Assembly (NCBI GenBank): GCA_001775485.1
Contig: MEWX01000003.1
Location: 1-57,562 of the forward strand
DNA: 57,562 bases
DNA from: Candidatus Adlerbacteria bacterium RIFCSPLOWO2_01_FULL_51_16
Lineage (GTDB): Bacteria > Patescibacteriota > Minisyncoccia > Phycocordibacterales > SBAW01
Direction: 5' to 3'
The notes beneath the pieces were generated by a model. That model had not been told where the DNA came from. It did no database searches and worked only from the letters and a program-made list of their open reading frames with translations. Shown piece after piece: positions 1 to 57,562 of the stretch. Made by a program: the position numbers and the translations under genes. Position 1 is the first letter of the stretch; each line of letters opens with the position of its first letter.

Positions 1-206
1 AGAACTGCCGAAATTATAAATTGTGCCGAGCCGCCAACGCCGGCAGTTGCTAAGTTTTCAAATACTTTAGAAACCCAAACGAGTTGCCCGACAACCCATA
101 GGGACGCAATGAAAATATAAAGTTCGAGAGCTGTATAGCTCACGAGTTTGCGCAGAGTATAAATCAGCGCGACATTTGCCATAACGTTTTGTTCAATTTT
201 TGTCAT
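1..206 (-). CDS. membrane protein, 5' part only (putative anti-sigma partner); runs off window start
   Basis: Not in the ORF track because no stop lies in the window. ATG at 206..204 overlaps the sigma-factor stop (ATGA). My translation MTKIEQNVMANVALIYTLRKLVSYTALELYIFIASLWVVGQLVWVSKVF... is stop-free to position 1 and has one hydrophobic helix. Confidence 0.45.
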   Translation of the reverse strand, partial: MTKIEQNVMANVALIYTLRKLVSYTALELYIFIASLWVVGQLVWVSKVFENLATAGVGGSAQFIISAV

Positions 207-808
207 ATATGGGTTGTAACTGCTTCGTATACTTTTCTAAACTCTTGTTTCGCCCGGTGGACTCTTGTTTTGATGGCACCGACCGATACCCCTTCGCTCT
301 TCGCTATCTCTTCTTGTGTTTTACCTTCAATAAAGAAAGCTGAGAGCGCTTTTGCAAACACCGGTGACATCCGCGAGAGAACCGAGACGACTTCGTCCGT
401 CAATTCCTTCTTTTCAAACTGGCGGAGATTCTTGTCGGGAATCAGCGCCCAGATCTCCTCATCCAATTCCACCACCCGTCCCCCGCGGCGCTTCACCCGC
501 GCATAGTGCGTGAGTGCGGTATTGATAAGAATGCGGTACCCCCAAGAAGAAAAGCTTGCCCCCTCTTGTTTTTTGAACTTCGGACCCGCGAGATAGATTT
601 TGGTAAAGGTCTCCTGCACGATATCTTGTGCCTCTTCTTTCCCCCGGACGATACTCATCGCCTTGCGCATAAAGGCTTCCTCATATTTGCGCACCAAGAG
701 CGCAAAGAGCGATGGGTGCTTGAGAGAAAGCGCGAGGATTTCCTCGTCTGGTTTCTCTTGCCCCGCCTCTGCCAGCGAGAGATACTCCATGGCAACAGAA
801 TATATCAT
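203..808 (-). CDS. RNA polymerase sigma-70 family factor (ECF-like)
   Basis: 201 aa. Region 2-like segment (AQDIVQETFTKIY) and C-terminal region 4 HTH (QEEIAKSEGVSVGAIKTRVHRAK). Confidence 0.85.
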   Translation of the reverse strand: MIYSVAMEYLSLAEAGQEKPDEEILALSLKHPSLFALLVRKYEEAFMRKAMSIVRGKEEAQDIVQETFTKIYLAGPKFKKQEGASFSSWGYRILINTALTHYARVKRRGGRVVELDEEIWALIPDKNLRQFEKKELTDEVVSVLSRMSPVFAKALSAFFIEGKTQEEIAKSEGVSVGAIKTRVHRAKQEFRKVYEAVTTHI

Positions 809-886
809 GCTCCACTAATCTACAACCAACACACTTGTAAAAGGTTTCCGCCTTGCAAAATAAGGGTTTTTAAGTACAATGCTCTG

Positions 887-1456
887 ATGCTTGAATACAA
901 TGAAGTGTTGCCAAAAAAAGTAATTCTCATGGACGGTCAGCCGTACGAGGTCTTGGAGGCACATGTGTCCCGCAAACAGCAGCGCAAACCCGTCAACCAG
1001 GCGAAACTGCGCCACCTCATAACCGGCAAGGTGACCGAGCAGGCTTTCCATGTTTCGGAGAAAATTCAAGAGGCCGACCTCTCACTCAAGTCGGTGAAAT
1101 ATCTATACGAGAATCGCGGCGAATATTGGTTTTGCGCGGCAAACGACCCCGCTGATCGATTTGCTCTCAGCGAAACGACCATCGGCCCCGCAGGACAGTT
1201 TTTGAAGCAAAATACGATTGTCGACGCACAGGTGTTTGATGAAAAAATTATTTCTTTGCGCGTGCCTATCAAAATGGAACTCAAAGTAACTGAGGCGCCG
1301 CCCGCGGTGCGTGGCAATACCGCTCAAGGCGGCACTAAACAAATCACGCTTGAAACGGGTGCTGTTATCAATGCTCCGCTTTTTGTAAACGAAGGCGACA
1401 TCATCCGCGTCAACACAGAGCTCGGCTCCTACGTCGAGCGAGTCGACAAAAAATAA
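887..1456 (+). CDS. efp: elongation factor P
   Basis: Track ORF 506..1456 trimmed to the in-frame ATG at 887 (MLEYNEVLPKKVILMDGQPYEVLEAHV...). The upstream part is antisense to the sigma gene. Typical EF-P length (189 aa) and sequence. Confidence 0.92.
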   Translation: MLEYNEVLPKKVILMDGQPYEVLEAHVSRKQQRKPVNQAKLRHLITGKVTEQAFHVSEKIQEADLSLKSVKYLYENRGEYWFCAANDPADRFALSETTIGPAGQFLKQNTIVDAQVFDEKIISLRVPIKMELKVTEAPPAVRGNTAQGGTKQITLETGAVINAPLFVNEGDIIRVNTELGSYVERVDKK

Positions 1457-1481
1457 GTCCGCCAAAATGCTTCGTAAAAGC

Positions 1482-1565
1482 AACCCTTCAGGAGTGCGAA
1501 AATTCCCTGCTGGTAATTTTCTCAAGTTCTCGCGCCGTCGCGCTCGAAAGCCTCCTTCAGGGTTC
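1482..1565 (+). repeat. structured 3'-flank repeat, copy A (26 nt after efp stop)
   Basis: Closing helix AACCCTTCAGGAG/CTCCTTCAGGGTT. AT-rich hairpin GAAAATT-ccCTGCTggt-AATTTTC. GC hairpin CGCG-ccgt-CGCG. Related copies at 1606..1671(-), 49822..49906(-) and 56380..56447(+). Confidence 0.7.
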
Positions 1566-1605
1566 TTTTACTTCTCGTGAGAAGCGGAGCAAAAACAAGT
1601 TTGAC

Positions 1606-1671
1606 GGAACGTTGAGAGGTGCGACGGCAGGGCAACGGGAAAATTTATCAGCAGAAAATTTTCCGCGTTCC
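1606..1671 (-). repeat. structured 3'-flank repeat, copy A2 (26 nt after rpsR stop, sense to rpsR)
   Basis: Closing helix GGAACG/CGTTCC. Hairpin GGAAAATTT-tCTGCTgat-AAATTTTCC. GCCGTCGC box. More diverged than the other copies. Confidence 0.6.
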
Positions 1672-1696
1672 GGCAAACTTCGTTTTTGCGGAGCGT

Positions 1697-1909
1697 TTAC
1701 CGAACGATGTAAGGCAAGAGAGCCATGAAGCGGGCACGCTTTACGGCTTGAGCAAGTGCGCGCTGGTTTACGGCAGAGAGGCCCGTGCGGCGGCGCGGCA
1801 TGATTTTGCCGTGCGGATTGATGAATTTTTTTAGGGTCTCCGTATCTTTGTAATCAATGGTGCCGATCTGTGCGCCGTACAATTGCGTTTCTGTGCGTGG
1901 TGTTGCCAT
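1697..1909 (-). CDS. rpsR: 30S ribosomal protein S18
   Basis: 70 aa; [27 protein letters not shown]...[10 protein letters not shown] is classic bS18. Confidence 0.93.
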
Positions 1910-1915
1910 AAAAAT

Positions 1916-2368
1916 TTAAAACGGTATGTCGTCAGGGTTAATGTCTTCAACCGGGTAGTCTATCCCCTCGTCTTTGGGCGCTGGCTGATCTTCACTCTTC
2001 TTAGCGCGGCTTCCTCCCGTCGAAGGCGCTCCTGCTCCGCTACCGCGGGGTCCAAACTGCACGCGCTCGGCGATCACCTCCGTGCGATACTGTTTTCCTT
2101 TTTCAGGAGAATCCCAGGTCCGGGTTTGAATGCGGCCTTCAATGTAAGCTGAACTTCCCTTTTTGAGATACTGCGAGACCGTCTCTGCCTGCCGGCCAAA
2201 GACAACTATATTGTGAAATTCCGTTGCTTCCTGCTTGGTGCCATCCTGCTTTTTGAAGACACGGTTGGTCGCCAACCCGAAGGATGCGACCTGCCCGCCC
2301 GAGGGGAGCGAACGCAACTCCGGATCGCGGGTCAAATTGCCGAACAGCATTACTTTGTTGATATACAT
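1916..2368 (-). CDS. ssb: single-stranded DNA-binding protein
   Basis: OB-fold N-terminus (MYINKVMLFGNLTRDPELR), Gly/Pro-rich linker and acidic C-terminal tail ending DDIPF. Sits between rpsF and rpsR. Confidence 0.93.
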   Translation of the reverse strand: MYINKVMLFGNLTRDPELRSLPSGGQVASFGLATNRVFKKQDGTKQEATEFHNIVVFGRQAETVSQYLKKGSSAYIEGRIQTRTWDSPEKGKQYRTEVIAERVQFGPRGSGAGAPSTGGSRAKKSEDQPAPKDEGIDYPVEDINPDDIPF

Positions 2369-2414
2369 GCTAATTTTCTTAGTGAGTAATACGAGCTTTA
2401 GAAATGGGATTATT

Positions 2415-2990
2415 TTATTTCTCCGATACTAATGCCTCAATACTTTTATCAAGTTCCTCGTCAGAGACCTGTCCGCTCTTCTCAAGAGCACCTGGGCGCT
2501 TTTCTATCGTTTTGCCTTCAAGCCGGTCAGAGGAGAAGACTGCGCGGCGCGGAGTTGCAATGATTTCCTCACGCATGGTTTCAACCACAATAAAGCGCAG
2601 TACTTCTTTCATCCCGCGAAGCATCCCCTGGAGGGCTTGAATGTGTTCTGGCTCCGTTGCAAATTTTATCGAGCCGAAGTAAGCGCTTCCGTGTTTCTCT
2701 TTGACACCTCCCGAAACCGGACGTTCAACCGTGTAGGCAAGTGTTATTTTTTGTGGAGCACGTTCAGTAATTATTTCAGCATCATTCTTTTTTATTTCCG
2801 CGCGGATTTTATCAGCAACTGCTCCTACCTCACCTTCTGCAACGGTAGATACGACATGAAAGCCAACTTCGTAGACGGCTCGTTCATCGCTATATGCTTC
2901 GTCCCTCGTCGCTGAAGCTTCTCGGGACTCGCTAACGCTCGCTTGGGATGATCCTTTGGCTGTGGCCTCAGGATGCGACATTTCTGTCAT
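2415..2990 (-). CDS. rpsF: 30S ribosomal protein S6 with N- and C-terminal extensions
   Basis: Core YEVGFHVVS...ITLAYTV... is S6-like. Canonical rpsF-ssb-rpsR order. At 191 aa it is long for S6, so the start is uncertain. Confidence 0.75.
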   Translation of the reverse strand: MTEMSHPEATAKGSSQASVSESREASATRDEAYSDERAVYEVGFHVVSTVAEGEVGAVADKIRAEIKKNDAEIITERAPQKITLAYTVERPVSGGVKEKHGSAYFGSIKFATEPEHIQALQGMLRGMKEVLRFIVVETMREEIIATPRRAVFSSDRLEGKTIEKRPGALEKSGQVSDEELDKSIEALVSEK

Positions 2991-3016
2991 CGCACGATAC
3001 TAGCACGCTCTGTTGG

Positions 3017-3787
3017 TTACCGCAAGCCAAAAACCCGTTGGGAATTAAGGGTTATTTGGGAAGCCGTCTCTTTGGAAGAAATATTTTTAACAGCGGCGAT
3101 TTTTTTGACTACTTCTGCGACATAGCTTGGCTCGTTGCGTTTGCCGCGGTAGGGAGTAGGGGCTGCAAATGGAGCGTCTGTTTCTGCCAAAATTTTATCC
3201 ATGGGTGTGATACGGATTGAATCGTCATACATATCGGTATAGGTGATAGGCCCGGGGAACGAGAGGTAACATCCTAAATCCAAATACTTCTGCGCAACTT
3301 CAGCGGTCGCGGTAAAAAAATGCATCACGACCGGCACTTCTATTCTAGTATTTTGCAAAATACTAGAACAATCATCGTGTGCATTGCGACAATGGATGAT
3401 GAGGGCTTTCTTAAGCCGTTCGGCAAGTGCTATTTGTTTTTCAAACCGCTCTTTTTGTATTTGCTTCTCTTCATCTGTGCCACCACTTCTAAAATAATCT
3501 AACCCACACTCCCCTACTGCAACAACTTTAGGATTTTTCGCTAAATCTTCAAATGCTTTTTCATCAAAGAGTTCTCCTTTGTTGTCATTTGGGTGTAGCC
3601 CAACACTCGCCCACAAAAAGTCATACTTTTCAGCAAGTTCTACCCCCGCCTTGCTTGTTGCAAGGTCGGTCCCTACCACAATCGCTCCCATTTGTAGCTC
3701 CTGCATACGCGCGAGTACCTTCGCAAAGTCATCCTTGTATTGCGGAAATTGCACATGGCAGTGCGAATCAAACAACGTAAGCATCAT
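3017..3787 (-). CDS. tatD: TatD-family metal-dependent hydrolase/DNase
   Basis: N-terminal DSHCH motif, GECGLDY, ETDAPF. 4-nt overlap with the metG stop. Confidence 0.88.
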   Translation of the reverse strand: MMLTLFDSHCHVQFPQYKDDFAKVLARMQELQMGAIVVGTDLATSKAGVELAEKYDFLWASVGLHPNDNKGELFDEKAFEDLAKNPKVVAVGECGLDYFRSGGTDEEKQIQKERFEKQIALAERLKKALIIHCRNAHDDCSSILQNTRIEVPVVMHFFTATAEVAQKYLDLGCYLSFPGPITYTDMYDDSIRITPMDKILAETDAPFAAPTPYRGKRNEPSYVAEVVKKIAAVKNISSKETASQITLNSQRVFGLR

Positions 3788-5211
3788 TCTTTGCGGGGGA
3801 AGAGATTTTCGGGTTTTTTGTTTGCTATGATCGCTTCAATTATTTTTTTACTTGTCCCTGGGAGTATCGGCTCAAGCAGCAAATCTACTGCCGCAAGCTC
3901 TCGCACTAAATCCGAAATAAGCGATTTCCCTTTCTCCGGATCGGTTTTTATCAGTTTGAACGGTTCCGTCTCTGTAATCTTTTTATCAAGTTCCCCAATA
4001 CGCCCCCACACATAATCTGTTGCACGATTTACCTCGAATTTTTCAAGAGCGTCGGTAAATTCTTTCGGATACGGGACAAATTCCACTTTCACCGGCCCAG
4101 GCAAATGTGTTTGTGCCAGTGTCATGACGCGTGAGGCAAGGTTGCCAAGCCCGTTTGCTAAGTCGCCGTTGTAGATACTCTTAAACCCCTCGTGCGTGAT
4201 ATCGCCATCTTCAAATGGCGAAACATGTCGCGCTAAGTAGTAGCGCACCGCATCCGTACCATACTCTTGAAGTAACTCAGTTGGGTCGATGACATTGCCA
4301 AGCGTTTTGGACATCTTTTTGCCGCCGGAGGTGATAAACCCATGCACAAAAAGGGTTTTGGGGAGCGGGAGTCCAGCGGAAAGGAGCATCCCCGGCCAAA
4401 TAGCAGCGTGGAAGCGTAAAATGTCTTTACCGATCACATGCACATCCGCCGGCCAAAATTCGGCAAACAGTTTTTCATCCCGACCGTAGCCGAGTGCCGT
4501 AATATAGTTTGAAAGCGCGTCGCACCACACGTACATCACCTGAGAATCATCGTCGGGTACCGGGATGCCTATTGAACTGGCCGTTTTTGGTCTTGAAAAA
4601 CTCACGTCCTGCAAACCCTCTTCGAGCAACGAGAGGATCTCATTTTTGCGGGTTTCGGGGATGACACGAAGTTCTCCGAACTCGATTCGTTTTTTGATTT
4701 CGCTCGTATATTTTGAAAGGCGGAAAAAATAATTTTCTTCTTTTATACGCTCGGGGCTCGTGCCGTGCTCCGGGCATTTGCCATTTATCAATTCTTTCGA
4801 AGTCAAAAACGCTTCGTGCCCCACACAGTAGAGCCCTTCGTACTCTTTTTTGTATATATCTCCTGCCTCCGCAAGCTTTTGCCATAATTTCTGCGCACCC
4901 GGCCAGTGTACTTCCTTGTCGGAAGTCCGGATAAATTGATTATATGAAATATTTAGATCGGCAAAAAGCTTCTTAAAGCCCTCAACCCGAGCATCAAGAA
5001 ATTTCTGAGGGGGTTTCCCCGCTTCGCGAGCCGCTATAACTATTTTTTGGGTATTCTCATCCGCCCCGGTCAAGAAATACACCCTTTCTTTCTGAAGCCG
5101 GTGATAACGGACAACAATATCCGACAGAACCGTCGTGTACGCGTGCCCCAGATGCAAATTAGCATTGGGGTAGAAGATGGGGGTGGTGAGAAAGAATTTT
5201 TTTTCCGCCAT
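3784..5211 (-). CDS. metG: methionine--tRNA ligase (core only, no C-terminal tRNA-binding domain)
   Basis: HIGH-type motif (NANLHLGHAYT) and KMSKTLGNVIDP. I prefer the ATG at 5211 (MAEKKFFLTTPIFY) because the track start at 5283 overlaps the upstream gene. Confidence 0.9.
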   Translation of the reverse strand: MAEKKFFLTTPIFYPNANLHLGHAYTTVLSDIVVRYHRLQKERVYFLTGADENTQKIVIAAREAGKPPQKFLDARVEGFKKLFADLNISYNQFIRTSDKEVHWPGAQKLWQKLAEAGDIYKKEYEGLYCVGHEAFLTSKELINGKCPEHGTSPERIKEENYFFRLSKYTSEIKKRIEFGELRVIPETRKNEILSLLEEGLQDVSFSRPKTASSIGIPVPDDDSQVMYVWCDALSNYITALGYGRDEKLFAEFWPADVHVIGKDILRFHAAIWPGMLLSAGLPLPKTLFVHGFITSGGKKMSKTLGNVIDPTELLQEYGTDAVRYYLARHVSPFEDGDITHEGFKSIYNGDLANGLGNLASRVMTLAQTHLPGPVKVEFVPYPKEFTDALEKFEVNRATDYVWGRIGELDKKITETEPFKLIKTDPEKGKSLISDLVRELAAVDLLLEPILPGTSKKIIEAIIANKKPENLFPRKE

Positions 5212-5221
5212 TGCGTCTACG

Positions 5222-6280
5222 CTACGCGGCTTCTTCGCCTTCGGCAAGCGCTTTGGATTTTCTCCGCTCAATATCCGCGACAAACTCTTGAACTGCTCCG
5301 GCTATAGGAACCGAAAGCAAAACTCCGAGGAACCCCGCAAGCTTATAACCAATAATGAGAGCAAGGATAACCAAAAGTGGTGGAACTCCAACAACTTTTT
5401 TGACAACAACTGGATATATGAGGTGCGCCTCAAACTGCTGGACGACAACATAGAGTCCCACGACCAGAAACGACAGCGGTAGTCCTCCGGCAACAAACGC
5501 GACCGCGATTGCCGGTATCGCCGCAAGAAACTGTCCAAACACGGGGATAAGTTCAAATATCGCGGCTAAAACCGCCAAAACGAGCGCGTACGGCACGCCA
5601 AGAACCGATAGGCCGAGGTAGAGCAGGACCCCGACAATAACCGCGAGCACTAATTGCCCCTGCATCCATTTGCCGATTTTTGTTTGGGAGCGCTTCCAAA
5701 GGTTGAGTACGTAGGCCTGGTGAGCCGTTGGGGTTACGATGCGCAAAAAATCATCCACTCCCGTCTCTTGTACGGAAAAGTAAAACGCAAACACCACAAT
5801 GAGTATGAACGAAGCTACGCCGCCGAAGAAGGCGGTGAGTGTTGTAAAGACACCTCCCGTTGAGTCAGCAAGTGTCGCTGAAATATCGCGCAAAAGGTCG
5901 GCCGAAGAAATGAAGGAGCCGACATTCCCCCACGACAAGAATCCGCCTGTTGTATCAGAAAGATTGAGCGAGGAGAGAGTCTCAGGAAGTTGCTGGAGAA
6001 AACTTGCTGCATCATCAAGAACTGGCGGAATGAAGAAAAAGAGAACGCTAAAGAACACCAGCGCTATAAAGAGATACATGAGAATGACCGCGAGCACCCG
6101 CGCGATCCCGTAACGCATCATAAAATGCGTCGCGGGCTCCATCGCTGAGGCGATAACGATTGCGGTCAATACAATGAGCACGATGTCGCGCAAGAACCAC
6201 AAAACCGCGATAAGTAACGCAAAAAGAATCGCGTTGATGATGCTTCCTAAGGAGATAGAAACCGAGACGTCTTTCATCAC
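5222..6280 (-). CDS. AI-2E family (PerM/UPF0118) transporter
   Basis: 352 aa polytopic membrane protein with the typical AI-2E layout and a C-terminal charged tail. Confidence 0.75.
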   Translation of the reverse strand: MMKDVSVSISLGSIINAILFALLIAVLWFLRDIVLIVLTAIVIASAMEPATHFMMRYGIARVLAVILMYLFIALVFFSVLFFFIPPVLDDAASFLQQLPETLSSLNLSDTTGGFLSWGNVGSFISSADLLRDISATLADSTGGVFTTLTAFFGGVASFILIVVFAFYFSVQETGVDDFLRIVTPTAHQAYVLNLWKRSQTKIGKWMQGQLVLAVIVGVLLYLGLSVLGVPYALVLAVLAAIFELIPVFGQFLAAIPAIAVAFVAGGLPLSFLVVGLYVVVQQFEAHLIYPVVVKKVVGVPPLLVILALIIGYKLAGFLGVLLSVPIAGAVQEFVADIERRKSKALAEGEEAA

Positions 6281-6284
6281 TTCC

Positions 6285-7517
6285 CTATACTATCACCGAA
6301 AGCTTTTTAAGAATAAGGGAGGAAAGTTCTACCGTTGGCATCCGCTGTTGTTCGCCGGTATCCCTGTCTCGCACCGTCACAGTGTCGTCAGTAAGCGTGT
6401 CGAAGTCAATGGTGATGCACCACGGGGTGCCTATTTCGTCCTGCCGGCGGTAGCGCTTGCCGATATTGCCGTTATCGTCCCAAACAATCTGCGGAATTTC
6501 TTTTTTAAGAGCCGCATACACCTCGCGCGCCTTCCCAACAAGCTCCGGCTTGTTTTTAAGAAGCGGAAACACCGCTGCCTTGACCGGCGCTATGGCCGGT
6601 TTGAGTTTTAAATAGGTGCGCTTCTCTCCCCCGAGTTCGTCTTCGGTGTGTGCACTTATGAGCACCGCGAGTACGGTGCGGTCGACCCCAAACGACGGCT
6701 CTATCACATGCGGAGTGAATTTTTCGTTTGTTTCGGGATCTTGATATTTCAATTCCACCGTTGAAGCTCGCTCGTGTGCGGAGAGATCAAAGTCAGTGCG
6801 GTATGCCAAGCCATACAATTCTTTACGACCGAAGGGAAAGTCAAATTCAAAATCAATAGTGCGTTTGGAGTAATGGGCGCGCTCGCTATCCGGCACTTCA
6901 AGTTCGTGTACGGACTTTTTTGTAATACCCACTGCATCATTAAACCGACAAACCTCTGTGCGCCACTCTTCAAAACTTTTCTCCCACTCACTATCACGGA
7001 TAAAATACTCGATTTCCATCTGTTCAAATTCGCGCGTACGAAAAACAAAATCCCGGGGAGCAATTTCATTTCGAAATGCTTTACCAATCTGCCCAACACC
7101 AAAAGGTAATTTGGGATGGAAAGAATCAACGATATTTTTAAAATTCACAAAAATACCGCCCGCCGTTTCCGGCCGGAGATAGCTCTTTGTGGCCTCTTCT
7201 CCCGTGCCAACCTTCGTTTCAAACATTAAATTAAAGCGGGTGTTGCCAAGCGGATCGGAGAATCCAGAAACATGACCACTTGCTTCCCACACTTTTGGGT
7301 GCATCAAAATTGCTGCATCAATGCCATACATGTCGTCGCGCCCATCGACAAACATCCTCCACCACAAGTTTTTTATGTTGTTTTTAAGTGCAACACCAAG
7401 CGGACCGTAGTCCCAGGTGCCCGCAAGTCCGCCATAAATTTCTGACCCTTGGTAGATAAAACCACGCCGCTTACACAACGACACGATTTTCTCCATCAAA
7501 TCATTTTTGTCTTCCAT
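6285..7517 (-). CDS. glyQS: glycine--tRNA ligase (single-chain class II)
   Basis: N-terminus IVSLCKRRGFIYQGSEIYGGLAGTWDYGPLG is diagnostic of GlyQS. C-terminal anticodon-binding region present. Confidence 0.92.
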   Translation of the reverse strand: MEDKNDLMEKIVSLCKRRGFIYQGSEIYGGLAGTWDYGPLGVALKNNIKNLWWRMFVDGRDDMYGIDAAILMHPKVWEASGHVSGFSDPLGNTRFNLMFETKVGTGEEATKSYLRPETAGGIFVNFKNIVDSFHPKLPFGVGQIGKAFRNEIAPRDFVFRTREFEQMEIEYFIRDSEWEKSFEEWRTEVCRFNDAVGITKKSVHELEVPDSERAHYSKRTIDFEFDFPFGRKELYGLAYRTDFDLSAHERASTVELKYQDPETNEKFTPHVIEPSFGVDRTVLAVLISAHTEDELGGEKRTYLKLKPAIAPVKAAVFPLLKNKPELVGKAREVYAALKKEIPQIVWDDNGNIGKRYRRQDEIGTPWCITIDFDTLTDDTVTVRDRDTGEQQRMPTVELSSLILKKLSVIV

Positions 7518-7518
7518 A

Positions 7519-9465
7519 CTATTTGTTGACCACCTCCGCCATGCTCGAATTGTAGCCCGGATCGCCGCTCAACTCCGTTGTCGGAGCTTCCGCGCGCGCC
7601 TCAACAGGGATCTGGGCGAAGCGATCTTGCCCGGTAAGAAGCGCCGAGCCCGTAAGCGCAGGTGATTCTCCGATTTGAGACGTAGACGGAGTGAGTATTA
7701 CCTGAAACGATCCGGTTCTTGCGGCTCCCGAGTATCCCACTCCGGCCGCCACATCCCCCAGAGACCACCGCACCGTGCGACTCGCTTCATCATACGTGAT
7801 GCCAGAGCCAGGTATTGCCGCAGTAAATGTTACATACGGCGGCAAGATGGCTGATACGCTTGCGTTGGCAACTGCGTTTGAAGAATTTTTCACCACCCAT
7901 TGAATAGTGTACCCAGTTTGGCTTTCTGCCCGAGGCGGCATAGGGCCCCCGTTTGTAAATGGCCCGGAGAAGTGAAACGCGTTTGCCTCAAGTGAGATAT
8001 CGGAAGCAAGTGTTACTTGGGTTGAGGCGGCAGAAGCCACTGCTTGCGGGACTTCCCCCTCACTTTGCCGGGTACCTTTTATTTTGAGGTCCAGGTTGAC
8101 GGTCGGGTTGGTGTAAAGAGTCCCGCCGCTTCCCGGGGGAAGTGTCGCGAAAGAAAAGAAGAGCGTTCCTCCTCCACCCGGAGCGACTTGCGCAAGCGAA
8201 GGATCCTGGGCCTTTGTCCAAATGATAGAGCGGTCTTTGGATTGATAGAAACCACTCTGCGCTGAGATCGAGGTCGGGTCAAGCGGCGCCCCATCGAAAG
8301 AAAGCACTAATTCGATGTCAGAAACAGCCTCGGGGAGATTATTCTGCCAGACAACAGTACCTTGCAGAGTTTTCCCGGCCGGAACAGAAATATTCTTCGA
8401 CGTTTTCCCATCAACGGAGATAGAACCCGCAATGAATGGTTTTTTGACGGAGAGTGTTACTGGTTGGGTTAAAAAGGGTACCCGAATGCGGGTGTTGGTT
8501 TCGTCTGGATCCGCACCGACCAAAAACCGCAGTACACGCTCATCCCCCGCTGAAGCATCGACAGTGCCGCTTATACGTATTGTTTTTTTGCTTCCCGGTG
8601 CCATGGTGCCAAGCCGCCACAAAAGTCCGCCAACATCGGCTTTCGGCTCCGAGCTTATGAACGTAAACCCGAAGGGATACTGCCCCTCTACAGCTACATG
8701 TTCAACCGGTGTGGGAGCATTTGATTGAACAACTATTACTATCGAAAAGAGCTCGCCCGCTATCGCCTCACTCGGCGCCTCGACAGAGAGCGAAACCGGC
8801 GAGGAGCCAACCAAGAACGAAACCTCGCTGTCTTTAACAAATATAGCGTTGGAGCCGGAAACTGTATATTCGAGTGTTACGCGTATTTTTTGCTGACTAC
8901 CTTCAGCTCCAAAGAAAACTGCCGAGGCGGTTTGTTTTTGTTGCTCTCCGCTCTCTATAGCTCCGATAGATATCCGTTCATGGCTAAGAGCCCTCGTTGT
9001 GTCTTTTGGATCACGCGTGCCTTCCGGATAATCGATGACGAGGTCTGCGAGACGCAAGGAGGTCCTGTTGCGGTTGCTAATAATAAATTGAAGTTGTGTT
9101 TCCTTGCCACCATCAATAAGAGAAGGCGCGATGATTTCCAAATCAATATTGCGCGAGGAAACAATGTTACCGCCGCCAAAAAACATATAGGCCGCCGCTG
9201 CGGTCGCCATCACAAAAAAAAGTAGGGAGCCCAAAAGAAACTTTGTCGCAAACGATATGCGCACGCGCTTAGGCAAGACAAGCGGAGGGTGCGGTGGTTG
9301 AGGTCTCTCTTCGGGTTCCTGCGGAGCCCAAGAAACAGGGGTCTCTGAGGTTGTAATGGAAAGCGGAGTACGATCTTGCGTGGGTTTCTTCTCCTTATCG
9401 CGTGCGTAGAGGCGGCCTTTCAGCCGCTCTACGGAGCTTTTTTCTTCTCGCGCCATAATGCACAA
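7519..9465 (-). CDS. large membrane-anchored extracytoplasmic protein, function unknown
   Basis: 648 aa. Charged, Pro-rich N-terminus, a single TM (FLLGSLLFFVMATAAAAYMFF), then a long beta-rich Ser/Thr/Gly-rich region. Start could be the ATG at 9456. Confidence 0.6.
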   Translation of the reverse strand: MCIMAREEKSSVERLKGRLYARDKEKKPTQDRTPLSITTSETPVSWAPQEPEERPQPPHPPLVLPKRVRISFATKFLLGSLLFFVMATAAAAYMFFGGGNIVSSRNIDLEIIAPSLIDGGKETQLQFIISNRNRTSLRLADLVIDYPEGTRDPKDTTRALSHERISIGAIESGEQQKQTASAVFFGAEGSQQKIRVTLEYTVSGSNAIFVKDSEVSFLVGSSPVSLSVEAPSEAIAGELFSIVIVVQSNAPTPVEHVAVEGQYPFGFTFISSEPKADVGGLLWRLGTMAPGSKKTIRISGTVDASAGDERVLRFLVGADPDETNTRIRVPFLTQPVTLSVKKPFIAGSISVDGKTSKNISVPAGKTLQGTVVWQNNLPEAVSDIELVLSFDGAPLDPTSISAQSGFYQSKDRSIIWTKAQDPSLAQVAPGGGGTLFFSFATLPPGSGGTLYTNPTVNLDLKIKGTRQSEGEVPQAVASAASTQVTLASDISLEANAFHFSGPFTNGGPMPPRAESQTGYTIQWVVKNSSNAVANASVSAILPPYVTFTAAIPGSGITYDEASRTVRWSLGDVAAGVGYSGAARTGSFQVILTPSTSQIGESPALTGSALLTGQDRFAQIPVEARAEAPTTELSGDPGYNSSMAEVVNK

Positions 9466-9473
9466 GTATACCG

Positions 9474-10055
9474 CTACAGCCCTGAAGCGGAAAGAGAGTC
9501 GTTGATGAGACGCACAAGATGCGCGCGGTAAGTAGCGGCTTGTGCCGTGAGCCGGAGCGAAGAAAAATCGCCCTCAAGAAAGTGAGCAATTTCCTTGGTT
9601 TGCGAGAGATACCCAAGACGCGAAAGTATCCTCAGAACTACAATACATTCAACGCTTGCCGCATCACCCTCGCTTTGCGCGGAAGTAAGAGCAAAAAAAC
9701 CTTCCACCACGTCTTTATAGAGCATCGTATTTATCTCTTCGCCCTGAATAAGTCGGAGTAACAGCCGACTGATACGACCGAGCGCTTGTTTGCGAGGCAG
9801 GGGGGAAGTGAGGAGGGTGCGATCCGCCTCGCTAACCCCCACAAGTCGCCACTCGTGTTTGCCGCGCACGAGGGAAAACTTCGCGCAAGTGAGAGGCTCG
9901 AGTCCGTAGCGCAGTTTTGAAGCTTCACGGCGGGCGCTGCGTGCTGTCGCACGCAGGAGTCCCAGCTCTTTTGTAAGAAGAATAACTGAGACATTCGCCT
10001 CTCCTACCCCGCGCTTACCCAATACCAACCCCTCCGTTAAAAATTTTTTATACAT
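9474..10055 (-). CDS. recO: DNA repair protein RecO
   Basis: 193 aa; N-terminal OB-like segment LTEGLVLGKRGVGEANVSVILLTKELGLLRATARSAR typical of RecO. Confidence 0.8.
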   Translation of the reverse strand: MYKKFLTEGLVLGKRGVGEANVSVILLTKELGLLRATARSARREASKLRYGLEPLTCAKFSLVRGKHEWRLVGVSEADRTLLTSPLPRKQALGRISRLLLRLIQGEEINTMLYKDVVEGFFALTSAQSEGDAASVECIVVLRILSRLGYLSQTKEIAHFLEGDFSSLRLTAQAATYRAHLVRLINDSLSASGL

Positions 10056-10056
10056 A

Positions 10057-10195
10057 CCCGGTTAGTACAACTTGGCATTACTCCTCGTGTCAAACGAGAG
10101 AGAGTATTGCTGTTGATAATTGTTGCTCATAAGGGCAGAGGTGTAAACCATTTAGGTTTGGAGTAAAAAACACTACGCCAAGTTGTCCTACCGGG
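10057..10195. other. ORF-free structured intergenic element (candidate small RNA, identity unknown)
   Basis: CCCGGTTAGTACAACTTGGC (10057-10076) pairs with GCCAAGTTGTCCTACCGGG (10177-10195), with one bulge and one mismatch. This encloses about 100 nt containing the local hairpins CTCG-tgtcaaa-CGAG and AAACC-attta-GGTTT. Confidence 0.4.
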
Positions 10196-10200
10196 CATAT

Positions 10201-12957
10201 TTATTCAACTTCAATCGTTAAATCACTAAGGCCTGTTTCCACAATAATTTTATCGCGATATTTCTGGGCTACCGCCGCTTCGTCCTTTGTCGTTTTCAGC
10301 ATGTAGTGCGGTCGGTCGGCGATGTTGAGCTTTTGCTCCTTGCGCCACTCCTGCACACGGCGCATCAAGTTGCGCACCATCCCCTTTTCCCTGAGCTCCG
10401 GGGTTAGTTCCGTATCAAGCTCAACTTCTCTAGCAATCGTCTCGTCTATTATAATCTTTTCAACGTTCACCTCTTCTTCGACGATAGCTCTAGACGGCTC
10501 GGGGAGGTTTCTTACCGTGAGTTTTGATAGTGGCTGCCGAATTTTCAGTCCGGATTCCTCGCGTTGCTTGAGAGCTAGGGAAACAATTCTGCGCGCGTCG
10601 GCCATTTCACCGAGAAGTTGGGTATCGATCCGTCCCGCCTCGGGCCACGAGGCTAGATGTACGCTCTCGGGGTCACTCCCCTCTTGCACCGCCTGGAAAA
10701 GATGTTCTGCAAAAAACGGAGTTGTTGGCGCCATGATGCGCGCGAGCGTGTGGAGCACATAACGCAGGGTTGCGAGGGCCGTTTGTTTATCTTCGCTTTC
10801 CTTTTTAAACCGGTCACGCGAGCGGCGTACATACCACGCCGAAAGATCGTCGATAAATTGCCCGATGGGGCGGGTCGCGCTGTCCAACTGATACGCTTCA
10901 AATCCTTCCGTCGCCTCTTTGGTAAGCTCCGCGAGTCGCGAGAGGATCCAGCGGTCCAATATATTGTTGCTTTTATCTGAAGCCGGAGTGTCGTCCGCGT
11001 AGAGTTGATAAAACGAAAGGACGTTGCCGAGGCGCCCGAAATTTTTCTTGACTATCTCATCAACCATCCGTTCATCAAAGTTTTTGGAGTCGCCCGGGGC
11101 ATTCACGGTGTACATAAAGTAACGCAGGGCATCCACTCCGTATTTCTCAATCGCTGCATTCGGCTCGACAATGTTGCCGAGCGATTTGGACATCTTTTTG
11201 CCATTAGCGTCCAAAATGTGCCCGAGACAAATTACATTTTTAAAGGCCTTTCCACGCCCCATAATCCCGCCGGTCGCGTGAAGCGTGTAAAACCACCCGC
11301 GCGTCTGGTCTATTGCCTCGCAAATATAGTCCGCCGGGTATGATACTTCCTTTTTTTCGAAGGGATGGTGGTCTTGTGCAAACGGCATTGCCCCGGAGTC
11401 AAACCACACATCCAAAATTTCCGGCACCCGCCGCATCACCCCCCCGCAATCGCACGTAAATGTGGCTTCGTCAATGTACGGGCGGTGTAAATCATCGGGA
11501 ACCTTTGCTCCTTTTTCCTTCAATTCGGCCATACTGCCAACAACTTCAAATTTTTTGCACGTTTCGCATTCCCAAATTGGGAGCGGTGTGCCCCAAAAGC
11601 GCGAGCGGCTTATCGCCCAATCCTTAAGCTCGCGAAGCCACTCGCCAAAGCGGCCATCACGGATATGCTCCGGTTCCCAATGAATCTCTTTATTCTCTTT
11701 TATAAGTTCGTCTTTAATTTGTGACATCCGGATATACCAGGAGTCGCGTGCGTAGTAGAGAAGCGGCGTTTTGCATCGCCAGCAGAAGGGGTAGGTGTGG
11801 ACTATTGTTTCTTTTTTAAACAAGAGCCCCCGTTTTTCTAAATCCTCAATTATTTTTTCATCCGCTTTTTTGACAAACAGGCCGGCAAATTCACCCGCCT
11901 CGGGCAAAAACTTCCCGTCCTCCCCCACCATGTGCTGTTTGGGGAGGCCGATTTTTGTTCCTAACTCAAAATCGTCCGCTCCGTACATCACCGCCGTGTG
12001 TACAATGCCGGTGCCATCTTTTGTCGAAACAAAATCTGCCGCGTATACCTTATACGCCTTGCCGTTGTCTTTGATAAATGGGTAGAGTGGTTCGTATGAT
12101 TTACCAATAAGGTCTTTCCCTTTTACCTTCTCGATAACTTTTGCTTCAGGTACCACATCTAAACGCTCCTCCGCAAGCCACAAGATTTCTTTTCCGTTTT
12201 GCACTTTCACATAAGAAACATTTGTGCCAACTGCAAGAGCAACATTACCGGGAAGCGTCCACGGCGTTGTCGTCCATACTAAAAAATATTCATCTGTGCC
12301 GGCTAATTTAAATTTAATAAAGACAGAAGGATCTTTGGCGTCATCATATCCTTGCGCTACTTCGTGAGAAGAGAGCGCGGTGCCGCATCGCGGGCACCAC
12401 GGCACTACCTTGTAGTCCTTATATAAAAGCTTTTTCTCGTTTGCGGTCTTTAAAACATTCCAAACCGATTCGATGTAGTTATTGTCAAAGGTAAAATACG
12501 TATCCTCGTGGTCGACCCAAAACGCGATGCGATCAGTAAATGCTTTCCACTCGTCTATATAGCGCAAAACGCTTTCTTTACACTTTTGATTGAACTTGGC
12601 GATGCCATACACCTCAATGTCCTTTTTATTTTTTATGCCGAGTTCCTTTTCCACTTCAAGCTCAACCGGAAGTCCGTGAGTATCCCAGCCCGCCTTGCGG
12701 CGCACATGGTAGCCCCGCATGGTGCGATAGCGCGGTATTGCGTCTTTAAACGCCCGCGACTCAAGGTGGTGAATCCCCGGGCGACCGTTGGCGGTCGGGG
12801 GCCCTTCATAAAATACAAATTCGCCCTTGGGAGCGGGCTTCTCTAGGGTCTTTTTAAAAATTCCGCGCGCTTGCCAAAATTTGAGAGTTTCTTCTTCGCG
12901 CGCAGCTATTTCGTTTTTTGAGCGGAGTTTATCTTCCCCCGCTTTGGGGCCTGACAT
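10201..12957 (-). CDS. ileS: isoleucine--tRNA ligase
   Basis: 918 aa; PPTANGRPGIHH (HIGH), KMSKSLGN, CP1 editing insertion and Cys-rich Zn motifs. Confidence 0.93.
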   Translation of the reverse strand: MSGPKAGEDKLRSKNEIAAREEETLKFWQARGIFKKTLEKPAPKGEFVFYEGPPTANGRPGIHHLESRAFKDAIPRYRTMRGYHVRRKAGWDTHGLPVELEVEKELGIKNKKDIEVYGIAKFNQKCKESVLRYIDEWKAFTDRIAFWVDHEDTYFTFDNNYIESVWNVLKTANEKKLLYKDYKVVPWCPRCGTALSSHEVAQGYDDAKDPSVFIKFKLAGTDEYFLVWTTTPWTLPGNVALAVGTNVSYVKVQNGKEILWLAEERLDVVPEAKVIEKVKGKDLIGKSYEPLYPFIKDNGKAYKVYAADFVSTKDGTGIVHTAVMYGADDFELGTKIGLPKQHMVGEDGKFLPEAGEFAGLFVKKADEKIIEDLEKRGLLFKKETIVHTYPFCWRCKTPLLYYARDSWYIRMSQIKDELIKENKEIHWEPEHIRDGRFGEWLRELKDWAISRSRFWGTPLPIWECETCKKFEVVGSMAELKEKGAKVPDDLHRPYIDEATFTCDCGGVMRRVPEILDVWFDSGAMPFAQDHHPFEKKEVSYPADYICEAIDQTRGWFYTLHATGGIMGRGKAFKNVICLGHILDANGKKMSKSLGNIVEPNAAIEKYGVDALRYFMYTVNAPGDSKNFDERMVDEIVKKNFGRLGNVLSFYQLYADDTPASDKSNNILDRWILSRLAELTKEATEGFEAYQLDSATRPIGQFIDDLSAWYVRRSRDRFKKESEDKQTALATLRYVLHTLARIMAPTTPFFAEHLFQAVQEGSDPESVHLASWPEAGRIDTQLLGEMADARRIVSLALKQREESGLKIRQPLSKLTVRNLPEPSRAIVEEEVNVEKIIIDETIAREVELDTELTPELREKGMVRNLMRRVQEWRKEQKLNIADRPHYMLKTTKDEAAVAQKYRDKIIVETGLSDLTIEVE

Positions 12958-13000
12958 ATCAAGGACATTATACTATGACCGAACGGATGAGTGAAGCCGA

Positions 13001-14587
13001 TTACATTTCTTCAGGTGCAGGTATGCCGAGTACGTGAAGACCTTTGGCGAGAGTTTGCTCTACTGCTTGGGTAAGAAGTGCTCCATAAGAAGGACCTAAA
13101 CCTCCGATAACCCGCGCGCTTGCGTACCAAGAGTTGAATGCCGAGGCGAGTTCGGTTAAGTAGGTCGTCACATAATGTGGCTCGAGTTCTTGGGCCGCAC
13201 GATCCAACACATGAGGAAAATGAACGAGTGTTCGCTCAAGAGAACTTGCGTCTGTCGGTGCGTCAGAGGGGCTTGGTGTAATCCTCACTTTTTTTGTCTC
13301 GCGGAGAAGCGAGAGCGCGCGGGTATGCGCATATTGCAGATATGGCCCCGAATCACCTTCAAGCGAGAGCGATTTCTCCGGATCGAAGATAATATCCTTT
13401 CCGCTCCCCGATTTGAGTACGGAGTATTTTATGGCCCCCACCGCAACATCCATCCTTCCGCGCGCTTTTTCTTTCAACTCTTCAAGCAGAGACTCGCCGG
13501 TAACCACATTGCCCGCGCGTGAAGACATTTTCCCTGTCGTAAGGCGCAAAAAACCATTCGGAATATGCTTGAGAATTTTATTTTTTACTTTATCGGCAAA
13601 AATCTTCTCAATCGCGGCAAATACTACCTTAAAATAATCTTTCTGCTCACTCCCCGTAACTGTTATGGAAATATCAAAATCAGGATACGTTCGGTTTTTC
13701 AATTCAAATAAGCCTATTTCTTTTGCTTCATAGGTTGGAAATCCTTCTGAAGTTATAAATACGCGAGTATGTTCTCCGCGAAACACAACCGCACCCTCAC
13801 TTTCTTCGAAAACTTTGCCGATGTGAGTGCGGACAATATCGCGACCGAGAGGGCCTGATTCGCTTTCGAAAAATTCTTTATCAAATGTGGTCCCCAGTTT
13901 CTCGCATAGCTCATCAAGGTGTCGGCGTGATGTTTCAACCCCCTTTTTTCGCAAATCAGACCATTCGGGATTTGAGTTTTCATACAGCGCTCTGTTGATA
14001 CCCTCGATTTCCGCCTTGGCAGAGCCATCTTCATAAGCTACGTTGCCCGCGACATAGGCTTTGCCTAATTGGGCTATGTCAGTTGGGTCAAATTTGTGCT
14101 TCCACAAACCCCATACCCCTTTCGCAACCGTGAGTCCAATATCCGAGGGATAATTTATTCTTTTAACTGTCGCGCCACTTTGCTCAAGTAGCCGGGCAAT
14201 AGATTCACCGAGGACATTTCCTACCAAATTTCCAATGTGGAGTGGTTTAAAAAGGTTTGGGCTTGTGTATTCAACCATCGCTATTTTCCCTTCGTGTGAG
14301 GGGATTACGGACAACTTCCCTACCGCAAAATTCTCAACCGTTTTTACAAGCGCTTCACGAGAGAGCCAAAAGTTTATAAACTTGCCGACCACTTCAACTT
14401 TTTCAACTCCATCAATTTTGAGTTTTGATGCAAGCGCATGCGGATCAACTTTTGCAACAAGTGTGGCGTTGGTCGCGTAATCGCCATGCTCCATATGCGC
14501 CGGGCGTTCCACAACAAAATGAGCTCCTCCCGCTCCTATATCAGCAAGAGCTTTCCGCACTGCTTGCTCAATCGCGTCGCGAAACAT
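13001..14587 (-). CDS. argS: arginine--tRNA ligase
   Basis: 528 aa; SPNLFKPLHIGNLVGN (HIGH variant), class I core, DALR-type C-terminus ending in Met. Confidence 0.9.
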   Translation of the reverse strand: MFRDAIEQAVRKALADIGAGGAHFVVERPAHMEHGDYATNATLVAKVDPHALASKLKIDGVEKVEVVGKFINFWLSREALVKTVENFAVGKLSVIPSHEGKIAMVEYTSPNLFKPLHIGNLVGNVLGESIARLLEQSGATVKRINYPSDIGLTVAKGVWGLWKHKFDPTDIAQLGKAYVAGNVAYEDGSAKAEIEGINRALYENSNPEWSDLRKKGVETSRRHLDELCEKLGTTFDKEFFESESGPLGRDIVRTHIGKVFEESEGAVVFRGEHTRVFITSEGFPTYEAKEIGLFELKNRTYPDFDISITVTGSEQKDYFKVVFAAIEKIFADKVKNKILKHIPNGFLRLTTGKMSSRAGNVVTGESLLEELKEKARGRMDVAVGAIKYSVLKSGSGKDIIFDPEKSLSLEGDSGPYLQYAHTRALSLLRETKKVRITPSPSDAPTDASSLERTLVHFPHVLDRAAQELEPHYVTTYLTELASAFNSWYASARVIGGLGPSYGALLTQAVEQTLAKGLHVLGIPAPEEM

Positions 14588-14612
14588 ATCAGAAGAGTAT
14601 CACTTTTTGCTA

Positions 14613-15713
14613 CTAAAGGGTTTTAGTGGAGAGCGCCGGAGGTGCGACGGTTTCTACTACAGTAAAGGCAGCGCGGCCGATGAGGGCTCCCTCTTCGGTC
14701 TCAACTGCACAGCGCCAGCGGCCGGGCGAGAGCGAGTACTTGGTGCTAAAACCCCTATACCCTTCGCTTCTGCCTCCCGATATGGGAAAAGAGATGCGTG
14801 AGCGCGTCTGCCACTCCCGTGCTTCCTCGTCGTAGTATTCCCACCGGTGATAGACCGGCGTCTTCAAATCAGCCGGAGCAAACACCGAAGAAAAGCAAAA
14901 CGCACCTTCACCGGGAGCAGCGTTGAATGTCTCTGCAGTTGCTCTCCATACCTCAAACCGGCCGGGTTTTTCATACAAGGCTACATAGTCGCCACTCGAG
15001 CGGGGTAAAACAGAATGGTAGACGCCTATATCTTTGAGCGAGAGCGGAACTGGTGGAATAATATTTAAAAAATAGAGGATATTAAATGCGATAAATATCC
15101 CTCCCACGGTGGCAAAAACAGATAGCCGCTCTTCCCGGTCGCGCAACGCAACTGCAGAAACCGCAACGAGAAAGATCGCGACCACTCCCAAACTCACCAA
15201 ACCGCTCAATAAAAACTCCCATCGGCCTATCGAGTGTGTGATGAAGGTAGGTACCGCGATAACGCAGTACGACAGAAGGAGAAGATAAAACACCCCGACA
15301 TTAAAACGCAAAAGCGCGTAACGGCCCCGAAAAAATTCATTTCCCAAAATAAGCACCCCCAGGAGCCCGACAAACAAGGCGTTTACGGCAAGCGTTCCGC
15401 TCCTGCCGTAGAGCACAAAAAGATTGCTCGCTAGACCACCGAAACAAAACTGGAGAATCAGCAACATGAGTAACTTCTCAAACGAGTCCTCACTTTCGCG
15501 GTGGTGCGAAGCGCGGATGTTGAGAAGCACGATAGTCGCCCCCGCGATAAAAAGATACGAAAGAAGCAGGAGGTTGTTGGGGATACTATCAGGCCGGTCG
15601 GCAATAATGAGATCAAAAAAGAAGCCCGCCAAAATCGCCGCAACCCCGATATGGTGCTCATACTTCTGCCACAGCACAAAAAGCTTTTCAGAAAACCCCC
15701 TCATTGCATCCAC
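14613..15713 (-). CDS. polytopic membrane protein with DUF2914-like C-terminal domain
   Basis: About 8 hydrophobic helices followed by ...ISGGRSEGYRGFSTKYSLSPGRWRCAVETEEGALIGRAAFTV, the GGR..GYR...PG.W pattern I associate with DUF2914. Confidence 0.6.
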   Translation of the reverse strand: MDAMRGFSEKLFVLWQKYEHHIGVAAILAGFFFDLIIADRPDSIPNNLLLLSYLFIAGATIVLLNIRASHHRESEDSFEKLLMLLILQFCFGGLASNLFVLYGRSGTLAVNALFVGLLGVLILGNEFFRGRYALLRFNVGVFYLLLLSYCVIAVPTFITHSIGRWEFLLSGLVSLGVVAIFLVAVSAVALRDREERLSVFATVGGIFIAFNILYFLNIIPPVPLSLKDIGVYHSVLPRSSGDYVALYEKPGRFEVWRATAETFNAAPGEGAFCFSSVFAPADLKTPVYHRWEYYDEEAREWQTRSRISFPISGGRSEGYRGFSTKYSLSPGRWRCAVETEEGALIGRAAFTVVETVAPPALSTKTL

Positions 15714-15741
15714 TATACCGCAGTGCTAGTATGGCGGCGGA

Positions 15742-16284
15742 TTGGAACGACTGACCCGGGAGGAGAAAGTGCCCCAAGCAAAAGCGGTAGTGGAGCCCTA
15801 CCCCCACTGGCAAAAGTGGTGGAACGCAAAGGGCTGGAAGATGAGCCCAAAACTAAGTCTCGCCAACAAAATCTTGGTGATTGAGAATCGCAATATCGCT
15901 CGGCTCACCATTAAGAAAGTGCCTCTAGCCGTACGGAAAGACAGCGGCATCTTGCCGCAGGAGGAGTGGTTGGTGCAGTGGTATATTCTGCACGAATATC
16001 GCGCCGCAAGGTTGGACTTGGACGACAATATCCGCGGACAGGTTGTAATGAGCGAGCGCGGACTTCGAACCGCGTTTCGAGTCGAAGGCCTTGAGCCCGA
16101 GAGCCAGGATGGTTTCGCCAATTTCTACGGGGCCGATGTTGCCATACAAGGATGGTTCATCCGGCAAGAGAGTTACTTGAACATCCCCCACCCTGGCACG
16201 CCCCTCCAAGGAGACCCGAACATTTCTATCTACGTGTCAGACGAAATCCGGGATGCGGTTGTCCGCCTCTTGATGGTTTCTTGA
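15742..16284 (+). CDS. hypothetical protein
   Basis: 180 aa ORF with a TTG start in the track. A GTG at 15769 preceded by GGAGGAGAAA is a better start. Followed by a strong terminator. Confidence 0.55.
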   Translation: MERLTREEKVPQAKAVVEPYPHWQKWWNAKGWKMSPKLSLANKILVIENRNIARLTIKKVPLAVRKDSGILPQEEWLVQWYILHEYRAARLDLDDNIRGQVVMSERGLRTAFRVEGLEPESQDGFANFYGADVAIQGWFIRQESYLNIPHPGTPLQGDPNISIYVSDEIRDAVVRLLMVS

Positions 16285-16286
16285 TC

Positions 16287-16322
16287 AAAAACCGGCCGGC
16301 GCGTGAAAACGCGCCGGTTTTT
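16287..16322. terminator. bidirectional intrinsic terminator
   Basis: AAAAACCGGCCGGCGCG-tgaaaa-CGCGCCGGTTTTT sits between convergent genes (15742..16284 and glyA). A-run and T-run flank a GC stem. Confidence 0.75.
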
Positions 16323-17660
16323 CTACACAAACGAGTCGGGGATGGGGAACTTTTTGCAGAGAGTAAGGACTTGCTTCCGCAATTTTTTAAGCTGCTTGTC
16401 CGCATGTGCGCGCTTTTTGAAGCTGGCGAGGTATGCCTTGCGCTCACTTTTTTCCTTCGGGAGCTCCTCGTCTTTCGTTATCTTTGTAACCTCGGCGATC
16501 CATCCTCCGATGAGTTTCATTTCTCGCTCTTTCATATTCCGTGTAGTTACTGAAGGGGTCCCTATGCGAATGCCCGAGGGGTAAAACGGCGAGGAGGGTT
16601 CGTGGGGAACGGTATTTTTGTTCGTCGTGAGACCAATCGTGTCAAGTGCAATCTCGAGGATTGCGCCGCGGCCTGCGCCGCACTTCACAAGCATCATGTG
16701 GTTGTCCGTGCCGTTACTTACAAGTTCAATCTTGCGGCGCATAAGCTCTGCCGCAAGCGCTTTTGCGTTTTTAACAACGCGCTCCCCGTACGCACGAAAT
16801 TTCGGGGTGGAGGCCTCGTGGAGCGCCACTGCGATGCCCGCGGTCGTATGATTGTGCGGCCCGCCCTGGAGGTAGGGAAATATCGCACGGTCTACCTTCG
16901 CCGCGAGCTCTGGGTCCTTCGCGAGGCCCTTCCTCGTCACCATGATCATCCCCCCGCGCGGGCCGCGGAGCGTCTTATGTGTTGTTGTCGTCACTATGTG
17001 CGCGTACGGGACTGGGCTCTTGTGCGCCCCGGCAATAACAAGACCCGCAATGTGAGCAATGTCGGCGGCCAGGTACGCCCCAACGCTATCTGCAATCTTT
17101 GCAAGCTCTTTGAACGGGAACTCCCGCACGTAGGCCGTTGCCCCGACCCATATGAGCTTCGGTTTGTTCTTTTTTGCGAGCCGGGCTATTTCTTTGAGAT
17201 CAAGGTAGCCGTCGGGCTTTACCCCGTACTGCACAGCTTTGTAGAAGAGGCTGGTTGCGTTCGCCTTCCACCCATGGGTCAGGTGGCCGCCTGCGGTCAA
17301 GAGCTGACCCATAATGGTGTCCCCTGGCTCGCATGTCGCGAGATAGACGGCAAAGTTAGCCGGGGAGCCCGAGTAGGGCTGAACGTTCGCGTGTGGCACC
17401 TTGAATAGCTTCTTCGCGCGTTCGCGCGCGAGGTCTTCTACCTCATCAATTATTTCGTTGCCGCCGTAGTAGCGCGCATGCGGGTACCCCTCTGAATATT
17501 TATTGGTAAGGCACGAGCCCATCGCCTCCCGCACTGCTTTGGAAACAATGTTCTCGGAGGGAATGAGTTCAATACCCTCCGCCTGGCGCTTCTCCTCCGC
17601 CTCAAGCGCGCGGAAAAGCTCTTTGTCTTGTTTTTTAATAAAGTCGTACATATTAAGCAC
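16323..17660 (-). CDS. glyA: serine hydroxymethyltransferase
   Basis: 445 aa; ELIPSENIVS, PLP-lysine region TTTTHKTLRGPRGG. Confidence 0.93.
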   Translation of the reverse strand: MLNMYDFIKKQDKELFRALEAEEKRQAEGIELIPSENIVSKAVREAMGSCLTNKYSEGYPHARYYGGNEIIDEVEDLARERAKKLFKVPHANVQPYSGSPANFAVYLATCEPGDTIMGQLLTAGGHLTHGWKANATSLFYKAVQYGVKPDGYLDLKEIARLAKKNKPKLIWVGATAYVREFPFKELAKIADSVGAYLAADIAHIAGLVIAGAHKSPVPYAHIVTTTTHKTLRGPRGGMIMVTRKGLAKDPELAAKVDRAIFPYLQGGPHNHTTAGIAVALHEASTPKFRAYGERVVKNAKALAAELMRRKIELVSNGTDNHMMLVKCGAGRGAILEIALDTIGLTTNKNTVPHEPSSPFYPSGIRIGTPSVTTRNMKEREMKLIGGWIAEVTKITKDEELPKEKSERKAYLASFKKRAHADKQLKKLRKQVLTLCKKFPIPDSFV

Positions 17661-18606
17661 CGTGGAGTTTCTTATTGTACCCGCCGGAAACGGTAAAGGG
17701 AGCTTTGATTAGGGGGTGCGGATCATAATTCTCAAGTTGTACAAAATCGGCTTTGAAACTTTCTAGCGAGTCGAAGTCTTGAGTAAAACTCACGGTCGGG
17801 AAATTTTTTGGTTTCCTCTCAAGCTGTTCTTTTGCCGCATCAATATGGTTTTCGTAGATATGAAAATCACCGAAGGTATGTACAAACTCTCCCGCCTCGC
17901 GGCCGAGAATTTTTGCAAGAACGATGGTCAAAAGTGCGTAGCTCGCAATATTGAAGGGAACACCGAGGAAAATGTCGGCGCTTCGCTGATACAACTGCAA
18001 GCATACCTTGCCGTTTTTGATATTGACCTGGTAGAGATTATGGCAAATAGGGAAGCGTGCCCCCTCCCCTTTTTTTGCCATTGCATAGAGATATTGCGGG
18101 TCCCAAGAAGTCACGAGCGTGTTGTGAGCATCAGGATCCTTACGGAGCTCGTCAACCACCCATTGGAGCTGATCTACCCCCCGTCCGTCTTTGGCAGGCC
18201 AACGGCGCCAGAGTTCTCCATAAATATGAGGGAGTTCGCCGTACTCTTTGGCAAAGAGTGGGTCGTTTTTAATTTTTTCTATAAAGTCCTCTTTGGTAAG
18301 CTTGTTGCCATACTTTTCGCAATACATTTTGTACGGGTAGTCATCCCAGATGTGCACGTTGTTATCAACCAGGTATTTAATATTGCTATTCCCCGAGAGA
18401 AACCAGTAGAGCTCGTGCAAGACACCCTGCCAATACACCTTTTTGGTTGTCAGGAGCGGAAACCCTCTTGAAAGATCAAAACGCATCTGCGCGCCAAAGA
18501 CGCTATACGTTTTGACACCAGTTCCTTTATCCACCTGTTCCTCTCCCTTGAGAGTCGCCCGAAGCAGGTCAAGATACTGGTCTTCGGGATGACGTGCCAT
18601 AGTCAT
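17653..18606 (-). CDS. thyA: thymidylate synthase (ThyA type)
   Basis: 317 aa; ThyA-type core with the catalytic Cys in RFPICHNLYQV, plus LGVPFNIASYALL. 8-nt overlap with the glyA start. Confidence 0.9.
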   Translation of the reverse strand: MTMARHPEDQYLDLLRATLKGEEQVDKGTGVKTYSVFGAQMRFDLSRGFPLLTTKKVYWQGVLHELYWFLSGNSNIKYLVDNNVHIWDDYPYKMYCEKYGNKLTKEDFIEKIKNDPLFAKEYGELPHIYGELWRRWPAKDGRGVDQLQWVVDELRKDPDAHNTLVTSWDPQYLYAMAKKGEGARFPICHNLYQVNIKNGKVCLQLYQRSADIFLGVPFNIASYALLTIVLAKILGREAGEFVHTFGDFHIYENHIDAAKEQLERKPKNFPTVSFTQDFDSLESFKADFVQLENYDPHPLIKAPFTVSGGYNKKLHGA

Positions 18607-19151
18607 TTCTTTTTCTTCGGAGGTACATATCCTTTTATGTTGTCTGTGGAGTATCTGCCCGTCTCTTTATAATTTTGTTTAGGGGGAGAAGAGAGCTCAG
18701 AAAAAGTGAGCTGTGCTATTGCCATATTGGGACGCAAGATAATTGGGACGTTGTTGAGGTTGCATAACTCCAGCGCAACATTGAGGAAGTGGCCGGGGTT
18801 TATGAGTGCTGCGGAGTTGTGTACCAAAAGGCCGATGCGAGCGAGTGATGATTTCCCGTTTACCTCTATCAGATAGTCGTCCGAACCAAAATAATCTTTG
18901 GAGTAACCGAGTATCGAGACGCCCGGATGCAACACAAAAATTCCGTCGTCCGGCACTACGACTTCCCGGGTTTTTGGAAATATTTTCTTAACCGGGTCGA
19001 TGTTGGTTGTAGAGTGAGGGTCGTTTATGACGAATGTGTTGGCGAGCAAAATGTCGTAGCTTGCCGGCTGTAAACGCTTCTCGTCAAAAGGAGTCAGTGT
19101 AATCCTCCCCGCTATAACTGCTTTTTTAATATCTACGTCGGATAGCATCAT
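18603..19151 (-). CDS. dcd: dCTP deaminase
   Basis: 182 aa; LQPASYDILL and the dUTPase-like fold signature. 4-nt overlap with the thyA start. Confidence 0.85.
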   Translation of the reverse strand: MMLSDVDIKKAVIAGRITLTPFDEKRLQPASYDILLANTFVINDPHSTTNIDPVKKIFPKTREVVVPDDGIFVLHPGVSILGYSKDYFGSDDYLIEVNGKSSLARIGLLVHNSAALINPGHFLNVALELCNLNNVPIILRPNMAIAQLTFSELSSPPKQNYKETGRYSTDNIKGYVPPKKKK

Positions 19152-19154
19152 ACG

Positions 19155-19829
19155 TCAAGCAATAGTGAATATCTTATCCGTTCCGTAGTAATCAGGCCAG
19201 TGGGCGTTATAGAAGGAAAACATTCTCTCAAGACGGTCCTGCTGGAGCTCTTCAACGCCACACTCGCGTATGAGAGTGCGAATTTCCTTGCGTGCCGCAT
19301 CCACCTGCGTCTCGTCTGCCACTACCTTCTCAAATTCTGCAAGCCATCCGTACCCTGCATTTTTATCAAGGCACACCGCAACTCCCCTGCAAAGGTATTC
19401 TTCGCGCTGTCGAGACCATTTTGCCTGGTAGCGAAAATTCGCCTTCTGTATTAACTCATCAAGCACGGCAAGCGATAGTGTAACCCCCTCCTCAAATTCC
19501 ATACGCGCAACACCATTAGCGCTCGTGTCATCCCCGACAGAGGCCTTAAGAACCAAGAGGATCGTGCCATCCTTTTCCCGCGTACGCAAAGAGAAGTCCT
19601 TAGCACGGGACACAAGATCCTGAAGTTTAGCGAGGGCCTTTGGCGGAAGATGGCCTCCGAGCAACGCAGGGAGCATTGTGAGATCACCGCCCACAAAATA
19701 ATGGTTGAGTTGAACATTTTTTGACGTGAGTTTTGTGCCCGCGTCAATTTCGCGCATGCGGCGGCGCAGGGTTTCCGCCCTTTCCACACTTCCCAGGAGC
19801 GACTTCACCTCAACCTCAAATGCTTGCAT
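19155..19829 (-). CDS. CYTH-domain (triphosphate tunnel metalloenzyme / CyaB-like) protein
   Basis: N-terminal EVEVK (the ExExK signature) and later alternating acidic strands (RMEFEEG, LAEFEKV). First gene of the dcd-thyA-glyA operon. Confidence 0.6.
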   Translation of the reverse strand: MQAFEVEVKSLLGSVERAETLRRRMREIDAGTKLTSKNVQLNHYFVGGDLTMLPALLGGHLPPKALAKLQDLVSRAKDFSLRTREKDGTILLVLKASVGDDTSANGVARMEFEEGVTLSLAVLDELIQKANFRYQAKWSRQREEYLCRGVAVCLDKNAGYGWLAEFEKVVADETQVDAARKEIRTLIRECGVEELQQDRLERMFSFYNAHWPDYYGTDKIFTIA

Positions 19830-19864
19830 TGCCTTATCTTAGCCCGTGGCAGTACAGTAGACAA

Positions 19865-20347
19865 ATGGCGCGAATTTCATTCATCGCCGCTATCGGGAAA
19901 AACCGGGAGCTGGGGAGGGAGAACAAACTTCTGTGGCATATCCCCGAAGACTGGAAATATTTTAAAGCGACAACTCTGGGGCACCCCATTGTAATGGGGC
20001 GCAAAACCTTTGAGTCTATCGGCAAGCCGCTCCCTGACCGCCCCAATATTGTTATTACAAGAAACCAAGCATGGAAGCATGAAAGAGTGATAGTCACTCA
20101 CTCGCTCGACGAAGCAATAAAAAAAGCGGAAGAACTCGACAAGAAAGAAGTTTTTGTGATCGGAGGCGCACAGGTATTCGAAGAGTTGCTCCCCAAAGCC
20201 GACCGGCTCTATTTGACGCTTATTGATGTAGAAGGAGAAGCGGACGCGTTTTTCCCGCCATATGAAAAATTGTTTACAAAAAAACTCTCCGGGTTTATCG
20301 GAGAGCATCAGGCATTCAAATATCGCTTTGTAATACTGGAGAAATAG
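19865..20347 (+). CDS. folA: dihydrofolate reductase
   Basis: Track ORF 19733..20347 trimmed to the ATG at 19865: MARISFIAAIGKNRELGRENKLLWHIPEDWKYFKATTLGHPIVMGRKTFESIG... is classic DHFR (160 aa). Confidence 0.9.
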   Translation: MARISFIAAIGKNRELGRENKLLWHIPEDWKYFKATTLGHPIVMGRKTFESIGKPLPDRPNIVITRNQAWKHERVIVTHSLDEAIKKAEELDKKEVFVIGGAQVFEELLPKADRLYLTLIDVEGEADAFFPPYEKLFTKKLSGFIGEHQAFKYRFVILEK

Positions 20348-20354
20348 ACGTTTT

Positions 20355-20777
20355 CTATTTCACGTCTACGCCCATTGAGCGGGCGGAGCCGGCGACAATG
20401 TTTATTGCCGCATCCAAATCGTTGGCGTTAAGATCGCGCATTTTCTTTTCTGCGATTTCTTTTACCTGTGCTTTCGTGAGCGAGCCGATTTTTTCGGTAT
20501 TCGGGCGGCCCGAACCTTTTTCTTTACCTAATGCCTTAAGTATGAGTCCCGAGGTCGGAGGAGTTTTCAAGACAAAGTCATACGAGCGATCCTCGTATAC
20601 GGAAATTTCCGCGGGGATCATGTCTCCCCGGAGTTCTTTGGTTGCCTCATTGAATTTCTTCACAAATTCACCGATGTTGATGCCCGCAGGCCCCAAAACC
20701 TGCCCCATCGCGGGGGTGAGTACCGCGGCACCGCCAGCCGCAATTATCTTTATTTTTTTGACTATCTTTTTGGCCAT
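20355..20777 (-). CDS. rplK: 50S ribosomal protein L11
   Basis: 140 aa; PAGPALGQ-type motif (PAMGQVLGPAGINI) and the C-terminal rRNA-binding domain. Confidence 0.93.
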   Translation of the reverse strand: MAKKIVKKIKIIAAGGAAVLTPAMGQVLGPAGINIGEFVKKFNEATKELRGDMIPAEISVYEDRSYDFVLKTPPTSGLILKALGKEKGSGRPNTEKIGSLTKAQVKEIAEKKMRDLNANDLDAAINIVAGSARSMGVDVK

Positions 20778-20875
20778 GTACTGGTATCTTACTTAAAAAT
20801 TGTTATTTTGCAACGGATTCTCTCCTATCCCTCGCAAATCCTCGGGATGAAGGAATTTAAAGTTGCTTCGCTCGT

Positions 20876-21427
20876 TTAAATTCTCTTCACCTGCAAAAAG
20901 TCCAATTCAACCGGAGTTTCGCGGCCGAACATTGCAACCAACACCTTTACCTTGCCACGACTCTCGTCTACCTCCCCCACCTTGCCATCAAGGTCCTTAA
21001 ACGGCCCGTCAACGATCAACACGGCATCTCCCGCCGAGAGGTCTATGGCGTGTTTGACTGATCCTTCGGTCTGCGCCATGCGGCCGAGAAGCACATCTAC
21101 CTCTTCTTGCTTGAGCGGCACAGGATTGACGCCGCTACCCACAAAGCCGGTCACCCGTGGAGTGTTGCGCACCACATACCAGGATTGGTCGTCCACAATC
21201 ATATCGACAAGTACGTAGCCAGGATAGACTTTTTCTTCTTCCTCCACCCGGCGTCCGCCTTTGATTTTAATGGTCCGCTCGGTCGGTACCACAACATTGA
21301 AAATCTTATCCGTAAGTCCGAGTGATTCGATACGCTGCTTTAGGTTGCGCGCCACCGCGTTCTCATATCCAGCATAGGTATGTATCGCGTACCAAGCTCT
21401 CCCTACCGATGTATCTTGCTTTGCCAT
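20876..21427 (-). CDS. nusG: transcription termination/antitermination factor NusG
   Basis: 183 aa; WYAIHTYAGYENAV NGN domain and a C-terminal KOW (GDAVLIVDGPFKDLDGKVGEVD). Confidence 0.92.
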   Translation of the reverse strand: MAKQDTSVGRAWYAIHTYAGYENAVARNLKQRIESLGLTDKIFNVVVPTERTIKIKGGRRVEEEEKVYPGYVLVDMIVDDQSWYVVRNTPRVTGFVGSGVNPVPLKQEEVDVLLGRMAQTEGSVKHAIDLSAGDAVLIVDGPFKDLDGKVGEVDESRGKVKVLVAMFGRETPVELDFLQVKRI

Positions 21428-21511
21428 AATCTAGCGAATGAGTGAAATAAAATTCATTTTAATTTCCGAGTGAGCGACGATTATATAATGTGAAACATTC
21501 TATAGATAAAT

Positions 21512-21682
21512 TTAAATAATTAGTTTAACGAGCTCGGCAAACAAGTAATCCCACAGGCCAAGATACACTGCGGTTGCAAGCGAAACCGCAATAACGACAA
21601 TTGTGTACGTGATCGTTTGCCGATAGCTTGGCCAAGAGACATGCTTCATCTCGGCGCGGACTTCTTTGAAGTAATTAAACAT
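21512..21682 (-). CDS. secE: preprotein translocase subunit SecE (56 aa, below ORF-track cutoff)
   Basis: My translation: MFNYFKEVRAEMKHVSWPSYRQTITYTIVVIAVSLATAVYLGLWDYLFAELVKLII. Has the canonical F..V..E..KV.WP motif, one TM, and a position upstream of nusG. Confidence 0.85.
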   Translation of the reverse strand: MFNYFKEVRAEMKHVSWPSYRQTITYTIVVIAVSLATAVYLGLWDYLFAELVKLII

Positions 21683-21697
21683 ATTGTTTTTGCCTAA

Positions 21698-21722
21698 GAA
21701 AAAACCCCTCCCGGGGGCTTTC
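21698..21722 (-). terminator. possible intrinsic terminator after the SIMPL-domain gene
   Basis: Minus strand reads GCCCCC-GGGA-GGGGTTTTTTC: a short GC stem plus a T6 run. Confidence 0.4.
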
Positions 21723-21755
21723 TCTTATACTACTCCAACTCTTTTCGTGAGTCAA

Positions 21756-22583
21756 TTACCGGATTTCGTAGGTGACGGAGACGTTTGAGGTGACTTTGTT
21801 TTGGCCGACTGATATCTCGGGCGCTCGTGCGGGCTCTGCCCCGCCCATGCCAACTGCCGAGTCAAGTTTGTAGTAAGGCATGGGGCTCGGGTAATTACCG
21901 TCCTCGTTGAACGCGACAACCCGCACCAGCCGAACACCGAGCTGACGGGCAAGAACATCTGCTTTTTTCTTAGCGTCGGCAATTGCCTCATTACGCGCCT
22001 CGTCTTGCATAGCGTTTGGGTCATCGAAGGTGAAGTTGAGGCCGGAAACTTCCGTGGCACCCTTCTCTCCAACGCCGGTCAAAAGATCTCCCGCTTTTGC
22101 GGTATCGCGTACCTTAACCTGCGTCGTTTGGCGTACCTCGTAGCCTCGCAACACCTGTCTGCCTGGGGGACAGTAAATAGCGGCACCAGTCGTCGACTGG
22201 GGGCAAACAGTACTCTGATAGTCGTATTGCGGATACACATTGTAATCTATCGTTTTGATATCTTTTTCGTCTATCCCCGCATCTTCAAGGTAGGAAGTAA
22301 TCGCGTTTATTTTTTGTGTTGCATCCTCCTGCGCTGCTGCAACTGTCGGTTTAAGCGAGGAAACCGTAAAAGAAAATTCCGCAATGTCAGCAACGGCAAA
22401 CACTTCGCCGTAACCCGAAACACTTATCGTGTTGGTCGCCTGGAGCCCCGCGCCGATATAACGCAGGCTTTTAAATTCTGCGAGCACCTTCACCCCCAAA
22501 AATAGGGCGAGCAAAATGACCACGACCAAAACCGCGGTGCGCAGACGCTCGCCTGTCTGACCTACAAAAGGCAACCCTTCCAT
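21756..22583 (-). CDS. SIMPL (DUF541) domain periplasmic protein
   Basis: 275 aa; N-terminal anchor, ISVSGYGEVFAVADIAEFSFTV start of the SIMPL fold, RGYEVRQTTQVKV and a C-terminal ...VSVTYEI. Confidence 0.75.
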   Translation of the reverse strand: MEGLPFVGQTGERLRTAVLVVVILLALFLGVKVLAEFKSLRYIGAGLQATNTISVSGYGEVFAVADIAEFSFTVSSLKPTVAAAQEDATQKINAITSYLEDAGIDEKDIKTIDYNVYPQYDYQSTVCPQSTTGAAIYCPPGRQVLRGYEVRQTTQVKVRDTAKAGDLLTGVGEKGATEVSGLNFTFDDPNAMQDEARNEAIADAKKKADVLARQLGVRLVRVVAFNEDGNYPSPMPYYKLDSAVGMGGAEPARAPEISVGQNKVTSNVSVTYEIR

Positions 22584-22622
22584 ATAACTAAAGATGAATT
22601 ATCTATTAATAATGCCGTGATT

Positions 22623-23315
22623 CTATTGACGGCCTTGAACGTTCTTTATTACCGCCATGATTTGGGCATACGGGAGCGCCCCAGAGAAAGGCACCTGTTT
22701 GCCGCCGCTTACCACGACGGTGAAAGGAGTGCCATTGCCGCCGTTATCAAACGCTTCCTGCGCGTCGGTATCGATTTTTGAAGCGTGTTTTTGTGAAGCA
22801 ACACAAGCGTTGAACGTTGTTGTGTTAGCACCAAGCTCGCCTGCAACTTGTGTGTAGTAGGCGGCGCTCATACTTTTTTGATTTGCAAATATCTTTTCGG
22901 CAAACTCCCAGAAACCCTTCTCTCCCAACTGCTCGGCGATGCATTCAGAAGCAAGCGCGGCGGGAGTTGCTTGCGAGTGGATGCTGTCGAGCGGAAAATG
23001 CCGGTACACCCATGCAATTTCTCCATTTGATTCATCTACAATTCTTTTGAGTGTTGCGTGAATGAGTGCACAGTACGGGCACTGAAAGTCAGAATACTCG
23101 ACCATAACCACCGGTGCTGTCAGAGAGCCATACTGGTGGTCCGTAGCCCCCGGTGCACGAATAGAAACCGCAGCCACCTTGCCTGCGGCATCAACCGGTG
23201 CAGTAATTTGACCTGAAGGATAGTAGCTCGTAAAGAAAATTGCTCCAGCAATGAGTCCGCCGGCAAGAATGATTGCGATGGAGGGAGAAATGTCGAGTTT
23301 TTTAAGTTCGGGCAT
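22623..23315 (-). CDS. DsbA-family thiol:disulfide oxidoreductase
   Basis: 230 aa; N-terminal TM and thioredoxin-fold CxxC (FQCPYCALIH). Confidence 0.8.
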   Translation of the reverse strand: MPELKKLDISPSIAIILAGGLIAGAIFFTSYYPSGQITAPVDAAGKVAAVSIRAPGATDHQYGSLTAPVVMVEYSDFQCPYCALIHATLKRIVDESNGEIAWVYRHFPLDSIHSQATPAALASECIAEQLGEKGFWEFAEKIFANQKSMSAAYYTQVAGELGANTTTFNACVASQKHASKIDTDAQEAFDNGGNGTPFTVVVSGGKQVPFSGALPYAQIMAVIKNVQGRQ

Positions 23316-23329
23316 TTACAAAGAGTACG

Positions 23330-23758
23330 CTATTTCCGTCGCGTGAGCAAATCGCGGATCTCTTCAAGCAGCCTCTCTTGCGGAGTTTTTTCATACTGCG
23401 GCGTATCTGCTTGTCCGAGTCGGAAGAGACGTTGTCGCGCTACGGAAAGTAGCTTAAATACCATAAATATTGAGAGCGCAATAACAAGAAAGTCAAAAAT
23501 ATTTTGCAAGAACATTCCGTAGTTAAGTACGACCGCCGGATCCAGCCCAGAGGATTGTCTGAGAGTCCACGCAAGGTGCTTAACCTCCGCGCCACCGGAC
23601 ACCATAGCCATAAGTGGCGTAATTATGTCCGCAACAAGAGAGCTTACAATCTTTCCGAATGCGCCACCGATAACAACCGCGATCGCAAGCTCCAAAACAT
23701 TGCCCTTGATGGCAAAGCTTTTAAATTCTGCAAAAAGTCCTCGGGTTTTACCTATCAT
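23330..23758 (-). CDS. mscL: large-conductance mechanosensitive channel
   Basis: 142 aa; FKSFAIKGNVLELAIAVVIGGAFGKIVSSLVADIITP is near-consensus MscL. Confidence 0.93.
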   Translation of the reverse strand: MIGKTRGLFAEFKSFAIKGNVLELAIAVVIGGAFGKIVSSLVADIITPLMAMVSGGAEVKHLAWTLRQSSGLDPAVVLNYGMFLQNIFDFLVIALSIFMVFKLLSVARQRLFRLGQADTPQYEKTPQERLLEEIRDLLTRRK

Positions 23759-23763
23759 ATCCG

Positions 23764-23838
23764 TGGGTGGCTACAGGGAATCGAACCCTGATCGAGAGCT
23801 CCACAAGCTCCAGTGTTAACCGTTACACCATAGCCACC
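23764..23838 (-). tRNA. tRNA-His (GTG) with genome-encoded G-1
   Basis: Hand-folded: G-1 + GTGGCTA acceptor, D stem GTGT/ACAC, anticodon stem GGAGC/GCTCT with loop TTGTGGA, T arm CAGGG-TTCGATT-CCCTG, 3' TAGCCAC-C. Confidence 0.85.
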
Positions 23839-23875
23839 ATACTAAAACAGCCCGAGCCCTGCTTTTATAACATAA

Positions 23876-24850
23876 TTACGACCTAATGGCTCGGCGGGAA
23901 GAGACATACGCGAGGGAAACAAACACCAAACCAATCAGGCCGGTTAATATCTCCGGTACATGCACCACAATGCCGGTAAGCATAGAAAGTCCGAGGCCGA
24001 ATATCGCCCAATGCGCGCCGTGCTCAAGATAGCGCAAAGCGTTCAAGGTTTTCTTGCGTACCAAATACACCGTGATAGAGCGCACGAAATATGCGCCTAT
24101 ACCCAAACCCACAAAAATAATAGGAATGGCGGTTGTGAGTGCGAAAGCTCCTACAACACCGTCGAGCGAAAAGGCGGAATCGAGGATGTTGAGGTAGATA
24201 AAAAGCACTGCACCGCTGGAGACAATGGTGCCGGCTTTCACGTCAAGAGTAGAGGTAATTCCCTGCATAATCACAAAGGTGAGGAGGCCGATTGAGCCCG
24301 CAGACAAAACTGTAGCCTGATTTTCTGCCAAATACGACAGTCCGAGTAGGGTGGCAAGCGCAAGTGCAAGCTCAATTGCCTCAACCCTGCCCCAGCGGAC
24401 CAAGTGGCGTTCAATCCAGGCTATCCAGTGCACATGTTTGCTGACATCAAAGAAATATTTCAGTGCCACCATAAGCAAGAAGACTCCGCCGAAGGCGCTG
24501 ATAGCCGGTGCTACGTTTTCCATCAAACGGCCATATGCTTCCGGGTCATTGAGAGCGAGTTCAGCAGCCGCAAGCGGCGATATCCACGCGGCAAGCCCAA
24601 CAATAATTGCGGGCAAGATAAGACGAGTGCCAAAAACCGCTATCAAGATACCCCAGGTCAAAAAACGCCGCTGCCATGCGGGGCTCATCTGCGCGAGTAC
24701 CTTTGCATTCACAACCGCGTTGTCAAACGAAAGCGTCACTTCAAGTAACGAGAGCAGAGCCACCAATAGAAAGGCGGGCCATCCGCCCCAAAAAAATATT
24801 GCAACAAGTGCCGAAAGTGAGATCAGCGCCGGAGCAATAAAAAGCCTCAT
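23876..24850 (-). CDS. DUF475 / TerC-related integral membrane protein
   Basis: 324 aa polytopic; LEVTLSFDNAVVNAKVL motif typical of DUF475. Confidence 0.65.
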   Translation of the reverse strand: MRLFIAPALISLSALVAIFFWGGWPAFLLVALLSLLEVTLSFDNAVVNAKVLAQMSPAWQRRFLTWGILIAVFGTRLILPAIIVGLAAWISPLAAAELALNDPEAYGRLMENVAPAISAFGGVFLLMVALKYFFDVSKHVHWIAWIERHLVRWGRVEAIELALALATLLGLSYLAENQATVLSAGSIGLLTFVIMQGITSTLDVKAGTIVSSGAVLFIYLNILDSAFSLDGVVGAFALTTAIPIIFVGLGIGAYFVRSITVYLVRKKTLNALRYLEHGAHWAIFGLGLSMLTGIVVHVPEILTGLIGLVFVSLAYVSSRRAIRS

Positions 24851-24856
24851 GTGGAA

Positions 24857-25117
24857 TTATTTTACGGCAAAAATCTCTGCCCCCTCTTTGGTTTTCTGAG
24901 AGAGCTTCATTGCCGCGTCATCGCCTTTTTTTGCGGAGGCGACATCCTTATGATCTATCTGCAACGACCCAACAACTTCCTCAAACTCCTCCTCCCCCCT
25001 TTTTATTTTTATTTTGTCGCCCTTGTTGAGTTTGCCCGAGAGCTTTACCACAGCGACCCCCAGCTTGTCGTACCAGTGGGTCACGATACCGAGCGGTTTT
25101 TCTTTTTTCTCTGCCAT
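24857..25117 (-). CDS. translation elongation factor-like small beta-barrel protein (EF-Tu domain 2-like)
   Basis: 86 aa; PLGIVTHWYDKLGVAVVKLSGKLNKGDKIKIKRGEEEFEEVVGSLQIDHKDV matches the family annotated as translation elongation factor-like protein. Confidence 0.6.
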   Translation of the reverse strand: MAEKKEKPLGIVTHWYDKLGVAVVKLSGKLNKGDKIKIKRGEEEFEEVVGSLQIDHKDVASAKKGDDAAMKLSQKTKEGAEIFAVK

Positions 25118-25461
25118 ATATAAAAGTAGTTAGCTAGTAAATCCTAACCATCTATGGTCAGTATACCATTTGTGCACTTGGAGGGATAGCTTACGAACCA
25201 TCAGATGGGAGGAAATGTTCCCTTATCCCAGCGTTTCTCTTGGGCAGATGAGAAGCCTGCTGGCTATCGTTCAATAAAACTGTATCCCTGCCTCGTATAA
25301 CAGAGTTTAGCAGAATTGTGCCGCATTATGAAGAGGGAGCGCCAGCCGTTCTCTCTTTTTGAATTTGGGTGGTACGTGTTTTCCTTTCGAGTTTTTTATT
25401 CGCGGCGGGGATGCCCTATACCAGTTGGAGTATTTTTATATAAACTTCGTCGCTCGGCATC

Positions 25462-25788
25462 CTATCCAAACACTAACACCTTATCTGATTCCTCAATCAT
25501 TTTTACCAAGTCGCTCATAGTAGTAACTGGGCACACTTTGCTCTCGGACTTTAAGCGGATTTTTAGGCAGGTCTCACACGCGGCAACAAAACCCTTGAGG
25601 TCTTTAAACTCTTGCAGTTTCTTGGAGATGTCAAACTGTTCTGTGTCGTGGATGTCTTCAATCTCAACACCCTCACTCATAAGAGAGATTTGAACCGAAT
25701 GCCCCGTTTTCAATGCGGTAATGCCCAAGCGAAGCGTATTCCAGATATGTTCTGGGTTATTGGATTGTAGGATGATTCCCAATTTCAT
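25462..25788 (-). CDS. DsrE/DsrF-like family protein
   Basis: 108 aa; MKLGIILQSNNPEHIWNTLRLGITAL..., conserved Cys region (AACETC) and DsrE-type length. Confidence 0.6.
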   Translation of the reverse strand: MKLGIILQSNNPEHIWNTLRLGITALKTGHSVQISLMSEGVEIEDIHDTEQFDISKKLQEFKDLKGFVAACETCLKIRLKSESKVCPVTTMSDLVKMIEESDKVLVFG

Positions 25789-25796
25789 AGTCAGGT

Positions 25797-26465
25797 TTAG
25801 GAAATGTCTTTTTTGCGTTCCTCAAACTCTTTCTTGTCAATCTCGCCACGGGCGTAGCGTTCTTTGAGGATGTCGAGTGCTGATTTCGAGCCACTGCCCT
25901 TATTTTGATTTGTTAGCCATTTTATAAGTGCCACAATACCCGCGATTATCAGCACCCACCATAGAATCATAAAAATCCAGCCGAAACTACCGAAAGGCGT
26001 AAATCCAAAGTTCATCATAGAATTGTTTGACTGATTAAAACCGAGGGGAGACGACCACCCTCCCCACATCATCTGCATCATCGGCATCCAGCCAATAGTT
26101 CCTACTGGGAATGTTGCGGAGGTATCGCAACTAGATAGACGTTTGCCCATCACTACGTGAATCTGCTCCTCGCCTTCCTCGCCGTGCACCCGCGTCATCA
26201 TAGCGTTCATTGAGGCGTGGGCATCACCCATCATCTGCCCCATAAAGTATTCGCCCAGCGCCCCAAAATCTTCATCAGACAAATCAGCACAAGTGGTCTG
26301 CTTGGCTTGTAACTTCTCCCAAACGATTTTGCCCTCGGCTTCCTCGCGAGCGGTATGGTCATCCGAATCAATCGCAACATTTCTCATCATTCCCTGTGCG
26401 GAAACAATGTTTGAGCTTAATGCAAATAACATTATAGCGATAAGTGGAATGAGGGACTTTTTCAT
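25797..26465 (-). CDS. secreted/membrane Met- and His-rich protein with C-terminal SHOCT domain
   Basis: Signal peptide, Met-rich stretches (GQMMGDAHASMNAMM, GWMPMMQMMWGGW), one TM, and a C-terminal LDILKERYARGEIDKKEFEERKKDI (SHOCT). Confidence 0.6.
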   Translation of the reverse strand: MKKSLIPLIAIMLFALSSNIVSAQGMMRNVAIDSDDHTAREEAEGKIVWEKLQAKQTTCADLSDEDFGALGEYFMGQMMGDAHASMNAMMTRVHGEEGEEQIHVVMGKRLSSCDTSATFPVGTIGWMPMMQMMWGGWSSPLGFNQSNNSMMNFGFTPFGSFGWIFMILWWVLIIAGIVALIKWLTNQNKGSGSKSALDILKERYARGEIDKKEFEERKKDIS

Positions 26466-26845
26466 ACTTGTATTTTACCAAAATCTGATACTCAATTCAA
26501 TGACATACGTTCTGACTGGTACGTAACAATACCGTACTGATACGAACATACCAGTGGGTAACTATTTAGTGCCATCCCTATACACCCAAACTCGCTAATG
26601 GTACTCCATAAAACAGTGCCTTGTTTACCTTCTGGTTAATCGTTTATGACGTAGCATCCATTGTCCTGAATATGCCCCTACTGCTACGGGGAGGACAAGT
26701 AGCAGGTTTAACTCCTGTATAACAGGATTGACTGGGATTATGGCGGGATAAAGAAAAGGGGGGTGCCCTCGTTTCTCTCGGTTCTTTTTACGTCAAAACC
26801 CAGAGGCTCTTTTCAAACTACACAGGGGCAGATTTGCTTTATTGA

Positions 26846-28495
26846 TTATGAGAATATTTTTTCTACAATCTCCTTCAATCTTGTAGGAATGCTGGCAACG
26901 TCAATGTCCTTAAACGTCTTGAATGCCTTAAATGGTTTGTTGCCACCAGCAGGAATAACTACTCCGCCATTTTCGCAAACCTTTTCAAAATTTGGGTCAA
27001 GAACTTCTATGCTGCCGAGTCCTTCGGATAAATTCACCTCGTCTTCAATTTTCTGACTACTTGCTTGATTGTCCGTATCCTTGTCATAAATAACTACATA
27101 GGGAAACTTAAAAGCGTTTAGAACCTTCGAGAAAAATGGTATTGCATCTTTGCTGCCGCATTCCACGATAGTTATGCCGTAATCATAAAAAAGATATTCT
27201 GGTTTTACTTTCTGGGCAATAAGTGGCAAAACAACTTTTTCAGTATCACCTTCAACCAAGACTACTTTTTTACCAAAAAACATCTCACTGCGTTCTGGGT
27301 CAAACTCATTCAAGAGCTTAAAGTTTTTCCTCTCCTCTTCTACTGCAAAAATATCTTTCTGATATTGAATAATCTTAGTTCCAATCTCAAGGTTGTTCTT
27401 TACTGCGATGCCGATTGATTTGTACTCACCCATATCAACAAAGAAGCTGGAGTGTGTAGTAAAAACTACTTGGTCTGTTTTAGTAATTTCTTTAAGCAAG
27501 GCAAACATCGCCCGTTGCATCTGTGGATGTAAGTAAAGTTCAGGCTCTTCAATCCCAAAAATCAGCGCTTTTGCTTTTTCACCCTGCTCCTTCTTGAGTA
27601 AGTCAGCGTAAGCTCGAAAGATTACAAAAATTACCGACCTCTGCATTCCGTGCCCTTTATTTTCTATTGCAGTAGAAATACCGTCATCCACCATTATCTT
27701 TGTCCCAGATTGAAAGACATCTTTCAAGCTCGGTGGCGTTACATCGAGCTTTATTGTTGTGCCTTTCATATGTGCGGAGAGTTTCTCGCTCAACATTGTC
27801 TCGAACTCTTTTAGTTGGGCGATTCTGCCATCTTGTGCATCGTTTTCTCCCATCAATAATTTCGTAAATTGCTCGTTGACCTTTTTAAGTTCCGCATCTT
27901 GCAAAACACTACTAAGCATAGCGTTGATTATCTGCCCAAATCTGGACTTCTCGGTTATTTTTGCCTCTTCCTTAACATCCTTAACGGCTGGAACGTAGAG
28001 AAAGTCTGGTAAGTATCCATTTGCAACTTGTGCCCAACCAAAAGGTTTGGGCTTCCAGAAATACTTTTTATCGGTAGATGTGAACGGTTCAATTTCTTCT
28101 TTATCTGTAATTTCAACCGCGTCCTTTTTATCTTTTTCGTTTTCAAACTTTTCTTCCAAGATAACTGCAAACAATCGTTGCGTTTCTTCACCTTCAAAGA
28201 AATACTCTTTACGAATTATAACAGTCTCTCCGTCTTCCAGTAGATATTTTCCAAAAGTAGTTTTTGCTTCCGCGTTCAAATCACGAAACCAAACTTGGAT
28301 GATAGTCTTCTCACCACAATCATTAAAAAAATGAGCATCAAGTTTTTTCGTATCACTAAAAAATAAGTCCAGCGCTTTTAAGACATTGGACTTCCCAGCG
28401 TTATTCTCTCCGATGAAAGCCATTAAATCCAAAAAATCAATTCGCTCGGACTTAAATGACTTGAAGTTTTTAATAAATACTCTTGAAATTTTCAT
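26846..28495 (-). CDS. OLD-family nuclease (ABC-type ATPase + C-terminal TOPRIM)
   Basis: 549 aa. N-terminus MKISRVFIKNFKSFKSERIDF..FIGENNAGKSN (Walker A, K35), GHGMQR, Walker B IFGIEEPELYLHP, TTHS. TOPRIM motifs VVLVEGDTEKVV and VVIYDKDTD. ATGA overlap with the upstream gene. Confidence 0.85.
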   Translation of the reverse strand: MKISRVFIKNFKSFKSERIDFLDLMAFIGENNAGKSNVLKALDLFFSDTKKLDAHFFNDCGEKTIIQVWFRDLNAEAKTTFGKYLLEDGETVIIRKEYFFEGEETQRLFAVILEEKFENEKDKKDAVEITDKEEIEPFTSTDKKYFWKPKPFGWAQVANGYLPDFLYVPAVKDVKEEAKITEKSRFGQIINAMLSSVLQDAELKKVNEQFTKLLMGENDAQDGRIAQLKEFETMLSEKLSAHMKGTTIKLDVTPPSLKDVFQSGTKIMVDDGISTAIENKGHGMQRSVIFVIFRAYADLLKKEQGEKAKALIFGIEEPELYLHPQMQRAMFALLKEITKTDQVVFTTHSSFFVDMGEYKSIGIAVKNNLEIGTKIIQYQKDIFAVEEERKNFKLLNEFDPERSEMFFGKKVVLVEGDTEKVVLPLIAQKVKPEYLFYDYGITIVECGSKDAIPFFSKVLNAFKFPYVVIYDKDTDNQASSQKIEDEVNLSEGLGSIEVLDPNFEKVCENGGVVIPAGGNKPFKAFKTFKDIDVASIPTRLKEIVEKIFS

Positions 28496-29373
28496 AACGT
28501 TGATTCATAGGACTGCCTTATCAAATCCAAAACGTATGACACATCGTCTTTGGATTTTAATTTGATTCTTCCTTTGTAGCCCCATTCAAAGGAGCTAATA
28601 TCTTTTATCATCCCTTTCGGGTCAATTTTGTGGTCATAACGGGAATCTCGTACTAAAACGTCTATATAGCTCTTGCCGAACTCAAAGCGCACAAAACTCT
28701 TTGTGGTACGGTAGGTAATACCTACTTTTTGGTCTGCTTTTTCTTCGACGTTCGCCCATTTCTTTATTTCTTCTTGCAACGCATAAAAAATTGCCTTAAC
28801 GTCGTCGTTAACATTACTCAAATGGTAATCAACATTGTAAGCCCCCTCCTCTTTTCTCTTTGTAGTTTCGGCAACAGGCTTTACTGTCTCGGAGCTATAC
28901 ATTGTTTCCAAGAACAAAATATCGGAGCTGTATGGAGTGTACTTTATCAATTCGACACTGTTTTTTACTTGGCGCGCTGCCGAAAGAGTGTAACGGTCAA
29001 AACCTTGGGCAATGAGTATAAGTCGAGGACTGTCCCAAATAACCTTGCTTTCCTTACCGAGTTTATCTGCTACTAATAAATCAAATAGACGCTTATTTTC
29101 CTTGAGCCAATCAATATAGAAAAGTCCTTGGGATAGAATGTTATCCTTTTCTCCCCACTTATATTCGATAATGACTGGTGTGCCCGTCTCATCAATCGCC
29201 AACGTATCAATGCGTCCATCCTTTGTTTTATACTCATTTCCTAAAAAGCGCAGTCCCAGCAAACTTTCAAGATTTTCTGCAAAAAAATCTCGCAAAGCCG
29301 CTTCGTCCTTAAATTGGCGAAGGTCAACTGGAACTTGATGGGCTTTCTTACTTTTGATTTGAAAGAGTGCCAT
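28492..29373 (-). CDS. NucS/DUF91-like PD-(D/E)xK nuclease-fold protein with DUF5655-like C-terminal domain
   Basis: 293 aa. KDGRIDTLAIDETGTPVIIEYKWGE gives D...D...ExK (D56/D61, E70, K72). The C-terminal half (ITYRTTKSFVRFEFGKSYIDVLV...) resembles the domain usually fused to DUF91. Family assignment is from memory only. Confidence 0.55.
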   Translation of the reverse strand: MALFQIKSKKAHQVPVDLRQFKDEAALRDFFAENLESLLGLRFLGNEYKTKDGRIDTLAIDETGTPVIIEYKWGEKDNILSQGLFYIDWLKENKRLFDLLVADKLGKESKVIWDSPRLILIAQGFDRYTLSAARQVKNSVELIKYTPYSSDILFLETMYSSETVKPVAETTKRKEEGAYNVDYHLSNVNDDVKAIFYALQEEIKKWANVEEKADQKVGITYRTTKSFVRFEFGKSYIDVLVRDSRYDHKIDPKGMIKDISSFEWGYKGRIKLKSKDDVSYVLDLIRQSYESTL

Positions 29374-29374
29374 A

Positions 29375-31984
29375 TTAGTTTGCTAAAGATTGACTTATAA
29401 ATTGTTGGTAACTCTCGACTTCCTTGTATTTCACTTCAATGACTTCAAAATGCTTCTTGGCAGAACTGATTTTGGCTTGTTCAGATGGTCGGAGATTACC
29501 AATATCGCCCTTCGTTTCAATCACAAAATAAACGCGCTCCCTTTCTTCATTCCCCTGCAAGTCGCGTTTGGCAGTAACGATTGCCCAGTCGGGATTGTAG
29601 CCGCCAACGGGAGTTTCAACTTTGAACCAGTTAGGCAACTTGATGAACAGTTTAATACGCTCGTCGCTGTCCAGTTCAACCGCGAAATTCTTTTCAACAT
29701 CAGAGTCATACACCACCGCGTCATAGATGGAGTTCTTCACGGGCTGAATTACGTCCTTGTAGCTTGGAATGTGCTCGAATTGGCTTACAGAGTAATTGTC
29801 GGAAACAATTTCATAACGAACTTGGTCAACATAATCCTTGAGCAATCCTTCTTTGATGATGCGTGATACTTCAAAGCAAAATCTTTCAGGGTTATTTAGA
29901 AACGCACTAACGTTATTAGCTTTAGTAAGAATCGCGGCAACAGTTTGACGCGTCAGTTTAGTTTCGTTCTTAATCAGCTCAACACAATCAATGACTCGGC
30001 TCATTTGACTTAGGTCTTCGGCTCTTGTGCCAATAACTCGTGCCGTAACTCCGCCTTTGCCAATATCAACACCAGCACGCTCAACCCGAACTTGCGGCTT
30101 GGCAATTCTTAATTGTTGAATCCTTGCGGCGCAACTCTCAACAAGGCGCTCACTGTTTACCTTCACAAAATACCTCGTCTTCTTCGATATACGCTCCCAG
30201 ATGGCACTAAAGTCGTTGTCCTTATCAAAACCTTTCTTGAGCTTCACTGTATGCTTACGCTTGGCGTTATAAGGCAACGGCGGGGCTTTGTAGATGCCAT
30301 CCTCAACCAACTCGCCTTGGAGTTGCCCAACATACTCTGCGTAGCTTTCATTGGCAACAACGGAGAGCAAATTGACGTTTTTTAGAAAGACGCGCTCGCC
30401 GTCCTGATTGACGCATAGACGCATACCGCGTCCAATCTCTTGCCGCTTGCGAATGGTTGAGATGGTTTCCCGTAGTGTGCAGATATTGAAAATGTTTGGA
30501 TTGTCCCACCCCTCCTTGAGCGCGGAGTGAGAGAAGATAAACTCGGTTGGCTCATCAAAAGAAAGAAGCCGCTCCTTGTCTTTCATTATCAGCTCGTATG
30601 CTTCTTGGTTCTCGGCAATACTTGATTCTCTTTCAAGATATTCTTCGCCGCGCTTGGCGAAATAACCCTTGTGCACGTGGTCAGCATCCAGCGCCTTCAG
30701 TTTGTATTCATCTTTGAGGCGATTGAACTCTTTAACAAATGTTTTGCGAATGTAGCCGTCTGATTGAACATAATTATCAACTTTGTCTATAAAGAACAAA
30801 GAGAGCACTTTAATGTCCATCTCTCGCAACTGCTCCCGCTTTTCAAAATGGCGGCGTATGGTTTGTTCAATCTGCTCACGCATTACTTGTTCGCGGTTAC
30901 CTCCGATTCCTTCGCCCTGCTTAATTTCGATATGGTTACGAAAACGAATCTTGCCAAACTGCCCGATGTCGGGAGCATCTGCATCAAGCGCTTCCACGAT
31001 GTAACCCTCATACACATCGTTATTGGTCTTCTGCGCCAAGTCATCACCTTGCTTGAGCATTAGGCGCTTCTTTTTAGGGTTGCCGCTCGCGTCTTTCGCT
31101 ATTGCTTCAACTTTCGCCTTAATAACTTTGCCTGCCGCAACAGATGATAGGTTAAGGTAGGGACGGGATATGCCCGTGTCATCGTCAGTAACAGAATACA
31201 CCTCAATCTTCTTCACCAGTCCCAGTTGGTAAGCATCAAAGGGTGTGAGCTGATACATCAAGTTGTAGAGATTACGGTGCGTTGCAGAATAGCGAAGGCG
31301 GAATAACGAGTTAAAGTTTTTGAGTCCCTCTTTTGTTGCTTCGCCCTCCATATTCTGCGGCTCATCAAGAATCAGAATTGGATTGGTCTTTTGGATAAAA
31401 CTTATCGGTTGCTCACCCTGCATCTGGTCTCGCGCGGCGTAAAGCACATTCTTATCGCTGTTGAACGCTCCAACTGTCATCACCATTATGTTGATGTTGC
31501 TTGAGTCGGCGAAATGTTTTACCTGTGAGATATTTTTTGATTGGTATTCATAGAAGCGATATGGGACGTTATCGTATAGCTCGGCAAAATGTTCTTTGGT
31601 AATTTGGAGCGCTTTCATAACCCCTTCGCGGATGGCGACAGAAGGAACTAAGATAATAAACTTTTTCCATCCAAAGCGTTTGTTGAGTTCAAAAATGGTG
31701 CGGAGATAAACATAGGTTTTACCCGTGCCCGTTTCCATCTCAATCGAAAAGTCAAAGTCATCAACCACGCCACCATTGGTAATCTTGTTACGCTCCTGCA
31801 CTTTGTGAACGTTATTAAGAATCTCCTCTTGGGAGAGCGTGAGGTAGTTTGGATAGATGCCCAAAAGTCCGCTCCCAGCAATTATTTTACTTGCCGTTGC
31901 TTTCTCTTGTCCTTCAAAAGCATCAACGATAGCGTTGATTGCTTCAATCTGAAAATCTTGGTTGGCATCAAACTTAAACTTCAT
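29375..31984 (-). CDS. res: Type III restriction enzyme, Res subunit (SF2 helicase + PD-ExK nuclease)
   Basis: 869 aa; motif I METGTGKTY, motif II LILDEPQNMEG, C-terminal nuclease NPDWAIV...YFVIETKGD. ATGA overlap with the mod stop. Confidence 0.88.
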   Translation of the reverse strand: MKFKFDANQDFQIEAINAIVDAFEGQEKATASKIIAGSGLLGIYPNYLTLSQEEILNNVHKVQERNKITNGGVVDDFDFSIEMETGTGKTYVYLRTIFELNKRFGWKKFIILVPSVAIREGVMKALQITKEHFAELYDNVPYRFYEYQSKNISQVKHFADSSNINIMVMTVGAFNSDKNVLYAARDQMQGEQPISFIQKTNPILILDEPQNMEGEATKEGLKNFNSLFRLRYSATHRNLYNLMYQLTPFDAYQLGLVKKIEVYSVTDDDTGISRPYLNLSSVAAGKVIKAKVEAIAKDASGNPKKKRLMLKQGDDLAQKTNNDVYEGYIVEALDADAPDIGQFGKIRFRNHIEIKQGEGIGGNREQVMREQIEQTIRRHFEKREQLREMDIKVLSLFFIDKVDNYVQSDGYIRKTFVKEFNRLKDEYKLKALDADHVHKGYFAKRGEEYLERESSIAENQEAYELIMKDKERLLSFDEPTEFIFSHSALKEGWDNPNIFNICTLRETISTIRKRQEIGRGMRLCVNQDGERVFLKNVNLLSVVANESYAEYVGQLQGELVEDGIYKAPPLPYNAKRKHTVKLKKGFDKDNDFSAIWERISKKTRYFVKVNSERLVESCAARIQQLRIAKPQVRVERAGVDIGKGGVTARVIGTRAEDLSQMSRVIDCVELIKNETKLTRQTVAAILTKANNVSAFLNNPERFCFEVSRIIKEGLLKDYVDQVRYEIVSDNYSVSQFEHIPSYKDVIQPVKNSIYDAVVYDSDVEKNFAVELDSDERIKLFIKLPNWFKVETPVGGYNPDWAIVTAKRDLQGNEERERVYFVIETKGDIGNLRPSEQAKISSAKKHFEVIEVKYKEVESYQQFISQSLAN

Positions 31985-33723
31985 ATTGTTTTTAATTCCA
32001 CGTTCAGCCCAAGATTTGCTTTAGCGCTGTCATCGAGGGCACTATCCAAGCAAATAAAGACCTTCCCTTTATAATTCTTGCCCGTTAGTTCGCTTACGGT
32101 CTTATCGTCAATCTTCTTGTCGAGGCATACCAAAAGTCGTTTCTCGCCATCGGAAACAACATAAACATCATTCTTCCCAAGTTTAGTTTCGTTGACTTTA
32201 GAGTTCAGAGAAAGCCCTTCTTTGACAATGTTCTCATAAACCATATCAACGGCTTTGGTATCATCAAACAGTTTAGCTTGCTTGGCTTTTGCGAGATAAC
32301 TTTCAAATGTCTTCTTGTTCTCCTCCTCGGATTTTGTGGGGTCAAACTCAAAAGCATTTTCAGGGTAGTTAGATTCAGCAAGTTTGAATGTCTTGAAAGT
32401 TGCCTCAATCTGTTTGAGGCGGTCTTTGGCAATATCTGCGACGGTATTATGCCCAGATTTATAATCTGGGCTTTTCACATCAACTACCTCTGGCAACTGA
32501 ACTAAAATAAACTTTCTTGAACCCGTGTCAGCGTAATTTTGCTCCAACACTGCTTCCGCCGTTGAACCAGAACCAGCAAAAAAATCGAGCACGAGAGCGT
32601 TTTTATCATTAACAACTTGAAGCATCCTTTGGATAAGTTTAGGATTCTTGCCACCATTTTTTATCCAAGTTGAATCCGATTCAATAACATCCGTCCAGTT
32701 GGTATCAAGATTAGTTTCTTCGCTTGCGGGTAATCTATATTGCGGCTTACTAGTATTCGGAGATAAACGCAAATCGCCAGCATCAATCATTGTCATTGCT
32801 CTTTCCTTCTCATACATCCAATGCCTACCTGTCGGCGGCTTCTGCCCAAATAATTCGTATTCCATTGTTGGTCGCACCCCTGGCGCATCAAATGCGTGCC
32901 ATCGTTCCTCCTTCTTTTGATACTTTTTAGGAGGCACTACTAAAGTAGCGTCGCTTTTTGCGTAGCATAAAATGTAACCTACCCCTTGATTGAGGGCTTT
33001 TACTGTGTCAGTTTCTTGGATATTCTTTTTTACTCTTGAAACAAAAATTGCATTTCTAAAGTTTTCTTCACCAAACACTTCGTCCATTATCATTCGCAAA
33101 TGGTGAGCTTCGTTATCGTCAATGCTTACGAAAATAATGCCGTCATCGCGTAGTAGATTCCACGCCAACTTAAGGCGCGGATACATCATTGAAATCCAAT
33201 CGCTGTGATAACGTCCGCTTGTTTCTCGATTCGTGGTCAAGCTCGCACCGTTCCCGTCTTTCTGTCCTGTTTGCTTGAGGTAATTTGAGAGAGGCGCGGA
33301 GAAATCATCGTGATACACAAAGTCGCCGCCAGTGTTGTATGGAGGGTCAATGTATATCATTTTTACCTGCTCAAAGTATGCCTTCTGAAGAAGTTTGAGG
33401 ACTTCAAGATTGTCGCCTTCAATAAAGAGGTTCTCACTTTCATCGAACTTCACGCTCTCATCTTTGACGGGACGAAGCGTAGCTTTGCTTGGAATCAAGA
33501 CATTCTTGATGGCGTTACTTTTGCCAGCCCAAGAAAAGTTAAACTTCTCGATTCGTTCATCAATCGCACTACCAAGAACGGCTCGGAGTTTGTCCCAGTC
33601 AATCTTATTCTCACTAAATGCTTCGGGGAGGACTTTGTGCAACTCCACTAACTTCTCCTCGGAAAGATTTGAGGAGGTGAGATTTACTTTTTTGTGATTC
33701 TTTTTTGATGTATCCATATCCAT
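31981..33723 (-). CDS. mod: Type III DNA methyltransferase, Mod subunit (beta-class N6A/N4C)
   Basis: 580 aa; IYIDPPYNTGGDF (motif IV) precedes LDFFAGSGSTAEAV (motif I), the beta-class order typical of Type III Mod. Confidence 0.88.
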   Translation of the reverse strand: MDMDTSKKNHKKVNLTSSNLSEEKLVELHKVLPEAFSENKIDWDKLRAVLGSAIDERIEKFNFSWAGKSNAIKNVLIPSKATLRPVKDESVKFDESENLFIEGDNLEVLKLLQKAYFEQVKMIYIDPPYNTGGDFVYHDDFSAPLSNYLKQTGQKDGNGASLTTNRETSGRYHSDWISMMYPRLKLAWNLLRDDGIIFVSIDDNEAHHLRMIMDEVFGEENFRNAIFVSRVKKNIQETDTVKALNQGVGYILCYAKSDATLVVPPKKYQKKEERWHAFDAPGVRPTMEYELFGQKPPTGRHWMYEKERAMTMIDAGDLRLSPNTSKPQYRLPASEETNLDTNWTDVIESDSTWIKNGGKNPKLIQRMLQVVNDKNALVLDFFAGSGSTAEAVLEQNYADTGSRKFILVQLPEVVDVKSPDYKSGHNTVADIAKDRLKQIEATFKTFKLAESNYPENAFEFDPTKSEEENKKTFESYLAKAKQAKLFDDTKAVDMVYENIVKEGLSLNSKVNETKLGKNDVYVVSDGEKRLLVCLDKKIDDKTVSELTGKNYKGKVFICLDSALDDSAKANLGLNVELKTI

Positions 33724-33736
33724 TTCAAATTAGGGC

Positions 33737-33967
33737 TTACTTCTTTTTTCTCCGAAATTTTGCTACCTCGACTTGGAAGTTAGCGTTGTCCCGAAGAAAC
33801 TTCTCGTAGGATTCTTTAGGGATTCGCCAGTAACCAATCTTTATTGCGTGTAGCCGCTCATCTTCAATATAGCGAAGGATGCTTCGTGGATGGACTCTTA
33901 ACTTATCGGCTACTTCACGGAGAGTATAAAAATCTCGTTCTTCTTTTGGTTGTTTGGGTTTGCGCAT
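33737..33967 (-). CDS. excisionase-family/MerR-like HTH DNA-binding protein
   Basis: 76 aa; FYTLREVADKLRVHPRSILRYIEDERLHAIKIGYWRIPKESYEKFL. Lies 13 nt upstream of mod. Confidence 0.7.
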   Translation of the reverse strand: MRKPKQPKEERDFYTLREVADKLRVHPRSILRYIEDERLHAIKIGYWRIPKESYEKFLRDNANFQVEVAKFRRKKK

Positions 33968-34034
33968 ACAAGAACAGTTTACCGCATTTTTTGTAACTGT
34001 GCAAATGTGTACACTTGTGATAAAATGATTTTAT
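33968..34034. promoter_or_regulatory. divergent promoter/operator region of the element
   Basis: Minus strand: -35 TTGCAC (34004-33999), 17-nt spacer, -10 TAAACT (33981-33976), ATG 8 nt later. Plus strand: extended -10 TGATAAAAT (34018-34026), ATG 8 nt later. Perfect palindrome GTGTACAC at 34007-34014 lies between them. Confidence 0.5.
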
Positions 34035-34775
34035 ATGGAAATGGATATGGCAACCACAACACAAGAAAAAGACATCCAAGCTATTGCCGACATCATCCAG
34101 CAGCACTACCTTGCCAGTGGAGATGAGTCAGTTGGCGTACCCGTGAAATACTTTGAGCAAAAGAGCTTTGGGCATCACGACGTCAAGATTGCTTTATCAA
34201 TTCTCACAAAGAGTGGGGCTGTCCAGAATTATCATCGTTGCTGGGGACATAACGATATAGATAAACAAAGTGGCACTGTGTCATTCACGGAAGTTGATAC
34301 AAAAGAGCCCAAAGAGAAGTTTGAGGGGGTTGTTCAAGCATTTGAGGCGTATCACATACTCATTAAGTCGGACATCCTAAAACAGCTTGCGCAGCCCTCA
34401 AAAAAGAGTGCTCGCTCAAGCAAAGCGAAGGAAGATGTTGCTATACAGCTTTTTCTTGATAATGACGGCGATTTATATAAAGAGCCCAAAAAATCATATT
34501 GCTACCCACTACTCCAAAACAAAGAGCCATTAAAGTTGATTCTTTACTTCATCAAAAACCCGAATCGTAGCTATGAAGAATCAACCCAAATGATTGCGCT
34601 ATCGCTGGAAAAAGACCCTCAATACTTGAGAGCCGAAATTGGCAAGATAAATCGCATTGCCTTAAATCGGCTCGGTTTAGGTAAGGAAAAATTGATACAA
34701 GCAAAACAAAACAGTGGCTACCGATTGAATCCAAAGATAAAAATTACTGCTGAAAAAGAGATACTCCTAAGATAA
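34035..34775 (+). CDS. hypothetical protein with C-terminal winged-helix-like segment (putative element regulator)
   Basis: 246 aa. The C-terminus ...IGKINRIALNRLGLGKEKLIQAKQNSGYRLNPKI resembles OmpR/CadC-type wHTH ends. Confidence 0.5.
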   Translation: MEMDMATTTQEKDIQAIADIIQQHYLASGDESVGVPVKYFEQKSFGHHDVKIALSILTKSGAVQNYHRCWGHNDIDKQSGTVSFTEVDTKEPKEKFEGVVQAFEAYHILIKSDILKQLAQPSKKSARSSKAKEDVAIQLFLDNDGDLYKEPKKSYCYPLLQNKEPLKLILYFIKNPNRSYEESTQMIALSLEKDPQYLRAEIGKINRIALNRLGLGKEKLIQAKQNSGYRLNPKIKITAEKEILLR

Positions 34776-34805
34776 CCATAGATACTGTGGACAAGTTCGA
34801 GTAAG

Positions 34806-34830
34806 GCAGCTCAAAACGAGCTGCTTTTTT
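34806..34830 (+). terminator. intrinsic terminator
   Basis: GCAGCTC-aaaac-GAGCTGC followed by T6. Confidence 0.75.
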
Positions 34831-34891
34831 CGTTTCAAAAACTACCTTCGGATTATGTTCGGCTACGGCACGCGACTGTTAAGTTTTCTGT

Positions 34892-35143
34892 ATGAAGTCA
34901 AATACAGAAAGCCAAGTCGCAATTTCTGATTTAGGACTCGCAGCGCTATTGGTAACTCTCCAATTCGAACTGGTTAGTTTGGAGAGAACGAGCGAAAAGC
35001 GAGTTGACTTCGTATTCGCAAACTCGAAAGAGGTCGAACGAGCAATCGCGGATTTTTGGGAAGACAAGAATGTAAACGTCCCGATTCAAACGCTGTTCAA
35101 TAACTTTCGTCTTCTGAAGAATCGCCTTTACGCCTTCAAATAA
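34892..35143 (+). CDS. small hypothetical protein (phage/element-type; possibly DUF5659-like)
   Basis: 83 aa ORF in the element's plus-strand module. Family guess is from memory only. Confidence 0.45.
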   Translation: MKSNTESQVAISDLGLAALLVTLQFELVSLERTSEKRVDFVFANSKEVERAIADFWEDKNVNVPIQTLFNNFRLLKNRLYAFK

Positions 35144-35144
35144 T

Positions 35145-35327
35145 ATGCGCCTCAAGCCAGAACAATTTGAGCGTTTGAGAAAGCCATTCGATAAGTATGG
35201 GGCATTTGAGGGGCGTACGAAGGATGAAGTCGAAGAAATACTCAATGGCGTGATGAATTATTACCTCACACTCGCAAATATAAACCTCCGCTTAAAGCGG
35301 GAAGAAAAAAACAATGGAACAAAATAA
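35145..35327 (+). CDS. small hypothetical protein
   Basis: 60 aa; starts 2 nt after the previous stop and overlaps the PrimPol ORF start. Confidence 0.4.
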   Translation: MRLKPEQFERLRKPFDKYGAFEGRTKDEVEEILNGVMNYYLTLANINLRLKREEKNNGTK

Positions 35328-37374
35328 TATGGAAACAAATAATCAAATCTTAGAAGCTGCTTTACACTACGCTGAACTTGGCTTGTCAGTCATACCTGTT
35401 GGGCGAGATAAAAAACCCCTCATCGAATGGAAGAAGTACCAAGAAGAGCGCGCATCACAAGAACAAATTAAAGAATGGTGGGCACAATTTCCAGACGTAA
35501 ATGTTGGAGTCGTAACGGGTAAAATATCTGGGATTGTTGTCGTGGATGTTGAATCTGGTGGCGATGTGAAGAATCTGCCGCCCACTGTCATATCAAAAAC
35601 GGGGGGTGGTGGCTGGCACTGTTTCTACTTGTACCCTAATCTGCCAGTCCAAAATGGTGTGAGAGTACGAGAGTTGACCGACATTAGAGGAGATGGTGGG
35701 TATGTTGTGATGCCGCCATCACTCCACAAATCTGGGAATCGGTATGAATGGTTAGTCTCGCCAAACGATGCGGATTTTGCCGAATTGCCAGAATGGGTAT
35801 TACAAAAAACTTCAAAACAAAAGCAGAAAACCAATTGGCAAGAGTTCATCTCAAGGGAAAATCCAAATGGCGCAAGGAATATGAGCGCGACACAGCTTGC
35901 GGGCAAGTTGCTCTATCACATACCGATAGAGTTTTGGGATGTTTCTGGTTGGGCAACGATGAAAGAGTGGAATGCACAAAACAATCAACCACCATTGACC
36001 GAGGGTGAATTGAGAGGAGTTTGGGATAGTATCAAGAAATTGGAACTTGGAAGACGGGAAAAGGCATCATCAACTCCAACGGCACCTACCAAACGCGTTT
36101 TTGAAGCGCCGATGGGAGCAGATGTAACGTTTGCGGAATGGCGCGAGACAGTCCAACGAAACTTTCCAGAACTGGTATTCCCTGCGGAGGTTTCCCTTGC
36201 TGTCGTATCTCAAATACTTATTACAGAAATCACCAATCCTTTCGCATTGGTGCTTGTAGATGTGCCTGCATCGGGAAAAACGATAACGTTGAACTTTTTT
36301 GCTGAAATTGAAGGACTTTCGTATGCGACTGATAAGTTTACACCTGCCTCATTTGTATCAAATGCAGCAAACGTGAAAAAGAAAGACCTTCAAGAAGTAG
36401 ATTTACTTCCGCGCATACAGTACAAAACTCTGCTTGTCCGCGACTTTGCAACTTTATTTTCCAAGCGGGATGACGACTTAGCTGAATTGATGGGATTGCT
36501 CACGCGCGTCCTTGATGGCGAGGGATTAAATACTGATTCAGGAGTACACGGCAAGCGGCACTACGTTGGAGAGTACCTTTTTATGATGCTGGGCGCATCA
36601 ACGCCTATACCTCCAAAAGTCTGGAAACTAATGGGCGCCCTCGGTTCACGTTTATTCTTCTTAAAAATGAATGCGCAGGACAAATCAGAAGAGGAGTTGA
36701 TAGAACAGCTTGTTACTCAAACAGCTAAAAATAAAGAGCGGGAATGCCGAACAATTACAAAGGACTTTCTCTACACTCTTTGGCGTAAGTATCCGAATGG
36801 TTTTGATTGGGATAGGGCAAAGGATAAAAAAGAATTTCTTGCAGTTATCGTTCGTTGCGCTCAACTTCTTGCGCACTTACGAGGCAATATAAATGTTTGG
36901 AAGGAGTGGGACGAGGAAGGCAGAGTGTACAACTACAACCCGCCCACTATTGAAAAGCCAGACCGCATTAACCAACTTCTATACAACCTTGCTCGTGGAC
37001 ACGCATTAGTGTGCGGCAGAACGCAAATCAATGAGGATGATTTGAAATTGGTTATTGAAATAGCGACTGATAGCGCTCCCACCATACGCTCGAAGCTGTT
37101 TCGGAAACTGCTTGAAAAGAATGGGGTGATGAGCACGGGAGAAGTCGAGATAGCGCTTGATTGTTCCAAACCAACCGCATTAAAGGAGATGGAAACGCTA
37201 AAGTTTTTGGGCATTTGCTACTTCGCATCAAACAGTTATGGACAGGTCGGCGAACCAGAAAAAGAGATACACCTTGTCGAAGCATTCAAGTGGTTTCTGG
37301 GTGAAGAATGTATACGGCTTCGAGGTATCCCCCTGCCACCGAAGCAAGAACAGCTACTTGGAGGCGATGGGTAA
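35314..37374 (+). CDS. bifunctional primase-polymerase (PrimPol) N-terminal domain fused to a P-loop NTPase-like C-terminal region
   Basis: 686 aa. LGLSVIPVGRDKKPLIEWKKYQ, VGVVTG..SGIVVVDVE (DxE-type), GGGGWHCFY, IRGDGGYVVMPPSLH. Later LVLVDVPASGKT (Walker A-like). Confidence 0.8.
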   Translation: MEQNNMETNNQILEAALHYAELGLSVIPVGRDKKPLIEWKKYQEERASQEQIKEWWAQFPDVNVGVVTGKISGIVVVDVESGGDVKNLPPTVISKTGGGGWHCFYLYPNLPVQNGVRVRELTDIRGDGGYVVMPPSLHKSGNRYEWLVSPNDADFAELPEWVLQKTSKQKQKTNWQEFISRENPNGARNMSATQLAGKLLYHIPIEFWDVSGWATMKEWNAQNNQPPLTEGELRGVWDSIKKLELGRREKASSTPTAPTKRVFEAPMGADVTFAEWRETVQRNFPELVFPAEVSLAVVSQILITEITNPFALVLVDVPASGKTITLNFFAEIEGLSYATDKFTPASFVSNAANVKKKDLQEVDLLPRIQYKTLLVRDFATLFSKRDDDLAELMGLLTRVLDGEGLNTDSGVHGKRHYVGEYLFMMLGASTPIPPKVWKLMGALGSRLFFLKMNAQDKSEEELIEQLVTQTAKNKERECRTITKDFLYTLWRKYPNGFDWDRAKDKKEFLAVIVRCAQLLAHLRGNINVWKEWDEEGRVYNYNPPTIEKPDRINQLLYNLARGHALVCGRTQINEDDLKLVIEIATDSAPTIRSKLFRKLLEKNGVMSTGEVEIALDCSKPTALKEMETLKFLGICYFASNSYGQVGEPEKEIHLVEAFKWFLGEECIRLRGIPLPPKQEQLLGGDG

Positions 37375-37438
37375 TCAATAAAGCGAATCTGACGCTGTGC
37401 ATAAAGGTCGAAAATTAACAACAATAAACATTAAATCT

Positions 37439-37693
37439 ATGGAAGAAAAAGGAATTGTGTTTAGTATCGTGTTTGATGAGGAGGAAGTTCAGAGTTTCGC
37501 GGAAGCAAACTTTGAGCGAGAACTGACAGAGCTGGAGTTGAACCGAATGAAAATGCACTGGTACGAAGATGGCGCTGCGTATGGGGCAAGAACGGAACTG
37601 CTGGCAAGCGCTATAAAAATGGCGATAAATACAAAGGATTACAATTTCGAGCGAACGGATAGAGATTATTTGGAAAGTGGTGGCGGGAAGTAG
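37439..37693 (+). CDS. small hypothetical protein
   Basis: Track ORF 37397..37693 starts with GTG. The ATG at 37439 (MEEKGIVFSIVFDEEE...) is preferred. Confidence 0.4.
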   Translation: MEEKGIVFSIVFDEEEVQSFAEANFERELTELELNRMKMHWYEDGAAYGARTELLASAIKMAINTKDYNFERTDRDYLESGGGK

Positions 37694-37731
37694 TGCTGTT
37701 TCTTGAGCTGAAACGTAGTGTGGATAGCACC

Positions 37732-37759
37732 TTGACACAAATGTACACCTTGCTATACT
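37732..37759 (+). promoter_or_regulatory. near-consensus sigma-70 promoter
   Basis: TTGACA (37732-37737), 16-nt spacer, TATACT (37754-37759). Confidence 0.6.
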
Positions 37760-37766
37760 GGTAACG

Positions 37767-37878
37767 TAGCCTACATCCGTATATAAGTCGCAGGGTATTT
37801 TTATCCTTCAATCCAGAAAGGGGTTCATCCTCTGTCTGCCATTGAAGGATGTCCTTGCGACATTCGGATGTGGGCTAC
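37767..37878 (+). ncRNA. 112-nt extended hairpin starting at the predicted +1 (candidate sRNA or 5' leader structure)
   Basis: Three stacked helices: 14 bp (37767-37780 / 37865-37878, one G-U), 9 bp (37788-37796 / 37853-37861) and 10 bp perfect (37803-37812 / 37841-37850). The apical loop is 28 nt. Confidence 0.45.
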
Positions 37879-37936
37879 CAGATAGATGTGGTGAGCCCCT
37901 TTTTGGTTTATGGGGATTGCCGCGAGCATATAACTT

Positions 37937-38377
37937 ATGAACGGCAACGACAACAAAAAAAGTGGTTGGGAAACCATAAAATATCTTTCAGGAATTATTT
38001 GTATGGGATTCTTGTACGGGATATTCTCATTGGTCTTTCTGGCTATGTTACTGCAATGGACTTTAGAAATAGATATTACCGAGTTTGATAAAATATACCG
38101 TCTTCTATTTCTTGTTTGGGCTGGATGGGTAATAGGTTTGCACGTATGGCTGCGGAAAGAAAAAAGAATACCGCAATCGCCAAAAGAAGGAACACAAACA
38201 AAGAAGGAGAACCAGGAAACAGACCCGCGAAGTTATGACCCGTTCTACATATCGGACAAGTTCAATCCTAATCTTAGTAAGTTAAACAAGAAGAACACAG
38301 AAGAAGAATCGGATGTAGTGTTCTTCCGTAAAAATCCGTCGAAATCAAATGAAAATAACGAACAAACAAAATTATGA
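37937..38377 (+). CDS. small membrane protein, function unknown
   Basis: 146 aa; two hydrophobic helices then a charged tail. 4-nt overlap with the recombinase start. Confidence 0.5.
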   Translation: MNGNDNKKSGWETIKYLSGIICMGFLYGIFSLVFLAMLLQWTLEIDITEFDKIYRLLFLVWAGWVIGLHVWLRKEKRIPQSPKEGTQTKKENQETDPRSYDPFYISDKFNPNLSKLNKKNTEEESDVVFFRKNPSKSNENNEQTKL

Positions 38378-40023
38378 CCAACAATCAACCAAAAATTAAA
38401 GCGGTACTTTACTGCCGCGTATCATCTAAAGAGCAAGAAGAGGCTGGCTATTCTTTGCCGTCTCAAGAAAAGCTCTTAAAAGAGTATGCCGATAGAAAGG
38501 GCTTTGTCATTGCAAAAACTTTTTTAATCGCGGAATCTGCAAGTGGAGCAAAGCAGAGAAAAGTGTTTAGCGAGATGATTAAGTTCACGGAAAAAAACAA
38601 GGTTGCCAATATCCTTTGTGAGAAAGTTGACCGACTTACAAGAAATCTGAAAGATGCCTTAGCTGTAAACGATTGGCTTGAAGAAAAGCCAGAGCGACAA
38701 GTACACTTTGTCAAAACAAATCTCGTCATCCACAAAGGCGCGAAGTCCGATGAGAAGTTTCGTTGGGATATTGAGATAGTGCTCGCCAAAAAATACATTG
38801 CCAACCTTTCAGAAGAGATACGCAAGGGACAAAAAGAAAAGATAGCTCAAGGGTGGCTTCCAACCAAACCACCGCTTGGCTACAAGACAGTTGGTGAAAA
38901 AGGGCATAAAACCCAAGTGATTGAAACAGAAATAAACAAGAAAGGAGAGGAAGTAATCAGTGGGACTGCTCGGCTTATCAAACAAATGTTTGACTGGTAT
39001 GCCACGAGCAACTACTCCCTCTCAAAACTTGAGGTTGAGCTGTATAAGGCTGGATTGCGCACAAGAAGCGGTAAGAAGCTCGGTATCAGCCGCATCCATC
39101 TCTTGTTGTCAGAGCCATTCTACTACGGCAAAATCCGTTGGAATAACGAACTTTATGAGGGCAAGCAAGAGCATCTTATTGGCAAAGATATATTCGATAA
39201 AGTGCAAACTATCCTCAAAAGGAAAATTAAAAATCCTCATTTCGCTACGCACAATTCCTTATTCAAAGCGAAAATCCATTGTGAGCATTGTGGTGGAATG
39301 GTTACTTGGGAACGCCAGAAAGGTCATTGGTATGGGCATTGCAACAATCACGGTGAGTATCGCAAGTGTCCAAAGAAGACCTACATTCGAGAGGAGAAGG
39401 TTGAGGAGCAACTTATAGGATTCTTTGAAACAATAGCACCGAAAAATAACGAAGTACTTGAAGTGATTGAGGAAATCGTAAGACAAGAGAACGCTCAAAA
39501 CATTATGGAGCGAGAAACTGAAATTACGAGATTGAGCGGGTTACTTGCCTCAATACGAAAACAGAAAGATAAATACTTTGAGGCGAAGATAAATGAGAAA
39601 GCTCCACTTGAGTTTTGTGAAAGAAAAATTGCCGAGTGTGTTGAAGAAGAATCAAATCTTGAATCAGCTCTGATTCTTGTAAGTGATAAAAGTGATGAGT
39701 ACCAGCAACTACGCTTGGTGATTCACGAACTTGCTTACAAAGCGAAGGAAATATACGAAAAAGCCACTATTGATGAGAAGAGATTACTGTTCGCTCAAAT
39801 CTTTACGAACATCGTCCAAGATGGGCTTAGAATCAAGCCAAACTACACTTTAGCGGCTGAATACTTGGCTACTTGGGCGCCGAAGCTCAATCAGGATTAC
39901 GAACGCGAGAAAAGCCTTACTACAAAAGCAAAAACAGGCAATTCTGTGCCTGTCTCTACTGTCTGGTGCGCAGGAGAGGATTTGAACCTCCAATCCCTTG
40001 CGGGAGCTACCACCTCAAGGTAG
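38374..40023 (+). CDS. large serine recombinase (integrase)
   Basis: 549 aa. Resolvase catalytic domain (KAVLYCRVSSKEQ...GYSLPSQ), recombinase domain, Zn-ribbon (CEHCGG...HCNNHGEYRKCPKK) and a coiled-coil tail. The last 60 nt overlap tRNA-Leu antisense. Confidence 0.9.
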   Translation: MTNNQPKIKAVLYCRVSSKEQEEAGYSLPSQEKLLKEYADRKGFVIAKTFLIAESASGAKQRKVFSEMIKFTEKNKVANILCEKVDRLTRNLKDALAVNDWLEEKPERQVHFVKTNLVIHKGAKSDEKFRWDIEIVLAKKYIANLSEEIRKGQKEKIAQGWLPTKPPLGYKTVGEKGHKTQVIETEINKKGEEVISGTARLIKQMFDWYATSNYSLSKLEVELYKAGLRTRSGKKLGISRIHLLLSEPFYYGKIRWNNELYEGKQEHLIGKDIFDKVQTILKRKIKNPHFATHNSLFKAKIHCEHCGGMVTWERQKGHWYGHCNNHGEYRKCPKKTYIREEKVEEQLIGFFETIAPKNNEVLEVIEEIVRQENAQNIMERETEITRLSGLLASIRKQKDKYFEAKINEKAPLEFCERKIAECVEEESNLESALILVSDKSDEYQQLRLVIHELAYKAKEIYEKATIDEKRLLFAQIFTNIVQDGLRIKPNYTLAAEYLATWAPKLNQDYEREKSLTTKAKTGNSVPVSTVWCAGEDLNLQSLAGATTSR

Positions 40024-40050
40024 TGCGTCTACCAATTTCGCCACCTGCGC
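39964..40050 (-). tRNA. tRNA-Leu (GAG), class II, CCA encoded
   Basis: Hand-folded: acceptor GCGCAGG/CCTGCGC, anticodon stem CTACC/GGTAG with loop TTGAGGT, long variable arm CCC-GCAA-GGG, T arm GGAGG-TTCAAAT-CCTCT, ACCA end. Confidence 0.88.
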
Positions 40051-40065
40051 GTATGCGAACGAGAT

Positions 40066-40542
40066 TTACTCTACCGCAGCTTCGGCCTCTTGTGGAGTGT
40101 CCTCCGGCGCGGCTTCGACCGCCGACGAACCTTTTTTAGATACGATATTGATTTGACGGCGCATCGCGCGCTTTACATCGCGGGCCGCCTTGCGGCGGAT
40201 AAAGTAGAGCTTGGCGCGGCGCACGCGAGCGCGGCGGAGCACCTCCACTTCAAGCACTTCCGGCGAATAGAGCGGGAAGATCCTCTCCACCCCAACACCG
40301 CTGGCAACTTTGCGTACGGTAAAGGTAGCGCCCGGTTCGGTGCCATGCTTCACAGACAAAACCAAACCCTCAAAAGCCTGTCGGCGTACCTGTTTTGTTA
40401 CTACCTTCTTTTTTCCTGCGCTTTTTCCTTCTTTGATCTCCTCTATTTTTTGCCATACCCGTACGGTGTCGCCAGCGCGAAGCCCAAGCGCTTTACGCGC
40501 TCCTGTGTCAACGGGCGAGATTATAACTTGCGATTTCTGCAT
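40066..40542 (-). CDS. rplS: 50S ribosomal protein L19 with C-terminal extension
   Basis: 158 aa; GDTVRVWQKI...RRQAFEGLVLSVKHG...FTVRKVASGVGVERIFPLYSP is bL19. Confidence 0.9.
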   Translation of the reverse strand: MQKSQVIISPVDTGARKALGLRAGDTVRVWQKIEEIKEGKSAGKKKVVTKQVRRQAFEGLVLSVKHGTEPGATFTVRKVASGVGVERIFPLYSPEVLEVEVLRRARVRRAKLYFIRRKAARDVKRAMRRQINIVSKKGSSAVEAAPEDTPQEAEAAVE

Positions 40543-40633
40543 TGCCGAGACACTTTAGCACACTTGAGAATGCTCCGCAAAAAACCATAGCTGCCGAGAG
40601 ATGAACGGGAGCGCACTCCTGCGCAAAGGGTTT

Positions 40634-41299
40634 TTACTGCGCCTTCAACATTTGTTCTGCCGCAACGAAATCAGGCGGAAGTGGAGCTTCAAACGAAACT
40701 TCTTTTTTGGTTATGGGGTGCATGAAGATAAGCGAGAACGCATGGAGAGCAAGACGTGAGAAGCCAAAAAGGTGCGGACGTCCCGGCGCGTAGAGCGAGT
40801 CGGCAATAATGGGGTGCCCTATCGCCGCAAAGTGCACGCGCACTTGATGTGTGCGGCCGGTTTTAGGAAACACCTCCGCGTACGATGCGCCACCGCCCGC
40901 GGCGACGCGGCGGTAGAGGGTTTCCGCTTCACGCATCACCCCGTAAGCGCGTTTGGCCGAGCGAGGCCCCAAACCTCCGCGGGATGAGCCGATTGGCTTC
41001 GTAATGGTCCCCCGCTCGGGGATAGTGCCATACACAAACGCCCGGTACACTTTTTTGGTCTCGCGGCGCTGAAATTGTTTTTTAATCCGCTCGTACGCAG
41101 CGGCGGTGCGCGCCACCACCATAACGCCGGAGGTTTCTCTGTCCAACCGGTGCACGATGTGAAACTCTTTATATGTTGTCGCAAGCCAGTCTGTAAGCGT
41201 TTCTCTGTCTTTTTTGGTCGCAGCAGGGATTACCTGCAGCCCCGAGGGCTTATCAAGCACTACAATATCCGCATCTTCAAAAATAATTTTGGGTTTCAT
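40634..41299 (-). CDS. RluA-family pseudouridine synthase
   Basis: Track ORF trimmed to the ATG at 41299 (MKPKIIFEDADIVVLDKPSGL). HRLDRETSGV catalytic motif and TGRTHQVRVH. The longer form would overlap the upstream gene. Confidence 0.85.
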   Translation of the reverse strand: MKPKIIFEDADIVVLDKPSGLQVIPAATKKDRETLTDWLATTYKEFHIVHRLDRETSGVMVVARTAAAYERIKKQFQRRETKKVYRAFVYGTIPERGTITKPIGSSRGGLGPRSAKRAYGVMREAETLYRRVAAGGGASYAEVFPKTGRTHQVRVHFAAIGHPIIADSLYAPGRPHLFGFSRLALHAFSLIFMHPITKKEVSFEAPLPPDFVAAEQMLKAQ

Positions 41300-41303
41300 A
41301 TTT

Positions 41304-42065
41304 TTATTCGCACTCAAGTATAAGAGGCAAGTGGTCGGAAACCGTTTTCTCAGGCACGACAAAGGTACGTACGACAACTTCTGGAGAGACAAATATATAG
41401 TCGGCAAAGAATTGTAGTTCTTCGAGGGAGTATTTTTTTCTGTTAAAAGCTCCTCGAGTATCAGTTATTTGAAATTCTTTTATAAGGTTGCGCATCGGAA
41501 AACGCTCAATCATGGCAATGCTTTCGGTTTCGGGCATAAGGTTAAAATCCCCACAAAGAATTGTCGGGAGTCGTTGTTCAGACAGAAATGCCACGATACT
41601 AGACGATTGCTCCATCCGTGCGAGAGTGTCAAGCTTGGAACCAGGCCTTCCTAGTCCATGCACGTGAGCAACACGGCGTGGGCCCTGAGACGTCTTCACT
41701 ACTGCGTGTTGCAAGCCGGCTGGCATGGTGAGTCCCCCCTCCAGTAAAAATGGCTTACCGAAGCTTCCGTACACGGACCTCCCGCCAACAGAGTCGACCG
41801 GAATATCTTTTCTTATAAACAAAGCTTGTCCGCCCCGGCTTCCCTCAAGGTGCCCAACATTAACATCATATGAATCGATGACTGGAAGAAAGTGGCATTC
41901 GAATCCAGGAAGCGCCTCTACGAGAGCTGCCATAATACTCCCCGTTGAGCCGCTGAATACTTCCTGAAAACAAAAAATGTCCGTACTGAGAGCTTCTTGC
42001 GTTACAAACTCCAAAAGTGGAGTACGCTCCCTTCCCCCCCAAATATTGAGCGACACTATCTTCAT
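41304..42065 (-). CDS. endonuclease/exonuclease/phosphatase (EEP) family protein
   Basis: 253 aa; MKIVSLNIWGG..., FCFQEV, GDFN, C-terminal SDHLP. Confidence 0.8.
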   Translation of the reverse strand: MKIVSLNIWGGRERTPLLEFVTQEALSTDIFCFQEVFSGSTGSIMAALVEALPGFECHFLPVIDSYDVNVGHLEGSRGGQALFIRKDIPVDSVGGRSVYGSFGKPFLLEGGLTMPAGLQHAVVKTSQGPRRVAHVHGLGRPGSKLDTLARMEQSSSIVAFLSEQRLPTILCGDFNLMPETESIAMIERFPMRNLIKEFQITDTRGAFNRKKYSLEELQFFADYIFVSPEVVVRTFVVPEKTVSDHLPLILECE

Positions 42066-42140
42066 GGTGCACGCTGCAGGACTCGAACCTGCGACCTACC
42101 CGGTGTAAACGGGTTGCTCTACCAACTGAGCTAAGCGTGC
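42065..42140 (-). tRNA. tRNA-Val (TAC), CCA encoded
   Basis: GCACGCT-TA-GCTC-AGTTGGTA-GAGC-A-ACCCG-TTTACAC-CGGGT-AGGTC-GCAGG-TTCGAGT-CCTGC-AGCGTGC-ACCA. The terminal A is the A of the next ATG. Confidence 0.9.
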
Positions 42141-42152
42141 TTGAGAATTCTA

Positions 42153-43097
42153 TCAAACCACAAGCGGGCAGGTTCTGCCATCACGCAGCATTTCGACCGG
42201 ATACTCCTGCGCTCTCACCACCTTATCTTTTGAGATTGTAAGAAGCACAGTAAGGCCTTGAAAAACGCTCTTGTCCCAGTACTGGTCAAAAATAAAGTTA
42301 CCGAGCGAATAGTAAATATCTTTTCCTTTATATACCTCGTGCTCCTGCACAATGTGCGGATGTGAACCAAAAACTGCGATCGCGCCCGCGTCTATAAACG
42401 AGCGCGCGAGGTCTTTCATCCGTGCGAGCGGCTCCTCGTACTCCTCTCCCCAGTGAGCGTACACCAGGGTTGTGCGCCCCGCCTTAACTTCTTTTTTTAC
42501 CTGTGCCACGGTGTGGTCCGTTTTATCACTCGTCCAATCGCTCCAGTTAACAAACGACGTTGGGATTCCGTTTATTTCAATTCGAGCGACACGGTTTTCC
42601 TCTCCCGCATCAGGATCGCCAAAGAACCCAACCCCCGCGGCGGTAAGTCTCTCTTTTGTTTGCAGCAAACCGTCCCGACCGAGACTCATGATGTGATTAT
42701 TACCGAGGTTCACCATTCTGATGTTGTGCGCGGCAAGAAGCGCCGCAGTCATGGGCGGGAAGGTGAAGTGAAAATTTTCTGGTGACCCGATCTCACTCCC
42801 CGCGGAGATCGACGGCTTGTCGGTTATCGGCCCTTCCAAGTTCCCAACTACCAAATCCGCACTCCCGAGCAGGTCACCGATGCAAGAGAAAACATACTCT
42901 CCGCCGCGCGCATCCATAACCTGCCTGATGTAGCGGTCAAAAAATAAATCTCCAACAAACAACACTCGTGCTTCTGGAGGTTTAATAAAAAAAGCGAATA
43001 TATGTTCCGGAGCTTTAACAATGCGCGCCGGGCCGAAGACAGCGACAAAAAATAAAAGCGTCCCGGCAAATAACACTATGTTTCGAAATCTTTTCAA
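42153..43097 (-). CDS. CapA-family (PGA_cap) metallophosphatase-like protein
   Basis: 314 aa; VGNLEGPIT, NLGNNHI, HWGEEY. N-terminal signal anchor. TTG start. Confidence 0.78.
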   Translation of the reverse strand: MKRFRNIVLFAGTLLFFVAVFGPARIVKAPEHIFAFFIKPPEARVLFVGDLFFDRYIRQVMDARGGEYVFSCIGDLLGSADLVVGNLEGPITDKPSISAGSEIGSPENFHFTFPPMTAALLAAHNIRMVNLGNNHIMSLGRDGLLQTKERLTAAGVGFFGDPDAGEENRVARIEINGIPTSFVNWSDWTSDKTDHTVAQVKKEVKAGRTTLVYAHWGEEYEEPLARMKDLARSFIDAGAIAVFGSHPHIVQEHEVYKGKDIYYSLGNFIFDQYWDKSVFQGLTVLLTISKDKVVRAQEYPVEMLRDGRTCPLVV

Positions 43098-43098
43098 G

Positions 43099-43170
43099 TG
43101 CCCTTGCCAGGAGTCGAACCCGGATCAACGCCTTAGAAGAGCGCTGCTCTGTCCATTGAGCTACAAGGGC
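43099..43170 (-). tRNA. tRNA-Arg (TCT)
   Basis: GCCCTTG-TA-GCTC-AATGGACA-GAGC-A-GCGCT-CTTCTAA-GGCGT-TGAT-CCGGG-TTCGACT-CCTGG-CAAGGGC-A. Confidence 0.85.
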
Positions 43171-43177
43171 GGGGTGC

Positions 43178-43792
43178 TTACCAAGGCAGGAGGCCGAAGT
43201 GAGCACTAATATAATAGACGAACACGAGAACAACAAGAAGCGCCAAATAGAAGAAGTATCGGTTGATGACGGCAAGAATTGTAGCGCCAAAGCGATGTAC
43301 CAAGTACGCTACCAAGAAAAATCGCGCGGTGCGGCCGGCCAAATATCCAAAGAGAAACGGGATGAAGGGAGCACCCAAGACCCCCGCGGCGATAACGAGC
43401 GCTTTGTCGGGAACGGGAGTAAAGGTCGCAAACAACATGATGGCAAATATGCTTCCCGCAAGAAGTACCTGCGCTTGTGCCATCTGTTCCTGCAAACCAT
43501 ACAAACCAACGATAGGCGTACCGAATATGTCATACAAAAATCCAAAGATAAAATAGCCGAACACTCCCCCCGCAAGTGAAGCGGCAGAGGCGATGACCGC
43601 GTAACGTACCCAGCGATCGCTTTTTGAAAGAAGTATCGCCGCAAGAAGTGCCTCCGGCACAATGGGAGAAACGGTGGGCTCAAGAAAAGCCGTAATAGCA
43701 AGCCATGCCTGCGCGTGTGTGCCGTGTGCGCGGGCATCAAACCACGCCCACGAGCGCTCGCGCATAGTGGTGATGTGTTCAAGGATATGCAT
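43178..43792 (-). CDS. YqaA/DedA-type membrane protein
   Basis: 204 aa polytopic; LEPTVSPIVPEALL motif typical of the SNARE-associated/YqaA family. Confidence 0.65.
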   Translation of the reverse strand: MHILEHITTMRERSWAWFDARAHGTHAQAWLAITAFLEPTVSPIVPEALLAAILLSKSDRWVRYAVIASAASLAGGVFGYFIFGFLYDIFGTPIVGLYGLQEQMAQAQVLLAGSIFAIMLFATFTPVPDKALVIAAGVLGAPFIPFLFGYLAGRTARFFLVAYLVHRFGATILAVINRYFFYLALLVVLVFVYYISAHFGLLPW

Positions 43793-43797
43793 GAAAG

Positions 43798-44130
43798 TTA
43801 GCGGGCGCGCGAGCCCGGTGGGGCTATGCTCTCAAAAAGATAGAGCGGTTCCCCCTCACTCCCTCCAGTTGCCAAAACCATTGCCTGGCTTTCGTGCCCC
43901 TTGATTGTCCGTGGCTCTAAATTTGTTACAAACGCGCACCGCTTGCCGACAAGCGCTGAAGGATTTTGAAAAAACTCGGCGATACCCGAGATAACTTGCC
44001 GCTCTTCATCGCCGAAATTAACCCGGAGTTTAAGGAGCTTGTCGGTGCCTTCAACTTTTTCGGCGGAGAGGATCTCTCCGACGTGGATCTCAACTTTTTT
44101 GAAATCGTCTATCGAAATTTTATCGGACAT
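43798..44130 (-). CDS. stand-alone tRNA-binding (CsaA/Trbp111, MetRS C-terminal-like) protein
   Basis: 110 aa; IDDFKKVEIHVGEILSAEKVEGTDKLLKLRVNFGDE.RQVISGIA...LVGKRCAFVTNLEPRTIKG..SQAMVLA. Confidence 0.85.
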   Translation of the reverse strand: MSDKISIDDFKKVEIHVGEILSAEKVEGTDKLLKLRVNFGDEERQVISGIAEFFQNPSALVGKRCAFVTNLEPRTIKGHESQAMVLATGGSEGEPLYLFESIAPPGSRAR

Positions 44131-44132
44131 CG

Positions 44133-44552
44133 CTATATTGTATCGCGATTTTTGTCCAAATAACTTTGGAGTATCAGCGCTGCAGCTGCGGCATCCAATT
44201 TTTCTTGCGAAGGAGCGACCTGGCGGGTCTTTTCTTCCGGCGTGTACTGCCGCGCAGCCGCGGCGCTTGTCAAAAACTCTTGCTCATATGCAACCGGCAG
44301 CCCGCTCAATTCTTCCAAATCTTTTTTAAACTGCTCGATGTCTTCCATTACGGGGTTTGGTGTGCCCTTAAAATTGCGCGATTCACCAACTACGAATTTT
44401 TGTACTCTGTTTTTTTTGGCAAGCTCAACAATCCCGGAAAGAGCCTTCGGCCCCGCAGGTACGGTCATGAGAGGAAATGCAACACGGCCCTCGTCGTCCG
44501 AGATCGCAATACCAATACGTTTCGTTCCGTAATCAATTCCTAGATATTTCAT
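44133..44552 (-). CDS. ruvX: Holliday junction resolvase-like RuvX (YqgF)
   Basis: Start moved to the ATG at 44552 (MKYLGIDYGTKRIGIAISD). The 8 extra codons of the track ORF (GTG start) are a tRNA-Ser 3' fragment. Confidence 0.88.
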   Translation of the reverse strand: MKYLGIDYGTKRIGIAISDDEGRVAFPLMTVPAGPKALSGIVELAKKNRVQKFVVGESRNFKGTPNPVMEDIEQFKKDLEELSGLPVAYEQEFLTSAAAARQYTPEEKTRQVAPSQEKLDAAAAALILQSYLDKNRDTI

Positions 44553-44554
44553 AT

Positions 44555-44576
44555 GCGGAGGGGGTGAGAACCTCAC
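44555..44576 (-). pseudogene. tRNA-Ser 3'-end fragment (direct repeat of the tRNA-Ser gene end)
   Basis: Plus strand gcggagggggtgaga (15/15 identical to 44733-44747 of the tRNA-Ser locus) then acctcac, i.e. the T-loop shortened by 4 nt. Confidence 0.6.
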
Positions 44577-44696
44577 TGCTCAGCTTACTTCGTAAGCTTG
44601 CGCTTGCAAACCCCTCGGTTTGCATATTCCGCAACGGGAAACCGGCTGGTTTCCCGACCCCTATTCCCAGTTCGAATCTCACCTCAACTCAATCAG

Positions 44697-44720
44697 TAAA
44701 ATAGCCGGCGCAAGCCGGCT
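44697..44720 (-). terminator. probable terminator after tRNA-Ser
   Basis: AGCCGGC-TTGC-GCCGGCT then ATTTTAC on the minus strand (a GCAA tetraloop on the plus strand). Confidence 0.5.
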
Positions 44721-44733
44721 TACTTTGCAGAAG

Positions 44734-44818
44734 CGGAGGGGGTGAGATTCGAACTCACGGTACCTTGCGGTACGCCGCATTTCAAGTGCGGTGCGTTAGA
44801 CCACTCTGCCACCCCTCC
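44734..44818 (-). tRNA. tRNA-Ser (TGA), class II
   Basis: Acceptor GGAGGGG/CCCCTCC, anticodon stem CCGCA/TGCGG with loop CTTGAAA, variable arm GTACC-GCAA-GGTAC, T arm GTGAG-TTCGAAT-CTCAC, discriminator G. Confidence 0.88.
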
Positions 44819-44865
44819 TTACTCTGCACCACAATACACTTTTTAAAAGCGGTATACTAGAGATA

Positions 44866-45336
44866 ATGGCGGAGGCAGGACAAGTGATTGCGTGGAATGT
44901 ACACTCGCACGTGCACCGTGAGCGCACCTCTGATTGGTACTGGGCCTTGGGGCTCATCGCACTTGTGGGCGCCGCCGCATCAATATTTTTTGGGAATACC
45001 CTCCTTGCGGTCATTCTTGTTGTTGGAGCGGCATCAGTTGGAGTTCTCGCCAGCCGCACGCCACGGGAGCATGGCGTGCGAATTGACGCGCGCGGCATTT
45101 CAATAGACGGGACGCTCTACCCCTACGCATCGGTGCAATCATTTTGGGTTGAAGAGTCGGGTGATGCCCCGCGACTCTTTGTTTCAACAAGCGGCATTAT
45201 CGCTCCGCACCTCACCCTACCGCTTGAGGACCGCTCCCGGGCAGGTGTGGTACGCAGTTTTTTAAAAAAGCATGCAAAAGAGGAAGAGCAGGGTGCACAC
45301 TTTGGTGACTATGTCGCGGAGTTCTTCGGTTTGTGA
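44866..45336 (+). CDS. hypothetical membrane protein
   Basis: 156 aa; two TM helices then a soluble domain. No recognisable motif. Confidence 0.55.
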   Translation: MAEAGQVIAWNVHSHVHRERTSDWYWALGLIALVGAAASIFFGNTLLAVILVVGAASVGVLASRTPREHGVRIDARGISIDGTLYPYASVQSFWVEESGDAPRLFVSTSGIIAPHLTLPLEDRSRAGVVRSFLKKHAKEEEQGAHFGDYVAEFFGL

Positions 45337-45351
45337 TAAAAACTAACAATT

Positions 45352-45423
45352 GCTCCCGTCGTTCAATGGATAGGATGTATCCTTGCGGAGGATATGATGT
45401 AGGTTCGATTCCTACCGGGAGCA
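45352..45423 (+). tRNA. tRNA-Arg (GCG)
   Basis: GCTCCCG-TC-GTTC-AATGGATA-GGAT-G-TATCC-TTGCGGA-GGATA-TGAT-GTAGG-TTCGATT-CCTAC-CGGGAGC-A. The D stem has two G-U pairs. Confidence 0.75.
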
Positions 45424-45580
45424 CAAGGTCAAAAAAACGAAATGGTTCGCTTTTTTGTACACTTGTGCTGGGCGGAGCAATGTTTCGCTAGCAAGCGAAA
45501 CTGCGAGCCGGGGTCGAGAAAATTTTGAGCGACGGCGAAAAATTATTCGTGACCACAAATGTACACACAAAAGTAAAAAC

Positions 45581-45652
45581 GCTCTCGTAGTTCAATGGAT
45601 AGAATATCTCCCTCCGAAGGAGACGATGCAGGTTCGATTCCTGCCGGGAGCA
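45581..45652 (+). tRNA. tRNA-Arg (CCG)
   Basis: GCTCTCG-TA-GTTC-AATGGATA-GAAT-A-TCTCC-CTCCGAA-GGAGA-CGAT-GCAGG-TTCGATT-CCTGC-CGGGAGC-A. Confidence 0.85.
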
Positions 45653-45730
45653 CTGAGGTTATCCGAAGCAAACCGATTCCTGCCGGGAGCACTGAGGTTA
45701 TCCGAAGCAAATCGATTCCTGCCGGGAGCA
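45653..45730 (+). repeat. 2 x 39-nt tandem repeat, each unit ending in a copy of the tRNA-Arg(CCG) 3' end
   Basis: Units 45653-45691 and 45692-45730 differ at one base (C/T). Each is CTGAGGTTATCCGAAGCAAAYCGATTCCTGCCGGGAGCA, whose last 18 nt equal the tRNA 3' terminus. Confidence 0.9.
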
Positions 45731-45737
45731 CCGAAAA

Positions 45738-45986
45738 TTAAGTTTGCGCCTTGAGAAGACGGGCTATTTTTGATTTGCGGTGGGCGGCGGTATTTTTCTT
45801 AATTAAACCCCGCTTCATCGCCTTATCTATCGCTTTGTAGGCGGCTTTGAGTGCGGTAGCGTCGCCTTTTTGTGCAAGACGCGCACCTTTAAACGCCGCG
45901 ACAAGAGCCTTCCGGCGTGTGTCGTTCATGCGCTTGCGGCGTTTTGACTGGCGGTTCGCCTTTTTTGCCGACTTGGTAATTGCCAT
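45738..45986 (-). CDS. rpsT: 30S ribosomal protein S20
   Basis: 82 aa; MAITKSAKKANRQSKRRKRMN..., highly basic and helical, bS20-like. Confidence 0.9.
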   Translation of the reverse strand: MAITKSAKKANRQSKRRKRMNDTRRKALVAAFKGARLAQKGDATALKAAYKAIDKAMKRGLIKKNTAAHRKSKIARLLKAQT

Positions 45987-46010
45987 TCGGGGATAGTACT
46001 CTAGATATAT

Positions 46011-46598
46011 ATGATAGGCAAGTTAACCGGCTCCTTCGGCGGCACAACTTCAGAGGGCGCGGTACTCATCGACGTGGGGGGTGTCGGGTATGCGGTGCGT
46101 ATTCCGCTTGCAGCGCTTCAAGAGCTACGTGCAAAAAAAGAAAAAGGAATTTCTCTTTTCATCCACACCGCGGTACGCGAGGATGCCATCGATTTATACG
46201 GGTTCAAGGCACAAGAGGAGCTAACGTTTTTCAAACAGTTGATGAGTGTAAAAGGAGTGGGACCAAAGACTGCGCTGGGTATTCTTAATGTTGCGGATGT
46301 CAAAACCCTAACCGGCAGTATCGCGCGGGGTGACGCGTCAGCATTAACTAAAGTGTTCGGCATCGGCAAAAAGAGTGCTGAGCGCATCGTTGTTGAACTG
46401 CGCGACAAGTTGGCAAGCGTTGCGGGCGCCTCTTCCGGTGGGGTTTCGGGTGATGATGTAGAGGCTATTGAAGCACTAATAGCGCTTGGCTACAGCGCCT
46501 CAGAGGGTCGCGAAGCACTCAAAGGAGTTGCTCCAAGCGCCTCCGGCGTGCATAATCGCCTCGCCGCAGCCCTTAAACTGTTGGGCTCAAAGCGCTAA
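46011..46598 (+). CDS. ruvA: Holliday junction DNA helicase RuvA
   Basis: 195 aa; MIGKLTG...VLIDVGGVGYAV, HhH motifs (VKGVGPKTAL, FGIGKKSAERIV). Confidence 0.9.
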   Translation: MIGKLTGSFGGTTSEGAVLIDVGGVGYAVRIPLAALQELRAKKEKGISLFIHTAVREDAIDLYGFKAQEELTFFKQLMSVKGVGPKTALGILNVADVKTLTGSIARGDASALTKVFGIGKKSAERIVVELRDKLASVAGASSGGVSGDDVEAIEALIALGYSASEGREALKGVAPSASGVHNRLAAALKLLGSKR

Positions 46599-47843
46599 AT
46601 GAAACAACTCCTTGCATCAGTTATTCCCCAACCCATTCTAAACTTCTACCATCTTGCATTCGCCTATTGTGGAGCGCTACTGACCGGCTTCCCTTCCCAG
46701 AAACTCGTCGTTATCGCAGTAACCGGTACCAAGGGCAAATCAACAACTGTCGAACTTATCCGTGCAATCCTCACCGAGGCGGGACACACGGTTGCGGTTG
46801 CTTCAACTATTCGTTTTGCCATAGGTCGCGACTCCGAGCCCAATCTTTTTAAAATGACGATGCCGGGGCGGGCGTACCTTCAGTTTTTTTTAGCGCGCGC
46901 GGTGCGCGCGGGAGCAACCCACGCGGTCCTCGAAATGACTTCAGAAGGTGCGAGACAATTCCGCCACAAAGGCATTGTGCTTGATGCACTTGTATTCACT
47001 AACCTCGCCCCTGAACATATTGAGTCGCACGGAGGACTCGAAAAATACAAAGAAGCAAAGCTTTCACTTGCGCGACATCTTGAAAGTTCATCAAAACGTC
47101 CGCGCATTATCGTTGCAAACGCGGACGACTCGGTGGGAAAAGAATTTTTGAAGGCGGGGGTGGAAACACAGGCCCCGTTTATACTTCGCGATGCCGAGCC
47201 CTATCATGTAGACGAGCATAGTGTGCGTTTTTTGTGGCGGGGAGAGCTTATGTCCGTGCCGTTGCCGGGGCTCTTCAATCTTAAAAATTGCCTGGCGGCA
47301 TTGGCGCTCGGCGAAGTGCTCAAAATCCCCGTTGGCGTCATGAAGAAAGCGCTCGAACATGTGGGACCTATACCGGGCCGCGTGGAGCGTGTAGAGCGGG
47401 GGCAAGAATTCTCCGTTATTGTCGATTACGCGCACACGCCGGACTCTTTGCGCGCACTCTACGAAGCGTACCCGGGCAAACGGCGAATATGTGTCTTGGG
47501 CTCAACGGGCGGCGGGCGCGACTCCTGGAAGCGCCCGGAGATGGGGCGCATTGCGGACGAGTTTTGCGACGTCGCAATCCTGACCGAGGAAGACCCGTAC
47601 GACGAAGATCCGCATAAAATCGTTGACGAGGTAGCGAAGGGCTTTGTGCGCCGCAAGCCGCGCATTATCCCCGAGCGGCGTGCTGCAATCCGCGACGCGC
47701 TTAAGGAGGCGCACCGGGGAGATGTGGTTTTGATAACCGGCAAAGGGACCGACCCCTTTATCATGGGGCCGCGGGGGCAGAAGCAAGTGTGGAGTGATAA
47801 AAAAGTAGCGGAGGAAGAGCTACAAAAGTTGGGGTACAATTGA
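46599..47843 (+). CDS. Mur ligase family protein (MurE-like)
   Basis: 414 aa; VIAVTGTKGKSTT P-loop and DYAHTPDSL. Lacks the usual N-terminal domain, so substrate specificity is not assignable. Confidence 0.65.
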   Translation: MKQLLASVIPQPILNFYHLAFAYCGALLTGFPSQKLVVIAVTGTKGKSTTVELIRAILTEAGHTVAVASTIRFAIGRDSEPNLFKMTMPGRAYLQFFLARAVRAGATHAVLEMTSEGARQFRHKGIVLDALVFTNLAPEHIESHGGLEKYKEAKLSLARHLESSSKRPRIIVANADDSVGKEFLKAGVETQAPFILRDAEPYHVDEHSVRFLWRGELMSVPLPGLFNLKNCLAALALGEVLKIPVGVMKKALEHVGPIPGRVERVERGQEFSVIVDYAHTPDSLRALYEAYPGKRRICVLGSTGGGRDSWKRPEMGRIADEFCDVAILTEEDPYDEDPHKIVDEVAKGFVRRKPRIIPERRAAIRDALKEAHRGDVVLITGKGTDPFIMGPRGQKQVWSDKKVAEEELQKLGYN

Positions 47844-47846
47844 AAA

Positions 47847-48074
47847 ATGGCGGATGAGAAAGACAGCGGAGGCGGGCCTATGGAGATGGCGCTTCTTTTG
47901 TTTGGGGGACTTGTGGTCTTGATTGTCCTTTGGTTTGCAAATGGAGGGCCCGAGCGCGCCGACCTCAAAGGAATATTTTTAGCACCTCCGGCGCCACTTG
48001 GCACCGGTGAGAGTTACGGCCCACAAGTTGGGCAACCCGCACCCTGGGCCCCAACAAGTACAAACCCGCAATAG
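47847..48074 (+). CDS. small membrane protein, hypothetical
   Basis: 75 aa; one TM (MALLLFGGLVVLIVLWF) and a Pro-rich tail. Confidence 0.4.
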   Translation: MADEKDSGGGPMEMALLLFGGLVVLIVLWFANGGPERADLKGIFLAPPAPLGTGESYGPQVGQPAPWAPTSTNPQ

Positions 48075-48076
48075 AT

Positions 48077-48481
48077 ATGCTCAACCCATTCCCCGGCCTT
48101 CTCGATTTTGGTTTTTTTGCACCGACGATTTTACGTATCGTGGTTGCATGCGTCTTTTTGTATGTCGCATACGCGCAGTATCAGAGCCGCGAAGTGATGG
48201 CGAGAATCCCCTTCCCCATTATCGGAACTTCGCTTGGGATGGGGGTTGTGTGGGTCGCAATCATCGTCGAGATCGGGCTCGCCGCCTCGCTCGTCGCCGG
48301 GTACTACACCCAAATTGCGGCGATAGTCGGCATAGTTGCTGCGGCAAAATACTTTTTGTTCGGAAAACGCTGGCCGACCTTCTCCCCAATTTCCCGCGGC
48401 ACCGCTTTTCTCCTTTTTATTATCCTCGCATCACTCCTTCTCTCCGGCGCCGGCGGCTTCGCCTACGACCTCCCGTTGTAA
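48077..48481 (+). CDS. DoxX-family membrane protein
   Basis: 134 aa; four TM helices and a DoxX-like N-terminus (LRIVVACVFLYVAY). Confidence 0.6.
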   Translation: MLNPFPGLLDFGFFAPTILRIVVACVFLYVAYAQYQSREVMARIPFPIIGTSLGMGVVWVAIIVEIGLAASLVAGYYTQIAAIVGIVAAAKYFLFGKRWPTFSPISRGTAFLLFIILASLLLSGAGGFAYDLPL

Positions 48482-48483
48482 AA

Positions 48484-48520
48484 GAAAAAACCGCCGTTCC
48501 CTTTCGGTACTAGGCGGCAG
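48484..48520. terminator. bidirectional terminator between convergent genes
   Basis: AAAAAACCGCC-(gttccctttcggtacta)-GGCGG. The minus strand gives ...GGCGGTTTTTTC. Confidence 0.55.
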
Positions 48521-48526
48521 TAAAGG

Positions 48527-49093
48527 CTACCATGCGTGGGCAACCACGGTGTTTTTATCGGCGAGGAGGTTGTTCGGCTCAAATACAAAAAACCAAACAT
48601 TCTTCGCCTTCGCGGCTGCTTCGAGTAGTTCATACAACTCGTCTCCACGAGCGAGAGTAAAGTGACGATCAGGACGCTCCACTGCAATATGCTCCTTGGC
48701 CATGTAGGCGACTCTGAGTTCCGTTGCGGCAAGTATCACGTTACGCTCCTTCATTGCGAGGATCTTGCCCGCAAGACGGCTCGCCCGGAAGTTTAACATT
48801 CTTTGCCGGAGTCGCGACTCGGCACCGCTGAAGATTCTTGTCGCAAGGGCCTTTTCCCGTTCTTCTAGCGCTTTAAATTTCAGAGCGGCGTTCGTCAAAA
48901 TTCCACTCCCGTCATAGAACCTCACGGCGATCTTCATACTTGTGGGCGTATCTCGTTTCATCTCACCAGAGATGAGTTCAATATCATCGCTGGTCCGTTC
49001 ACGACACTCGGCGAAAAGATCGCCGAGTGAATGTGTGTTCTTCCCGCCGACATGGAAGAACTCCGCCTGCACAATATTCCGATGCTCCTCCAT
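48527..49093 (-). CDS. hypothetical protein
   Basis: 188 aa ORF with coding-like composition and no recognised motif. Confidence 0.5.
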   Translation of the reverse strand: MEEHRNIVQAEFFHVGGKNTHSLGDLFAECRERTSDDIELISGEMKRDTPTSMKIAVRFYDGSGILTNAALKFKALEEREKALATRIFSGAESRLRQRMLNFRASRLAGKILAMKERNVILAATELRVAYMAKEHIAVERPDRHFTLARGDELYELLEAAAKAKNVWFFVFEPNNLLADKNTVVAHAW

Positions 49094-49174
49094 GGGAACC
49101 TCTCTGTAACGACCAACTACCCGGCACTATGCCATAGTTTAAAATTGCGCGCTATTTTGCTATAGTGCGCTCAT

Positions 49175-49247
49175 CCGCCCATAGCTCAGTTGGTAGAGCG
49201 GCTCCCTTTTAAGGAGAAGGTCCTAGGTTCGAATCCTAGTGGGCGGA
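49175..49247 (+). tRNA. tRNA-Lys (TTT)
   Basis: CCGCCCA-TA-GCTC-AGTTGGTA-GAGC-G-GCTCC-CTTTTAA-GGAGA-AGGTC-CTAGG-TTCGAAT-CCTAG-TGGGCGG-A. The top anticodon-stem pair is mismatched. Confidence 0.82.
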
Positions 49248-49802
49248 CTAGAGTTTTAGAGCAAACCGCTCAAGGAGAAGGGCGAGGTCACCAAATCCCC
49301 GGTGCGAGTCGTGATACATGAAAGTTATCTCACGCGAGAGGTTAGCGTCTTTTATCTGACGCGCCTTCCATGCCAAGAGCCCCGCCAAGGTCTCGGGCTT
49401 CTCCCCTTCCCGCAGCGCCTTCACGAGCCCCAACCACAATTTTTTCTTATCGTAGTTTGCGAGCGCAGCGGTAAGGCCAAACTGGTCGAACCGATACTCT
49501 TTTTTCTCGGTTTTTGTTACTTCGATCTTTGCTCCCGCTTTTTGTAAAATCTCCGTTGGTTTTTTAAGTAGCTTCTCTTCTTCAAAAATAAATATGTGGG
49601 GCGATTCAACTAACCCCTCGGCAAGTTCCAAAAACTCCTCTCCTCGCTCACTTGCAAAAACTCCTACAAGTACAAAAGTTCGCGCGCCGCCAAAGAGTGT
49701 CGCGGTGGAGGCAAGCGTTGCAATTTCCTCACTACTTATTGCCTCCCACTTCAGCTCTTCAGCCGGACCCTTCCTTCTCCCCCCGACAAGTACTATCAGC
49801 AT
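49248..49802 (-). CDS. hypothetical protein (possibly a short DNA polymerase III delta/HolA-like protein)
   Basis: Start moved to the ATG at 49802 (MLIVLVGG...) because the track start at 49823 lies inside the repeat element. The HolA guess rests only on size, position and the LFGG...VL pattern. Confidence 0.4.
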   Translation of the reverse strand: MLIVLVGGRRKGPAEELKWEAISSEEIATLASTATLFGGARTFVLVGVFASERGEEFLELAEGLVESPHIFIFEEEKLLKKPTEILQKAGAKIEVTKTEKKEYRFDQFGLTAALANYDKKKLWLGLVKALREGEKPETLAGLLAWKARQIKDANLSREITFMYHDSHRGFGDLALLLERFALKL

Positions 49803-49821
49803 AAAATATTGGAGGCAAAAC

Positions 49822-49906
49822 AAACCTGAGGGAGGCTTCGCAGGCGCGACTGGCGCCGAGACTGAGCAAATTTCCAGCAGGAAATTATGCGTACTCCTGA
49901 AGGTTT
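49822..49906 (-). repeat. structured 3'-flank repeat, copy C (15 nt after polA stop, sense to polA)
   Basis: Minus strand: AAACCTTCAGGAG...AATTTCC-TGCT-GGAAATT...GGCGC-cagtc-GCGCC...CTCCCTCAGGTTT. Collinear with copy A. Confidence 0.7.
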
Positions 49907-49920
49907 AGTTTTACCGCAAA

Positions 49921-52323
49921 TCATATTTTTTCCATTTCGCCCCAGTTCCTCCCCATTTTACCCTCTGCAATAATAGGCACCCCGTGCGTATCTTTTTTGG
50001 GAAGCACGTTTTCCATTATCTCTTTTATCTTGGGGCTAAGTTTTTCTATCTCTTTGTCAGCAATTTCAAACACCAACTCGTCGTGCACCTGCAAAAGAAG
50101 ATGGGCTTTTTCGCTCACCCCCTCTTTTTTGAACAGTTCGTCAATTTTAATCATTGCAAGCTTTACGATGTCTGACTGTGTGCCCTGCATCGGCGCATTT
50201 ATCGCCATCCGCTCGGCAGCCGCGCGCACATAGGGGATCGGCGATTTAATCCCCTCAAAGTAGCGCCGCCTTCCAAAGAGCGTTTCCGTGTAGCCGCGAC
50301 GCGCGGCATCTGCTTTCACTTCTTCAATGTACTCCGCGAGCCGCGGAAAGGTCTTGAAGTATTGGTTATAAAATTCCTGTGCCTCTGCGCGTGAAGTCCC
50401 GAGCGCCTCGCGCAGAGAGTTAACCCCCATCCCGTAGAGAATGCCGAAGTTGATAACCTTGGCGGCACGGCGTTGGTCGTAGCTCGCTGTCTTGACTCCA
50501 AAAATCCTTGCCGCAACCTCTGTGTGCACATCGCGCCCGTTTTTAAAGATATCTATAAGCCCCTTATCGCCCGAAAGCATCGCCGCGATGCGCAATTCGA
50601 TCTGGCTGTAATCAAATGATACAAGCTTTAGCCCCGCATCTGCGACAAACGCGTCCCGTATAGCGCGGCCAAGGTCGGTTTTTATTGGGATGTTTTGGAG
50701 ATTTGGGTCTTGCGAAGAAATTCTTCCTGTTGTTGTCCCTGTCTGTACAAAAGAAGTGTGGAGTCGGCTGTTATCGTCAACAAGCGTCGGGATCGAGTCT
50801 ATGTAGGTTGAGAGAAGTTTTTGCAGTTCCCGGTATGCCAAAATGTCAGCGATTACCGGGTGAAGCCCCTTCATCTTTTCAAGTTCGGACTCCCGTGTTG
50901 AGCGCTGGCCACCTGCGGTTTTTTTATGATTTTTGAGAGTAATTTTCAGTTTGTCAAAGAGTACTTCCCCGAGCTGGCGGGGTGAATTGATATTGAACTC
51001 GCCCTCGGCCACTTTATAGATGCGGACAGCAAGTTTGTCTAACTCTTTGTGATATTTGAGCGAGAGTGTGGTGAGAAACTTCCTGTCGATTAACACGCCG
51101 CGCCTCTCCATTGTCCGTAGTATCGGCATAAGTGGGAGCTCAATACCCTCGTACACAAACGAGAGATTTTGTTTTTTAATTTCGCTAAGAATGTGTTTGC
51201 GCGCCTCGTCGAAATCCTTTGACTTACCAACCCAATGGGCATCTTCAATGGTCGGCTTGGTGATGGAGGAATCCAAAACCCACACCGCAAGTAATATTTT
51301 TTGCAGGTCTTCCTTATCTGGAGGCGGAGGCTCATGAGCAAATGTTTGGTTGAGTGAAGCGACCCGAGGACTTTGCGAAGGAGTCTCCGCCGAAAGTAGT
51401 TCTTTAACCCGCGGGATGAGTGAGCGAAATTCAAACTCTGATAACATGTTGAGTAATTTTTCTGTATCAACCCCTTCCCGCCAAGACTTTTTAGGGATTG
51501 AGAAATCAATAGGAACGTTTGTGGAAATTTCTGCAAGCGCTTTTGAAAACAGCGCGTTCTCCTCACCTGCTTTAAGTTTCTCCAAGGTCGCCCCCTTAAC
51601 TCCCGCCTCTTCCAGAGCGGCGGGGTTTTTTTTGAGCTTGGTATAAATTTCCTCAACTCTTCCAAAGTTTGAGATTAATATCCCCGCAGTCTTTTCTCCG
51701 ATACCTTTAACACCCGGAATATTGTCAGAGGGGTCGCCACGAAGCCCCTTGTAGTCGGGTAAAAGCTTGGGGCCAAAGCCGAAACGTTTTTCAACTGCCG
51801 CCTCGTCGTAGAGAATCGTTTCGGAGAGACCTTTTTTGAGGGTATACACTTGCACGCGCTTATCATCAACAAGCTGCAGTGCGTCCATATCACCCGAGGC
51901 AATGATAATCTCTGTTTCGTTTTGCTTTTTCAGTTTCTCGACAATGGTCCCTATAACATCGTCGGCCTCATACCCTCCACTTGAGTACATAGGAATGCCG
52001 AGTGCCTCGAGTACGTCGCGTGAACGCTTAATTTGAGCGATCAAATCATCCTCTGTTTTGGGACGCTGTGCTTTGTATGCCTTAAACGACACGTGTCGGT
52101 GCGTCGGCCCCGGTAAATCAAGTGCCGCCGCGATATAGTCGGGCTTTAAATCAGTAATAATTTTTACAAGCATTGAGATGAGTCCGTAGAGGGCACCGGT
52201 CGGCTCTCCCTTGCTTGAGGAAAAATCGGGCAGCGCGTGGTAGGCGCGGTGCAAAATCGCGTGGGTGTCCAAAATCACCAGCCGCTTCTTTACCCCGAGT
52301 TTTGTCGAGGGGTTACCCTTCAT
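49921..52323 (-). CDS. polA: DNA polymerase I
   Basis: 800 aa; 5'-3' exonuclease N-terminus (LVILDTHAILHRAYHA), polymerase motifs (DYSQIELRI, KVINFGILYGM, QVHDELVFE). Confidence 0.92.
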   Translation of the reverse strand: MKGNPSTKLGVKKRLVILDTHAILHRAYHALPDFSSSKGEPTGALYGLISMLVKIITDLKPDYIAAALDLPGPTHRHVSFKAYKAQRPKTEDDLIAQIKRSRDVLEALGIPMYSSGGYEADDVIGTIVEKLKKQNETEIIIASGDMDALQLVDDKRVQVYTLKKGLSETILYDEAAVEKRFGFGPKLLPDYKGLRGDPSDNIPGVKGIGEKTAGILISNFGRVEEIYTKLKKNPAALEEAGVKGATLEKLKAGEENALFSKALAEISTNVPIDFSIPKKSWREGVDTEKLLNMLSEFEFRSLIPRVKELLSAETPSQSPRVASLNQTFAHEPPPPDKEDLQKILLAVWVLDSSITKPTIEDAHWVGKSKDFDEARKHILSEIKKQNLSFVYEGIELPLMPILRTMERRGVLIDRKFLTTLSLKYHKELDKLAVRIYKVAEGEFNINSPRQLGEVLFDKLKITLKNHKKTAGGQRSTRESELEKMKGLHPVIADILAYRELQKLLSTYIDSIPTLVDDNSRLHTSFVQTGTTTGRISSQDPNLQNIPIKTDLGRAIRDAFVADAGLKLVSFDYSQIELRIAAMLSGDKGLIDIFKNGRDVHTEVAARIFGVKTASYDQRRAAKVINFGILYGMGVNSLREALGTSRAEAQEFYNQYFKTFPRLAEYIEEVKADAARRGYTETLFGRRRYFEGIKSPIPYVRAAAERMAINAPMQGTQSDIVKLAMIKIDELFKKEGVSEKAHLLLQVHDELVFEIADKEIEKLSPKIKEIMENVLPKKDTHGVPIIAEGKMGRNWGEMEKI

Positions 52324-52775
52324 ACAGCCTCAATATACCTCTCCCCCTCATCCGCGCCATCGGAGGAGAATTTGATGGTGAGATCGGGTTTTGGAAGCAA
52401 TCCGCCAGCTGGCGGACCCGCGCGCTCGGGCCATTCGATACATATGAGATTGTGTGGGTCATTCAAAACAGTATCGAGCTGCAGAGCGACGAGCTCCTCC
52501 GGTTTTTCTAAGCGATATAAATCAATATGAATGAGCGCTCTGAATTGTCGATATGATATATCATATCGTTTCATCAAAACGTAGGTAGGGCTCTGTACTA
52601 TTTCCTTCACGCCGAGTTCTTTCGCAAGCGTTTGTACAAAGGTCGTCTTCCCCGCGCCAAGCTCGCCCGAAAGCGCTACAAAGGTCGCTCCGGTATTTTT
52701 CGCTGGCAGTGTACCCAAAACCCCTCTCACAAAGCCGGGGAGTCCTTCTCGCGGCACCTTTTGCATCAAACGCAT
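52320..52775 (-). CDS. tsaE: tRNA t6A37 biosynthesis ATPase TsaE
   Basis: 151 aa; LSGELGAGKTTFVQ P-loop and SPTY motif. ATGA overlap with polA. Confidence 0.85.
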   Translation of the reverse strand: MRLMQKVPREGLPGFVRGVLGTLPAKNTGATFVALSGELGAGKTTFVQTLAKELGVKEIVQSPTYVLMKRYDISYRQFRALIHIDLYRLEKPEELVALQLDTVLNDPHNLICIEWPERAGPPAGGLLPKPDLTIKFSSDGADEGERYIEAV

Positions 52776-52789
52776 TGTACAATAGAACC

Positions 52790-54472
52790 ATGGTGGTTTT
52801 TGCAGACGCAGAGCAGGAGAAGCGGCTCGACTTTTTGCGCAGACGCGAAGAGGAGGAGCTCGCCCAGGTACTCTCTCAAAAATACGGCGTCGAATACGTT
52901 GATCTCTCTCTTGTCTCGGTTAACACCGAGGCCTTGCGGCTTATACCGGACGCGGAGGCGCGCGCCGCTGAAGCGGCAGCTTTTGGTCGGGTGGGAAAAC
53001 GCGTGAGTCTCGCGGCCCGCGCGCCGGAAAATCCTAAAGTGAAACAGCTTGTCGCAAAGCTCACGGACATGGGTTACGAGGTAACACTCTTTATGACTTC
53101 GCAGGAGTCCCTAAAGCGCGCGTTTGACCGCTACGCCGACCTCTCCTACGCGAAGGAAACAAAAGCCGGCGTCTTTGAGCTTTCAAACGAAGAACTCGAG
53201 GAGCTCCTCACTAAAGTTAAGGGTCTCAAAGATATCGGCGCTCTCATAAACGAAGCGATAGAACTGAAGCGCGCCTACCGCATCACTCGAATCTTGGAAG
53301 TAATCCTCGCAGGCGGGCTCTCAACTTCTGCTTCTGACGTTCACTTTGAGCCGGAAGAGAAGGATGTGCGGCTACGCTACCGGCTCGATGGAGTCCTCAT
53401 CGATGTACTCACCTTCGACCACGAAACGTACCGGCTACTTCTTCCCCGCCTGAAACTCCTCTCGGGACTCAAACTCAACGTGGAGGGCGAGGCACAGGAT
53501 GGCCGTTTTTCTATCAAAATAAAGGGCGCGGAGATTGAACTGCGCACCTCGATACTCCCCGGTAACTACGCAGAGACGGTGGTCTTGCGCATTCTTAACC
53601 CCGAGTCAATTGGGGTACCGCTTGAGCAATTGGGGTTTGAAGAAAAGTTGCGTCTCCGGATCGAAAAAGAAATCACAAAACCAAACGGTATGATTTTAAC
53701 AACCGGCCCCACCGGATCCGGTAAAACAACCACGCTTTACGCTTTTTTGCGCAAAGTTAATAACCCCGAAAGTAAAATTATTACTATAGAAGACCCCATT
53801 GAATACCACCTGCAGGGCATCGTACAGACCCAGGTAGATAAAAAAACCTACACCTTCGCTGCGGGGTTGCGTAGCGCACTCCGGCAGGACCCGGACATCA
53901 TCATGGTCGGAGAAATCCGCGATGCTGAAGTTGCTTCAACGGCGATCAACGCCGCGCTCACCGGCCACCTTGTTTTCTCAACACTCCACACCAACGATGC
54001 GGCAGGGTCTTTCCCCCGCCTCATTGACCTCGGCATCGACGAGAAGGTGCTTTCCTCTTCTATCAACGTAGTGATGGCGCAACGCTTGGTGAGAAAGCTC
54101 TGCCCCACGTGCAAAAAAGAGCGCGAAGCAACACCGGAGGAAAAAGTGATTATAGATCGTGCACTCGCTGGCGTAGCGGACCGGGCACTCGTACCTGAAA
54201 AACAAAATGTGGTATACGAGGCGGCAACAGGGGGTTGCCCCGAGTGTCACGGCCGTGGCTACAAAGGGCGCGTCGGTATTTTTGAAGCAATATTTATGGA
54301 TCAAAAAATAGAAGAGGTTTTGCGTACCAAACCCTCGGAGCGTGAAATTGCCGCCGCGGCAAAGCCACAGGGCATCCCCACCATGCAGGAGGATGGCATC
54401 ATAAAAGTATTGCGTGGTGTTACCTCGCTTGAGGAGCTGCGCCGTGTTGTTGACCTCGATATCGCGAACTAA
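52790..54472 (+). CDS. pilB: type II/IV secretion / type IV pilus assembly ATPase (GspE/PilB family)
   Basis: Trimmed to the ATG at 52790. GPTGSGKTTTLYA, Asp/His boxes, and a tetracysteine motif CPTC...CPEC. Confidence 0.88.
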   Translation: MVVFADAEQEKRLDFLRRREEEELAQVLSQKYGVEYVDLSLVSVNTEALRLIPDAEARAAEAAAFGRVGKRVSLAARAPENPKVKQLVAKLTDMGYEVTLFMTSQESLKRAFDRYADLSYAKETKAGVFELSNEELEELLTKVKGLKDIGALINEAIELKRAYRITRILEVILAGGLSTSASDVHFEPEEKDVRLRYRLDGVLIDVLTFDHETYRLLLPRLKLLSGLKLNVEGEAQDGRFSIKIKGAEIELRTSILPGNYAETVVLRILNPESIGVPLEQLGFEEKLRLRIEKEITKPNGMILTTGPTGSGKTTTLYAFLRKVNNPESKIITIEDPIEYHLQGIVQTQVDKKTYTFAAGLRSALRQDPDIIMVGEIRDAEVASTAINAALTGHLVFSTLHTNDAAGSFPRLIDLGIDEKVLSSSINVVMAQRLVRKLCPTCKKEREATPEEKVIIDRALAGVADRALVPEKQNVVYEAATGGCPECHGRGYKGRVGIFEAIFMDQKIEEVLRTKPSEREIAAAAKPQGIPTMQEDGIIKVLRGVTSLEELRRVVDLDIAN

Positions 54473-54537
54473 AAAATCCGCACGGTCAATGTTGTGCCGG
54501 TGCGGAGGGAGTGTAGAGTAGGAGAGGTCGGGCGCAA

Positions 54538-54665
54538 GCACCTCTAAGCAAACAACATTTCAATCAAGTGAAAGGCGGAGTCACTCCTCAGGATAGTCCC
54601 CGCAATCCCGCCGAAGCGGGACGCCAAGACGTCCTTGTCGTGACCCCAAGGTTGCTTAGAGGTGT
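54538..54665. other. ORF-free structured element (candidate ncRNA, identity unknown)
   Basis: A 13-14 bp closing helix GCACCTCTAAGCAA (54538-54551) / TTGCTTAGAGGTGT (54652-54665) encloses several hairpins. One reads C(UUCG)G on the minus strand (54608-54621). Confidence 0.45.
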
Positions 54666-54778
54666 TTGAACCCGAGCCCCGTTAGAAACCCCACCAACAA
54701 CGATGATTAAGTTTATACTAGAGTTCGTAAGGGTTCTAACGGGGCGAGCTGAAAATAGGGTATCATAGTATTAAATAT

Positions 54779-55816
54779 ATGTCAAGCTCCTCAAAACCTT
54801 CCGCCAAAGTCTCTGACATCGATATCGAGGAGCAGAAACCAGACACCTTTCTTGACCAGACATTGCGTCCCGCTTCGTGGAACGAATATGTGGGGCAGGA
54901 GGGGATAAAAAACAATCTGCATATTTTGATATCTGCCGCGCGTGAGCGAGGGAGCCCGCCCGAGCACATTCTTTTTTATGGACCGCCGGGGCTCGGGAAG
55001 ACAACCCTCGCGCACCTTATCGCCCACGAATTAAAAGGGAGCCTGCGGGCAACCTCGGGTCCGGCAATAGAGCGAGTGGGCGACTTGGCGGCCCTGCTTT
55101 CAAACCTTTCGCCCGGTGACATCCTTTTTATAGACGAGATTCACCGCCTCTCGCGCGCCATCGAAGAGGTGCTCTATCCTGCGATGGAGTCGGGTGCGTT
55201 AAACATCATTATTGGGAAAGGCCCTTCTGCGCGCACTCTGGAGCTTCCGCTTCCGCCGTTTACTTTGATTGCGGCAACAACACGTGTTGCCGACCTCTCT
55301 GCCCCTTTGCGCAGCCGCTTCTCGGGTGGGACTTTTCGCTTAGAGTTTTATTCACAGGAAGATATCGAACAAATTGTTAAGCGCTCGGCAAAAATTTTAG
55401 GGGTGAAGATAGATAAGGACGGTATTAAAGAAATCGCGAAGCGCAGCCGCGCTACCCCGCGCACCGCCAACTATCTCCTCAAGCGAGCGCGCGACTTCGC
55501 TCAGCTCAAACGTGCCCCACTCACACAAAATTTGGTCGCCGAGGCACTTGCAATGCTTGAAGTAGATGTCTTGGGCCTCACCCCACTTGATAGAAAAATG
55601 CTGACGGCTTTAATTGAGCGCTTCCAGGGCGGCCCCGCGGGAGTAAACGCTCTTGCCGCGGCGCTTTCCGAAGAACCAGAAACTCTTTCCGAAGTCCACG
55701 AGCCGTTTTTGCTCCAGCTTGGCCTCATCGAGCGCACTCCACGCGGTCGCACCGCCACCCTCGCCGCCTACAAACACCTGGGACTTACCCCTCCCCGTGG
55801 CCAAACACTTTTGTAG
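54779..55816 (+). CDS. ruvB: Holliday junction DNA helicase RuvB
   Basis: 345 aa; [20 protein letters not shown], winged-helix C-terminus. Confidence 0.93.
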
Positions 55817-55828
55817 TATAGATTCTAT

Positions 55829-56356
55829 ATGGCGGGACACAGCAAGTGGGCAAAGCTTAAACACACCAAAGGTAAGACCGACGCACAGAAGGCAAAACAC
55901 TTCAGCAAGCTCGTGCGGTTCTTGACGATTGAAATAAAAAAGGCGAAGGGCGACCGCACAGCGCCTGGTGTGCGCACCGCAATAGAAAAAGCTCGTGCCG
56001 CAAATATGCCCAGCGACAATATTGAACGCGCATTACAGAAAGCGGAAGGCGGGGGAGAAACCGAACAGGTAGTGTACGAGGCCTACGGCCCCGGCGGGTG
56101 CGCACTTATCATCGAGGGTTACACCGACTCACGTAACCGCACCTCAGCGGAACTAAAGCACCTTTTAGGTCTTCACGGCGGTACGCTTGCGAACCCCGGT
56201 GCCGCGATGTGGGCGTTCCAAAAAAACAATGAGGGAAAACTTGAGCCCCTCTCTCCCATTGAACTTGCGCAGGATGACATGCAAAAGCTCGCTGATTTGG
56301 TAGACGCGCTCGAGGAGCACGACGACGTGAATGATGTCTATACCAATGCCGCATAA
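55829..56356 (+). CDS. YebC/PmpR-family protein (short form)
   Basis: MAGHSKWAKLKHTKGKTDAQKAK N-terminus and a DDVNDVYTN C-terminus. At 175 aa it is shorter than the usual length of about 240 aa. Confidence 0.8.
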   Translation: MAGHSKWAKLKHTKGKTDAQKAKHFSKLVRFLTIEIKKAKGDRTAPGVRTAIEKARAANMPSDNIERALQKAEGGGETEQVVYEAYGPGGCALIIEGYTDSRNRTSAELKHLLGLHGGTLANPGAAMWAFQKNNEGKLEPLSPIELAQDDMQKLADLVDALEEHDDVNDVYTNAA

Positions 56357-56945
56357 ATCTCCACTCGGCAGCTTCCCGCGCGGGGTACACAGATTTTCTG
56401 CTAAAAATTTGCTCAATTCTCGCGCCGTCGCGCTCAAAAGCCCCCGCTTAGGGACTGGCTCGTTTCGTGTACTTGCGTTTGATCCAGGGTTCGAGCGCCT
56501 CGGTGTTGCCGTCGTGGAGCGCAAAAACGGAAAAGAAAAGCTGCTTTATTCTGACTGTGTGCGCACTTCTGCGGCATTGCCCTTCCACAAGCGTCTTGAG
56601 GCGCTCGGTACGGCGGCCGAGGTTTGTATTGCTACATACAAACCCGATGCGGTTGCTCTTGAAGACATTTATTTCGCAAAAAACGCAAAGACGGCGATGA
56701 AAATAGCCGAGGTGCGTGGCATGCTTATGTATATTGCGAGCACCCACAAGCTGGCTTTATTTGAATACACTCCCGCGGAGGTGAAAGTCGCTATAACCGG
56801 CTACGGTAAGAGCGACAAGGAGGCTTTAGCCCTTATGATTCCGCGTCTTGTAAGGTTGCCGGAGCGTAAACGTCTCGACGATGAGCTTGATGCAATAGCA
56901 GTTGGGCTCACCTGTCTTGCCTCAATACGAAAGATATCCACATAG
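56331..56945 (+). CDS. ruvC: crossover junction endodeoxyribonuclease RuvC (start codon uncertain)
   Basis: RVLAFDPGFERLGVAVV..., ...LEDIYF..., ...DELDAIAVGL are RuvC motifs. There is no canonical start near the conserved core. Upstream in-frame candidates are ATG 56331/56346 and TTG 56409. Confidence 0.8.
   Translation: MMSIPMPHKSPLGSFPRGVHRFSAKNLLNSRAVALKSPRLGTGSFRVLAFDPGFERLGVAVVERKNGKEKLLYSDCVRTSAALPFHKRLEALGTAAEVCIATYKPDAVALEDIYFAKNAKTAMKIAEVRGMLMYIASTHKLALFEYTPAEVKVAITGYGKSDKEALALMIPRLVRLPERKRLDDELDAIAVGLTCLASIRKIST
56380..56447 (+). repeat. structured 3'-flank repeat, copy B (24 nt after yebC stop)
   Basis: Closing helix GCGGGG/CCCCGC. Hairpin AGATTTT-CTGCTA-AAAATTT. TTCTCGCGCCGTCGCGCTCAAAAGCC matches copy A at 25 of 26 positions. 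Confidence 0.65.
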
Positions 56946-57037
56946 GAGCACTCGCGCGAGTTGCAAAGCGCCACAGGTTTGTTACAACACTCAACATTGG
57001 GACCTAAAAGCATATTAGTAGGTTAACGGCCAATACT

Positions 57038-57172
57038 ATGCGCGACGAGTTTGAGTTTGACGGTAAAATCCCCGGTGAAGACGTCGAGGAGAGCAACCTT
57101 GCGGAACTTGATGAGGAAACGGAGGAAGAAACGGAGGAAGTAAAGGATGACGAAGAGGAGGAAGAGGTATAA
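57038..57172 (+). CDS. possible 44-aa highly acidic peptide
   Basis: My translation: MRDEFEFDGKIPGEDVEESNLAELDEETEEETEEVKDDEEEEEV. Followed directly by a strong terminator. No clear SD. Confidence 0.3.
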   Translation: MRDEFEFDGKIPGEDVEESNLAELDEETEEETEEVKDDEEEEEV

Positions 57173-57174
57173 CT

Positions 57175-57202
57175 AAAACCCCCGCCGTACGGCGGGGTTT
57201 TT
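57175..57202. terminator. bidirectional intrinsic terminator
   Basis: AAAACCCCCGCC-gtac-GGCGGGGTTTTT. Overlaps the tyrS stop codon. Confidence 0.75.
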
Positions 57203-57562
57203 AGTTAACTTTGAGAAAACGGTGTTTACCGATGCGCAGGGTGTCATTCGTTATTTCCTGATCAATACTTTCAATTTTCTTTCCGCTTACCACCGAAGAT
57301 ACCGCTCCCTGTGCTACTAAGCGCCGCAACTCGCTCGTTGATATATCTTCAACAATATCTCGAAGCTTGCCTCGGGCCACGTTAGGCGCCGCGCTTGGCG
57401 ATATGGAAGAGAGATCCCCATGACCTTCGAACAACGTTTCGGATTCTTGTTTTGCTTTTTGAGCTTCGTTTGCTCCGTGCACCAGCGCGGTCACTTCAAA
57501 CGCAAGGTTTTTTTGTGCCGCGCGTGAGGCAGGATTTTTACGTTGCTCTTCCATGGTCGCAT
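57201..57562 (-). CDS. tyrS: tyrosine--tRNA ligase, C-terminal part (runs off window end)
   Basis: ...AQKNLAFEVTALVHGANEAQKA... then an S4-like domain (SELRRLVAQGAVSSVVSGKKIE). The reading frame is open to position 57562. Confidence 0.75.
   Translation of the reverse strand, partial: ATMEEQRKNPASRAAQKNLAFEVTALVHGANEAQKAKQESETLFEGHGDLSSISPSAAPNVARGKLRDIVEDISTSELRRLVAQGAVSSVVSGKKIESIDQEITNDTLRIGKHRFLKVN

What the first reader, a model, noticed from the sequence alone, without database searches (positions are those of the whole stretch)
1482..1671. Family of three-helix structured repeats placed 15-26 nt after stop codons, with compensatory base changes
Four copies lie in sense orientation just downstream of unrelated genes:
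- efp: 1482-1565, plus strand;
- rpsR: 1606-1671, minus strand;
- polA: 49822-49906, minus strand;
- yebC: 56380-56447, plus strand.
A possible degenerate fragment lies at 45516-45544.

The shared architecture is a closing helix P1, an AT-rich hairpin P2 and a GC hairpin P3. The P2 loop always contains CUGCU, or UGCU directly preceded by a stem C in the polA copy. A conserved box lies around P3: TTCTCGCGCCGTCGCGCTCRAAAGCC, identical at 25 of 26 positions between the efp and yebC copies.

The helices persist while their sequences change. P1 is AACCC../..GGGTT, AAACC../..GGTTT, GGAACG/CGTTCC or GCGGGG/CCCCGC. P2 is GAAAATT/AATTTTC, AATTTCC/GGAAATT, GGAAAATTT/AAATTTTCC or AGATTTT/AAAATTT. This pattern argues for selection on structure.

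T-runs follow only some copies, so these are not simple intrinsic terminators.
Basis: seen in the sequence. Interest (0 to 1): 0.7.

Follow-up and report, generated by a model that had tools for sequence, protein, structure and literature searches.

The report
Foldback DNA repeat family of Parcubacteria
The four "RNA motifs" are copies of a 70-110 nt foldback DNA repeat scattered through the tiny genomes of Parcubacteria (CPR bacteria), in either orientation, between genes, between tRNAs and in frame inside essential genes, so it behaves like selfish mobile DNA rather than a signal at mRNA 3' ends.

Summary
The window has four strong copies and one degenerate copy of a three-helix element, with no Rfam match. 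All 14 modelled base pairs show compensatory changes.

The 3'-UTR RNA reading does not hold:
- Between co-directional genes, copies are sense in 21 cases and antisense in 30.
- At least 15 copies lie in frame inside housekeeping genes (RecG, KsgA, UvrD, Fmt, TsaD, RecJ, MiaA, MnmA), in both orientations.
- Copies in tRNA spacers are antisense to the tRNAs 21:5.
- Stem mismatches are strand-asymmetric in the same direction whichever strand is transcribed, and the complementary strand folds better in about 80 of 90 copies.
- Copies within one genome resemble each other more than copies from other genomes.
- Orthologous sites are occupied, decaying, hairpin-only or empty. Strains with identical EF-P carry entirely different efp-rpsR spacers.

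Best reading: a non-autonomous mobile foldback DNA element, closest in behaviour to Rickettsia palindromic elements and REP/IS200-type hairpin elements, probably acting as single-stranded DNA. The mobilising enzyme is unknown. I found no published description in the library searched.

The parts
1482..1565 (+). Copy 1, 25 nt after the efp stop. P1 is AACCCTTCAGGAG/CTCCTTCAGGGTT with a TC x TC internal loop. P2 is GAAAATTCC-CTGCTG-GTAATTTTC. P3 is GCGC-CGTC-GCGC.
   Evidence: -30.2 against -35.9 kcal/mol for the complement. CM 1486-1560, 58.7 bits. The copy is absent from the ortholog L119 and from five contigs that encode the identical EF-P.
1590..1690 (-). Copy 2, directly after the rpsR stop (1697-1699). 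The core is 1601-1675. The long P1 pairs about 1590-1612 with 1666-1689.
   Evidence: 53.3 bits. Orthologous copies lie 3' of rpsR in L121 (56.5 bits; P1 arms identical, core about 65% identical) and in L119 (33 bits, P1 decaying). L120 has a plain terminator at this site instead.
49822..49906 (-). Copy 3, 14 nt after the polA stop (49921-49923), in the spacer before the next gene on the same strand.
   Evidence: 67.2 bits, and this copy was not in the model seed. It is closest to L095 from Candidatus Adlerbacteria GW2011_GWA1_54_10.
56378..56451 (+). Copy 4, 23 nt after the yebC-like ORF stop (56354-56356).
   Evidence: 47.2 bits.
45483..45559 (-). Copy 5, a degenerate variant of the tRNA-spacer subtype. 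It has GGTCAC...CGACC arms, and the GCCGTCGC loop motif sits on top of the AT-rich stem. It lies between tRNA-Arg(gcg) and tRNA-Arg(ccg), antisense to both.
   Evidence: 21.8 bits, E 0.001. One search gives the tRNAs. The same tRNA-Arg spacer in L019 holds a full copy. A similar compact variant occurs in L087.

Best explanation
What it is: a family of short (median about 93 nt), non-autonomous foldback DNA repeats. It is selfish, mobile or recently mobile DNA of the same general kind as Rickettsia palindromic elements and REP/IS200-type hairpin elements, and it is specific to the Parcubacteria branch of the CPR.

The unit has four features:
- Two hairpins with conserved loops.
- A closing stem P1 of 5 to more than 30 bp. 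Its sequence differs from copy to copy.
- A frequent TC x TC internal loop in P1.
- Frequent T-Y-C triplets flanking both ends on the same strand.

Proposed mechanism (inferred, not shown):
1. On that strand the mismatches become G.T wobbles and tandem G.A pairs.
2. The two loops are recognition points for a protein acting in trans, such as an HUH/Y1-type transposase or another structure-specific nuclease or recombinase.
3. New copies land preferentially in or next to existing hairpins: terminators at gene ends, tRNA spacers, and footprints of earlier copies.
4. Inside genes, only insertions that keep the reading frame survive. There the element is translated; the palindromic P2 encodes KFSAENF on both strands.

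The four window copies sit just after stop codons because that is where such insertions are tolerated, not because they signal anything in the mRNA.
For: Shown by tool results:
1. Multi-copy and lineage-wide. The model then found 24 further copies in 724 kb of those loci. The window holds 5 copies in 57.5 kb.
2. Both orientations occur relative to genes: 21 sense and 30 antisense between co-directional genes, 18 convergent, 10 divergent. The flanking ORFs are separate known genes, such as DnaB>RecR, XerC>ExoIII, SecY>Adk and NusB>Rnc.
3. In-frame copies lie inside RecG, KsgA, UvrD (two sites), Fmt, TsaD, RecJ, MiaA, MnmA and a PrmC-like methyltransferase, in both orientations (Pfam). Pairing is kept even when that changes the peptide (KFSAENF becomes KFPAGNF).
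4. Orthologous sites are polymorphic.
   - KsgA: occupied in sense (L034), occupied in antisense (L075, L114), a remnant SKFSSN (L071), and hairpin-only (L008 TTGCGTTAGGcaagaCCTAACGCAA; L091).
   - UvrD: site 1 is occupied in three loci and empty in L034. Site 2 holds different subtypes or is empty.
   - efp-rpsR spacer: two copies (window, L127); one copy (L121); one decaying copy 3' of rpsR in a rearranged locus (L119); a plain terminator (L120); a 1-nt spacer. Five contigs that encode the identical EF-P have an unrelated hairpin plus a terminator.
5. Subfamilies are genome-specific. Mean identity is 0.82 within an assembly and 0.70 between assemblies, p = 1e-12.
6. The strand asymmetry is intrinsic to the element.
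   - P1 mismatches on the CTGCT strand: Y.Y 52 against R.R 6, and A.C 34 against G.T 12.
   - The direction is the same whether the copy is sense or antisense to transcription.
   - The complementary strand is more stable in 79 of 90 copies with RNA parameters and 81 of 90 with DNA parameters.
   - TYC flanks 18/52 copies upstream and 16/52 downstream, against a 9.8% background. The GRA control gives 1 and 0.
7. Stems covary while loops are kept.
8. It is not a known RNA family and not terminator-like.
Against: - No transposase or other mobilising gene was found.
- No half-elements flanking a gene were seen.
- No clean filled-versus-empty pair with exact boundaries was obtained. The closest strain comparison shows the whole spacer replaced.
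- The core is conserved across lineages that NCBI ranks as separate candidate phyla. Several sites, such as DnaB-RecR in four genomes and the tRNA-Arg spacer, are occupied in distant genomes. This fits long-term retention under selection as well as it fits mobility.
- P2 and P3 differ from each other, unlike the two ends of IS200/IS605 elements.
- The TYC flank is present in only about a third of copies at the strict position.
- Gene calls in the loci are my own ORF heuristics.
Confidence: 0.6

Rival explanations
1. A cis-acting RNA element in transcripts, acting as an unconventional terminator, a barrier to 3' exonucleases or a processing site. It might function in either orientation through its long stem.
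For: - All four window copies lie 14-25 nt after stop codons, sense to the upstream gene.
- In the other loci the elements hug gene ends. The median distance from an upstream same-strand stop to the core is 41 nt, and divergent spacers are the rarest context.
- Copies in tRNA spacers have a consistent orientation, 21:5.
- The P1 of the rpsR copy is identical between genomes whose EF-P is 82% identical.
- T-runs or A-runs are about twice as frequent as background.
Against: - Orientation relative to transcription is mixed.
- Copies occur in frame inside essential genes, where termination or cleavage would be harmful.
- The mismatch asymmetry does not flip with the transcribed strand. In copies sense to genes, the transcribed strand carries A.C and Y.Y mismatches rather than G.U.
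- The conserved loops read differently on the two strands, so one RNA-binding partner cannot serve both orientations.
- No terminator consensus is present.
- The element is absent from orthologous sites in close relatives.
Confidence: 0.12
2. A host-maintained DNA site, not currently mobile. It would be a structured binding or processing site for a cellular protein (nucleoid organisation, replication or repair, DNA uptake) that was seeded long ago and is kept by selection at each location.
For: - The loops are conserved and the stems covary across very distant lineages.
- Orthologous occupancy is seen in distant genomes: DnaB-RecR in L004, L027, L045 and L053; the tRNA-Arg spacer in the window and L019; RecG in L032 and L049.
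- The strand asymmetry implies a constraint on one DNA strand.
Against: - Subfamilies are genome-specific.
- Some copies are decaying or reduced to remnants (L119, and SKFSSN in L071).
- The efp-rpsR spacer turns over between strains with identical EF-P.
- One site can hold opposite orientations or different subtypes.
- A cellular site needed in hundreds of places, yet dispensable at each individual place, is hard to distinguish from a selfish element.
Confidence: 0.15
3. Relics of one ancient burst of insertion that are no longer mobile. Their arms would be kept complementary by a mutational mechanism, intramolecular template switching or gene conversion between inverted-repeat arms, rather than by selection or new insertions.
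For: - Many P1 stems are long and perfect with copy-specific sequence, and G.T pairs are rare (1089 Watson-Crick against 14 G.T).
- Orthologous copies have different P1 sequences that are still complementary (RecG in L032 against L049).
- Quasipalindrome correction by template switching is an established mutational process (my own knowledge).
Against: - It does not explain the conserved loop sequences, the strand-asymmetric mismatches or the TYC flanks.
- It does not explain genome-specific subfamilies at non-orthologous sites.
- It does not explain different subtypes and orientations at one site.
Confidence: 0.08

Closest known systems
Rickettsia palindromic elements (RPEs)
   Same: Short palindromic repeats present in many copies. 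They are inserted between genes and also in frame inside unrelated housekeeping genes, where they add a conserved peptide. They occur in a lineage with small genomes (RPE properties from PMC10969869, read; this family).
   Different: - Different host lineage.
- No sequence relation was tested.
- RPE families are conserved along their whole length. Here the closing stem differs from copy to copy and only the two hairpin loops and the junction are conserved.
- This element is translated in both orientations, and P2 gives the same heptapeptide on both strands.
- The record titles of the hits span several NCBI candidate phyla, whereas RPEs are confined to one genus.
REP/BIME elements with RAYT transposases, and IS200/IS605-derived hairpin elements (PATEs)
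   Same: Structure rather than sequence of the stem is conserved. There is strand-specific asymmetry and no conserved terminal inverted repeats. A short direct motif lies on the same strand at both ends. Copies prefer gene ends.
   Different: - REPs are extragenic by definition; this family also sits inside genes.
- REPs are single 20-40 nt hairpins; this is a three-way junction.
- The two ends of an IS200/IS605 element carry similar hairpins bound by one TnpA. P2 and P3 here are unlike each other.
- No Y1 transposase was found (weak test).
Classical bacterial MITEs (Correia, ERIC, BOX/RUP/SPRITE)
   Same: Non-autonomous, about 100 nt, fold into stable hairpins, cluster at gene ends, and can sit in transcripts (PMC10969869).
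   Different: - MITEs have sequence-conserved terminal inverted repeats, target-site duplications and a parent IS.
- Here the terminal stem is variable.
- The flanking TYC is a consensus shared by all copies rather than a copy-specific duplication.
- No parent element was seen.
Integron attC sites
   Same: Recognised as folded single-stranded DNA on one strand, with structure conserved and sequence variable. They lie just downstream of ORFs.
   Different: The RYYYAAC/GTTRRRY core sites are absent. The neighbours are housekeeping genes and tRNAs, not cassette arrays. The internal two-hairpin core is highly conserved.
Mitochondrial double-hairpin elements and mobile GC clusters of fungi; repetitive hairpin-forming elements of sponge mitochondria
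   Same: Two-hairpin mobile modules found between genes and in frame within coding regions of compact genomes (my own knowledge for the fungal elements; the sponge elements appeared as a title).
   Different: These are organellar and unrelated in sequence. This is an analogy only; nothing was tested here.

Membership tests
Any Rfam RNA family | Match to a curated covariance model | tested here: not met
   A gathering-threshold scan of the whole window returned only 8 tRNAs. A permissive scan of 1400-1750 on both strands gave two chance snoRNA hits at E of 3.8 and 7.1.
Intrinsic (Rho-independent) terminator | Short G+C-rich hairpin with a 3-8 nt loop, followed directly by a T-run | tested here: not met
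   No terminator-like site at any of the four copies. Across 83 copies, a T-run follows P1 in 13 and an A-run precedes it in 11, against a 7.7% background. The 'loop' would be a 55-nt two-hairpin core.
   21 sense against 30 antisense between co-directional genes. Inside genes, 4 sense against about 12 antisense. Near tRNAs, 5 sense against 21 antisense.
   Copies sense to genes: A.C 10, Y.Y 12, G.T 2. Copies antisense to genes: A.C 13, Y.Y 14, G.T 1. The direction is the same in both groups.
Rickettsia palindromic elements | Palindromic repeat inserted in frame in unrelated protein-coding genes and encoding a conserved peptide | tested here: met
   RecG, KsgA, UvrD, Fmt, TsaD, RecJ, MiaA, MnmA and a methyltransferase carry it. 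The peptides are ..GRSDGDGQRKFSAENFRGE....KFSAENFLCPSPS.. and ..ANFQQKIMR...
Rickettsia palindromic elements | Sequence homology to one of the RPE families; Rickettsia host | not tested
   No RPE sequences were at hand. The hosts are Parcubacteria, so this is filed as 'works like', not as a member.
REP / BIME | Strictly extragenic | tested here: not met
   At least 15 intragenic in-frame copies.
REP / BIME | Associated RAYT (Y1 transposase) gene in the genome | not testable with these tools
   Only 8-20 kb pieces of each genome could be read. A tblastn with an IS608 TnpA sequence recalled from memory found nothing.
MITE | Sequence-conserved terminal inverted repeats shared with a parent IS | tested here: not met
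   P1 sequence differs between copies, even within one genome. There are no isolated half-elements around a gene.
MITE | Copy-specific target-site duplication | tested here: inconclusive
   T-Y-C is found on both sides. It is a consensus common to copies rather than a copy-specific duplicate, and it occupies the strict position in about a third of copies.
IS200/IS605-type single-strand elements | Strand-specific structure; a direct short motif at both ends on one strand; no TIR or TSD | tested here: inconclusive
   The strand asymmetry is strong and the flank motif is enriched. However, the two hairpins are dissimilar and no TnpA was found. The GC-skew association is weak: 88 against 57, p = 0.012.
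Integron attC | R''/R' core sites and location in cassette arrays next to intI | tested here: not met
   The core sites are absent from the sequences. The neighbours are efp, rpsR, polA, dnaB, tRNAs and similar genes.

The most novel reading that the evidence does not exclude
A previously undescribed class of strand-specific, single-strand-DNA mobile module. It would be a two-hairpin core with protein-read loops that homes into the loops of existing hairpins: terminators, tRNA spacers and its own footprints, including footprints inside essential genes. It would have been kept active across the whole Parcubacteria radiation by a conserved but unidentified enzyme. As a by-product it would have repeatedly remodelled surface loops of core replication, repair and translation proteins in these minimal genomes.
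Probability: 0.3. Interest if true: 0.8.

Novelty: new variant of a known kind. Interest (0 to 1): 0.62.

Why it matters
- CPR/Patescibacteria genomes are about 1 Mb and are usually described as streamlined and poor in mobile DNA. This family reaches about one copy per 10-30 kb in the DNA sampled (5 in the 57.5-kb window; 24 further copies in 724 kb of loci). It reaches into the coding sequence of RecG, UvrD, KsgA, TsaD, Fmt and others, which shows a substantial selfish-DNA load.
- It is a source of lineage-specific protein insertions that annotation pipelines and structure predictors will otherwise treat as unexplained loops.
- It creates spurious small ORFs. The four proteins returned by the peptide search are 52-87 aa ORFs carrying the element-encoded peptide.
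- It is a ready false positive for screens that look for structured RNAs by covariation, because the covariation is real but not RNA-level.
- The strand-specific signature and conserved loops give a concrete handle for finding the enzyme that moves it. The element could also serve as a strain marker in metagenomes.

Tried and rejected
- RNAalifold on a plain MAFFT alignment of 77 copies recovered only P3, because variable junction lengths and a bulge misalign P1 and P2. I therefore specified the structure by hand for the model and did the P1 statistics in Python.
- A search of the protein database with a composite element-encoded peptide returned only four short spurious ORFs.
- A full HMMER scan with one of those ORFs gave only 10 weak hits. 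Host-protein diversity therefore had to be read from DNA.
- My first, strict ungapped mismatch count suggested no strand asymmetry (G.U 14 against A.C 24). A walk that tolerates internal loops overturned this.
- Split-gene or intron-like reading: ORFs tightly flanking elements are different, complete genes, so I rejected it.
- tRNA-like, SRP, 6S, 5S and ribozyme readings: I rejected them by the absence of any Rfam hit and by inspecting the sequence.
- attC reading: rejected because the core sites are absent and the context is wrong.
- A viral-contig scan found nothing.
- GC skew against orientation gave only a weak signal.
- The tblastn for an IS608-type TnpA used a sequence recalled from memory and is uninformative.
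- The idea that the 'GATAAATT' subtype is specific to the rpsR locus was wrong. Those loci have no S18 gene.

Full report
**1. The observation**

The sequences at 1482-1565 (+), 1606-1671 (-), 49822-49906 (-) and 56380-56447 (+) align with one another. They share ATTYYCTGCTRRWAAWTT, and 13-14 nt further on GCC(N)GTCGC. Each folds into a closing stem, an AT-rich hairpin and a GC-rich hairpin, more stably than shuffled sequence (z -2.2 to -4.3).

The 26-nt box is 25/26 identical between the efp and yebC copies. The stop codons lie 25, 25, 14 and 23 nt away. A consensus scan calls no terminator at any copy. Rfam has no match at gathering or permissive thresholds, on either strand.

A covariance model built mostly from copies in other genomes scores the four at 47-67 bits. 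The best-scoring copy, 3' of polA, was not in the seed. The model also finds a fifth, variant copy at 45483-45559 (-) between two tRNA-Arg genes. The stem of the rpsR copy really spans about 1590-1690.

**2. The family outside the window**

- Nearly all titles are Parcubacteria-group MAGs: Nomura-, Kaiser-, Adler-, Taylor- and Uhrbacteria, Paceibacterota and Minisyncoccia. NCBI ranks several of these as separate candidate phyla.
- One hit, titled Selenomonadales, is a chance match.
- Four real copies sit in automated assemblies titled Gammaproteobacteria or Pseudomonadales. I did not verify those labels.
- The same pattern finds nothing in 2.9 million viral contigs.
- The model found 24 additional copies in the first 100 loci.

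Of the model's 124 hits, 21 do not fit my search pattern, and in most of them (the weakest few are fragments or opposite-strand hits) the P2 stem is freely replaced while the loop stays mostly TGCT. Examples are ATTCGCC/GGCGAAT, AAAACTT/AAGTTTT and GGGGTTCTTTTC/GAAAAGACCCC. A GC-rich variant, TGGGCT-TGCT-AGCCCA plus GGCC-CGTC-GGCC, turned up inside a UvrD gene.

On the model-guided alignment:
- 94.4% of cells pair, against 44-61% with slid partners.
- All 14 pairs have changes on both sides.
- 160 cells are compensatory, against 34 in shuffles.

The alignment was fitted to the structure, which inflates these figures somewhat. The raw sequences show the same thing. Structural conservation is therefore real.

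**3. Why it is not a sense-strand 3' RNA signal**

ORFs were called by my own heuristic.
- The gene upstream of an element is on the same strand in 42 cases and on the opposite strand in 44.
- Between co-directional genes, 21 copies are sense and 30 antisense.
- The tightly flanking ORFs are distinct, complete genes (DnaB>RecR, XerC>ExoIII, SecY>Adk, NusB>RNase III, L7/L12>PurH), so no gene is split.

About one copy in ten lies inside a long ORF, in frame.
- The hosts are RecG, KsgA/RsmA, UvrD/PcrA (two sites), Fmt, TsaD, RecJ, MiaA, MnmA and a PrmC-like methyltransferase. Pfam confirms them, and the Pfam domains span the insert.
- Both orientations occur.
- The palindromic P2 hairpin AAATTTTC(T/A)GC(T/A)GAAAATTT encodes KFSAENF on either strand.
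- When the stem changes in a compensatory way the peptide changes (KFPAGNF). Pairing, not the peptide, is what is kept.

A distinct subtype (GGTCAC...GCGACC arms, extended P3, often followed by another hairpin) lives in tRNA-gene spacers. It is antisense to the tRNAs in 21 of 26 cases.

**4. The strand test**

There is a recurrent TC x TC internal loop, which is also present in window copies 1 and 3. On the complementary strand these become G.T wobbles and tandem G.A pairs.

The complementary strand is more stable in 79 of 90 copies with RNA parameters and 81 of 90 with DNA parameters. The same holds in all four window copies.

The asymmetry has the same direction whether the copy is sense or antisense to the surrounding genes. 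It is therefore a property of the element and not of the transcript. This points to a process that reads one DNA strand in folded form.

On the same strand, T-Y-C triplets flank the stem on both sides far above background: 18/52 and 16/52 against 9.8%, with the reverse-complement control at 1 and 0. This arrangement resembles the same-strand cleavage motifs of single-strand transposons. It is present in only a third of copies at the strict position.

**5. Evidence for gain, decay and loss**

Copies from one assembly are more alike (0.82) than copies from different assemblies (0.70; p = 1e-12).

KsgA:
- The same loop is occupied in sense orientation in L034 and in antisense orientation in L075 and L114.
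- L071 has the remnant SKFSSN.
- L008 has only a 10-bp perfect hairpin. L091 has a near-perfect 8-bp hairpin.

UvrD:
- Site 1 is occupied in three orthologs and empty in a fourth.
- Site 2 holds an AT-rich copy, a GC-rich copy in the other orientation, an unrelated hairpin, or nothing.

The efp-rpsR spacer, which is the finding's own site:

| Source | Relation to the window | Spacer content |
|---|---|---|
| Window, L127 | identical EF-P | 240 nt, two copies |
| L121 | EF-P 82% | 111 nt, one copy. P1 arms are identical to window copy 2, but the core is only about 65% identical |
| L119 | EF-P 90% | Locus rearranged: a two-gene block follows efp, and no copy lies 3' of efp. Only a decaying copy remains 3' of rpsR |
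| L120 | EF-P 82% | plain bidirectional terminator AAAAAGCCGC...GCGGCTTTTTT |
| Contig of P0021 | EF-P 81% | 1-nt spacer |
| L122, L123, L125, L126, L129 | identical EF-P | 128 nt, an unrelated foldback plus a plain terminator |

Hairpin-only alleles at otherwise occupied sites (L008, L091, L083, L120) fit either of two readings. Either the two-hairpin core is a guest that lands in the loops of existing hairpins, or it can be excised leaving a hairpin. The conserved P1 with a diverged core at the rpsR site also fits both. I could not decide between them.

**6. What it most likely is**

The element is a non-autonomous, foldback mobile DNA element read as single-stranded DNA, with the two loops as protein recognition points.

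Shown:
- family membership
- structural covariation
- mixed orientation
- in-frame intragenic copies
- site polymorphism
- genome-specific subfamilies
- transcription-independent strand asymmetry

Inferred:
- mobility as the cause of the polymorphism
- a single-strand intermediate
- hairpin-loop targeting
- the existence of a partner protein acting in trans

No partner gene was found. The only test I could run, a tblastn with an IS608 TnpA sequence recalled from memory against about 0.9 Mb, is close to uninformative. The association of orientation with local GC skew is weak (88:57).

The main alternatives are a host-maintained DNA site, an RNA element, and dead relics kept palindromic by template switching. 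They are scored in the rivals section.

**7. Comparison with known systems and novelty**

- In behaviour it is closest to Rickettsia palindromic elements (in-frame insertion into unrelated housekeeping genes; PMC10969869).
- In logic it is closest to REP/RAYT and IS200/IS605-type hairpin elements and to integron attC sites (structure conserved, one strand read).
- It fails defining features of REP (extragenic only), of classical MITEs (conserved terminal repeats, parent IS), of attC (core sites, cassette context), of intrinsic terminators and of every Rfam family.
- Full-text searches found no description. The terms tried were Patescibacteria, CPR or Parcubacteria together with palindromic element, MITE or Rickettsia palindromic, and the motif and peptide strings themselves. 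That library misses most subscription journals.
- I file it as a new variant of a known kind of element.

**8. Verdict**

Its interpretation changes from 'structured 3' RNA motif' to 'lineage-wide foldback selfish DNA that also invades coding sequence'. Interest is moderate to high. It would surprise people who regard CPR genomes as free of mobile repeats, and it gives a testable lead to an unknown mobilisation system. The general phenomenon has precedents.

Noticed in passing
window 45635-45751: Directly after tRNA-Arg(ccg), the last 19 nt of the tRNA (CGATTCCTGCCGGGAGCAC) plus 20 nt are repeated head to tail three times with a 39-nt period. This looks like scars of integration at the tRNA 3' end, or replication slippage.
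   Followed up: no
L122 1931-2058 (also L123, L125, L126, L129): Strains whose EF-P is identical to the window's carry an entirely different efp-rpsR spacer. It holds another foldback element (GAGACGGAGTCG..CCCCAAGGGG..CGACTCCGTCTC) followed by a plain bidirectional terminator AAAACTCGGTttttACCGAGTTTT. So a second, unrelated hairpin repeat family occupies this same hot spot.
   Followed up: partly
L071 UvrD site 2; KsgA C-terminal region of L034, L008 and L071: Further in-frame insertions occur that are not this family. One is a long hairpin in L071 UvrD (..AGTAFGHGLAGGGTRRTDDLN..). Others are Pro/Gly-rich inserts in KsgA (..PPSQGGGRSEVQNK....PSPLKGEGVAST..). These proteins seem riddled with several kinds of inserted repeats.
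   Followed up: no
L004 DnaB ORF (877 aa) and L093 UvrD ORF (1090 aa): Both host genes also carry large intein-like insertions. DnaB has ..SGCLTGDTLV...VHNS.. and UvrD has ..DQCLISGT...THNC... These are visible in the translations.
   Followed up: no
L009 4264-4947: Three tRNA-spacer-type copies lie about 300 nt apart, interleaved with tRNA-Ala and tRNA-Ile genes, all antisense to the tRNAs.
   Followed up: no
L078, L020, L061 (tRNA-spacer subtype): The 3' arm of P1 can pair either with the 5' arm or with a third copy of the same sequence just downstream (X - core - X' - loop - X). This gives two mutually exclusive hairpins.
   Followed up: no
window 24000-40000: G+C drops from about 0.50 to 0.42-0.45. 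GC skew swings from -0.10 to +0.12 at 36-40 kb. This could be an island or a change of gene strand.
   Followed up: no
P0001-P0004 (public protein database): The four proteins returned by the element-peptide search are 52-87 aa ORFs that carry ..LERTLGR(S/R)(D)G..QRKFSAENF(R/C)GESEN... They look like spurious gene calls over copies of the element, but I did not fetch their genomic contexts.
   Followed up: partly
L081, L101, L112, L116: Bona fide copies lie in contigs whose record titles say Gammaproteobacteria or Pseudomonadales (automated TPA assemblies, contigs up to 759 kb). Either the labels are wrong or the family reaches beyond Parcubacteria.
   Followed up: no

What the first reader, a model, noticed from the sequence alone, without database searches (positions are those of the whole stretch)
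26846..33967. Five-gene translationally coupled operon: HTH, Type III Mod, Type III Res, PD-(D/E)xK protein, OLD nuclease
All five genes are on the minus strand with junctions of 13 nt, -4 nt (ATGA), 1 nt and -4 nt (ATGA). No internal terminator is visible.

The Type III R-M pair looks intact. Mod has DPPY and FAGSGST in beta-class order. Res has TGTGKT, DEPQ and a C-terminal PD..ETK.

Appending a second nuclease pair to a complete Type III R-M in one transcription unit suggests a layered or functionally integrated system. For example, OLD could act on DNA ends or stalled Res translocation products. The alternative is two independent neighbours.
Basis: partly seen in the sequence, partly recalled or inferred. 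Interest (0 to 1): 0.75.

Follow-up and report, generated by a model that had tools for sequence, protein, structure and literature searches.

The report
Mosaic restriction-plus-nucleases defence operon
The five tightly packed genes are real, but they are a patchwork of three swappable anti-virus modules carried on a mobile element: a regulator plus a complete Type III restriction system, a small nuclease that habitually travels with restriction systems, and a free-standing OLD nuclease. This is an ordinary kind of defence cluster, not a new integrated machine.

Summary
Five minus-strand ORFs lie at the stated coordinates with junctions of 13, -4, +1 and -4 nt. They encode an HTH_17 regulator, an EcoP15I-like Mod and Res, a 293-aa PD-(D/E)xK/DUF5655 protein (PADLOC candidate PDC-S18) and a Class-1-type OLD nuclease.

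In five relatives whose Res is 76-91% identical, Mod-Res-DUF5655 is kept. The next gene is OLD, a different OLD-family ATPase-TOPRIM, a PifA-like KAP NTPase, unknown ORFs or an IS.

OLD orthologues (72-77% identity) follow two other Type III operons with an unrelated Res and no DUF5655 gene. One lies beside a Type IIG-like R-M and one stands alone. Nucleotide homology with relatives stops exactly at gene borders.

DUF5655 genes sit beside R-M genes of several types in at least 27 of 54 genomes (odds ratio 9.3). On Acinetobacter plasmids they lie between hsdS and hsdR.

The cluster is the cargo of a low-GC integrative element at tRNA-Leu, probably in a Patescibacteria genome. It is best read as layered defence built by cassette shuffling, in line with published "guilt-by-embedding" work. 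Functional synergy is untested.

The parts
33968..34053 (-). Divergent intergenic region holding the likely operon promoter. It lies between the HTH gene and the 246-aa plus-strand ORF at 34035-34775.
   Evidence: One sigma-70-like match at 34053-34025 on the minus strand. This is a consensus match only, with no excess over shuffles. Nucleotide homology with L077 starts at 34053.
33737..33967 (-). HTH_17 (MerR/excisionase-type) small DNA-binding protein of 76 aa. It is probably the regulator at the head of the cargo operon.
   Evidence: Pfam HTH_17 4.7e-10. An HTH_17 gene occupies the same position ahead of the cargo in L064, L071, L074/75, L077 (83% identity), L158 and L160.
31981..33723 (-). 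Type III R-M methyltransferase (Mod), beta-class, 580 aa. Its central ~660 nt (33057-32397) is diverged from relatives.
   Evidence: EcoP15I Mod 4e-50. DPPY at aa 126 precedes FAGSGST at aa 382. There is a homology gap in the middle of Mod against L077, L158 and L160.
29375..31984 (-). Type III R-M restriction subunit (Res), 869 aa: an SF2 helicase motor plus a C-terminal PD-(D/E)xK endonuclease.
   Evidence: ResIII plus RE_endonuc. PADLOC REase_III 1e-243. EcoP15I Res 6e-61. Motifs.
28492..29373 (-). R-M-linked accessory nuclease, 293 aa. The N-terminal domain is a NucS/Shedu-like PD-(D/E)xK nuclease (D56, E70, K72). The C-terminal domain is DUF5655. It belongs to PADLOC candidate family PDC-S18.
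   Evidence: (AF2 pLDDT 84.6). Neighbourhood census. Contexts.
26846..28495 (-). Class-1-type OLD nuclease, 549 aa: an ABC ATPase (Walker A at aa 29-36) plus TOPRIM (EGDTE at aa 415-419, DKDTD at aa 471-475). It is an independently mobile single-gene cassette.
   Evidence: Orthologue contexts. Nucleotide homology with L069, L071, L072 and L075 is confined to this ORF.
26756..26770 (-). Weak hairpin plus T-run about 76 nt after the OLD stop. It is a candidate terminator for the operon.
   Evidence: It is a pattern match only and not above chance for the region.
34035..40050 (+). Backbone of the integrative element that carries the operon: a 246-aa ORF, DUF5659 (34892-35143), Prim-Pol protein (35314-37374), large serine recombinase (38374-40023) and the tRNA-Leu(gag) target (39964-40050, minus strand).
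   Evidence: GC is 0.42 in the island against 0.50-0.52 in the flanks. The same backbone genes occur in L063, L064, L065, L077 and L158.

Best explanation
The cluster is the defence cargo of an integrative mobile element. It was assembled from three gene-sized modules that recombine independently.

1. An HTH_17 regulator plus a complete EcoP15I-like Type III R-M system. Mod methylates host sites. Res translocates and cuts unmethylated DNA.
2. A DUF5655/PDC-S18 PD-(D/E)xK nuclease. It belongs to a family that habitually rides inside or at the 3' end of ATP-dependent R-M operons.
3. A Class-1 OLD ATPase-TOPRIM nuclease. This is a self-sufficient single-gene defence that here fills a variable 'last slot'.

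The genes are probably co-transcribed from a promoter upstream of the HTH gene and translationally coupled, so the element delivers several defences at once.

Shown: gene identities, packing, module boundaries and independent assortment.

Inferred: co-transcription, and that each module defends on its own against different phages or phage counter-measures. I infer that the DUF5655 nuclease acts on DNA, for example at ends or on forms of DNA that the R-M enzyme does not cut. I also infer that OLD acts as a nickase/exonuclease or abortive-infection effector, as its characterised relatives do.
For: Identities.

Module boundaries:
- Only the DUF5655 ORF (29373-28492) is shared with L064 and L065.
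- Only the OLD ORF (28495-~26850) is shared with L069, L071, L072 and L075.
- Mod-Res-DUF5655 is shared with L158, L160 and L162, ending at the DUF5655 stop codon.

The slot after DUF5655 varies among relatives with Res at 76-91% identity:
- OLD in the window and L063.
- A 643-aa divergent OLD-family ATPase-TOPRIM in L077.
- Unknown 84- and 359-aa ORFs in L158.
- IS256-type transposase, RT and Fic in L160.
- A PifA-like KAP NTPase in L162.
- pAgo in L121.

OLD orthologues at 72-77% identity:
- After HTH-Mod-Res with a Res that has no detectable similarity to this one (L071).
- After the same kind of operon with an unrelated 149-aa gene in between (L074-76).
- Divergent from a Type IIG-like R-M (L069).
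- Solo in a Nomurabacteria chromosome (L072).

R-M linkage of DUF5655:
- R-M-like ORFs make up 45 of 257 ORFs within 3 genes, against 6 of 268 at 5 or more genes away (odds ratio 9.3, p = 1e-9).
- Pfam census.
- hsdM-hsdS-DUF5655-hsdR on Acinetobacter plasmids.

Composition: GC3 steps down along the operon, Res 0.50, DUF5655 0.41, OLD 0.38.

Published context:
- PDC families were defined as genes embedded in BREX, DISARM and Type I R-M systems (bioRxiv 10.1101/2024.01.29.577857).
- Class 1 OLDs work as single genes (PMC10568477 and PMC12392090).
Against: - The very tight junctions (+1 and -4 nt) recur in L077 with non-orthologous parts: a DUF5655 protein at 47% identity and a different OLD-family ATPase. 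This could mean selection for the combination and not chance hotspot filling.
- OLD-family genes recur in Type III operons of independent lineages.
- No member of the DUF5655 family has been tested, so 'independent defence' is an assumption.
- Most context loci come from related Patescibacteria elements, so the counts are not phylogenetically independent.
- My ORF calling and phmmer classification of neighbours are crude. They miss some R-M genes and do not handle alternative genetic codes.
Confidence: 0.7

Rival explanations
1. The DUF5655 nuclease is a true accessory subunit or partner of ATP-dependent restriction enzymes. It might finish off DNA after the single Type III or Type I cut, a job RecBCD does in E. 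coli. It might instead restrict DNA that escapes through modification, in the manner of a Type IV enzyme. The functional unit would then be HTH-Mod-Res-DUF5655, with OLD still separate.
For: - The gene follows R genes at 1-12 nt in at least four R-M architectures. These are this Type III family (window, L077, L158, L160, L162), another Type III family (L004, L039), Eco57I-type MTase plus T5orf172-ResIII (L001, L003) and Type I (L065, L027).
- It lies between hsdS and hsdR on Acinetobacter plasmids at only 25% identity.
- Enrichment has an odds ratio of 9.3.
- The catalytic triad is invariant.
- The fold resembles Shedu and NucS nucleases.
Against: - About half of the loci show no R-M gene within 3 genes.
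- Solo copies exist on Staphylococcus and Streptomyces plasmids.
- An 86%-identical copy in L064 follows a 301-aa unknown protein with no R-M.
- In the wider family of this Res (~40% identity) only 1 of 74 loci has the gene.
- The association with many unrelated R enzymes argues against a specific protein-protein interface.
- The published origin of PDC families treats them as independent embedded defences.
Confidence: 0.2
2. The DUF5655 nuclease and the OLD-family ATPase form a two-gene system, and the whole five-gene unit is one integrated machine. The small nuclease would be the sensor or adaptor and the ABC-ATPase-TOPRIM the effector.
For: - The ATGA overlap between the DUF5655 gene and the ATPase gene is kept in L077 although both parts are non-orthologous. 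The recombination breakpoint lies inside the DUF5655 gene (window ~29144), so its distal part and the ATPase were exchanged together.
- OLD-like genes lie near DUF5655 genes in L031, L033 and L045, and perhaps L044.
- Other NTPases overlap the DUF5655 stop in L162 (KAP) and follow it in L047 (KAP).
Against: - Only 3-4 of 54 DUF5655 loci have an OLD-family neighbour.
- None of the four independent contexts of the closest OLD orthologues has a DUF5655 gene.
- Homology with L158, L160 and L162 ends precisely at the DUF5655 stop.
- Class 1 OLDs defend as single genes (PMC12392090).
Confidence: 0.07
3. The DUF5655 gene is a selfish, self-inserting nuclease gene, in the manner of a homing endonuclease. 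It would target the 3' ends of restriction genes and have no defence role.
For: - A gene-sized cassette at 84-86% identity sits in three different upstream contexts with borders exactly at the ORF.
- It encodes a PD-(D/E)xK nuclease with a putative DNA-binding domain.
Against: - There is no conserved flanking target sequence or repeat.
- It was not found in IMG/VR viral contigs, and only three weak or partial hits were found in phage records.
- The orientation is always co-directional and coupled to the operon.
- Insertion positions differ: after R, between S and R, or before M.
- It shows strong purifying conservation across phyla.
Confidence: 0.03

Closest known systems
Type III restriction-modification systems (EcoP15I/EcoP1I type)
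   Same: - A beta-class Mod with DPPY before FxGxG.
- A Res with an SF2 helicase motor and a C-terminal PD-(D/E)xK endonuclease.
- The mod stop codon overlaps the res start codon.
- Sequence matches to EcoP15I Mod and Res.
   Different: - It is preceded by an HTH_17 gene.
- It is followed, within the same tight gene array, by two further nuclease genes.
- It is carried on a serine-recombinase integrative element, probably in Patescibacteria.
Defence genes embedded in multi-gene immune systems ('guilt-by-embedding', Payne et al. bioRxiv 10.1101/2024.01.29.577857; TgvAB inside the V. cholerae Type I R-M, PMC11411939; DarTG2 inside an EPEC Type I R-M, PMC12255303)
   Same: - Extra defence genes sit inside or against an R-M operon.
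- The fourth gene hits PDC-S18, one of the 145 candidate families derived that way.
- ABC-ATPase/TOPRIM proteins are the commonest embedded class in that study.
- A small regulator sits at the head of the cluster, as RptR does.
   Different: - Those studies cover Hma, BREX, DISARM and Type I R-M. This case is a Type III R-M.
- The extras here are appended after res, not inserted between subunits.
- Relatives such as L115, L124 and L130 do have OLD between mod and res.
- PDC-S18 itself is untested.
Class 1 OLD nucleases (P2 Old, Thermus scotoductus OLD, V. cholerae Vc OLD)
   Same: - An N-terminal ABC ATPase plus a C-terminal TOPRIM in one ~550-aa protein.
- The best solved match is Ts OLD 6P74.
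- There is no UvrD-like helicase, retron RT or AriB next to it.
- An orthologue stands alone in L072.
   Different: Class 1 is described as single genes not proximal to other defence genes (PMC10568477). Here, and in L071 and L074-76, the gene is the translationally coupled last gene of an R-M operon.
Shedu (SduA) and NucS/EndoMS nucleases
   Same: The N-terminal domain of the fourth protein has the same PD-(D/E)xK fold (Foldseek: 5gke 1e-4, 2vld 4e-4, 8ti9 5e-3).
   Different: - There is no SduA_C or full NucS Pfam membership. NucS_C scores 22.6 bits against a cut-off of 24.
- The accessory domain (DUF5655) is different. It resembles DUF1801, YjbR and the MotA DNA-binding domain only weakly.
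Defence hotspots of mobile elements (P2/P4 hotspots, PMC9122126)
   Same: A conserved element backbone has a fixed position where unrelated defence genes are exchanged. P2 carries old at such a hotspot.
   Different: The element here is a Prim-Pol/DUF5659/serine-recombinase integrative element with no recognisable virion genes. It is not a P2/P4 relative.

Membership tests
Type III R-M system | A Mod subunit that is an N6-adenine/N4-cytosine beta-class methyltransferase, with motif IV (DPPY) before motif I (FxGxG) | tested here: met
   N6_N4_Mtase 1e-27, PADLOC MTase_III 7e-149 and EcoP15I Mod 4e-50. DPPY at aa 126 and FAGSGST at aa 382.
Type III R-M system | A Res subunit with an SF2 helicase/ATPase motor plus a C-terminal PD-(D/E)xK endonuclease | tested here: met
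   ResIII 1e-16, RE_endonuc 6e-35, PADLOC REase_III 1e-243 and EcoP15I Res 6e-61. TGTGKT, DEPQ and PD...ETK are present.
Type III R-M system | mod directly upstream of res in one operon | tested here: met
   The mod stop overlaps the res start by 4 nt.
Type III R-M system | ATP-dependent cleavage that needs two inversely oriented unmethylated sites, with hemimethylation of the host | not testable with these tools
   This needs biochemistry or methylome data.
OLD family nuclease, Class 1 | An N-terminal ABC ATPase with a dimerisation insert, fused to a C-terminal TOPRIM domain with metal-binding acidic residues | tested here: met
   AAA_15 7e-46, OLD-like_TOPRIM 2e-18, PADLOC Old 7e-86 and 6P74 2.5e-31. 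Walker A is GENNAGKS, and EGDTE and DKDTD are present. The dimerisation insert was not examined separately.
OLD family nuclease, Class 1 | Context: no adjacent UvrD-like helicase (Class 2), retron RT/ncRNA (Class 3) or AriB (Class 4) | tested here: met
   The neighbours are the DUF5655 gene upstream and a non-coding stretch then a SHOCT protein downstream. No RNA family other than tRNAs was found.
OLD family nuclease, Class 1 | Stands as a single gene not proximal to other defence genes (as described in PMC10568477) | tested here: not met
   It overlaps the preceding nuclease gene by 4 nt and is the last gene of an R-M array. The orthologue in L072 does meet this feature.
PADLOC candidate PDC-S18 / Pfam DUF5655 | Match to the family profile over the full length | tested here: met
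   PDLC04946 3e-68 over residues 2-291. DUF5655 3e-11 over residues 182-291.
PADLOC candidate PDC-S18 / Pfam DUF5655 | Found embedded in or adjacent to multi-gene defence systems (the basis of PDC definition) | tested here: met
   R-M genes lie within 3 genes in at least 27 of 54 loci. It sits between hsdS and hsdR on Acinetobacter plasmids.
PADLOC candidate PDC-S18 / Pfam DUF5655 | Anti-phage activity | not testable with these tools
   No paper mentions PDC-S18, and the only paper that mentions DUF5655 is a genome report.
Gabija / PARIS (multi-gene OLD-type systems) | Partner gene: GajB helicase or AriB TOPRIM | tested here: not met
   No such neighbour exists. GajA and AriA profile hits are weaker than Old and cover shared ATPase or TOPRIM regions only.

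The most novel reading that the evidence does not exclude
The DUF5655/PDC-S18 nuclease is a portable fourth component of ATP-dependent restriction systems (Type I, Type III and relatives). It would physically or functionally couple to the R subunit, for instance by degrading or sensing the DNA ends that restriction makes in organisms with few repair nucleases. It would also be the docking point for interchangeable NTPase effectors (OLD, KAP/PifA, pAgo) in the slot behind it. On this reading the window shows one state of a modular R-M / nuclease / effector system.
Probability: 0.12. Interest if true: 0.65.

Novelty: new member of a known kind. Interest (0 to 1): 0.33.

Why it matters
The case shows that a neat, translationally coupled five-gene operon can be a recent patchwork, with recombination borders exactly at gene ends. 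Tight packing alone should therefore not be read as functional integration.

It yields two modest, testable leads.
- The untested DUF5655/PDC-S18 nuclease family is linked to R-M systems of several types and phyla. It can be assayed in E. coli from the Acinetobacter plasmid version.
- Class-1-type OLD genes, usually described as loners, recur as the last or middle gene of Type III operons. That offers a setting to ask what triggers them.

It also documents a family of Patescibacteria integrative elements whose cargo position exchanges defence genes.

Tried and rejected
- **E. coli origin.** There is no megablast match of the 7.1-kb region in 5,426 E. coli genomes. I dropped my initial guess of a P4-like satellite of enterobacteria.
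- **Window Res and OLD as tblastn probes for neighbours of DUF5655 genes.** The search found almost nothing. I first read this as 'no R-M nearby'. Pfam and phmmer censuses showed that the R-M genes are present but belong to other families.
- **The 149-aa gene between Res and OLD in L074-76.** I tested whether it is a truncated DUF5655 relative. hhalign gave a probability of 0.3%, so I rejected this.
- **att sites.** I looked for a repeat of the tRNA-Leu 3' part at the left end of the island. Only 9-15-nt chance-level matches appeared, so the left border is not mapped.
- **Phase-variation repeats in mod.** None were found.
- **Rfam.** Only tRNAs were found.
- **DUF5655 genes in viral collections.** None were found in IMG/VR. 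Three weak or partial hits were found in phage records, and I did not follow them up.
- **Literature.** There are no hits for 'PDC-S18'. One irrelevant genome report mentions 'DUF5655'.
- **Sequence search of the DUF5655 profile against the PDB.** Nothing was significant; NucS scored E = 0.84. Only the fold comparison was informative.
- **Host identification by cluster names.** The names are withheld for window proteins. The host is inferred only from the taxonomy of homologues.
Full report
**1. Observation**

- 33967-33737 (76 aa)
- 33723-31981 (580 aa)
- 31984-29375 (869 aa)
- 29373-28492 (293 aa)
- 28495-26846 (549 aa)

The junctions are a 13-nt gap, an ATGA overlap, a 1-nt gap and an ATGA overlap.

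Profile searches identify the products:
- an HTH_17 protein;
- a Type III Mod (PADLOC MTase_III 7e-149);
- a Type III Res (ResIII plus RE_endonuc; REase_III 1e-243);
- a protein with a C-terminal DUF5655 domain and a near-threshold NucS_C match, which hits the PADLOC candidate family PDC-S18 (3e-68);
- an OLD nuclease (AAA_15 plus OLD-like_TOPRIM; PADLOC Old 7e-86).

By sequence, the nearest solved proteins are EcoP15I Res and Mod and the Class 1 OLD of Thermus scotoductus. The simple promoter and terminator scan shows nothing above shuffled expectation inside the array. A weak hairpin with a T-run lies 76 nt past the OLD stop. Co-transcription remains an inference from the packing.

**2. Setting**

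The array lies in a low-GC stretch (0.42, against 0.50-0.52 in the flanks). That stretch also encodes a DUF5659 protein, a Prim-Pol protein and a large serine recombinase. The 3' end of the recombinase gene overlaps tRNA-Leu(gag) on the other strand.

The same backbone genes accompany relatives of the array in metagenomic contigs. So the array is the cargo of an integrative element. There is no match in E. coli genomes. Homologues with names come overwhelmingly from Patescibacteria (CPR) genomes, which is the likely host. This is an inference.

**3. The fourth protein**

An alignment of 77 homologues keeps D56, E70 and K72 invariant. An AlphaFold model (pLDDT 84.6) matches NucS/EndoMS, the Shedu nuclease domain and the FokI cleavage domain through its N-terminal half. 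Its C-terminal DUF5655 half matches DUF1801, YjbR and the MotA DNA-binding domain more weakly.

No paper mentions PDC-S18, and only a genome report mentions DUF5655. The PDC families were defined as genes found embedded in BREX, DISARM and Type I R-M systems, and they are untested candidates (bioRxiv 10.1101/2024.01.29.577857).

**4. Is the four-gene order conserved?**

I examined this from three sides.

*(a) Centred on the DUF5655 gene.*
- In 54 loci from species-representative genomes, tblastn with this window's Res and OLD found almost nothing.
- Pfam and iterated phmmer showed that the neighbours are R-M genes of other families.
- The arrangements seen are: hsdM-hsdS followed by the gene; RadC, the gene, then hsdM-hsdS; other Type III pairs; and Eco57I-type methylase plus T5orf172-ResIII.
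- R-M-like ORFs make up 45 of 257 ORFs within three genes, against 6 of 268 at five or more genes away (odds ratio 9.3, p = 1e-9).
- At least 27 of 54 loci have an R-M gene within three genes. Only 3-4 have an OLD-family gene nearby.
- In cultured bacteria the family sits between hsdS and hsdR on about 15 Acinetobacter plasmids, beside hsdMSR in a Rhizobium plasmid, and alone on Staphylococcus and Streptomyces plasmids.

*(b) Centred on Res.*
- Five contexts have Res at 76-91% identity to this one. All keep Mod-Res-DUF5655 with a junction of -1 to +5 nt. The next gene differs:

| Locus | Gene(s) after DUF5655 |
|---|---|
| Window, L063 | OLD |
| L077 | a 643-aa divergent OLD-family ATPase-TOPRIM |
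| L158 | unknown 84- and 359-aa ORFs |
| L160 | IS256-type transposase, then RT and Fic |
| L162 | a PifA-like KAP NTPase |

- Among 74 more distant Res relatives (~40% identity), one has the DUF5655 gene, followed there by a pAgo. Three have an OLD-family gene, each time between mod and res.
- Other embedded genes in those loci include Schlafen/AlbA_2, HerA and ABC ATPases.

*(c) Centred on OLD.*
- The closest orthologues (72-77% identity) were found in four settings.
- One follows HTH_17-Mod-Res where the Res shows no detectable similarity to this one and there is no DUF5655 gene (L071).
- One follows the same kind of operon with an unrelated 149-aa gene in between (L074-76).
- One is divergent from a Type IIG-like R-M (L069).
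- One stands alone among housekeeping genes in a Nomurabacteria chromosome (L072).

**5. Module borders**

Nucleotide comparison makes the mosaic explicit.
- L064 and L065 share only the DUF5655 ORF (window 29373-28492).
- L069, L071, L072 and L075 share only the OLD ORF (28495-~26850).
- L158, L160 and L162 share Mod-Res-DUF5655 and stop at the DUF5655 stop codon.
- L077 shares everything from the promoter region to a point inside the DUF5655 gene (~29144).
- The centre of mod is diverged in all of them.
- GC3 falls from 0.50 in res to 0.41 and 0.38 in the last two genes.

**6. Interpretation**

The stable unit is HTH-Mod-Res-DUF5655. OLD is one of several interchangeable occupants of the slot behind it, and it is itself an independently moving cassette.

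The best-supported reading is layered defence assembled by cassette exchange on a mobile element. This is the same phenomenon as published embedded defences and mobile-element hotspots (PMC9122126).

Class 1 OLDs are known to act as single genes. The reported activities are:
- P2 Old, triggered when RecBCD is inhibited;
- Vc OLD, a RecBCD-independent nickase;
- tRNA cleavage, reported for P2 Old.

These come from PMC10568477, PMC12392090 and PMC12445682.

Two observations keep a functional link open:
- OLD-family genes recur in Type III operons.
- In L077 the same tight layout is rebuilt with non-orthologous parts.

I give 0.70 to the mosaic, independent-modules model. I give 0.20 to the DUF5655 nuclease being a true R-M accessory, 0.07 to a DUF5655-OLD pair or a fully integrated machine, and 0.03 to a selfish nuclease gene.

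**7. Novelty and score**

Every part belongs to a known family, and the architecture belongs to a known kind: an R-M operon with embedded or appended defence genes on a mobile element.

Three things appear not to be described:
- this particular combination;
- the Type III context for PDC-S18;
- the CPR element family.

I rate it a new member of a known kind, with interest of about 0.33.

**Caveats**

The neighbour censuses use a crude ORF caller and conservative phmmer classes. The loci are not phylogenetically independent. Nothing here tests function.

Noticed in passing
window 38374-40050: The large serine recombinase ORF (38374-40023, plus strand) overlaps the tRNA-Leu(gag) gene (39964-40050, minus strand) by 60 nt. 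The element therefore seems to supply, or sit inside, the 3' part of the tRNA gene. The left end of the island (around 26.5 kb or further left) could not be mapped.
   Followed up: partly
window 32397-33057: The central ~660 nt of mod has no nucleotide homology to relatives whose flanking mod and res sequence is 70-81% identical (L077, L158, L160). This is consistent with exchange of the target-recognition region, and so of specificity.
   Followed up: partly
L121 9668-12649; L018 6720-10870: DUF5655/PDC-S18 genes lie next to prokaryotic Argonaute genes in two unrelated loci. The arrangements are Mod-Res-DUF5655-pAgo-AraC in L121 and pAgo, a 377-aa ORF, then DUF5655 in L018.
   Followed up: partly
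L023, L024, L033, L034, L036, L055 (around 9.3-14 kb in the 20-kb loci): A conserved arrangement RadC, DUF5655, hsdM, hsdS recurs, with an OLD-like gene after hsdS in L033. Several hsdM-hsdS-DUF5655 loci (L002, L005, L007, L026) show no recognisable hsdR within four genes.
   Followed up: no
L115 1617-3491; L124 5321-6988; L130 4166-5866: OLD-family genes are inserted between mod and res of Type III systems related to this one at ~40% identity. L124 hits PADLOC Old at 1.9e-76. Schlafen/AlbA_2, HerA and ABC-ATPase genes are embedded in other loci of the same set.
   Followed up: partly
L163 (NZ_CP047974.1 91784-98440) and about 14 other Acinetobacter plasmids: A DUF5655 gene at 25% identity lies between hsdS and hsdR of a Type I R-M system in cultured Acinetobacter baumannii. 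This offers a tractable model for the family.
   Followed up: partly
window 34035-37374; L063, L064, L065, L077, L158: A recurring backbone marks a family of integrative elements in Patescibacteria-like contigs whose cargo position exchanges defence genes. The backbone is a 230-280-aa unknown protein, DUF5659, a small ORF, Prim-Pol or a Toprim primase, and a serine or tyrosine recombinase. In L069, L071 and L074 the tyrosine integrase is accompanied by a DUF488 gene. No virion genes were seen.
   Followed up: no
window 24857-25117: An 86-aa ORF has a sub-threshold match to EF-Tu domain 2 (26.5 bits against a cut-off of 30.3). It lies at the edge of the low-GC region and may be a gene fragment.
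   Followed up: no
window 39964-49248: Seven tRNA genes (Leu, Val, Arg, Ser, Arg, Arg, Lys) are scattered singly among short ORFs over 9 kb to the right of the island. An eighth (tRNA-His, 23765-23837) lies to its left.
   Followed up: no

Follow-up and report, generated by a model that had tools for sequence, protein, structure and literature searches.

Within a 57,562-nucleotide stretch of DNA (the window) from an ultra-small groundwater bacterium, a member of the Paceibacterota (CPR/Patescibacteria) near Candidatus Adlerbacteria, a block of AT-rich sequence lies against a tRNA-Leu(GAG) gene. An earlier note, made from the sequence alone, had described this block (positions 26846 to 40050) as an integrative element of about 13 kb, in which a serine recombinase and defence cargo are inserted at the 3′ end of the tRNA gene. 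The locus raises the questions of whether the block is an insertion, where its borders lie, and what integration does to the genes that meet there.

An empty site defines the element

Among metagenome contigs from the same population (>99.9% identical), some contain the block and others have a clean empty site in its place, such as the earlier note had suggested seeking. In the empty-site contigs (L001 and L005), window position 25175 is fused to position 39966 with a 4-bp overlap, GTGC, and the element therefore comprises the 14,794 bp from 25176 to 39969. The flanks are at least 99.9% identical between these contigs and the occupied ones (L002-L004, L006, and L009), and both states occur together in samples 3300025323 (empty L001, occupied L080) and ERZ27254846 (empty L005, occupied L081). 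Two further contigs, L007 and L010, end exactly at 39966. Both alleles of a host indel at 40052-40059 are found with the empty and with the occupied state, and the ancestral gene order in related genomes is rplS, tRNA-Leu, DUF475. The block is a genuine insertion, and the earlier reading of a serine-recombinase element with defence cargo at the tRNA-Leu(GAG) 3′ end is upheld. Its copies are nearly identical (4 SNPs), and the empty/occupied polymorphism could reflect one gain followed by recombination near the site. As judged from these sequences, the element is real and probably active.

The empty-site contigs move the left border to 25172-25176, which is 1.67 kb further left than first drawn, and the genes for a DsrE-like protein and a SHOCT-domain protein (222 aa, read as a membrane protein) consequently fall within the element. 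The DsrE-like gene is absent from the empty-site contigs and adjoins the EF-like gene in all 15 of the 15 contigs that have it. The right border, previously set at 40050, lies at 39965/39969, the body of the tRNA being host sequence except for its terminal CA, and the length becomes 14.8 kb. The AT-richness that had been judged by eye is borne out by computation: composition is not uniform, with a GC content of 42.4% in the element and 50.7% in the flanks (Mann-Whitney p = 5e-8, 1-kb windows), or 0.37-0.46 over about 26.5-40 kb against about 0.50 on either side. The leftmost 1.7 kb of the element, which also holds a 380 bp spacer, has an intermediate GC content (45%) and a GC3 like that of the host (0.53); this probably explains the border drawn by eye at 26.8 kb. 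The surroundings are as originally described, with the 3′ end of the tRNA gene facing the block, rplS to the right, and an EF-Tu-D2-like gene and DUF475 to the left. There is likewise no left copy of the tRNA 3′ end; the junctions have only GTGC in common, and a very short core had been expected of a serine recombinase.

Table 1. Features of the element and its junctions (window coordinates)
Feature	Position	Strand	Evidence
attL core GTGC	25172..25175	.	Left junction, crossover dinucleotide within; L001/L005 empty-site joins
Split-off LSR 3′ end, 33 codons (TWRDSLRTIRWEEMFPYPSVSLGQMRSLLAIVQ) + stop	25176..25277	+	Tail profile, E=6e-17
Terminator-like hairpin, then T-run	25330..25358	+	dG -16.7 kcal/mol, z -2.0; weak on its own
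DsrE/DsrF-like small protein, 108 aa, cargo	25462..25788	-	Pfam PF02635, 1.6e-6
SHOCT-domain protein, cargo	25797..26465	-	Pfam SHOCT 1.2e-8; inside insertion
OLD-family nuclease (ATPase + TOPRIM), last operon gene	26846..28495	-	AAA_15 6.8e-46; OLD-like_TOPRIM 1.8e-18; PADLOC Old 7.2e-86
PDC-S18 candidate defence protein (NucS-like nuclease fold + DUF5655)	28492..29373	-	PADLOC PDC-S18 3e-68; Pfam DUF5655 3e-11
Type III restriction enzyme Res	29375..31984	-	PADLOC REase_III 1e-243; Pfam ResIII, RE_endonuc
Type III methyltransferase Mod	31981..33723	-	PADLOC MTase_III 7e-149; Pfam N6_N4_Mtase
HTH_17 (MerR/excisionase-type) protein, head of leftward operon	33737..33967	-	Pfam 4.7e-10
p246, first gene of rightward backbone operon	34035..34775	+	No family match
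DUF5659 protein, backbone	34892..35143	+	Pfam 1.6e-10
p60, conserved 60-aa protein	35145..35327	+	Relatives; no Pfam/PHROG/NCBIfam match
PrimPol replication protein (AEP primase-polymerase + PriCT_1 + C-terminal region)	35314..37374	+	Pfam Prim-Pol 7.4e-32
p98	37397..37693	+	ORF only; no family match
Best sigma-70-like promoter match of element, TTGACA-16-TATACT + TG	37732..37759	+	11/12 positions; consensus match only
p146	37937..38377	+	ORF; no family match; stop overlaps LSR start
Large serine recombinase (LSR) as integrated, 549 aa	38374..40023	+	Pfam Resolvase, Recombinase, Zn_ribbon_recom
Strong hairpin + U-run, likely replacement tRNA terminator	39927..39960	-	dG -19.5 kcal/mol, z -5.1, 0/200 shuffles
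Host tRNA-Leu(GAG), target	39964..40050	-	ARAGORN; Rfam tRNA 54 bits
attR core GTGC	39966..39969	.	Junction mapping

The crossover lies inside the integrase gene

In the integrated LSR gene, the element contributes codons 1-532 (to 39969), and the 17 codons that follow, together with the stop, are antisense host tRNA-Leu. The rejoined circle would encode a 565-aa LSR ending in a 33-aa tail, the codons of which (25176-25274) lie at the left end of the element. Because the attachment site is located within its own LSR gene, insertion severs this conserved tail; the frames on both sides of the junction show that integration splits the LSR gene. The integrated LSR body keeps its promoter, a putative match upstream of p146 and LSR, and gains 17 arbitrary antisense-tRNA residues, and the tail and the LSR terminator are left 14.7 kb away at the opposite end. 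A hairpin 55 nt past the tail stop is likely to be the terminator of full-length LSR in the circular form. The protein matches PHROG integrases (1.2e-71), and its residues in the catalytic region of the serine-recombinase motif are invariant. An AF2 model (mean pLDDT 86) matches the fold of SPbeta integrase at E=1e-17 and also those of phiC31, Bxb1, and LI integrases. The first reading of the locus had overlooked that the LSR frame extends over the junction and that integration divides it.

As mapped from the empty-site contigs, the crossover occurs within GTGC at the tRNA discriminator base. At attR, the reverse complement of this tetranucleotide is made up of the final two bases of the acceptor stem (GC), the discriminator A, and the leading C of CCA. 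The encoded terminal CA of the tRNA (39964-39965) is supplied by the element and the remainder by the host; the empty allele reads ..GCAC/AAATGG, with CCA not encoded there. Integration leaves the tRNA intact and provides it with an encoded CCA and, directly 3′, a new terminator hairpin, both written antisense in the linker codons of LSR. The equivalent tRNA-side hairpin in a related element, L091, has dG -17 and z -3.2.

The B′ arm of attB consists of the acceptor and T arm of tRNA-Leu in antisense. The P′ half-site, a DNA motif kept in five elements, resembles B′, with an xGAAC motif located 5 bp further from the centre in P′. In large serine integrases, DBD2 motifs lie 5 bp nearer the centre in attB than in attP (PMC11722253), and by sequence the P′/B′ spacing appears to be this attP/attB geometry. 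Neither attP nor attB exhibits dyad symmetry beyond chance, and no recognisable likeness was found between the P and B arms. Assemblies yielded no circular junction, JGI metagenome contigs lack a 25-mer spanning the inferred attP, and the 565-aa full-length LSR is absent from a 15-billion-protein collection. Excision of this copy is therefore deduced rather than seen.

The severed tail is conserved

A profile built from 19 intact homologue tails matches window positions 25179-25271 (E=6e-17) and the left end of a related element in L091/L094. Among 1.84 billion proteins, the profile found 104 matches, nearly all of them short ORFs ending in the tail; only 8 are preceded by an LSR body. Conservation of the tail spans 33 residues among proteins just 51-61% identical. 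Its variable sites fall 13/12/23 by codon position, and synonymous changes account for 93 of the 191 pairwise codon differences. The first ~24 bp also constitute the conserved P′ half-site (..CTTGGAGGGATAGCTTACGAAC), so that this DNA site suffices to account for conservation of the opening ~8 codons; the third-position excess of variation extends past it. In the AF2 model, the tail is helical (pLDDT 86-94) and follows a low-confidence linker.

Homologues of LSR (51-85% identical) differ in how they end: the tail is intact in 20 of 119, at least 22 end in antisense-tRNA peptides, and about 55 stop just beyond the crossover, the one example examined (L087) being at tRNA-Asn. Intact-tail homologues are common in Parcubacteria, and in L083 the genes are arranged as in the unintegrated state, an intact LSR leading straight into the "left-end" genes of the element. 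Such LSRs also occur inside long contigs (150-488 kb) and in an apparent tandem array (L087), so that an intact tail does not in itself demonstrate a free circle. In relatives, tRNA-Lys and tRNA-Asn serve as targets likewise, and those with 79% identical LSRs are found at other tRNAs with other cargo.

Backbone and cargo

Domain matches confirm the serine recombinase, PrimPol, excisionase-type HTH, R-M, and OLD genes named in the earlier note. Its wHTH regulator was not recovered, nor was a phage-like character of the small ORFs: p246, p146, p98, and p60 have no match in Pfam, PHROG, or NCBIfam. The backbone consists of HTH_17, DUF5659, the conserved 60-aa protein, PrimPol, and LSR. The HTH_17 protein matches PHROG 66, "excisionase and transcriptional regulator" (1e-8), and is also present in relatives L087, L091/L092, and L083. 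The DUF5659 protein is 57% identical in L091, and this domain occurs in L083 and L087 as well. Genes similar to p246 in size and position, with undetectable sequence similarity, are found in relatives, and p146 is present in every occupied contig. The p60 protein shares 48-51% identity with its counterparts in L091 and L087 and 38% with that in L084, which is located directly upstream of LSR; p60 is a candidate recombination directionality factor (RDF) or regulator. PrimPol matches the PHROG for DNA primase (1.9e-25) and, weakly, pRN1 ORF904. No capsid or conjugation genes, and no route of cell-to-cell transfer, were found in the element. The Type III R-M, PDC-S18, and OLD genes form a single operon occupying half of the element length, in which the PDC-S18 stop and the OLD start overlap by 4 nt.

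A proposed two-form integrase and its alternatives

We judge it highly probable that the locus as a whole is best explained as a 14.8-kb integrative element with attP inside its LSR gene, a two-form integrase, a PrimPol-replicating circle, and a defence payload. LSR would recombine attP, in its own 3′ coding region, with an attB comprising the tRNA-Leu(GAG) 3′ tip and the DNA downstream. Excision would rebuild the 565-aa LSR gene, and the circular element would be replicated by its own PrimPol, carrying as its putative payload the four genes for Type III Mod, Type III Res, PDC-S18, and OLD. Splitting and rebuilding of the gene means that the integrase would exist in two forms set by the state of the element. 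The tail most likely acts during the episomal stage, in integration itself or in control of Int level or directionality, and the tail-less form would presumably still support excision.

The overlap of attP and LSR might instead represent genome compaction only, with a dispensable or generic tail, two forms that act alike, and directionality governed by a distinct RDF alone (such as p60, p146, or HTH_17), a reading to which we give somewhat less than an even chance. It fits the flexible linker that precedes the tail, the abundance of the family even though integrated copies bear arbitrary tails of very different lengths, and the 60-aa protein beside LSR in relatives, a plausible classical RDF. 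Some homologues also diverge after a D-x-x-R-T segment, the only part of the tail that they retain, and this segment falls on the P′ DNA motif. Against this stand the conservation of the tail over 33 residues, the third-position excess beyond the half-site, the confidently predicted helices, and the orphan tails at element ends, which stay open and intact.

A PICI-like or tycheposon-like phage satellite, excised and replicated on helper infection and packaged in helper capsids, is an unlikely reading of the element. Its layout of integrase, Xis-like HTH, primase-type gene, small ORFs, cargo, and tRNA site would suit one, L083 has a head-maturation-protease-like gene (phrog_53, 7.7e-32), and the tycheposons of streamlined Prochlorococcus, some with LSRs, follow the same logic (10.1101/2020.12.28.424599); yet Pfam, PHROGs, and NCBIfam reveal no terminase, capsid, portal, or packaging-redirection gene in the element, no LSR relative was found in IMG/VR, and no helper phage is known. 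We consider it very improbable that the block is ancestral and the empty allele a deletion, or that it is an immobile, domesticated defence island with a decayed integrase. The lack of a circular form and of the conserved tail on the integrated LSR would agree with this, but the junction is precise to 4 bp and the same in two independent assemblies, the empty arrangement occurs in related genera, the composition is foreign, and every ORF is intact, the detached tail included. The host indel, 90 bp away, that accompanies both states and the 79% identical LSRs at other tRNAs with other cargo point the same way. A complete or defective prophage is scarcely credible: the integrase, excisionase-like HTH, and primase do match PHROGs, but the 14.8 kb hold no structural, lysis, or packaging genes and are half filled by the defence operon.

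Comparison with known systems

The integrative element with attP inside its LSR gene resembles known large serine integrase systems in its very short common core and in the motif 5 bp further out in attP (PMC11722253). LSR has the domain order of the phiC31, Bxb1, A118/LI, SPbeta SprA, and TP901-1 integrases (catalytic, recombinase, and zinc ribbon with inserted coiled coil), and its fold matches large serine integrases at E values of 1e-17 to 1e-11. It is only 22-28% identical to the listed deposited phage and plasmid integrases, and against PDB entries by sequence the catalytic domain alone matches. Unlike phiC31/Bxb1-type systems, LSR targets the 3′ tip of a tRNA gene, and the location of attP within its ORF means that its C-terminus changes on integration.

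Horizontally acquired islands with R-M systems have been described in aquifer Patescibacteria MAGs (PMC12455944); these are IslandViewer composition predictions, for which no att sites were mapped and neither an integrase mechanism nor empty-site alleles were given. Tycheposons of Prochlorococcus are likewise small and integrative, reside in streamlined genomes without conjugation genes, and combine tRNA sites, a site-specific integrase, a primase/helicase module, and swappable cargo, with empty and occupied alleles within populations, as here (10.1101/2020.12.28.424599). They belong to a different phylum, their cargo serves mainly nutrient acquisition, 910 of 937 have tyrosine recombinases, and the split-integrase feature is not described in the available part of that source.

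Integration that splits an integrase gene has precedents. In the archaeal SSV-type "suicidal" integrases, attP lies in the integrase frame and integration splits the gene (PMC7253208), and in Myxococcus Mx8 IntP an attP within the frame leads to an altered C-terminus (Tojo et al. 1996, cited through PMC4383910). Both target tRNA genes, as does the LSR element, but they are tyrosine recombinases, unrelated to LSR in fold and chemistry. The SSV-type split yields two inactive pseudogenes, whereas LSR keeps its catalytic and DNA-binding domains together and exchanges only a 33-residue tail. In the integration-dependent immunity of mycobacteriophages BPs and Brujita, attP also lies in a coding gene, and integration alters the C-terminus and hence activity or stability; there, it is the repressor gene that is split, a tyrosine recombinase acts as the integrase, and an ssrA-like degradation tag is what is removed.

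Borders, composition and gene content of the element

A search of public assemblies for the exact rplS protein led to Rifle-aquifer metagenomes, in which the same population is represented by several contigs. The block at tRNA-Leu(GAG), whose 3′ end faces it, is present in contigs L002-L004, L006 and L009, whereas in L001 (JGI 3300025323) and L005 (ERZ27254846) an EF-Tu-D2-like gene and DUF475 directly follow rplS and tRNA-Leu. These empty contigs align by blastn at ≥99.9% identity to window positions 50542-39966 and then to 25175-20347, with a 4-bp overlap. Because the two matches meet with this overlap, and because GTGC occupies both 25172-25175 and 39966-39969, the element is assigned a length of 14,794 bp (25176-39969). 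GC content is 0.37-0.46 across approximately 26.5-40 kb and approximately 0.50 on either side in a sliding window, and the mapped element has a GC content of 42.4%, compared with 50.7% for the flanks (Mann-Whitney p = 5e-8, 1-kb windows inside versus outside), which bears out the AT-rich block described in an earlier note made from the sequence alone. The integrative element proposed there is real and was correctly interpreted, with its borders now corrected to 25176-39969. The left border had been placed at 26846, which is 1.67 kb too far to the right, probably because the left 1.67 kb of the element, which holds the DsrE-like and SHOCT-domain genes together with 380 bp of spacer, has an intermediate GC content (45%) and a host-like GC3 (0.53).

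The gene content listed in the same note was largely confirmed by Pfam, PADLOC and PHROGs, with the exception of a "wHTH regulator" and of the "phage-like" character of the small ORFs, neither of which could be substantiated. No family match above noise was obtained for p246, p146, p98 and p60 (ORFs named by their length in amino acids) in Pfam, PHROGs, PADLOC or NCBIfam. An Rfam scan of the element recovered the tRNA and no other non-coding RNA, and a search of the element for iterons or origin repeats returned nothing convincing.

Features of the element, its target tRNA and p60 homologues in related elements (coordinates refer to the window or to the contig named)
Feature	Sequence	Coordinates	Strand	Evidence
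OLD nuclease	window	26846-28495	-	AAA_15 6.8e-46, OLD-like_TOPRIM 1.8e-18 (Pfam); PADLOC Old 7.2e-86
PDC-S18 (NucS-like + DUF5655)	window	28492-29373	-	Pfam, PADLOC
Type III Res	window	29375-31984	-	PADLOC REase_III 1e-243
Type III Mod	window	31981-33723	-	PADLOC MTase_III 7e-149
HTH_17	window	33737-33967	-	Pfam, PHROGs
DUF5659	window	34892-35143	+	Pfam
p60	window	35145-35327		
PrimPol	window	35314-37374	+	Pfam, PHROGs
Large serine recombinase (LSR)	window	38374-40023	+	Pfam, PHROGs
tRNA-Leu(GAG)	window	39964-40050	-	ARAGORN; Rfam 54 bits
p60 homologue	L084	9754-9954		
p60 homologue	L087	9586-9774		
p60 homologue	L091	6999-7181		

Within the element, the DsrE-like and SHOCT genes (25462-26465) have a host-like GC3 of approximately 0.53, compared with 0.38-0.50 for the remainder, and this segment may be recently captured CPR chromosomal DNA. 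Other 1-kb dips in GC content, to approximately 0.44 against a local value of 0.50, occur at 3001-4000 and 13501-14500. To the right of the element lies a tRNA-dense host region (42065-45653: Val, Arg-TCT, Ser, Arg-GCG, Arg-CCG, then Lys), the tRNA order of which is largely kept across the retrieved Paceibacterota loci.

Crossover within the integrase gene

On the tRNA strand, the GTGC core reads GCAC and covers the final two bases of the acceptor stem, the discriminator A and the initial C of CCA. No CCA is encoded by the empty allele (..GCAC|AAATGG), whereas the occupied allele reads ..GCACCA|GAC, and the terminal CA is therefore supplied by the element. Among the window's eight tRNA genes, an encoded terminal CCA is present only in the occupied tRNA-Leu and in tRNA-Val. 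The LSR reading frame remains open across the junction: the element contributes codons 1-532, and antisense tRNA supplies the 17 that follow (AGEDLNLQSLAGATTSR), for 549 aa in the integrated form. In an excised circle, where 39969 would meet 25176, the frame would instead encode a 565-aa protein with the C-terminal end TWRDSLRTIRWEEMFPYPSVSLGQMRSLLAIVQ, and the inferred attP reads ..CTACTGTCTGGTGCACTTGGAGGGATAG.. across this junction. This is a tRNA-tip-targeting serine-integrase element of CPR bacteria that carries attP within its own integrase gene.

Directly 3′ of the tRNA on the minus strand (39927-39960), the variable linker codons of the LSR form a 14-bp hairpin followed by UUUUUGCUUUUG. 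The predicted folding energy is -19.5 kcal/mol (z -5.1), none of 200 shuffled sequences folds equally well, and an equivalent hairpin (z -3.2) is found in L091, a relative's element. The combination of hairpin and U-run within these codons suggests that the element brings an intrinsic-terminator-like replacement for the tRNA, whose own downstream DNA is displaced upon integration. Recurrent peptides in LSR homologues (KGKEVVFATSSP, KKSTFVLS) resemble translated hairpins and A-runs. A weaker terminator-like hairpin follows the stop codon of the detached tail (25330-25358), and in the circle it would terminate the full-length LSR gene.

A conserved integrase tail

More than 1,400 LSR homologues were detected at E ≤1e-30, the best 119 of which are 51-85% identical; the few of these with a named source come from Nomurabacteria and Yanofskybacteria. 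Among the 119, a conserved tail, LAW(R/K)D(S/T)LRTxxWxxxFPxPxVSLxQIxxLLxxV, is present in 20, C-terminal peptides of the antisense-T-arm type (..DSNL, ..DSNP, ..GIEPT, ..IRTHD) in at least 22, and other endings in 22, while approximately 55 end 2-4 residues past the crossover position. Many of the tails have ..LLALV or ..LLAIV as their final residues. One such short LSR examined in context (protein P0043 of contig L087) belongs to an element integrated at tRNA-Asn(GTT), where the antisense tRNA leads to an early stop. A profile of the conserved tails matches the plus strand of the window at 25179-25271 (E=6e-17), right after the core, which argues that the tail of the 565-aa form is no accident of translation. 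A further match of the same profile is at the left end of another integrated element (L091/L094), whose LSR is 79% identical and reads into tRNA-Lys(CTT).

Among five DNA copies of the tail, the numbers of variable sites at the three codon positions are 13, 12 and 23 of 32, and synonymous changes account for 93 of the 191 pairwise codon differences. These sequence comparisons support selection on the tail as a protein. The first ~24 bp of the tail region (GCTTGGAGGGATAGCTTACGAAC) are also conserved at the DNA level and are likely to constitute the P′ half-site. Searched against 1.84 billion representative proteins, the tail profile returned 104 matches, almost all of them ORFs of 32-221 aa ending in the tail, with LSR sequence upstream of the tail in only 8. 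The short ORFs resemble genes called on tails left orphaned at attL junctions, and such integrations thus appear to be common.

The 9.2-kb contig L083 carries a relative's element in the unintegrated order: the gene for an intact LSR of 555 aa stands immediately ahead of HTH_17 and cargo, after which come p288, DUF5659 and a primase gene. This order would return to the LSR gene in a circle; the contig contains no tRNA, and a search for a terminal overlap indicative of circularity found none. LSR genes with intact tails also reside inside long contigs and in an apparent tandem array. In the latter, L087, two LSR genes lie at one locus (1947-3737 and 10001-11578), and a 596-aa LSR with an intact tail is located directly left of the cargo of the element whose 525-aa LSR enters tRNA-Asn(GTT). 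This arrangement resembles a tandem or nested pair, the integrase body of one element being joined to the tail of its neighbor.

We consider it conceivable, if on balance improbable, that the tail is a built-in sensor of the state of the element and that the integrase family reads the universal acceptor/T arm of tRNAs with one subunit. A full-length integrase, made from the circle only, would then be the integration-competent or short-lived form, and the tail-less integrase, made from the chromosome only, would differ in directionality or stability, such that the position of attP would encode part of the role played elsewhere by an RDF or a repressor. Recognition of the tRNA by one subunit would explain how integrases that are 79% identical move among tRNA-Leu, tRNA-Lys and tRNA-Asn. 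Were this reading true, a widespread clade of tRNA-targeting serine integrases would be carrying defence genes through CPR bacteria.

The integrase is a large serine recombinase

The catalytic domain of the LSR (Pfam Resolvase, 4.2e-20) contains the nucleophilic serine expected of the family. Its RVSS segment aligns with RVST of the TP901-1 catalytic domain (3bvp), and S17, R62, E83, D86, R87 and R90 are invariant in 71 sequences. Pfam further identifies Recombinase (2.5e-13) and Zn_ribbon_recom (1.6e-7) domains. An AlphaFold2 model of the 565-aa form, built from the 71-sequence alignment (mean pLDDT 86), comprises catalytic and recombinase domains and a zinc ribbon into which a long coiled coil is inserted, the long helices of the coiled coil (359-476) being positioned between zinc-ribbon strands. 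Toward the C terminus, the model contains a conserved helix (493-519), a linker with pLDDT 50-61 and a helical tail (541-565) with pLDDT 86-94. Foldseek matched the model to the SPbeta, phiC31, Bxb1 and LI integrases (E 1e-17 to 1e-11). As modeled, the protein has the recombinase domain and the zinc ribbon with coiled coil that characterize large serine recombinases. A PDB sequence search matched the LSR through its catalytic domain only, the best matches listed among deposited phage and plasmid records are at most 28% identical, and a scan of IMG/VR with the LSR returned no relative.

Adlerbacteria and Nomurabacteria MAGs contain a second, distant clade of LSRs (25-29% identical), in which the ORF likewise runs antisense into a tRNA. 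At one such locus (L040, 6141-15992), the LSR enters tRNA-His(GTG) and is accompanied by a Mod gene and by a PrimPol 46% identical to that of the window; at two others (L020, 10788-12470; L038, 3250-4938), it enters the same rplS-linked tRNA-Leu(GAG). The tail profile matched none of these three loci.

Proposed geometry of the attachment sites

The best local alignments of the tRNA at the left end of the element are chance matches, and the two ends share only 4 bp, a short core without a long direct repeat, as is typical of serine integrases. The overlap between attP and attB spans 4 bp (GTGC) in the window and 8 bp in L091, and the crossover is placed to the core rather than to a single dinucleotide. 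The B′ arm consists of the antisense acceptor and T arm (GCAGGAGAGGATT-TGAAC), and the P′ arm reads ACTTGGAGGGATAGCTTA-CGAAC, such that in this one arm the xGAAC motif is separated from the core by 13 nt in attB and by 18 nt in attP. For the LI integrase, the motif bound by the zinc ribbon (DBD2) is 5 bp nearer the center in attB than in attP, and the corresponding shift for the SPbeta integrase is 4 bp (PMC11722253). The spacing of xGAAC in the P′/B′ arm would be compatible with this rule. The P and B arms are variable and have no clear motif, and dyad symmetry, scored in attB and attP at all centers, does not rise above chance (best score 10/24; 90th percentile of the null, 10). Recognition of the T arm, a nearly universal feature, would explain the use of tRNA-Leu, tRNA-Lys and tRNA-Asn by close relatives.

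Mobility in the aquifer population

Both alleles are present within single samples, with occupied L080 found together with empty L001 and occupied L081 with empty L005; Rifle samples containing the two alleles are JGI 3300025323 and 3300025317, ERZ27254846, and SRR3989344 and SRR3989338. Two further contigs (L007 and L010) stop exactly at 39966, which is the usual sign of an assembly fork. In all 15 contigs that carry the DsrE-like protein, its gene adjoins the EF-like gene, which represents the integrated state. A host polymorphism (a small indel and substitution at 40052-40059, in the spacer separating tRNA-Leu from rplS and 90 bp beyond the junction) defines two host haplotypes, each of which is found in both the occupied and the empty state. 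To produce this distribution, the element must have been inserted or excised repeatedly, or recombination must have taken place inside the 90-bp interval. The order rplS, tRNA-Leu(GAG), DUF475 is common in related genomes, and thus the empty state is ancestral; the top rplS hits (≤72%) come from Patescibacteria/Paceibacterota MAGs, of which many carry the label Candidatus Adlerbacteria.

The element itself is near-invariant, differing by 4 SNPs between contigs. Differing lengths of gene calls had raised the idea of phase variation of the Type III genes, which we rejected, as the DNA is otherwise identical and the length differences thus reflect choices of start codon. An exact 25-mer spanning the inferred attP had 0 matches in JGI metagenome contigs, the exact 565-aa protein was absent from the protein collection searched, and the 90% cluster of the LSR holds the 549-aa form and fragments only. 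We infer excision of the window's copy from the population polymorphism together with the intact state of all its parts.

Backbone and defence cargo

The backbone that the element shares with relatives is made up of the LSR, a replication gene, HTH_17, DUF5659 and p60. The type of replication gene differs among elements, being PrimPol in the window (with a weak match to pRN1 ORF904 among PDB sequences), DnaG-Zn plus AAA_25 in L091 and a Toprim primase in L083. Of the accessory proteins, p60 (60-66 aa) is conserved most widely, being shared by four otherwise divergent elements, and its homologue is encoded just upstream of the LSR in L084 and L087. For these reasons, p60 is a candidate RDF.

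Cargo also varies, with Type III R-M, PDC-S18 and OLD in the window, AAA_15 and GmrSD in L091 and a head-protease-like gene in L083. The window carries a Type III R-M system in which Mod (an N6/N4 methyltransferase) adjoins Res (an SF2 helicase plus endonuclease), and an OLD-family protein with an N-terminal ABC-type ATPase and a C-terminal TOPRIM domain. A check for OLD partners found no Gabija GajB, retron or PARIS AriB; PDC-S18 lies directly upstream instead. The four defence genes, from Mod and Res to PDC-S18 and OLD, are tightly packed into a single operon (26846-33723, minus strand), with 4-nt overlaps in the Mod/Res and PDC-S18/OLD pairs and a 1-nt gap between Res and PDC-S18, and may constitute one composite defence system rather than three independent ones.

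An OLD-family gene adjoins the LSR gene in L084, as does an AAA_15 gene in L091. In three long soil-metagenome contigs (L084-L086, 150-488 kb), an intact-tail LSR of 557 aa (55% identical) neighbors genes for a TrwB-like coupling protein, AAA_15, an OLD-family protein, an N6 methylase and ArdC, which may represent a larger conjugative or plasmid-like context of the same integrase family.

Relation to known mobile elements

Scans with Pfam, PHROGs and NCBIfam detected no virion structural, packaging or lysis genes in the element, and none of its ORFs contains a relaxase, T4CP or T4SS domain, the TrwB-like gene being confined to the distant relative L084. Lacking capsid, terminase, relaxase and T4SS genes, the element is neither a prophage nor an ICE, and with no relaxase among its ORFs an IME is not supported either. 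It might be a phage satellite, as the head-protease-like gene of the relative L083 could suggest; in the window, however, where four ORFs are without annotation, no packaging-hijack or capsid gene (terS, capsid, cpm, psu/sid-like) was detected. In L083, the head-maturation-protease-like gene (phrog_53, 7.7e-32) lies beside unannotated genes of 247 and 352 aa (2351-4870), possibly a capsid module, in which case satellites or mini-phages might exist within the family. An Islander-type tDNA island was also considered and rejected, since the left end has no displaced tRNA fragment and the integrase is of the serine rather than the tyrosine family; the search for a tRNA-Leu fragment in 23.7-27.0 kb returned chance k-mers only, one of them within the DsrE-like gene.

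CPR bacteria combine tiny genomes with a small number of known mobile elements, and little is understood of how they acquire phage defence. The tRNA-tip-targeting element represents a concrete vehicle for defence-gene traffic in these bacteria: its borders are mapped to the base, empty and occupied alleles co-occur in single aquifer samples, and its backbone bears other defence cargo in relatives. The LSR family provides candidate integrases that would use a near-universal tRNA feature as attB and could serve as genetic tools for organisms that currently have few or none. The split tail poses a simple, testable question about the control of directionality. A literature search of incomplete coverage returned no paper linking CPR bacteria with serine integrases. 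The LSR family extends serine integrases to tRNA-tip targets; according to the Islander paper, a 2015 survey, tRNA genes were not known as targets of serine integrases (PMC4383910).

In SSV-type "suicidal" integration, the gene for a tyrosine recombinase is split into two pseudogenes (PMC7253208). The LSR is a milder, bacterial serine-integrase counterpart of these archaeal enzymes, by analogy rather than membership, in that only the last 33 codons, encoding the conserved tail, are detached and swapped. Mx8 IntP, as cited in the Islander paper (PMC4383910), provides a second analogue for a split integrase gene. Judged by their published description, the tycheposons of Prochlorococcus and other cyanobacteria, which are defined by profiles of integrase and replication genes and occupy specific tRNA sites, are the nearest functional analogues of the element.
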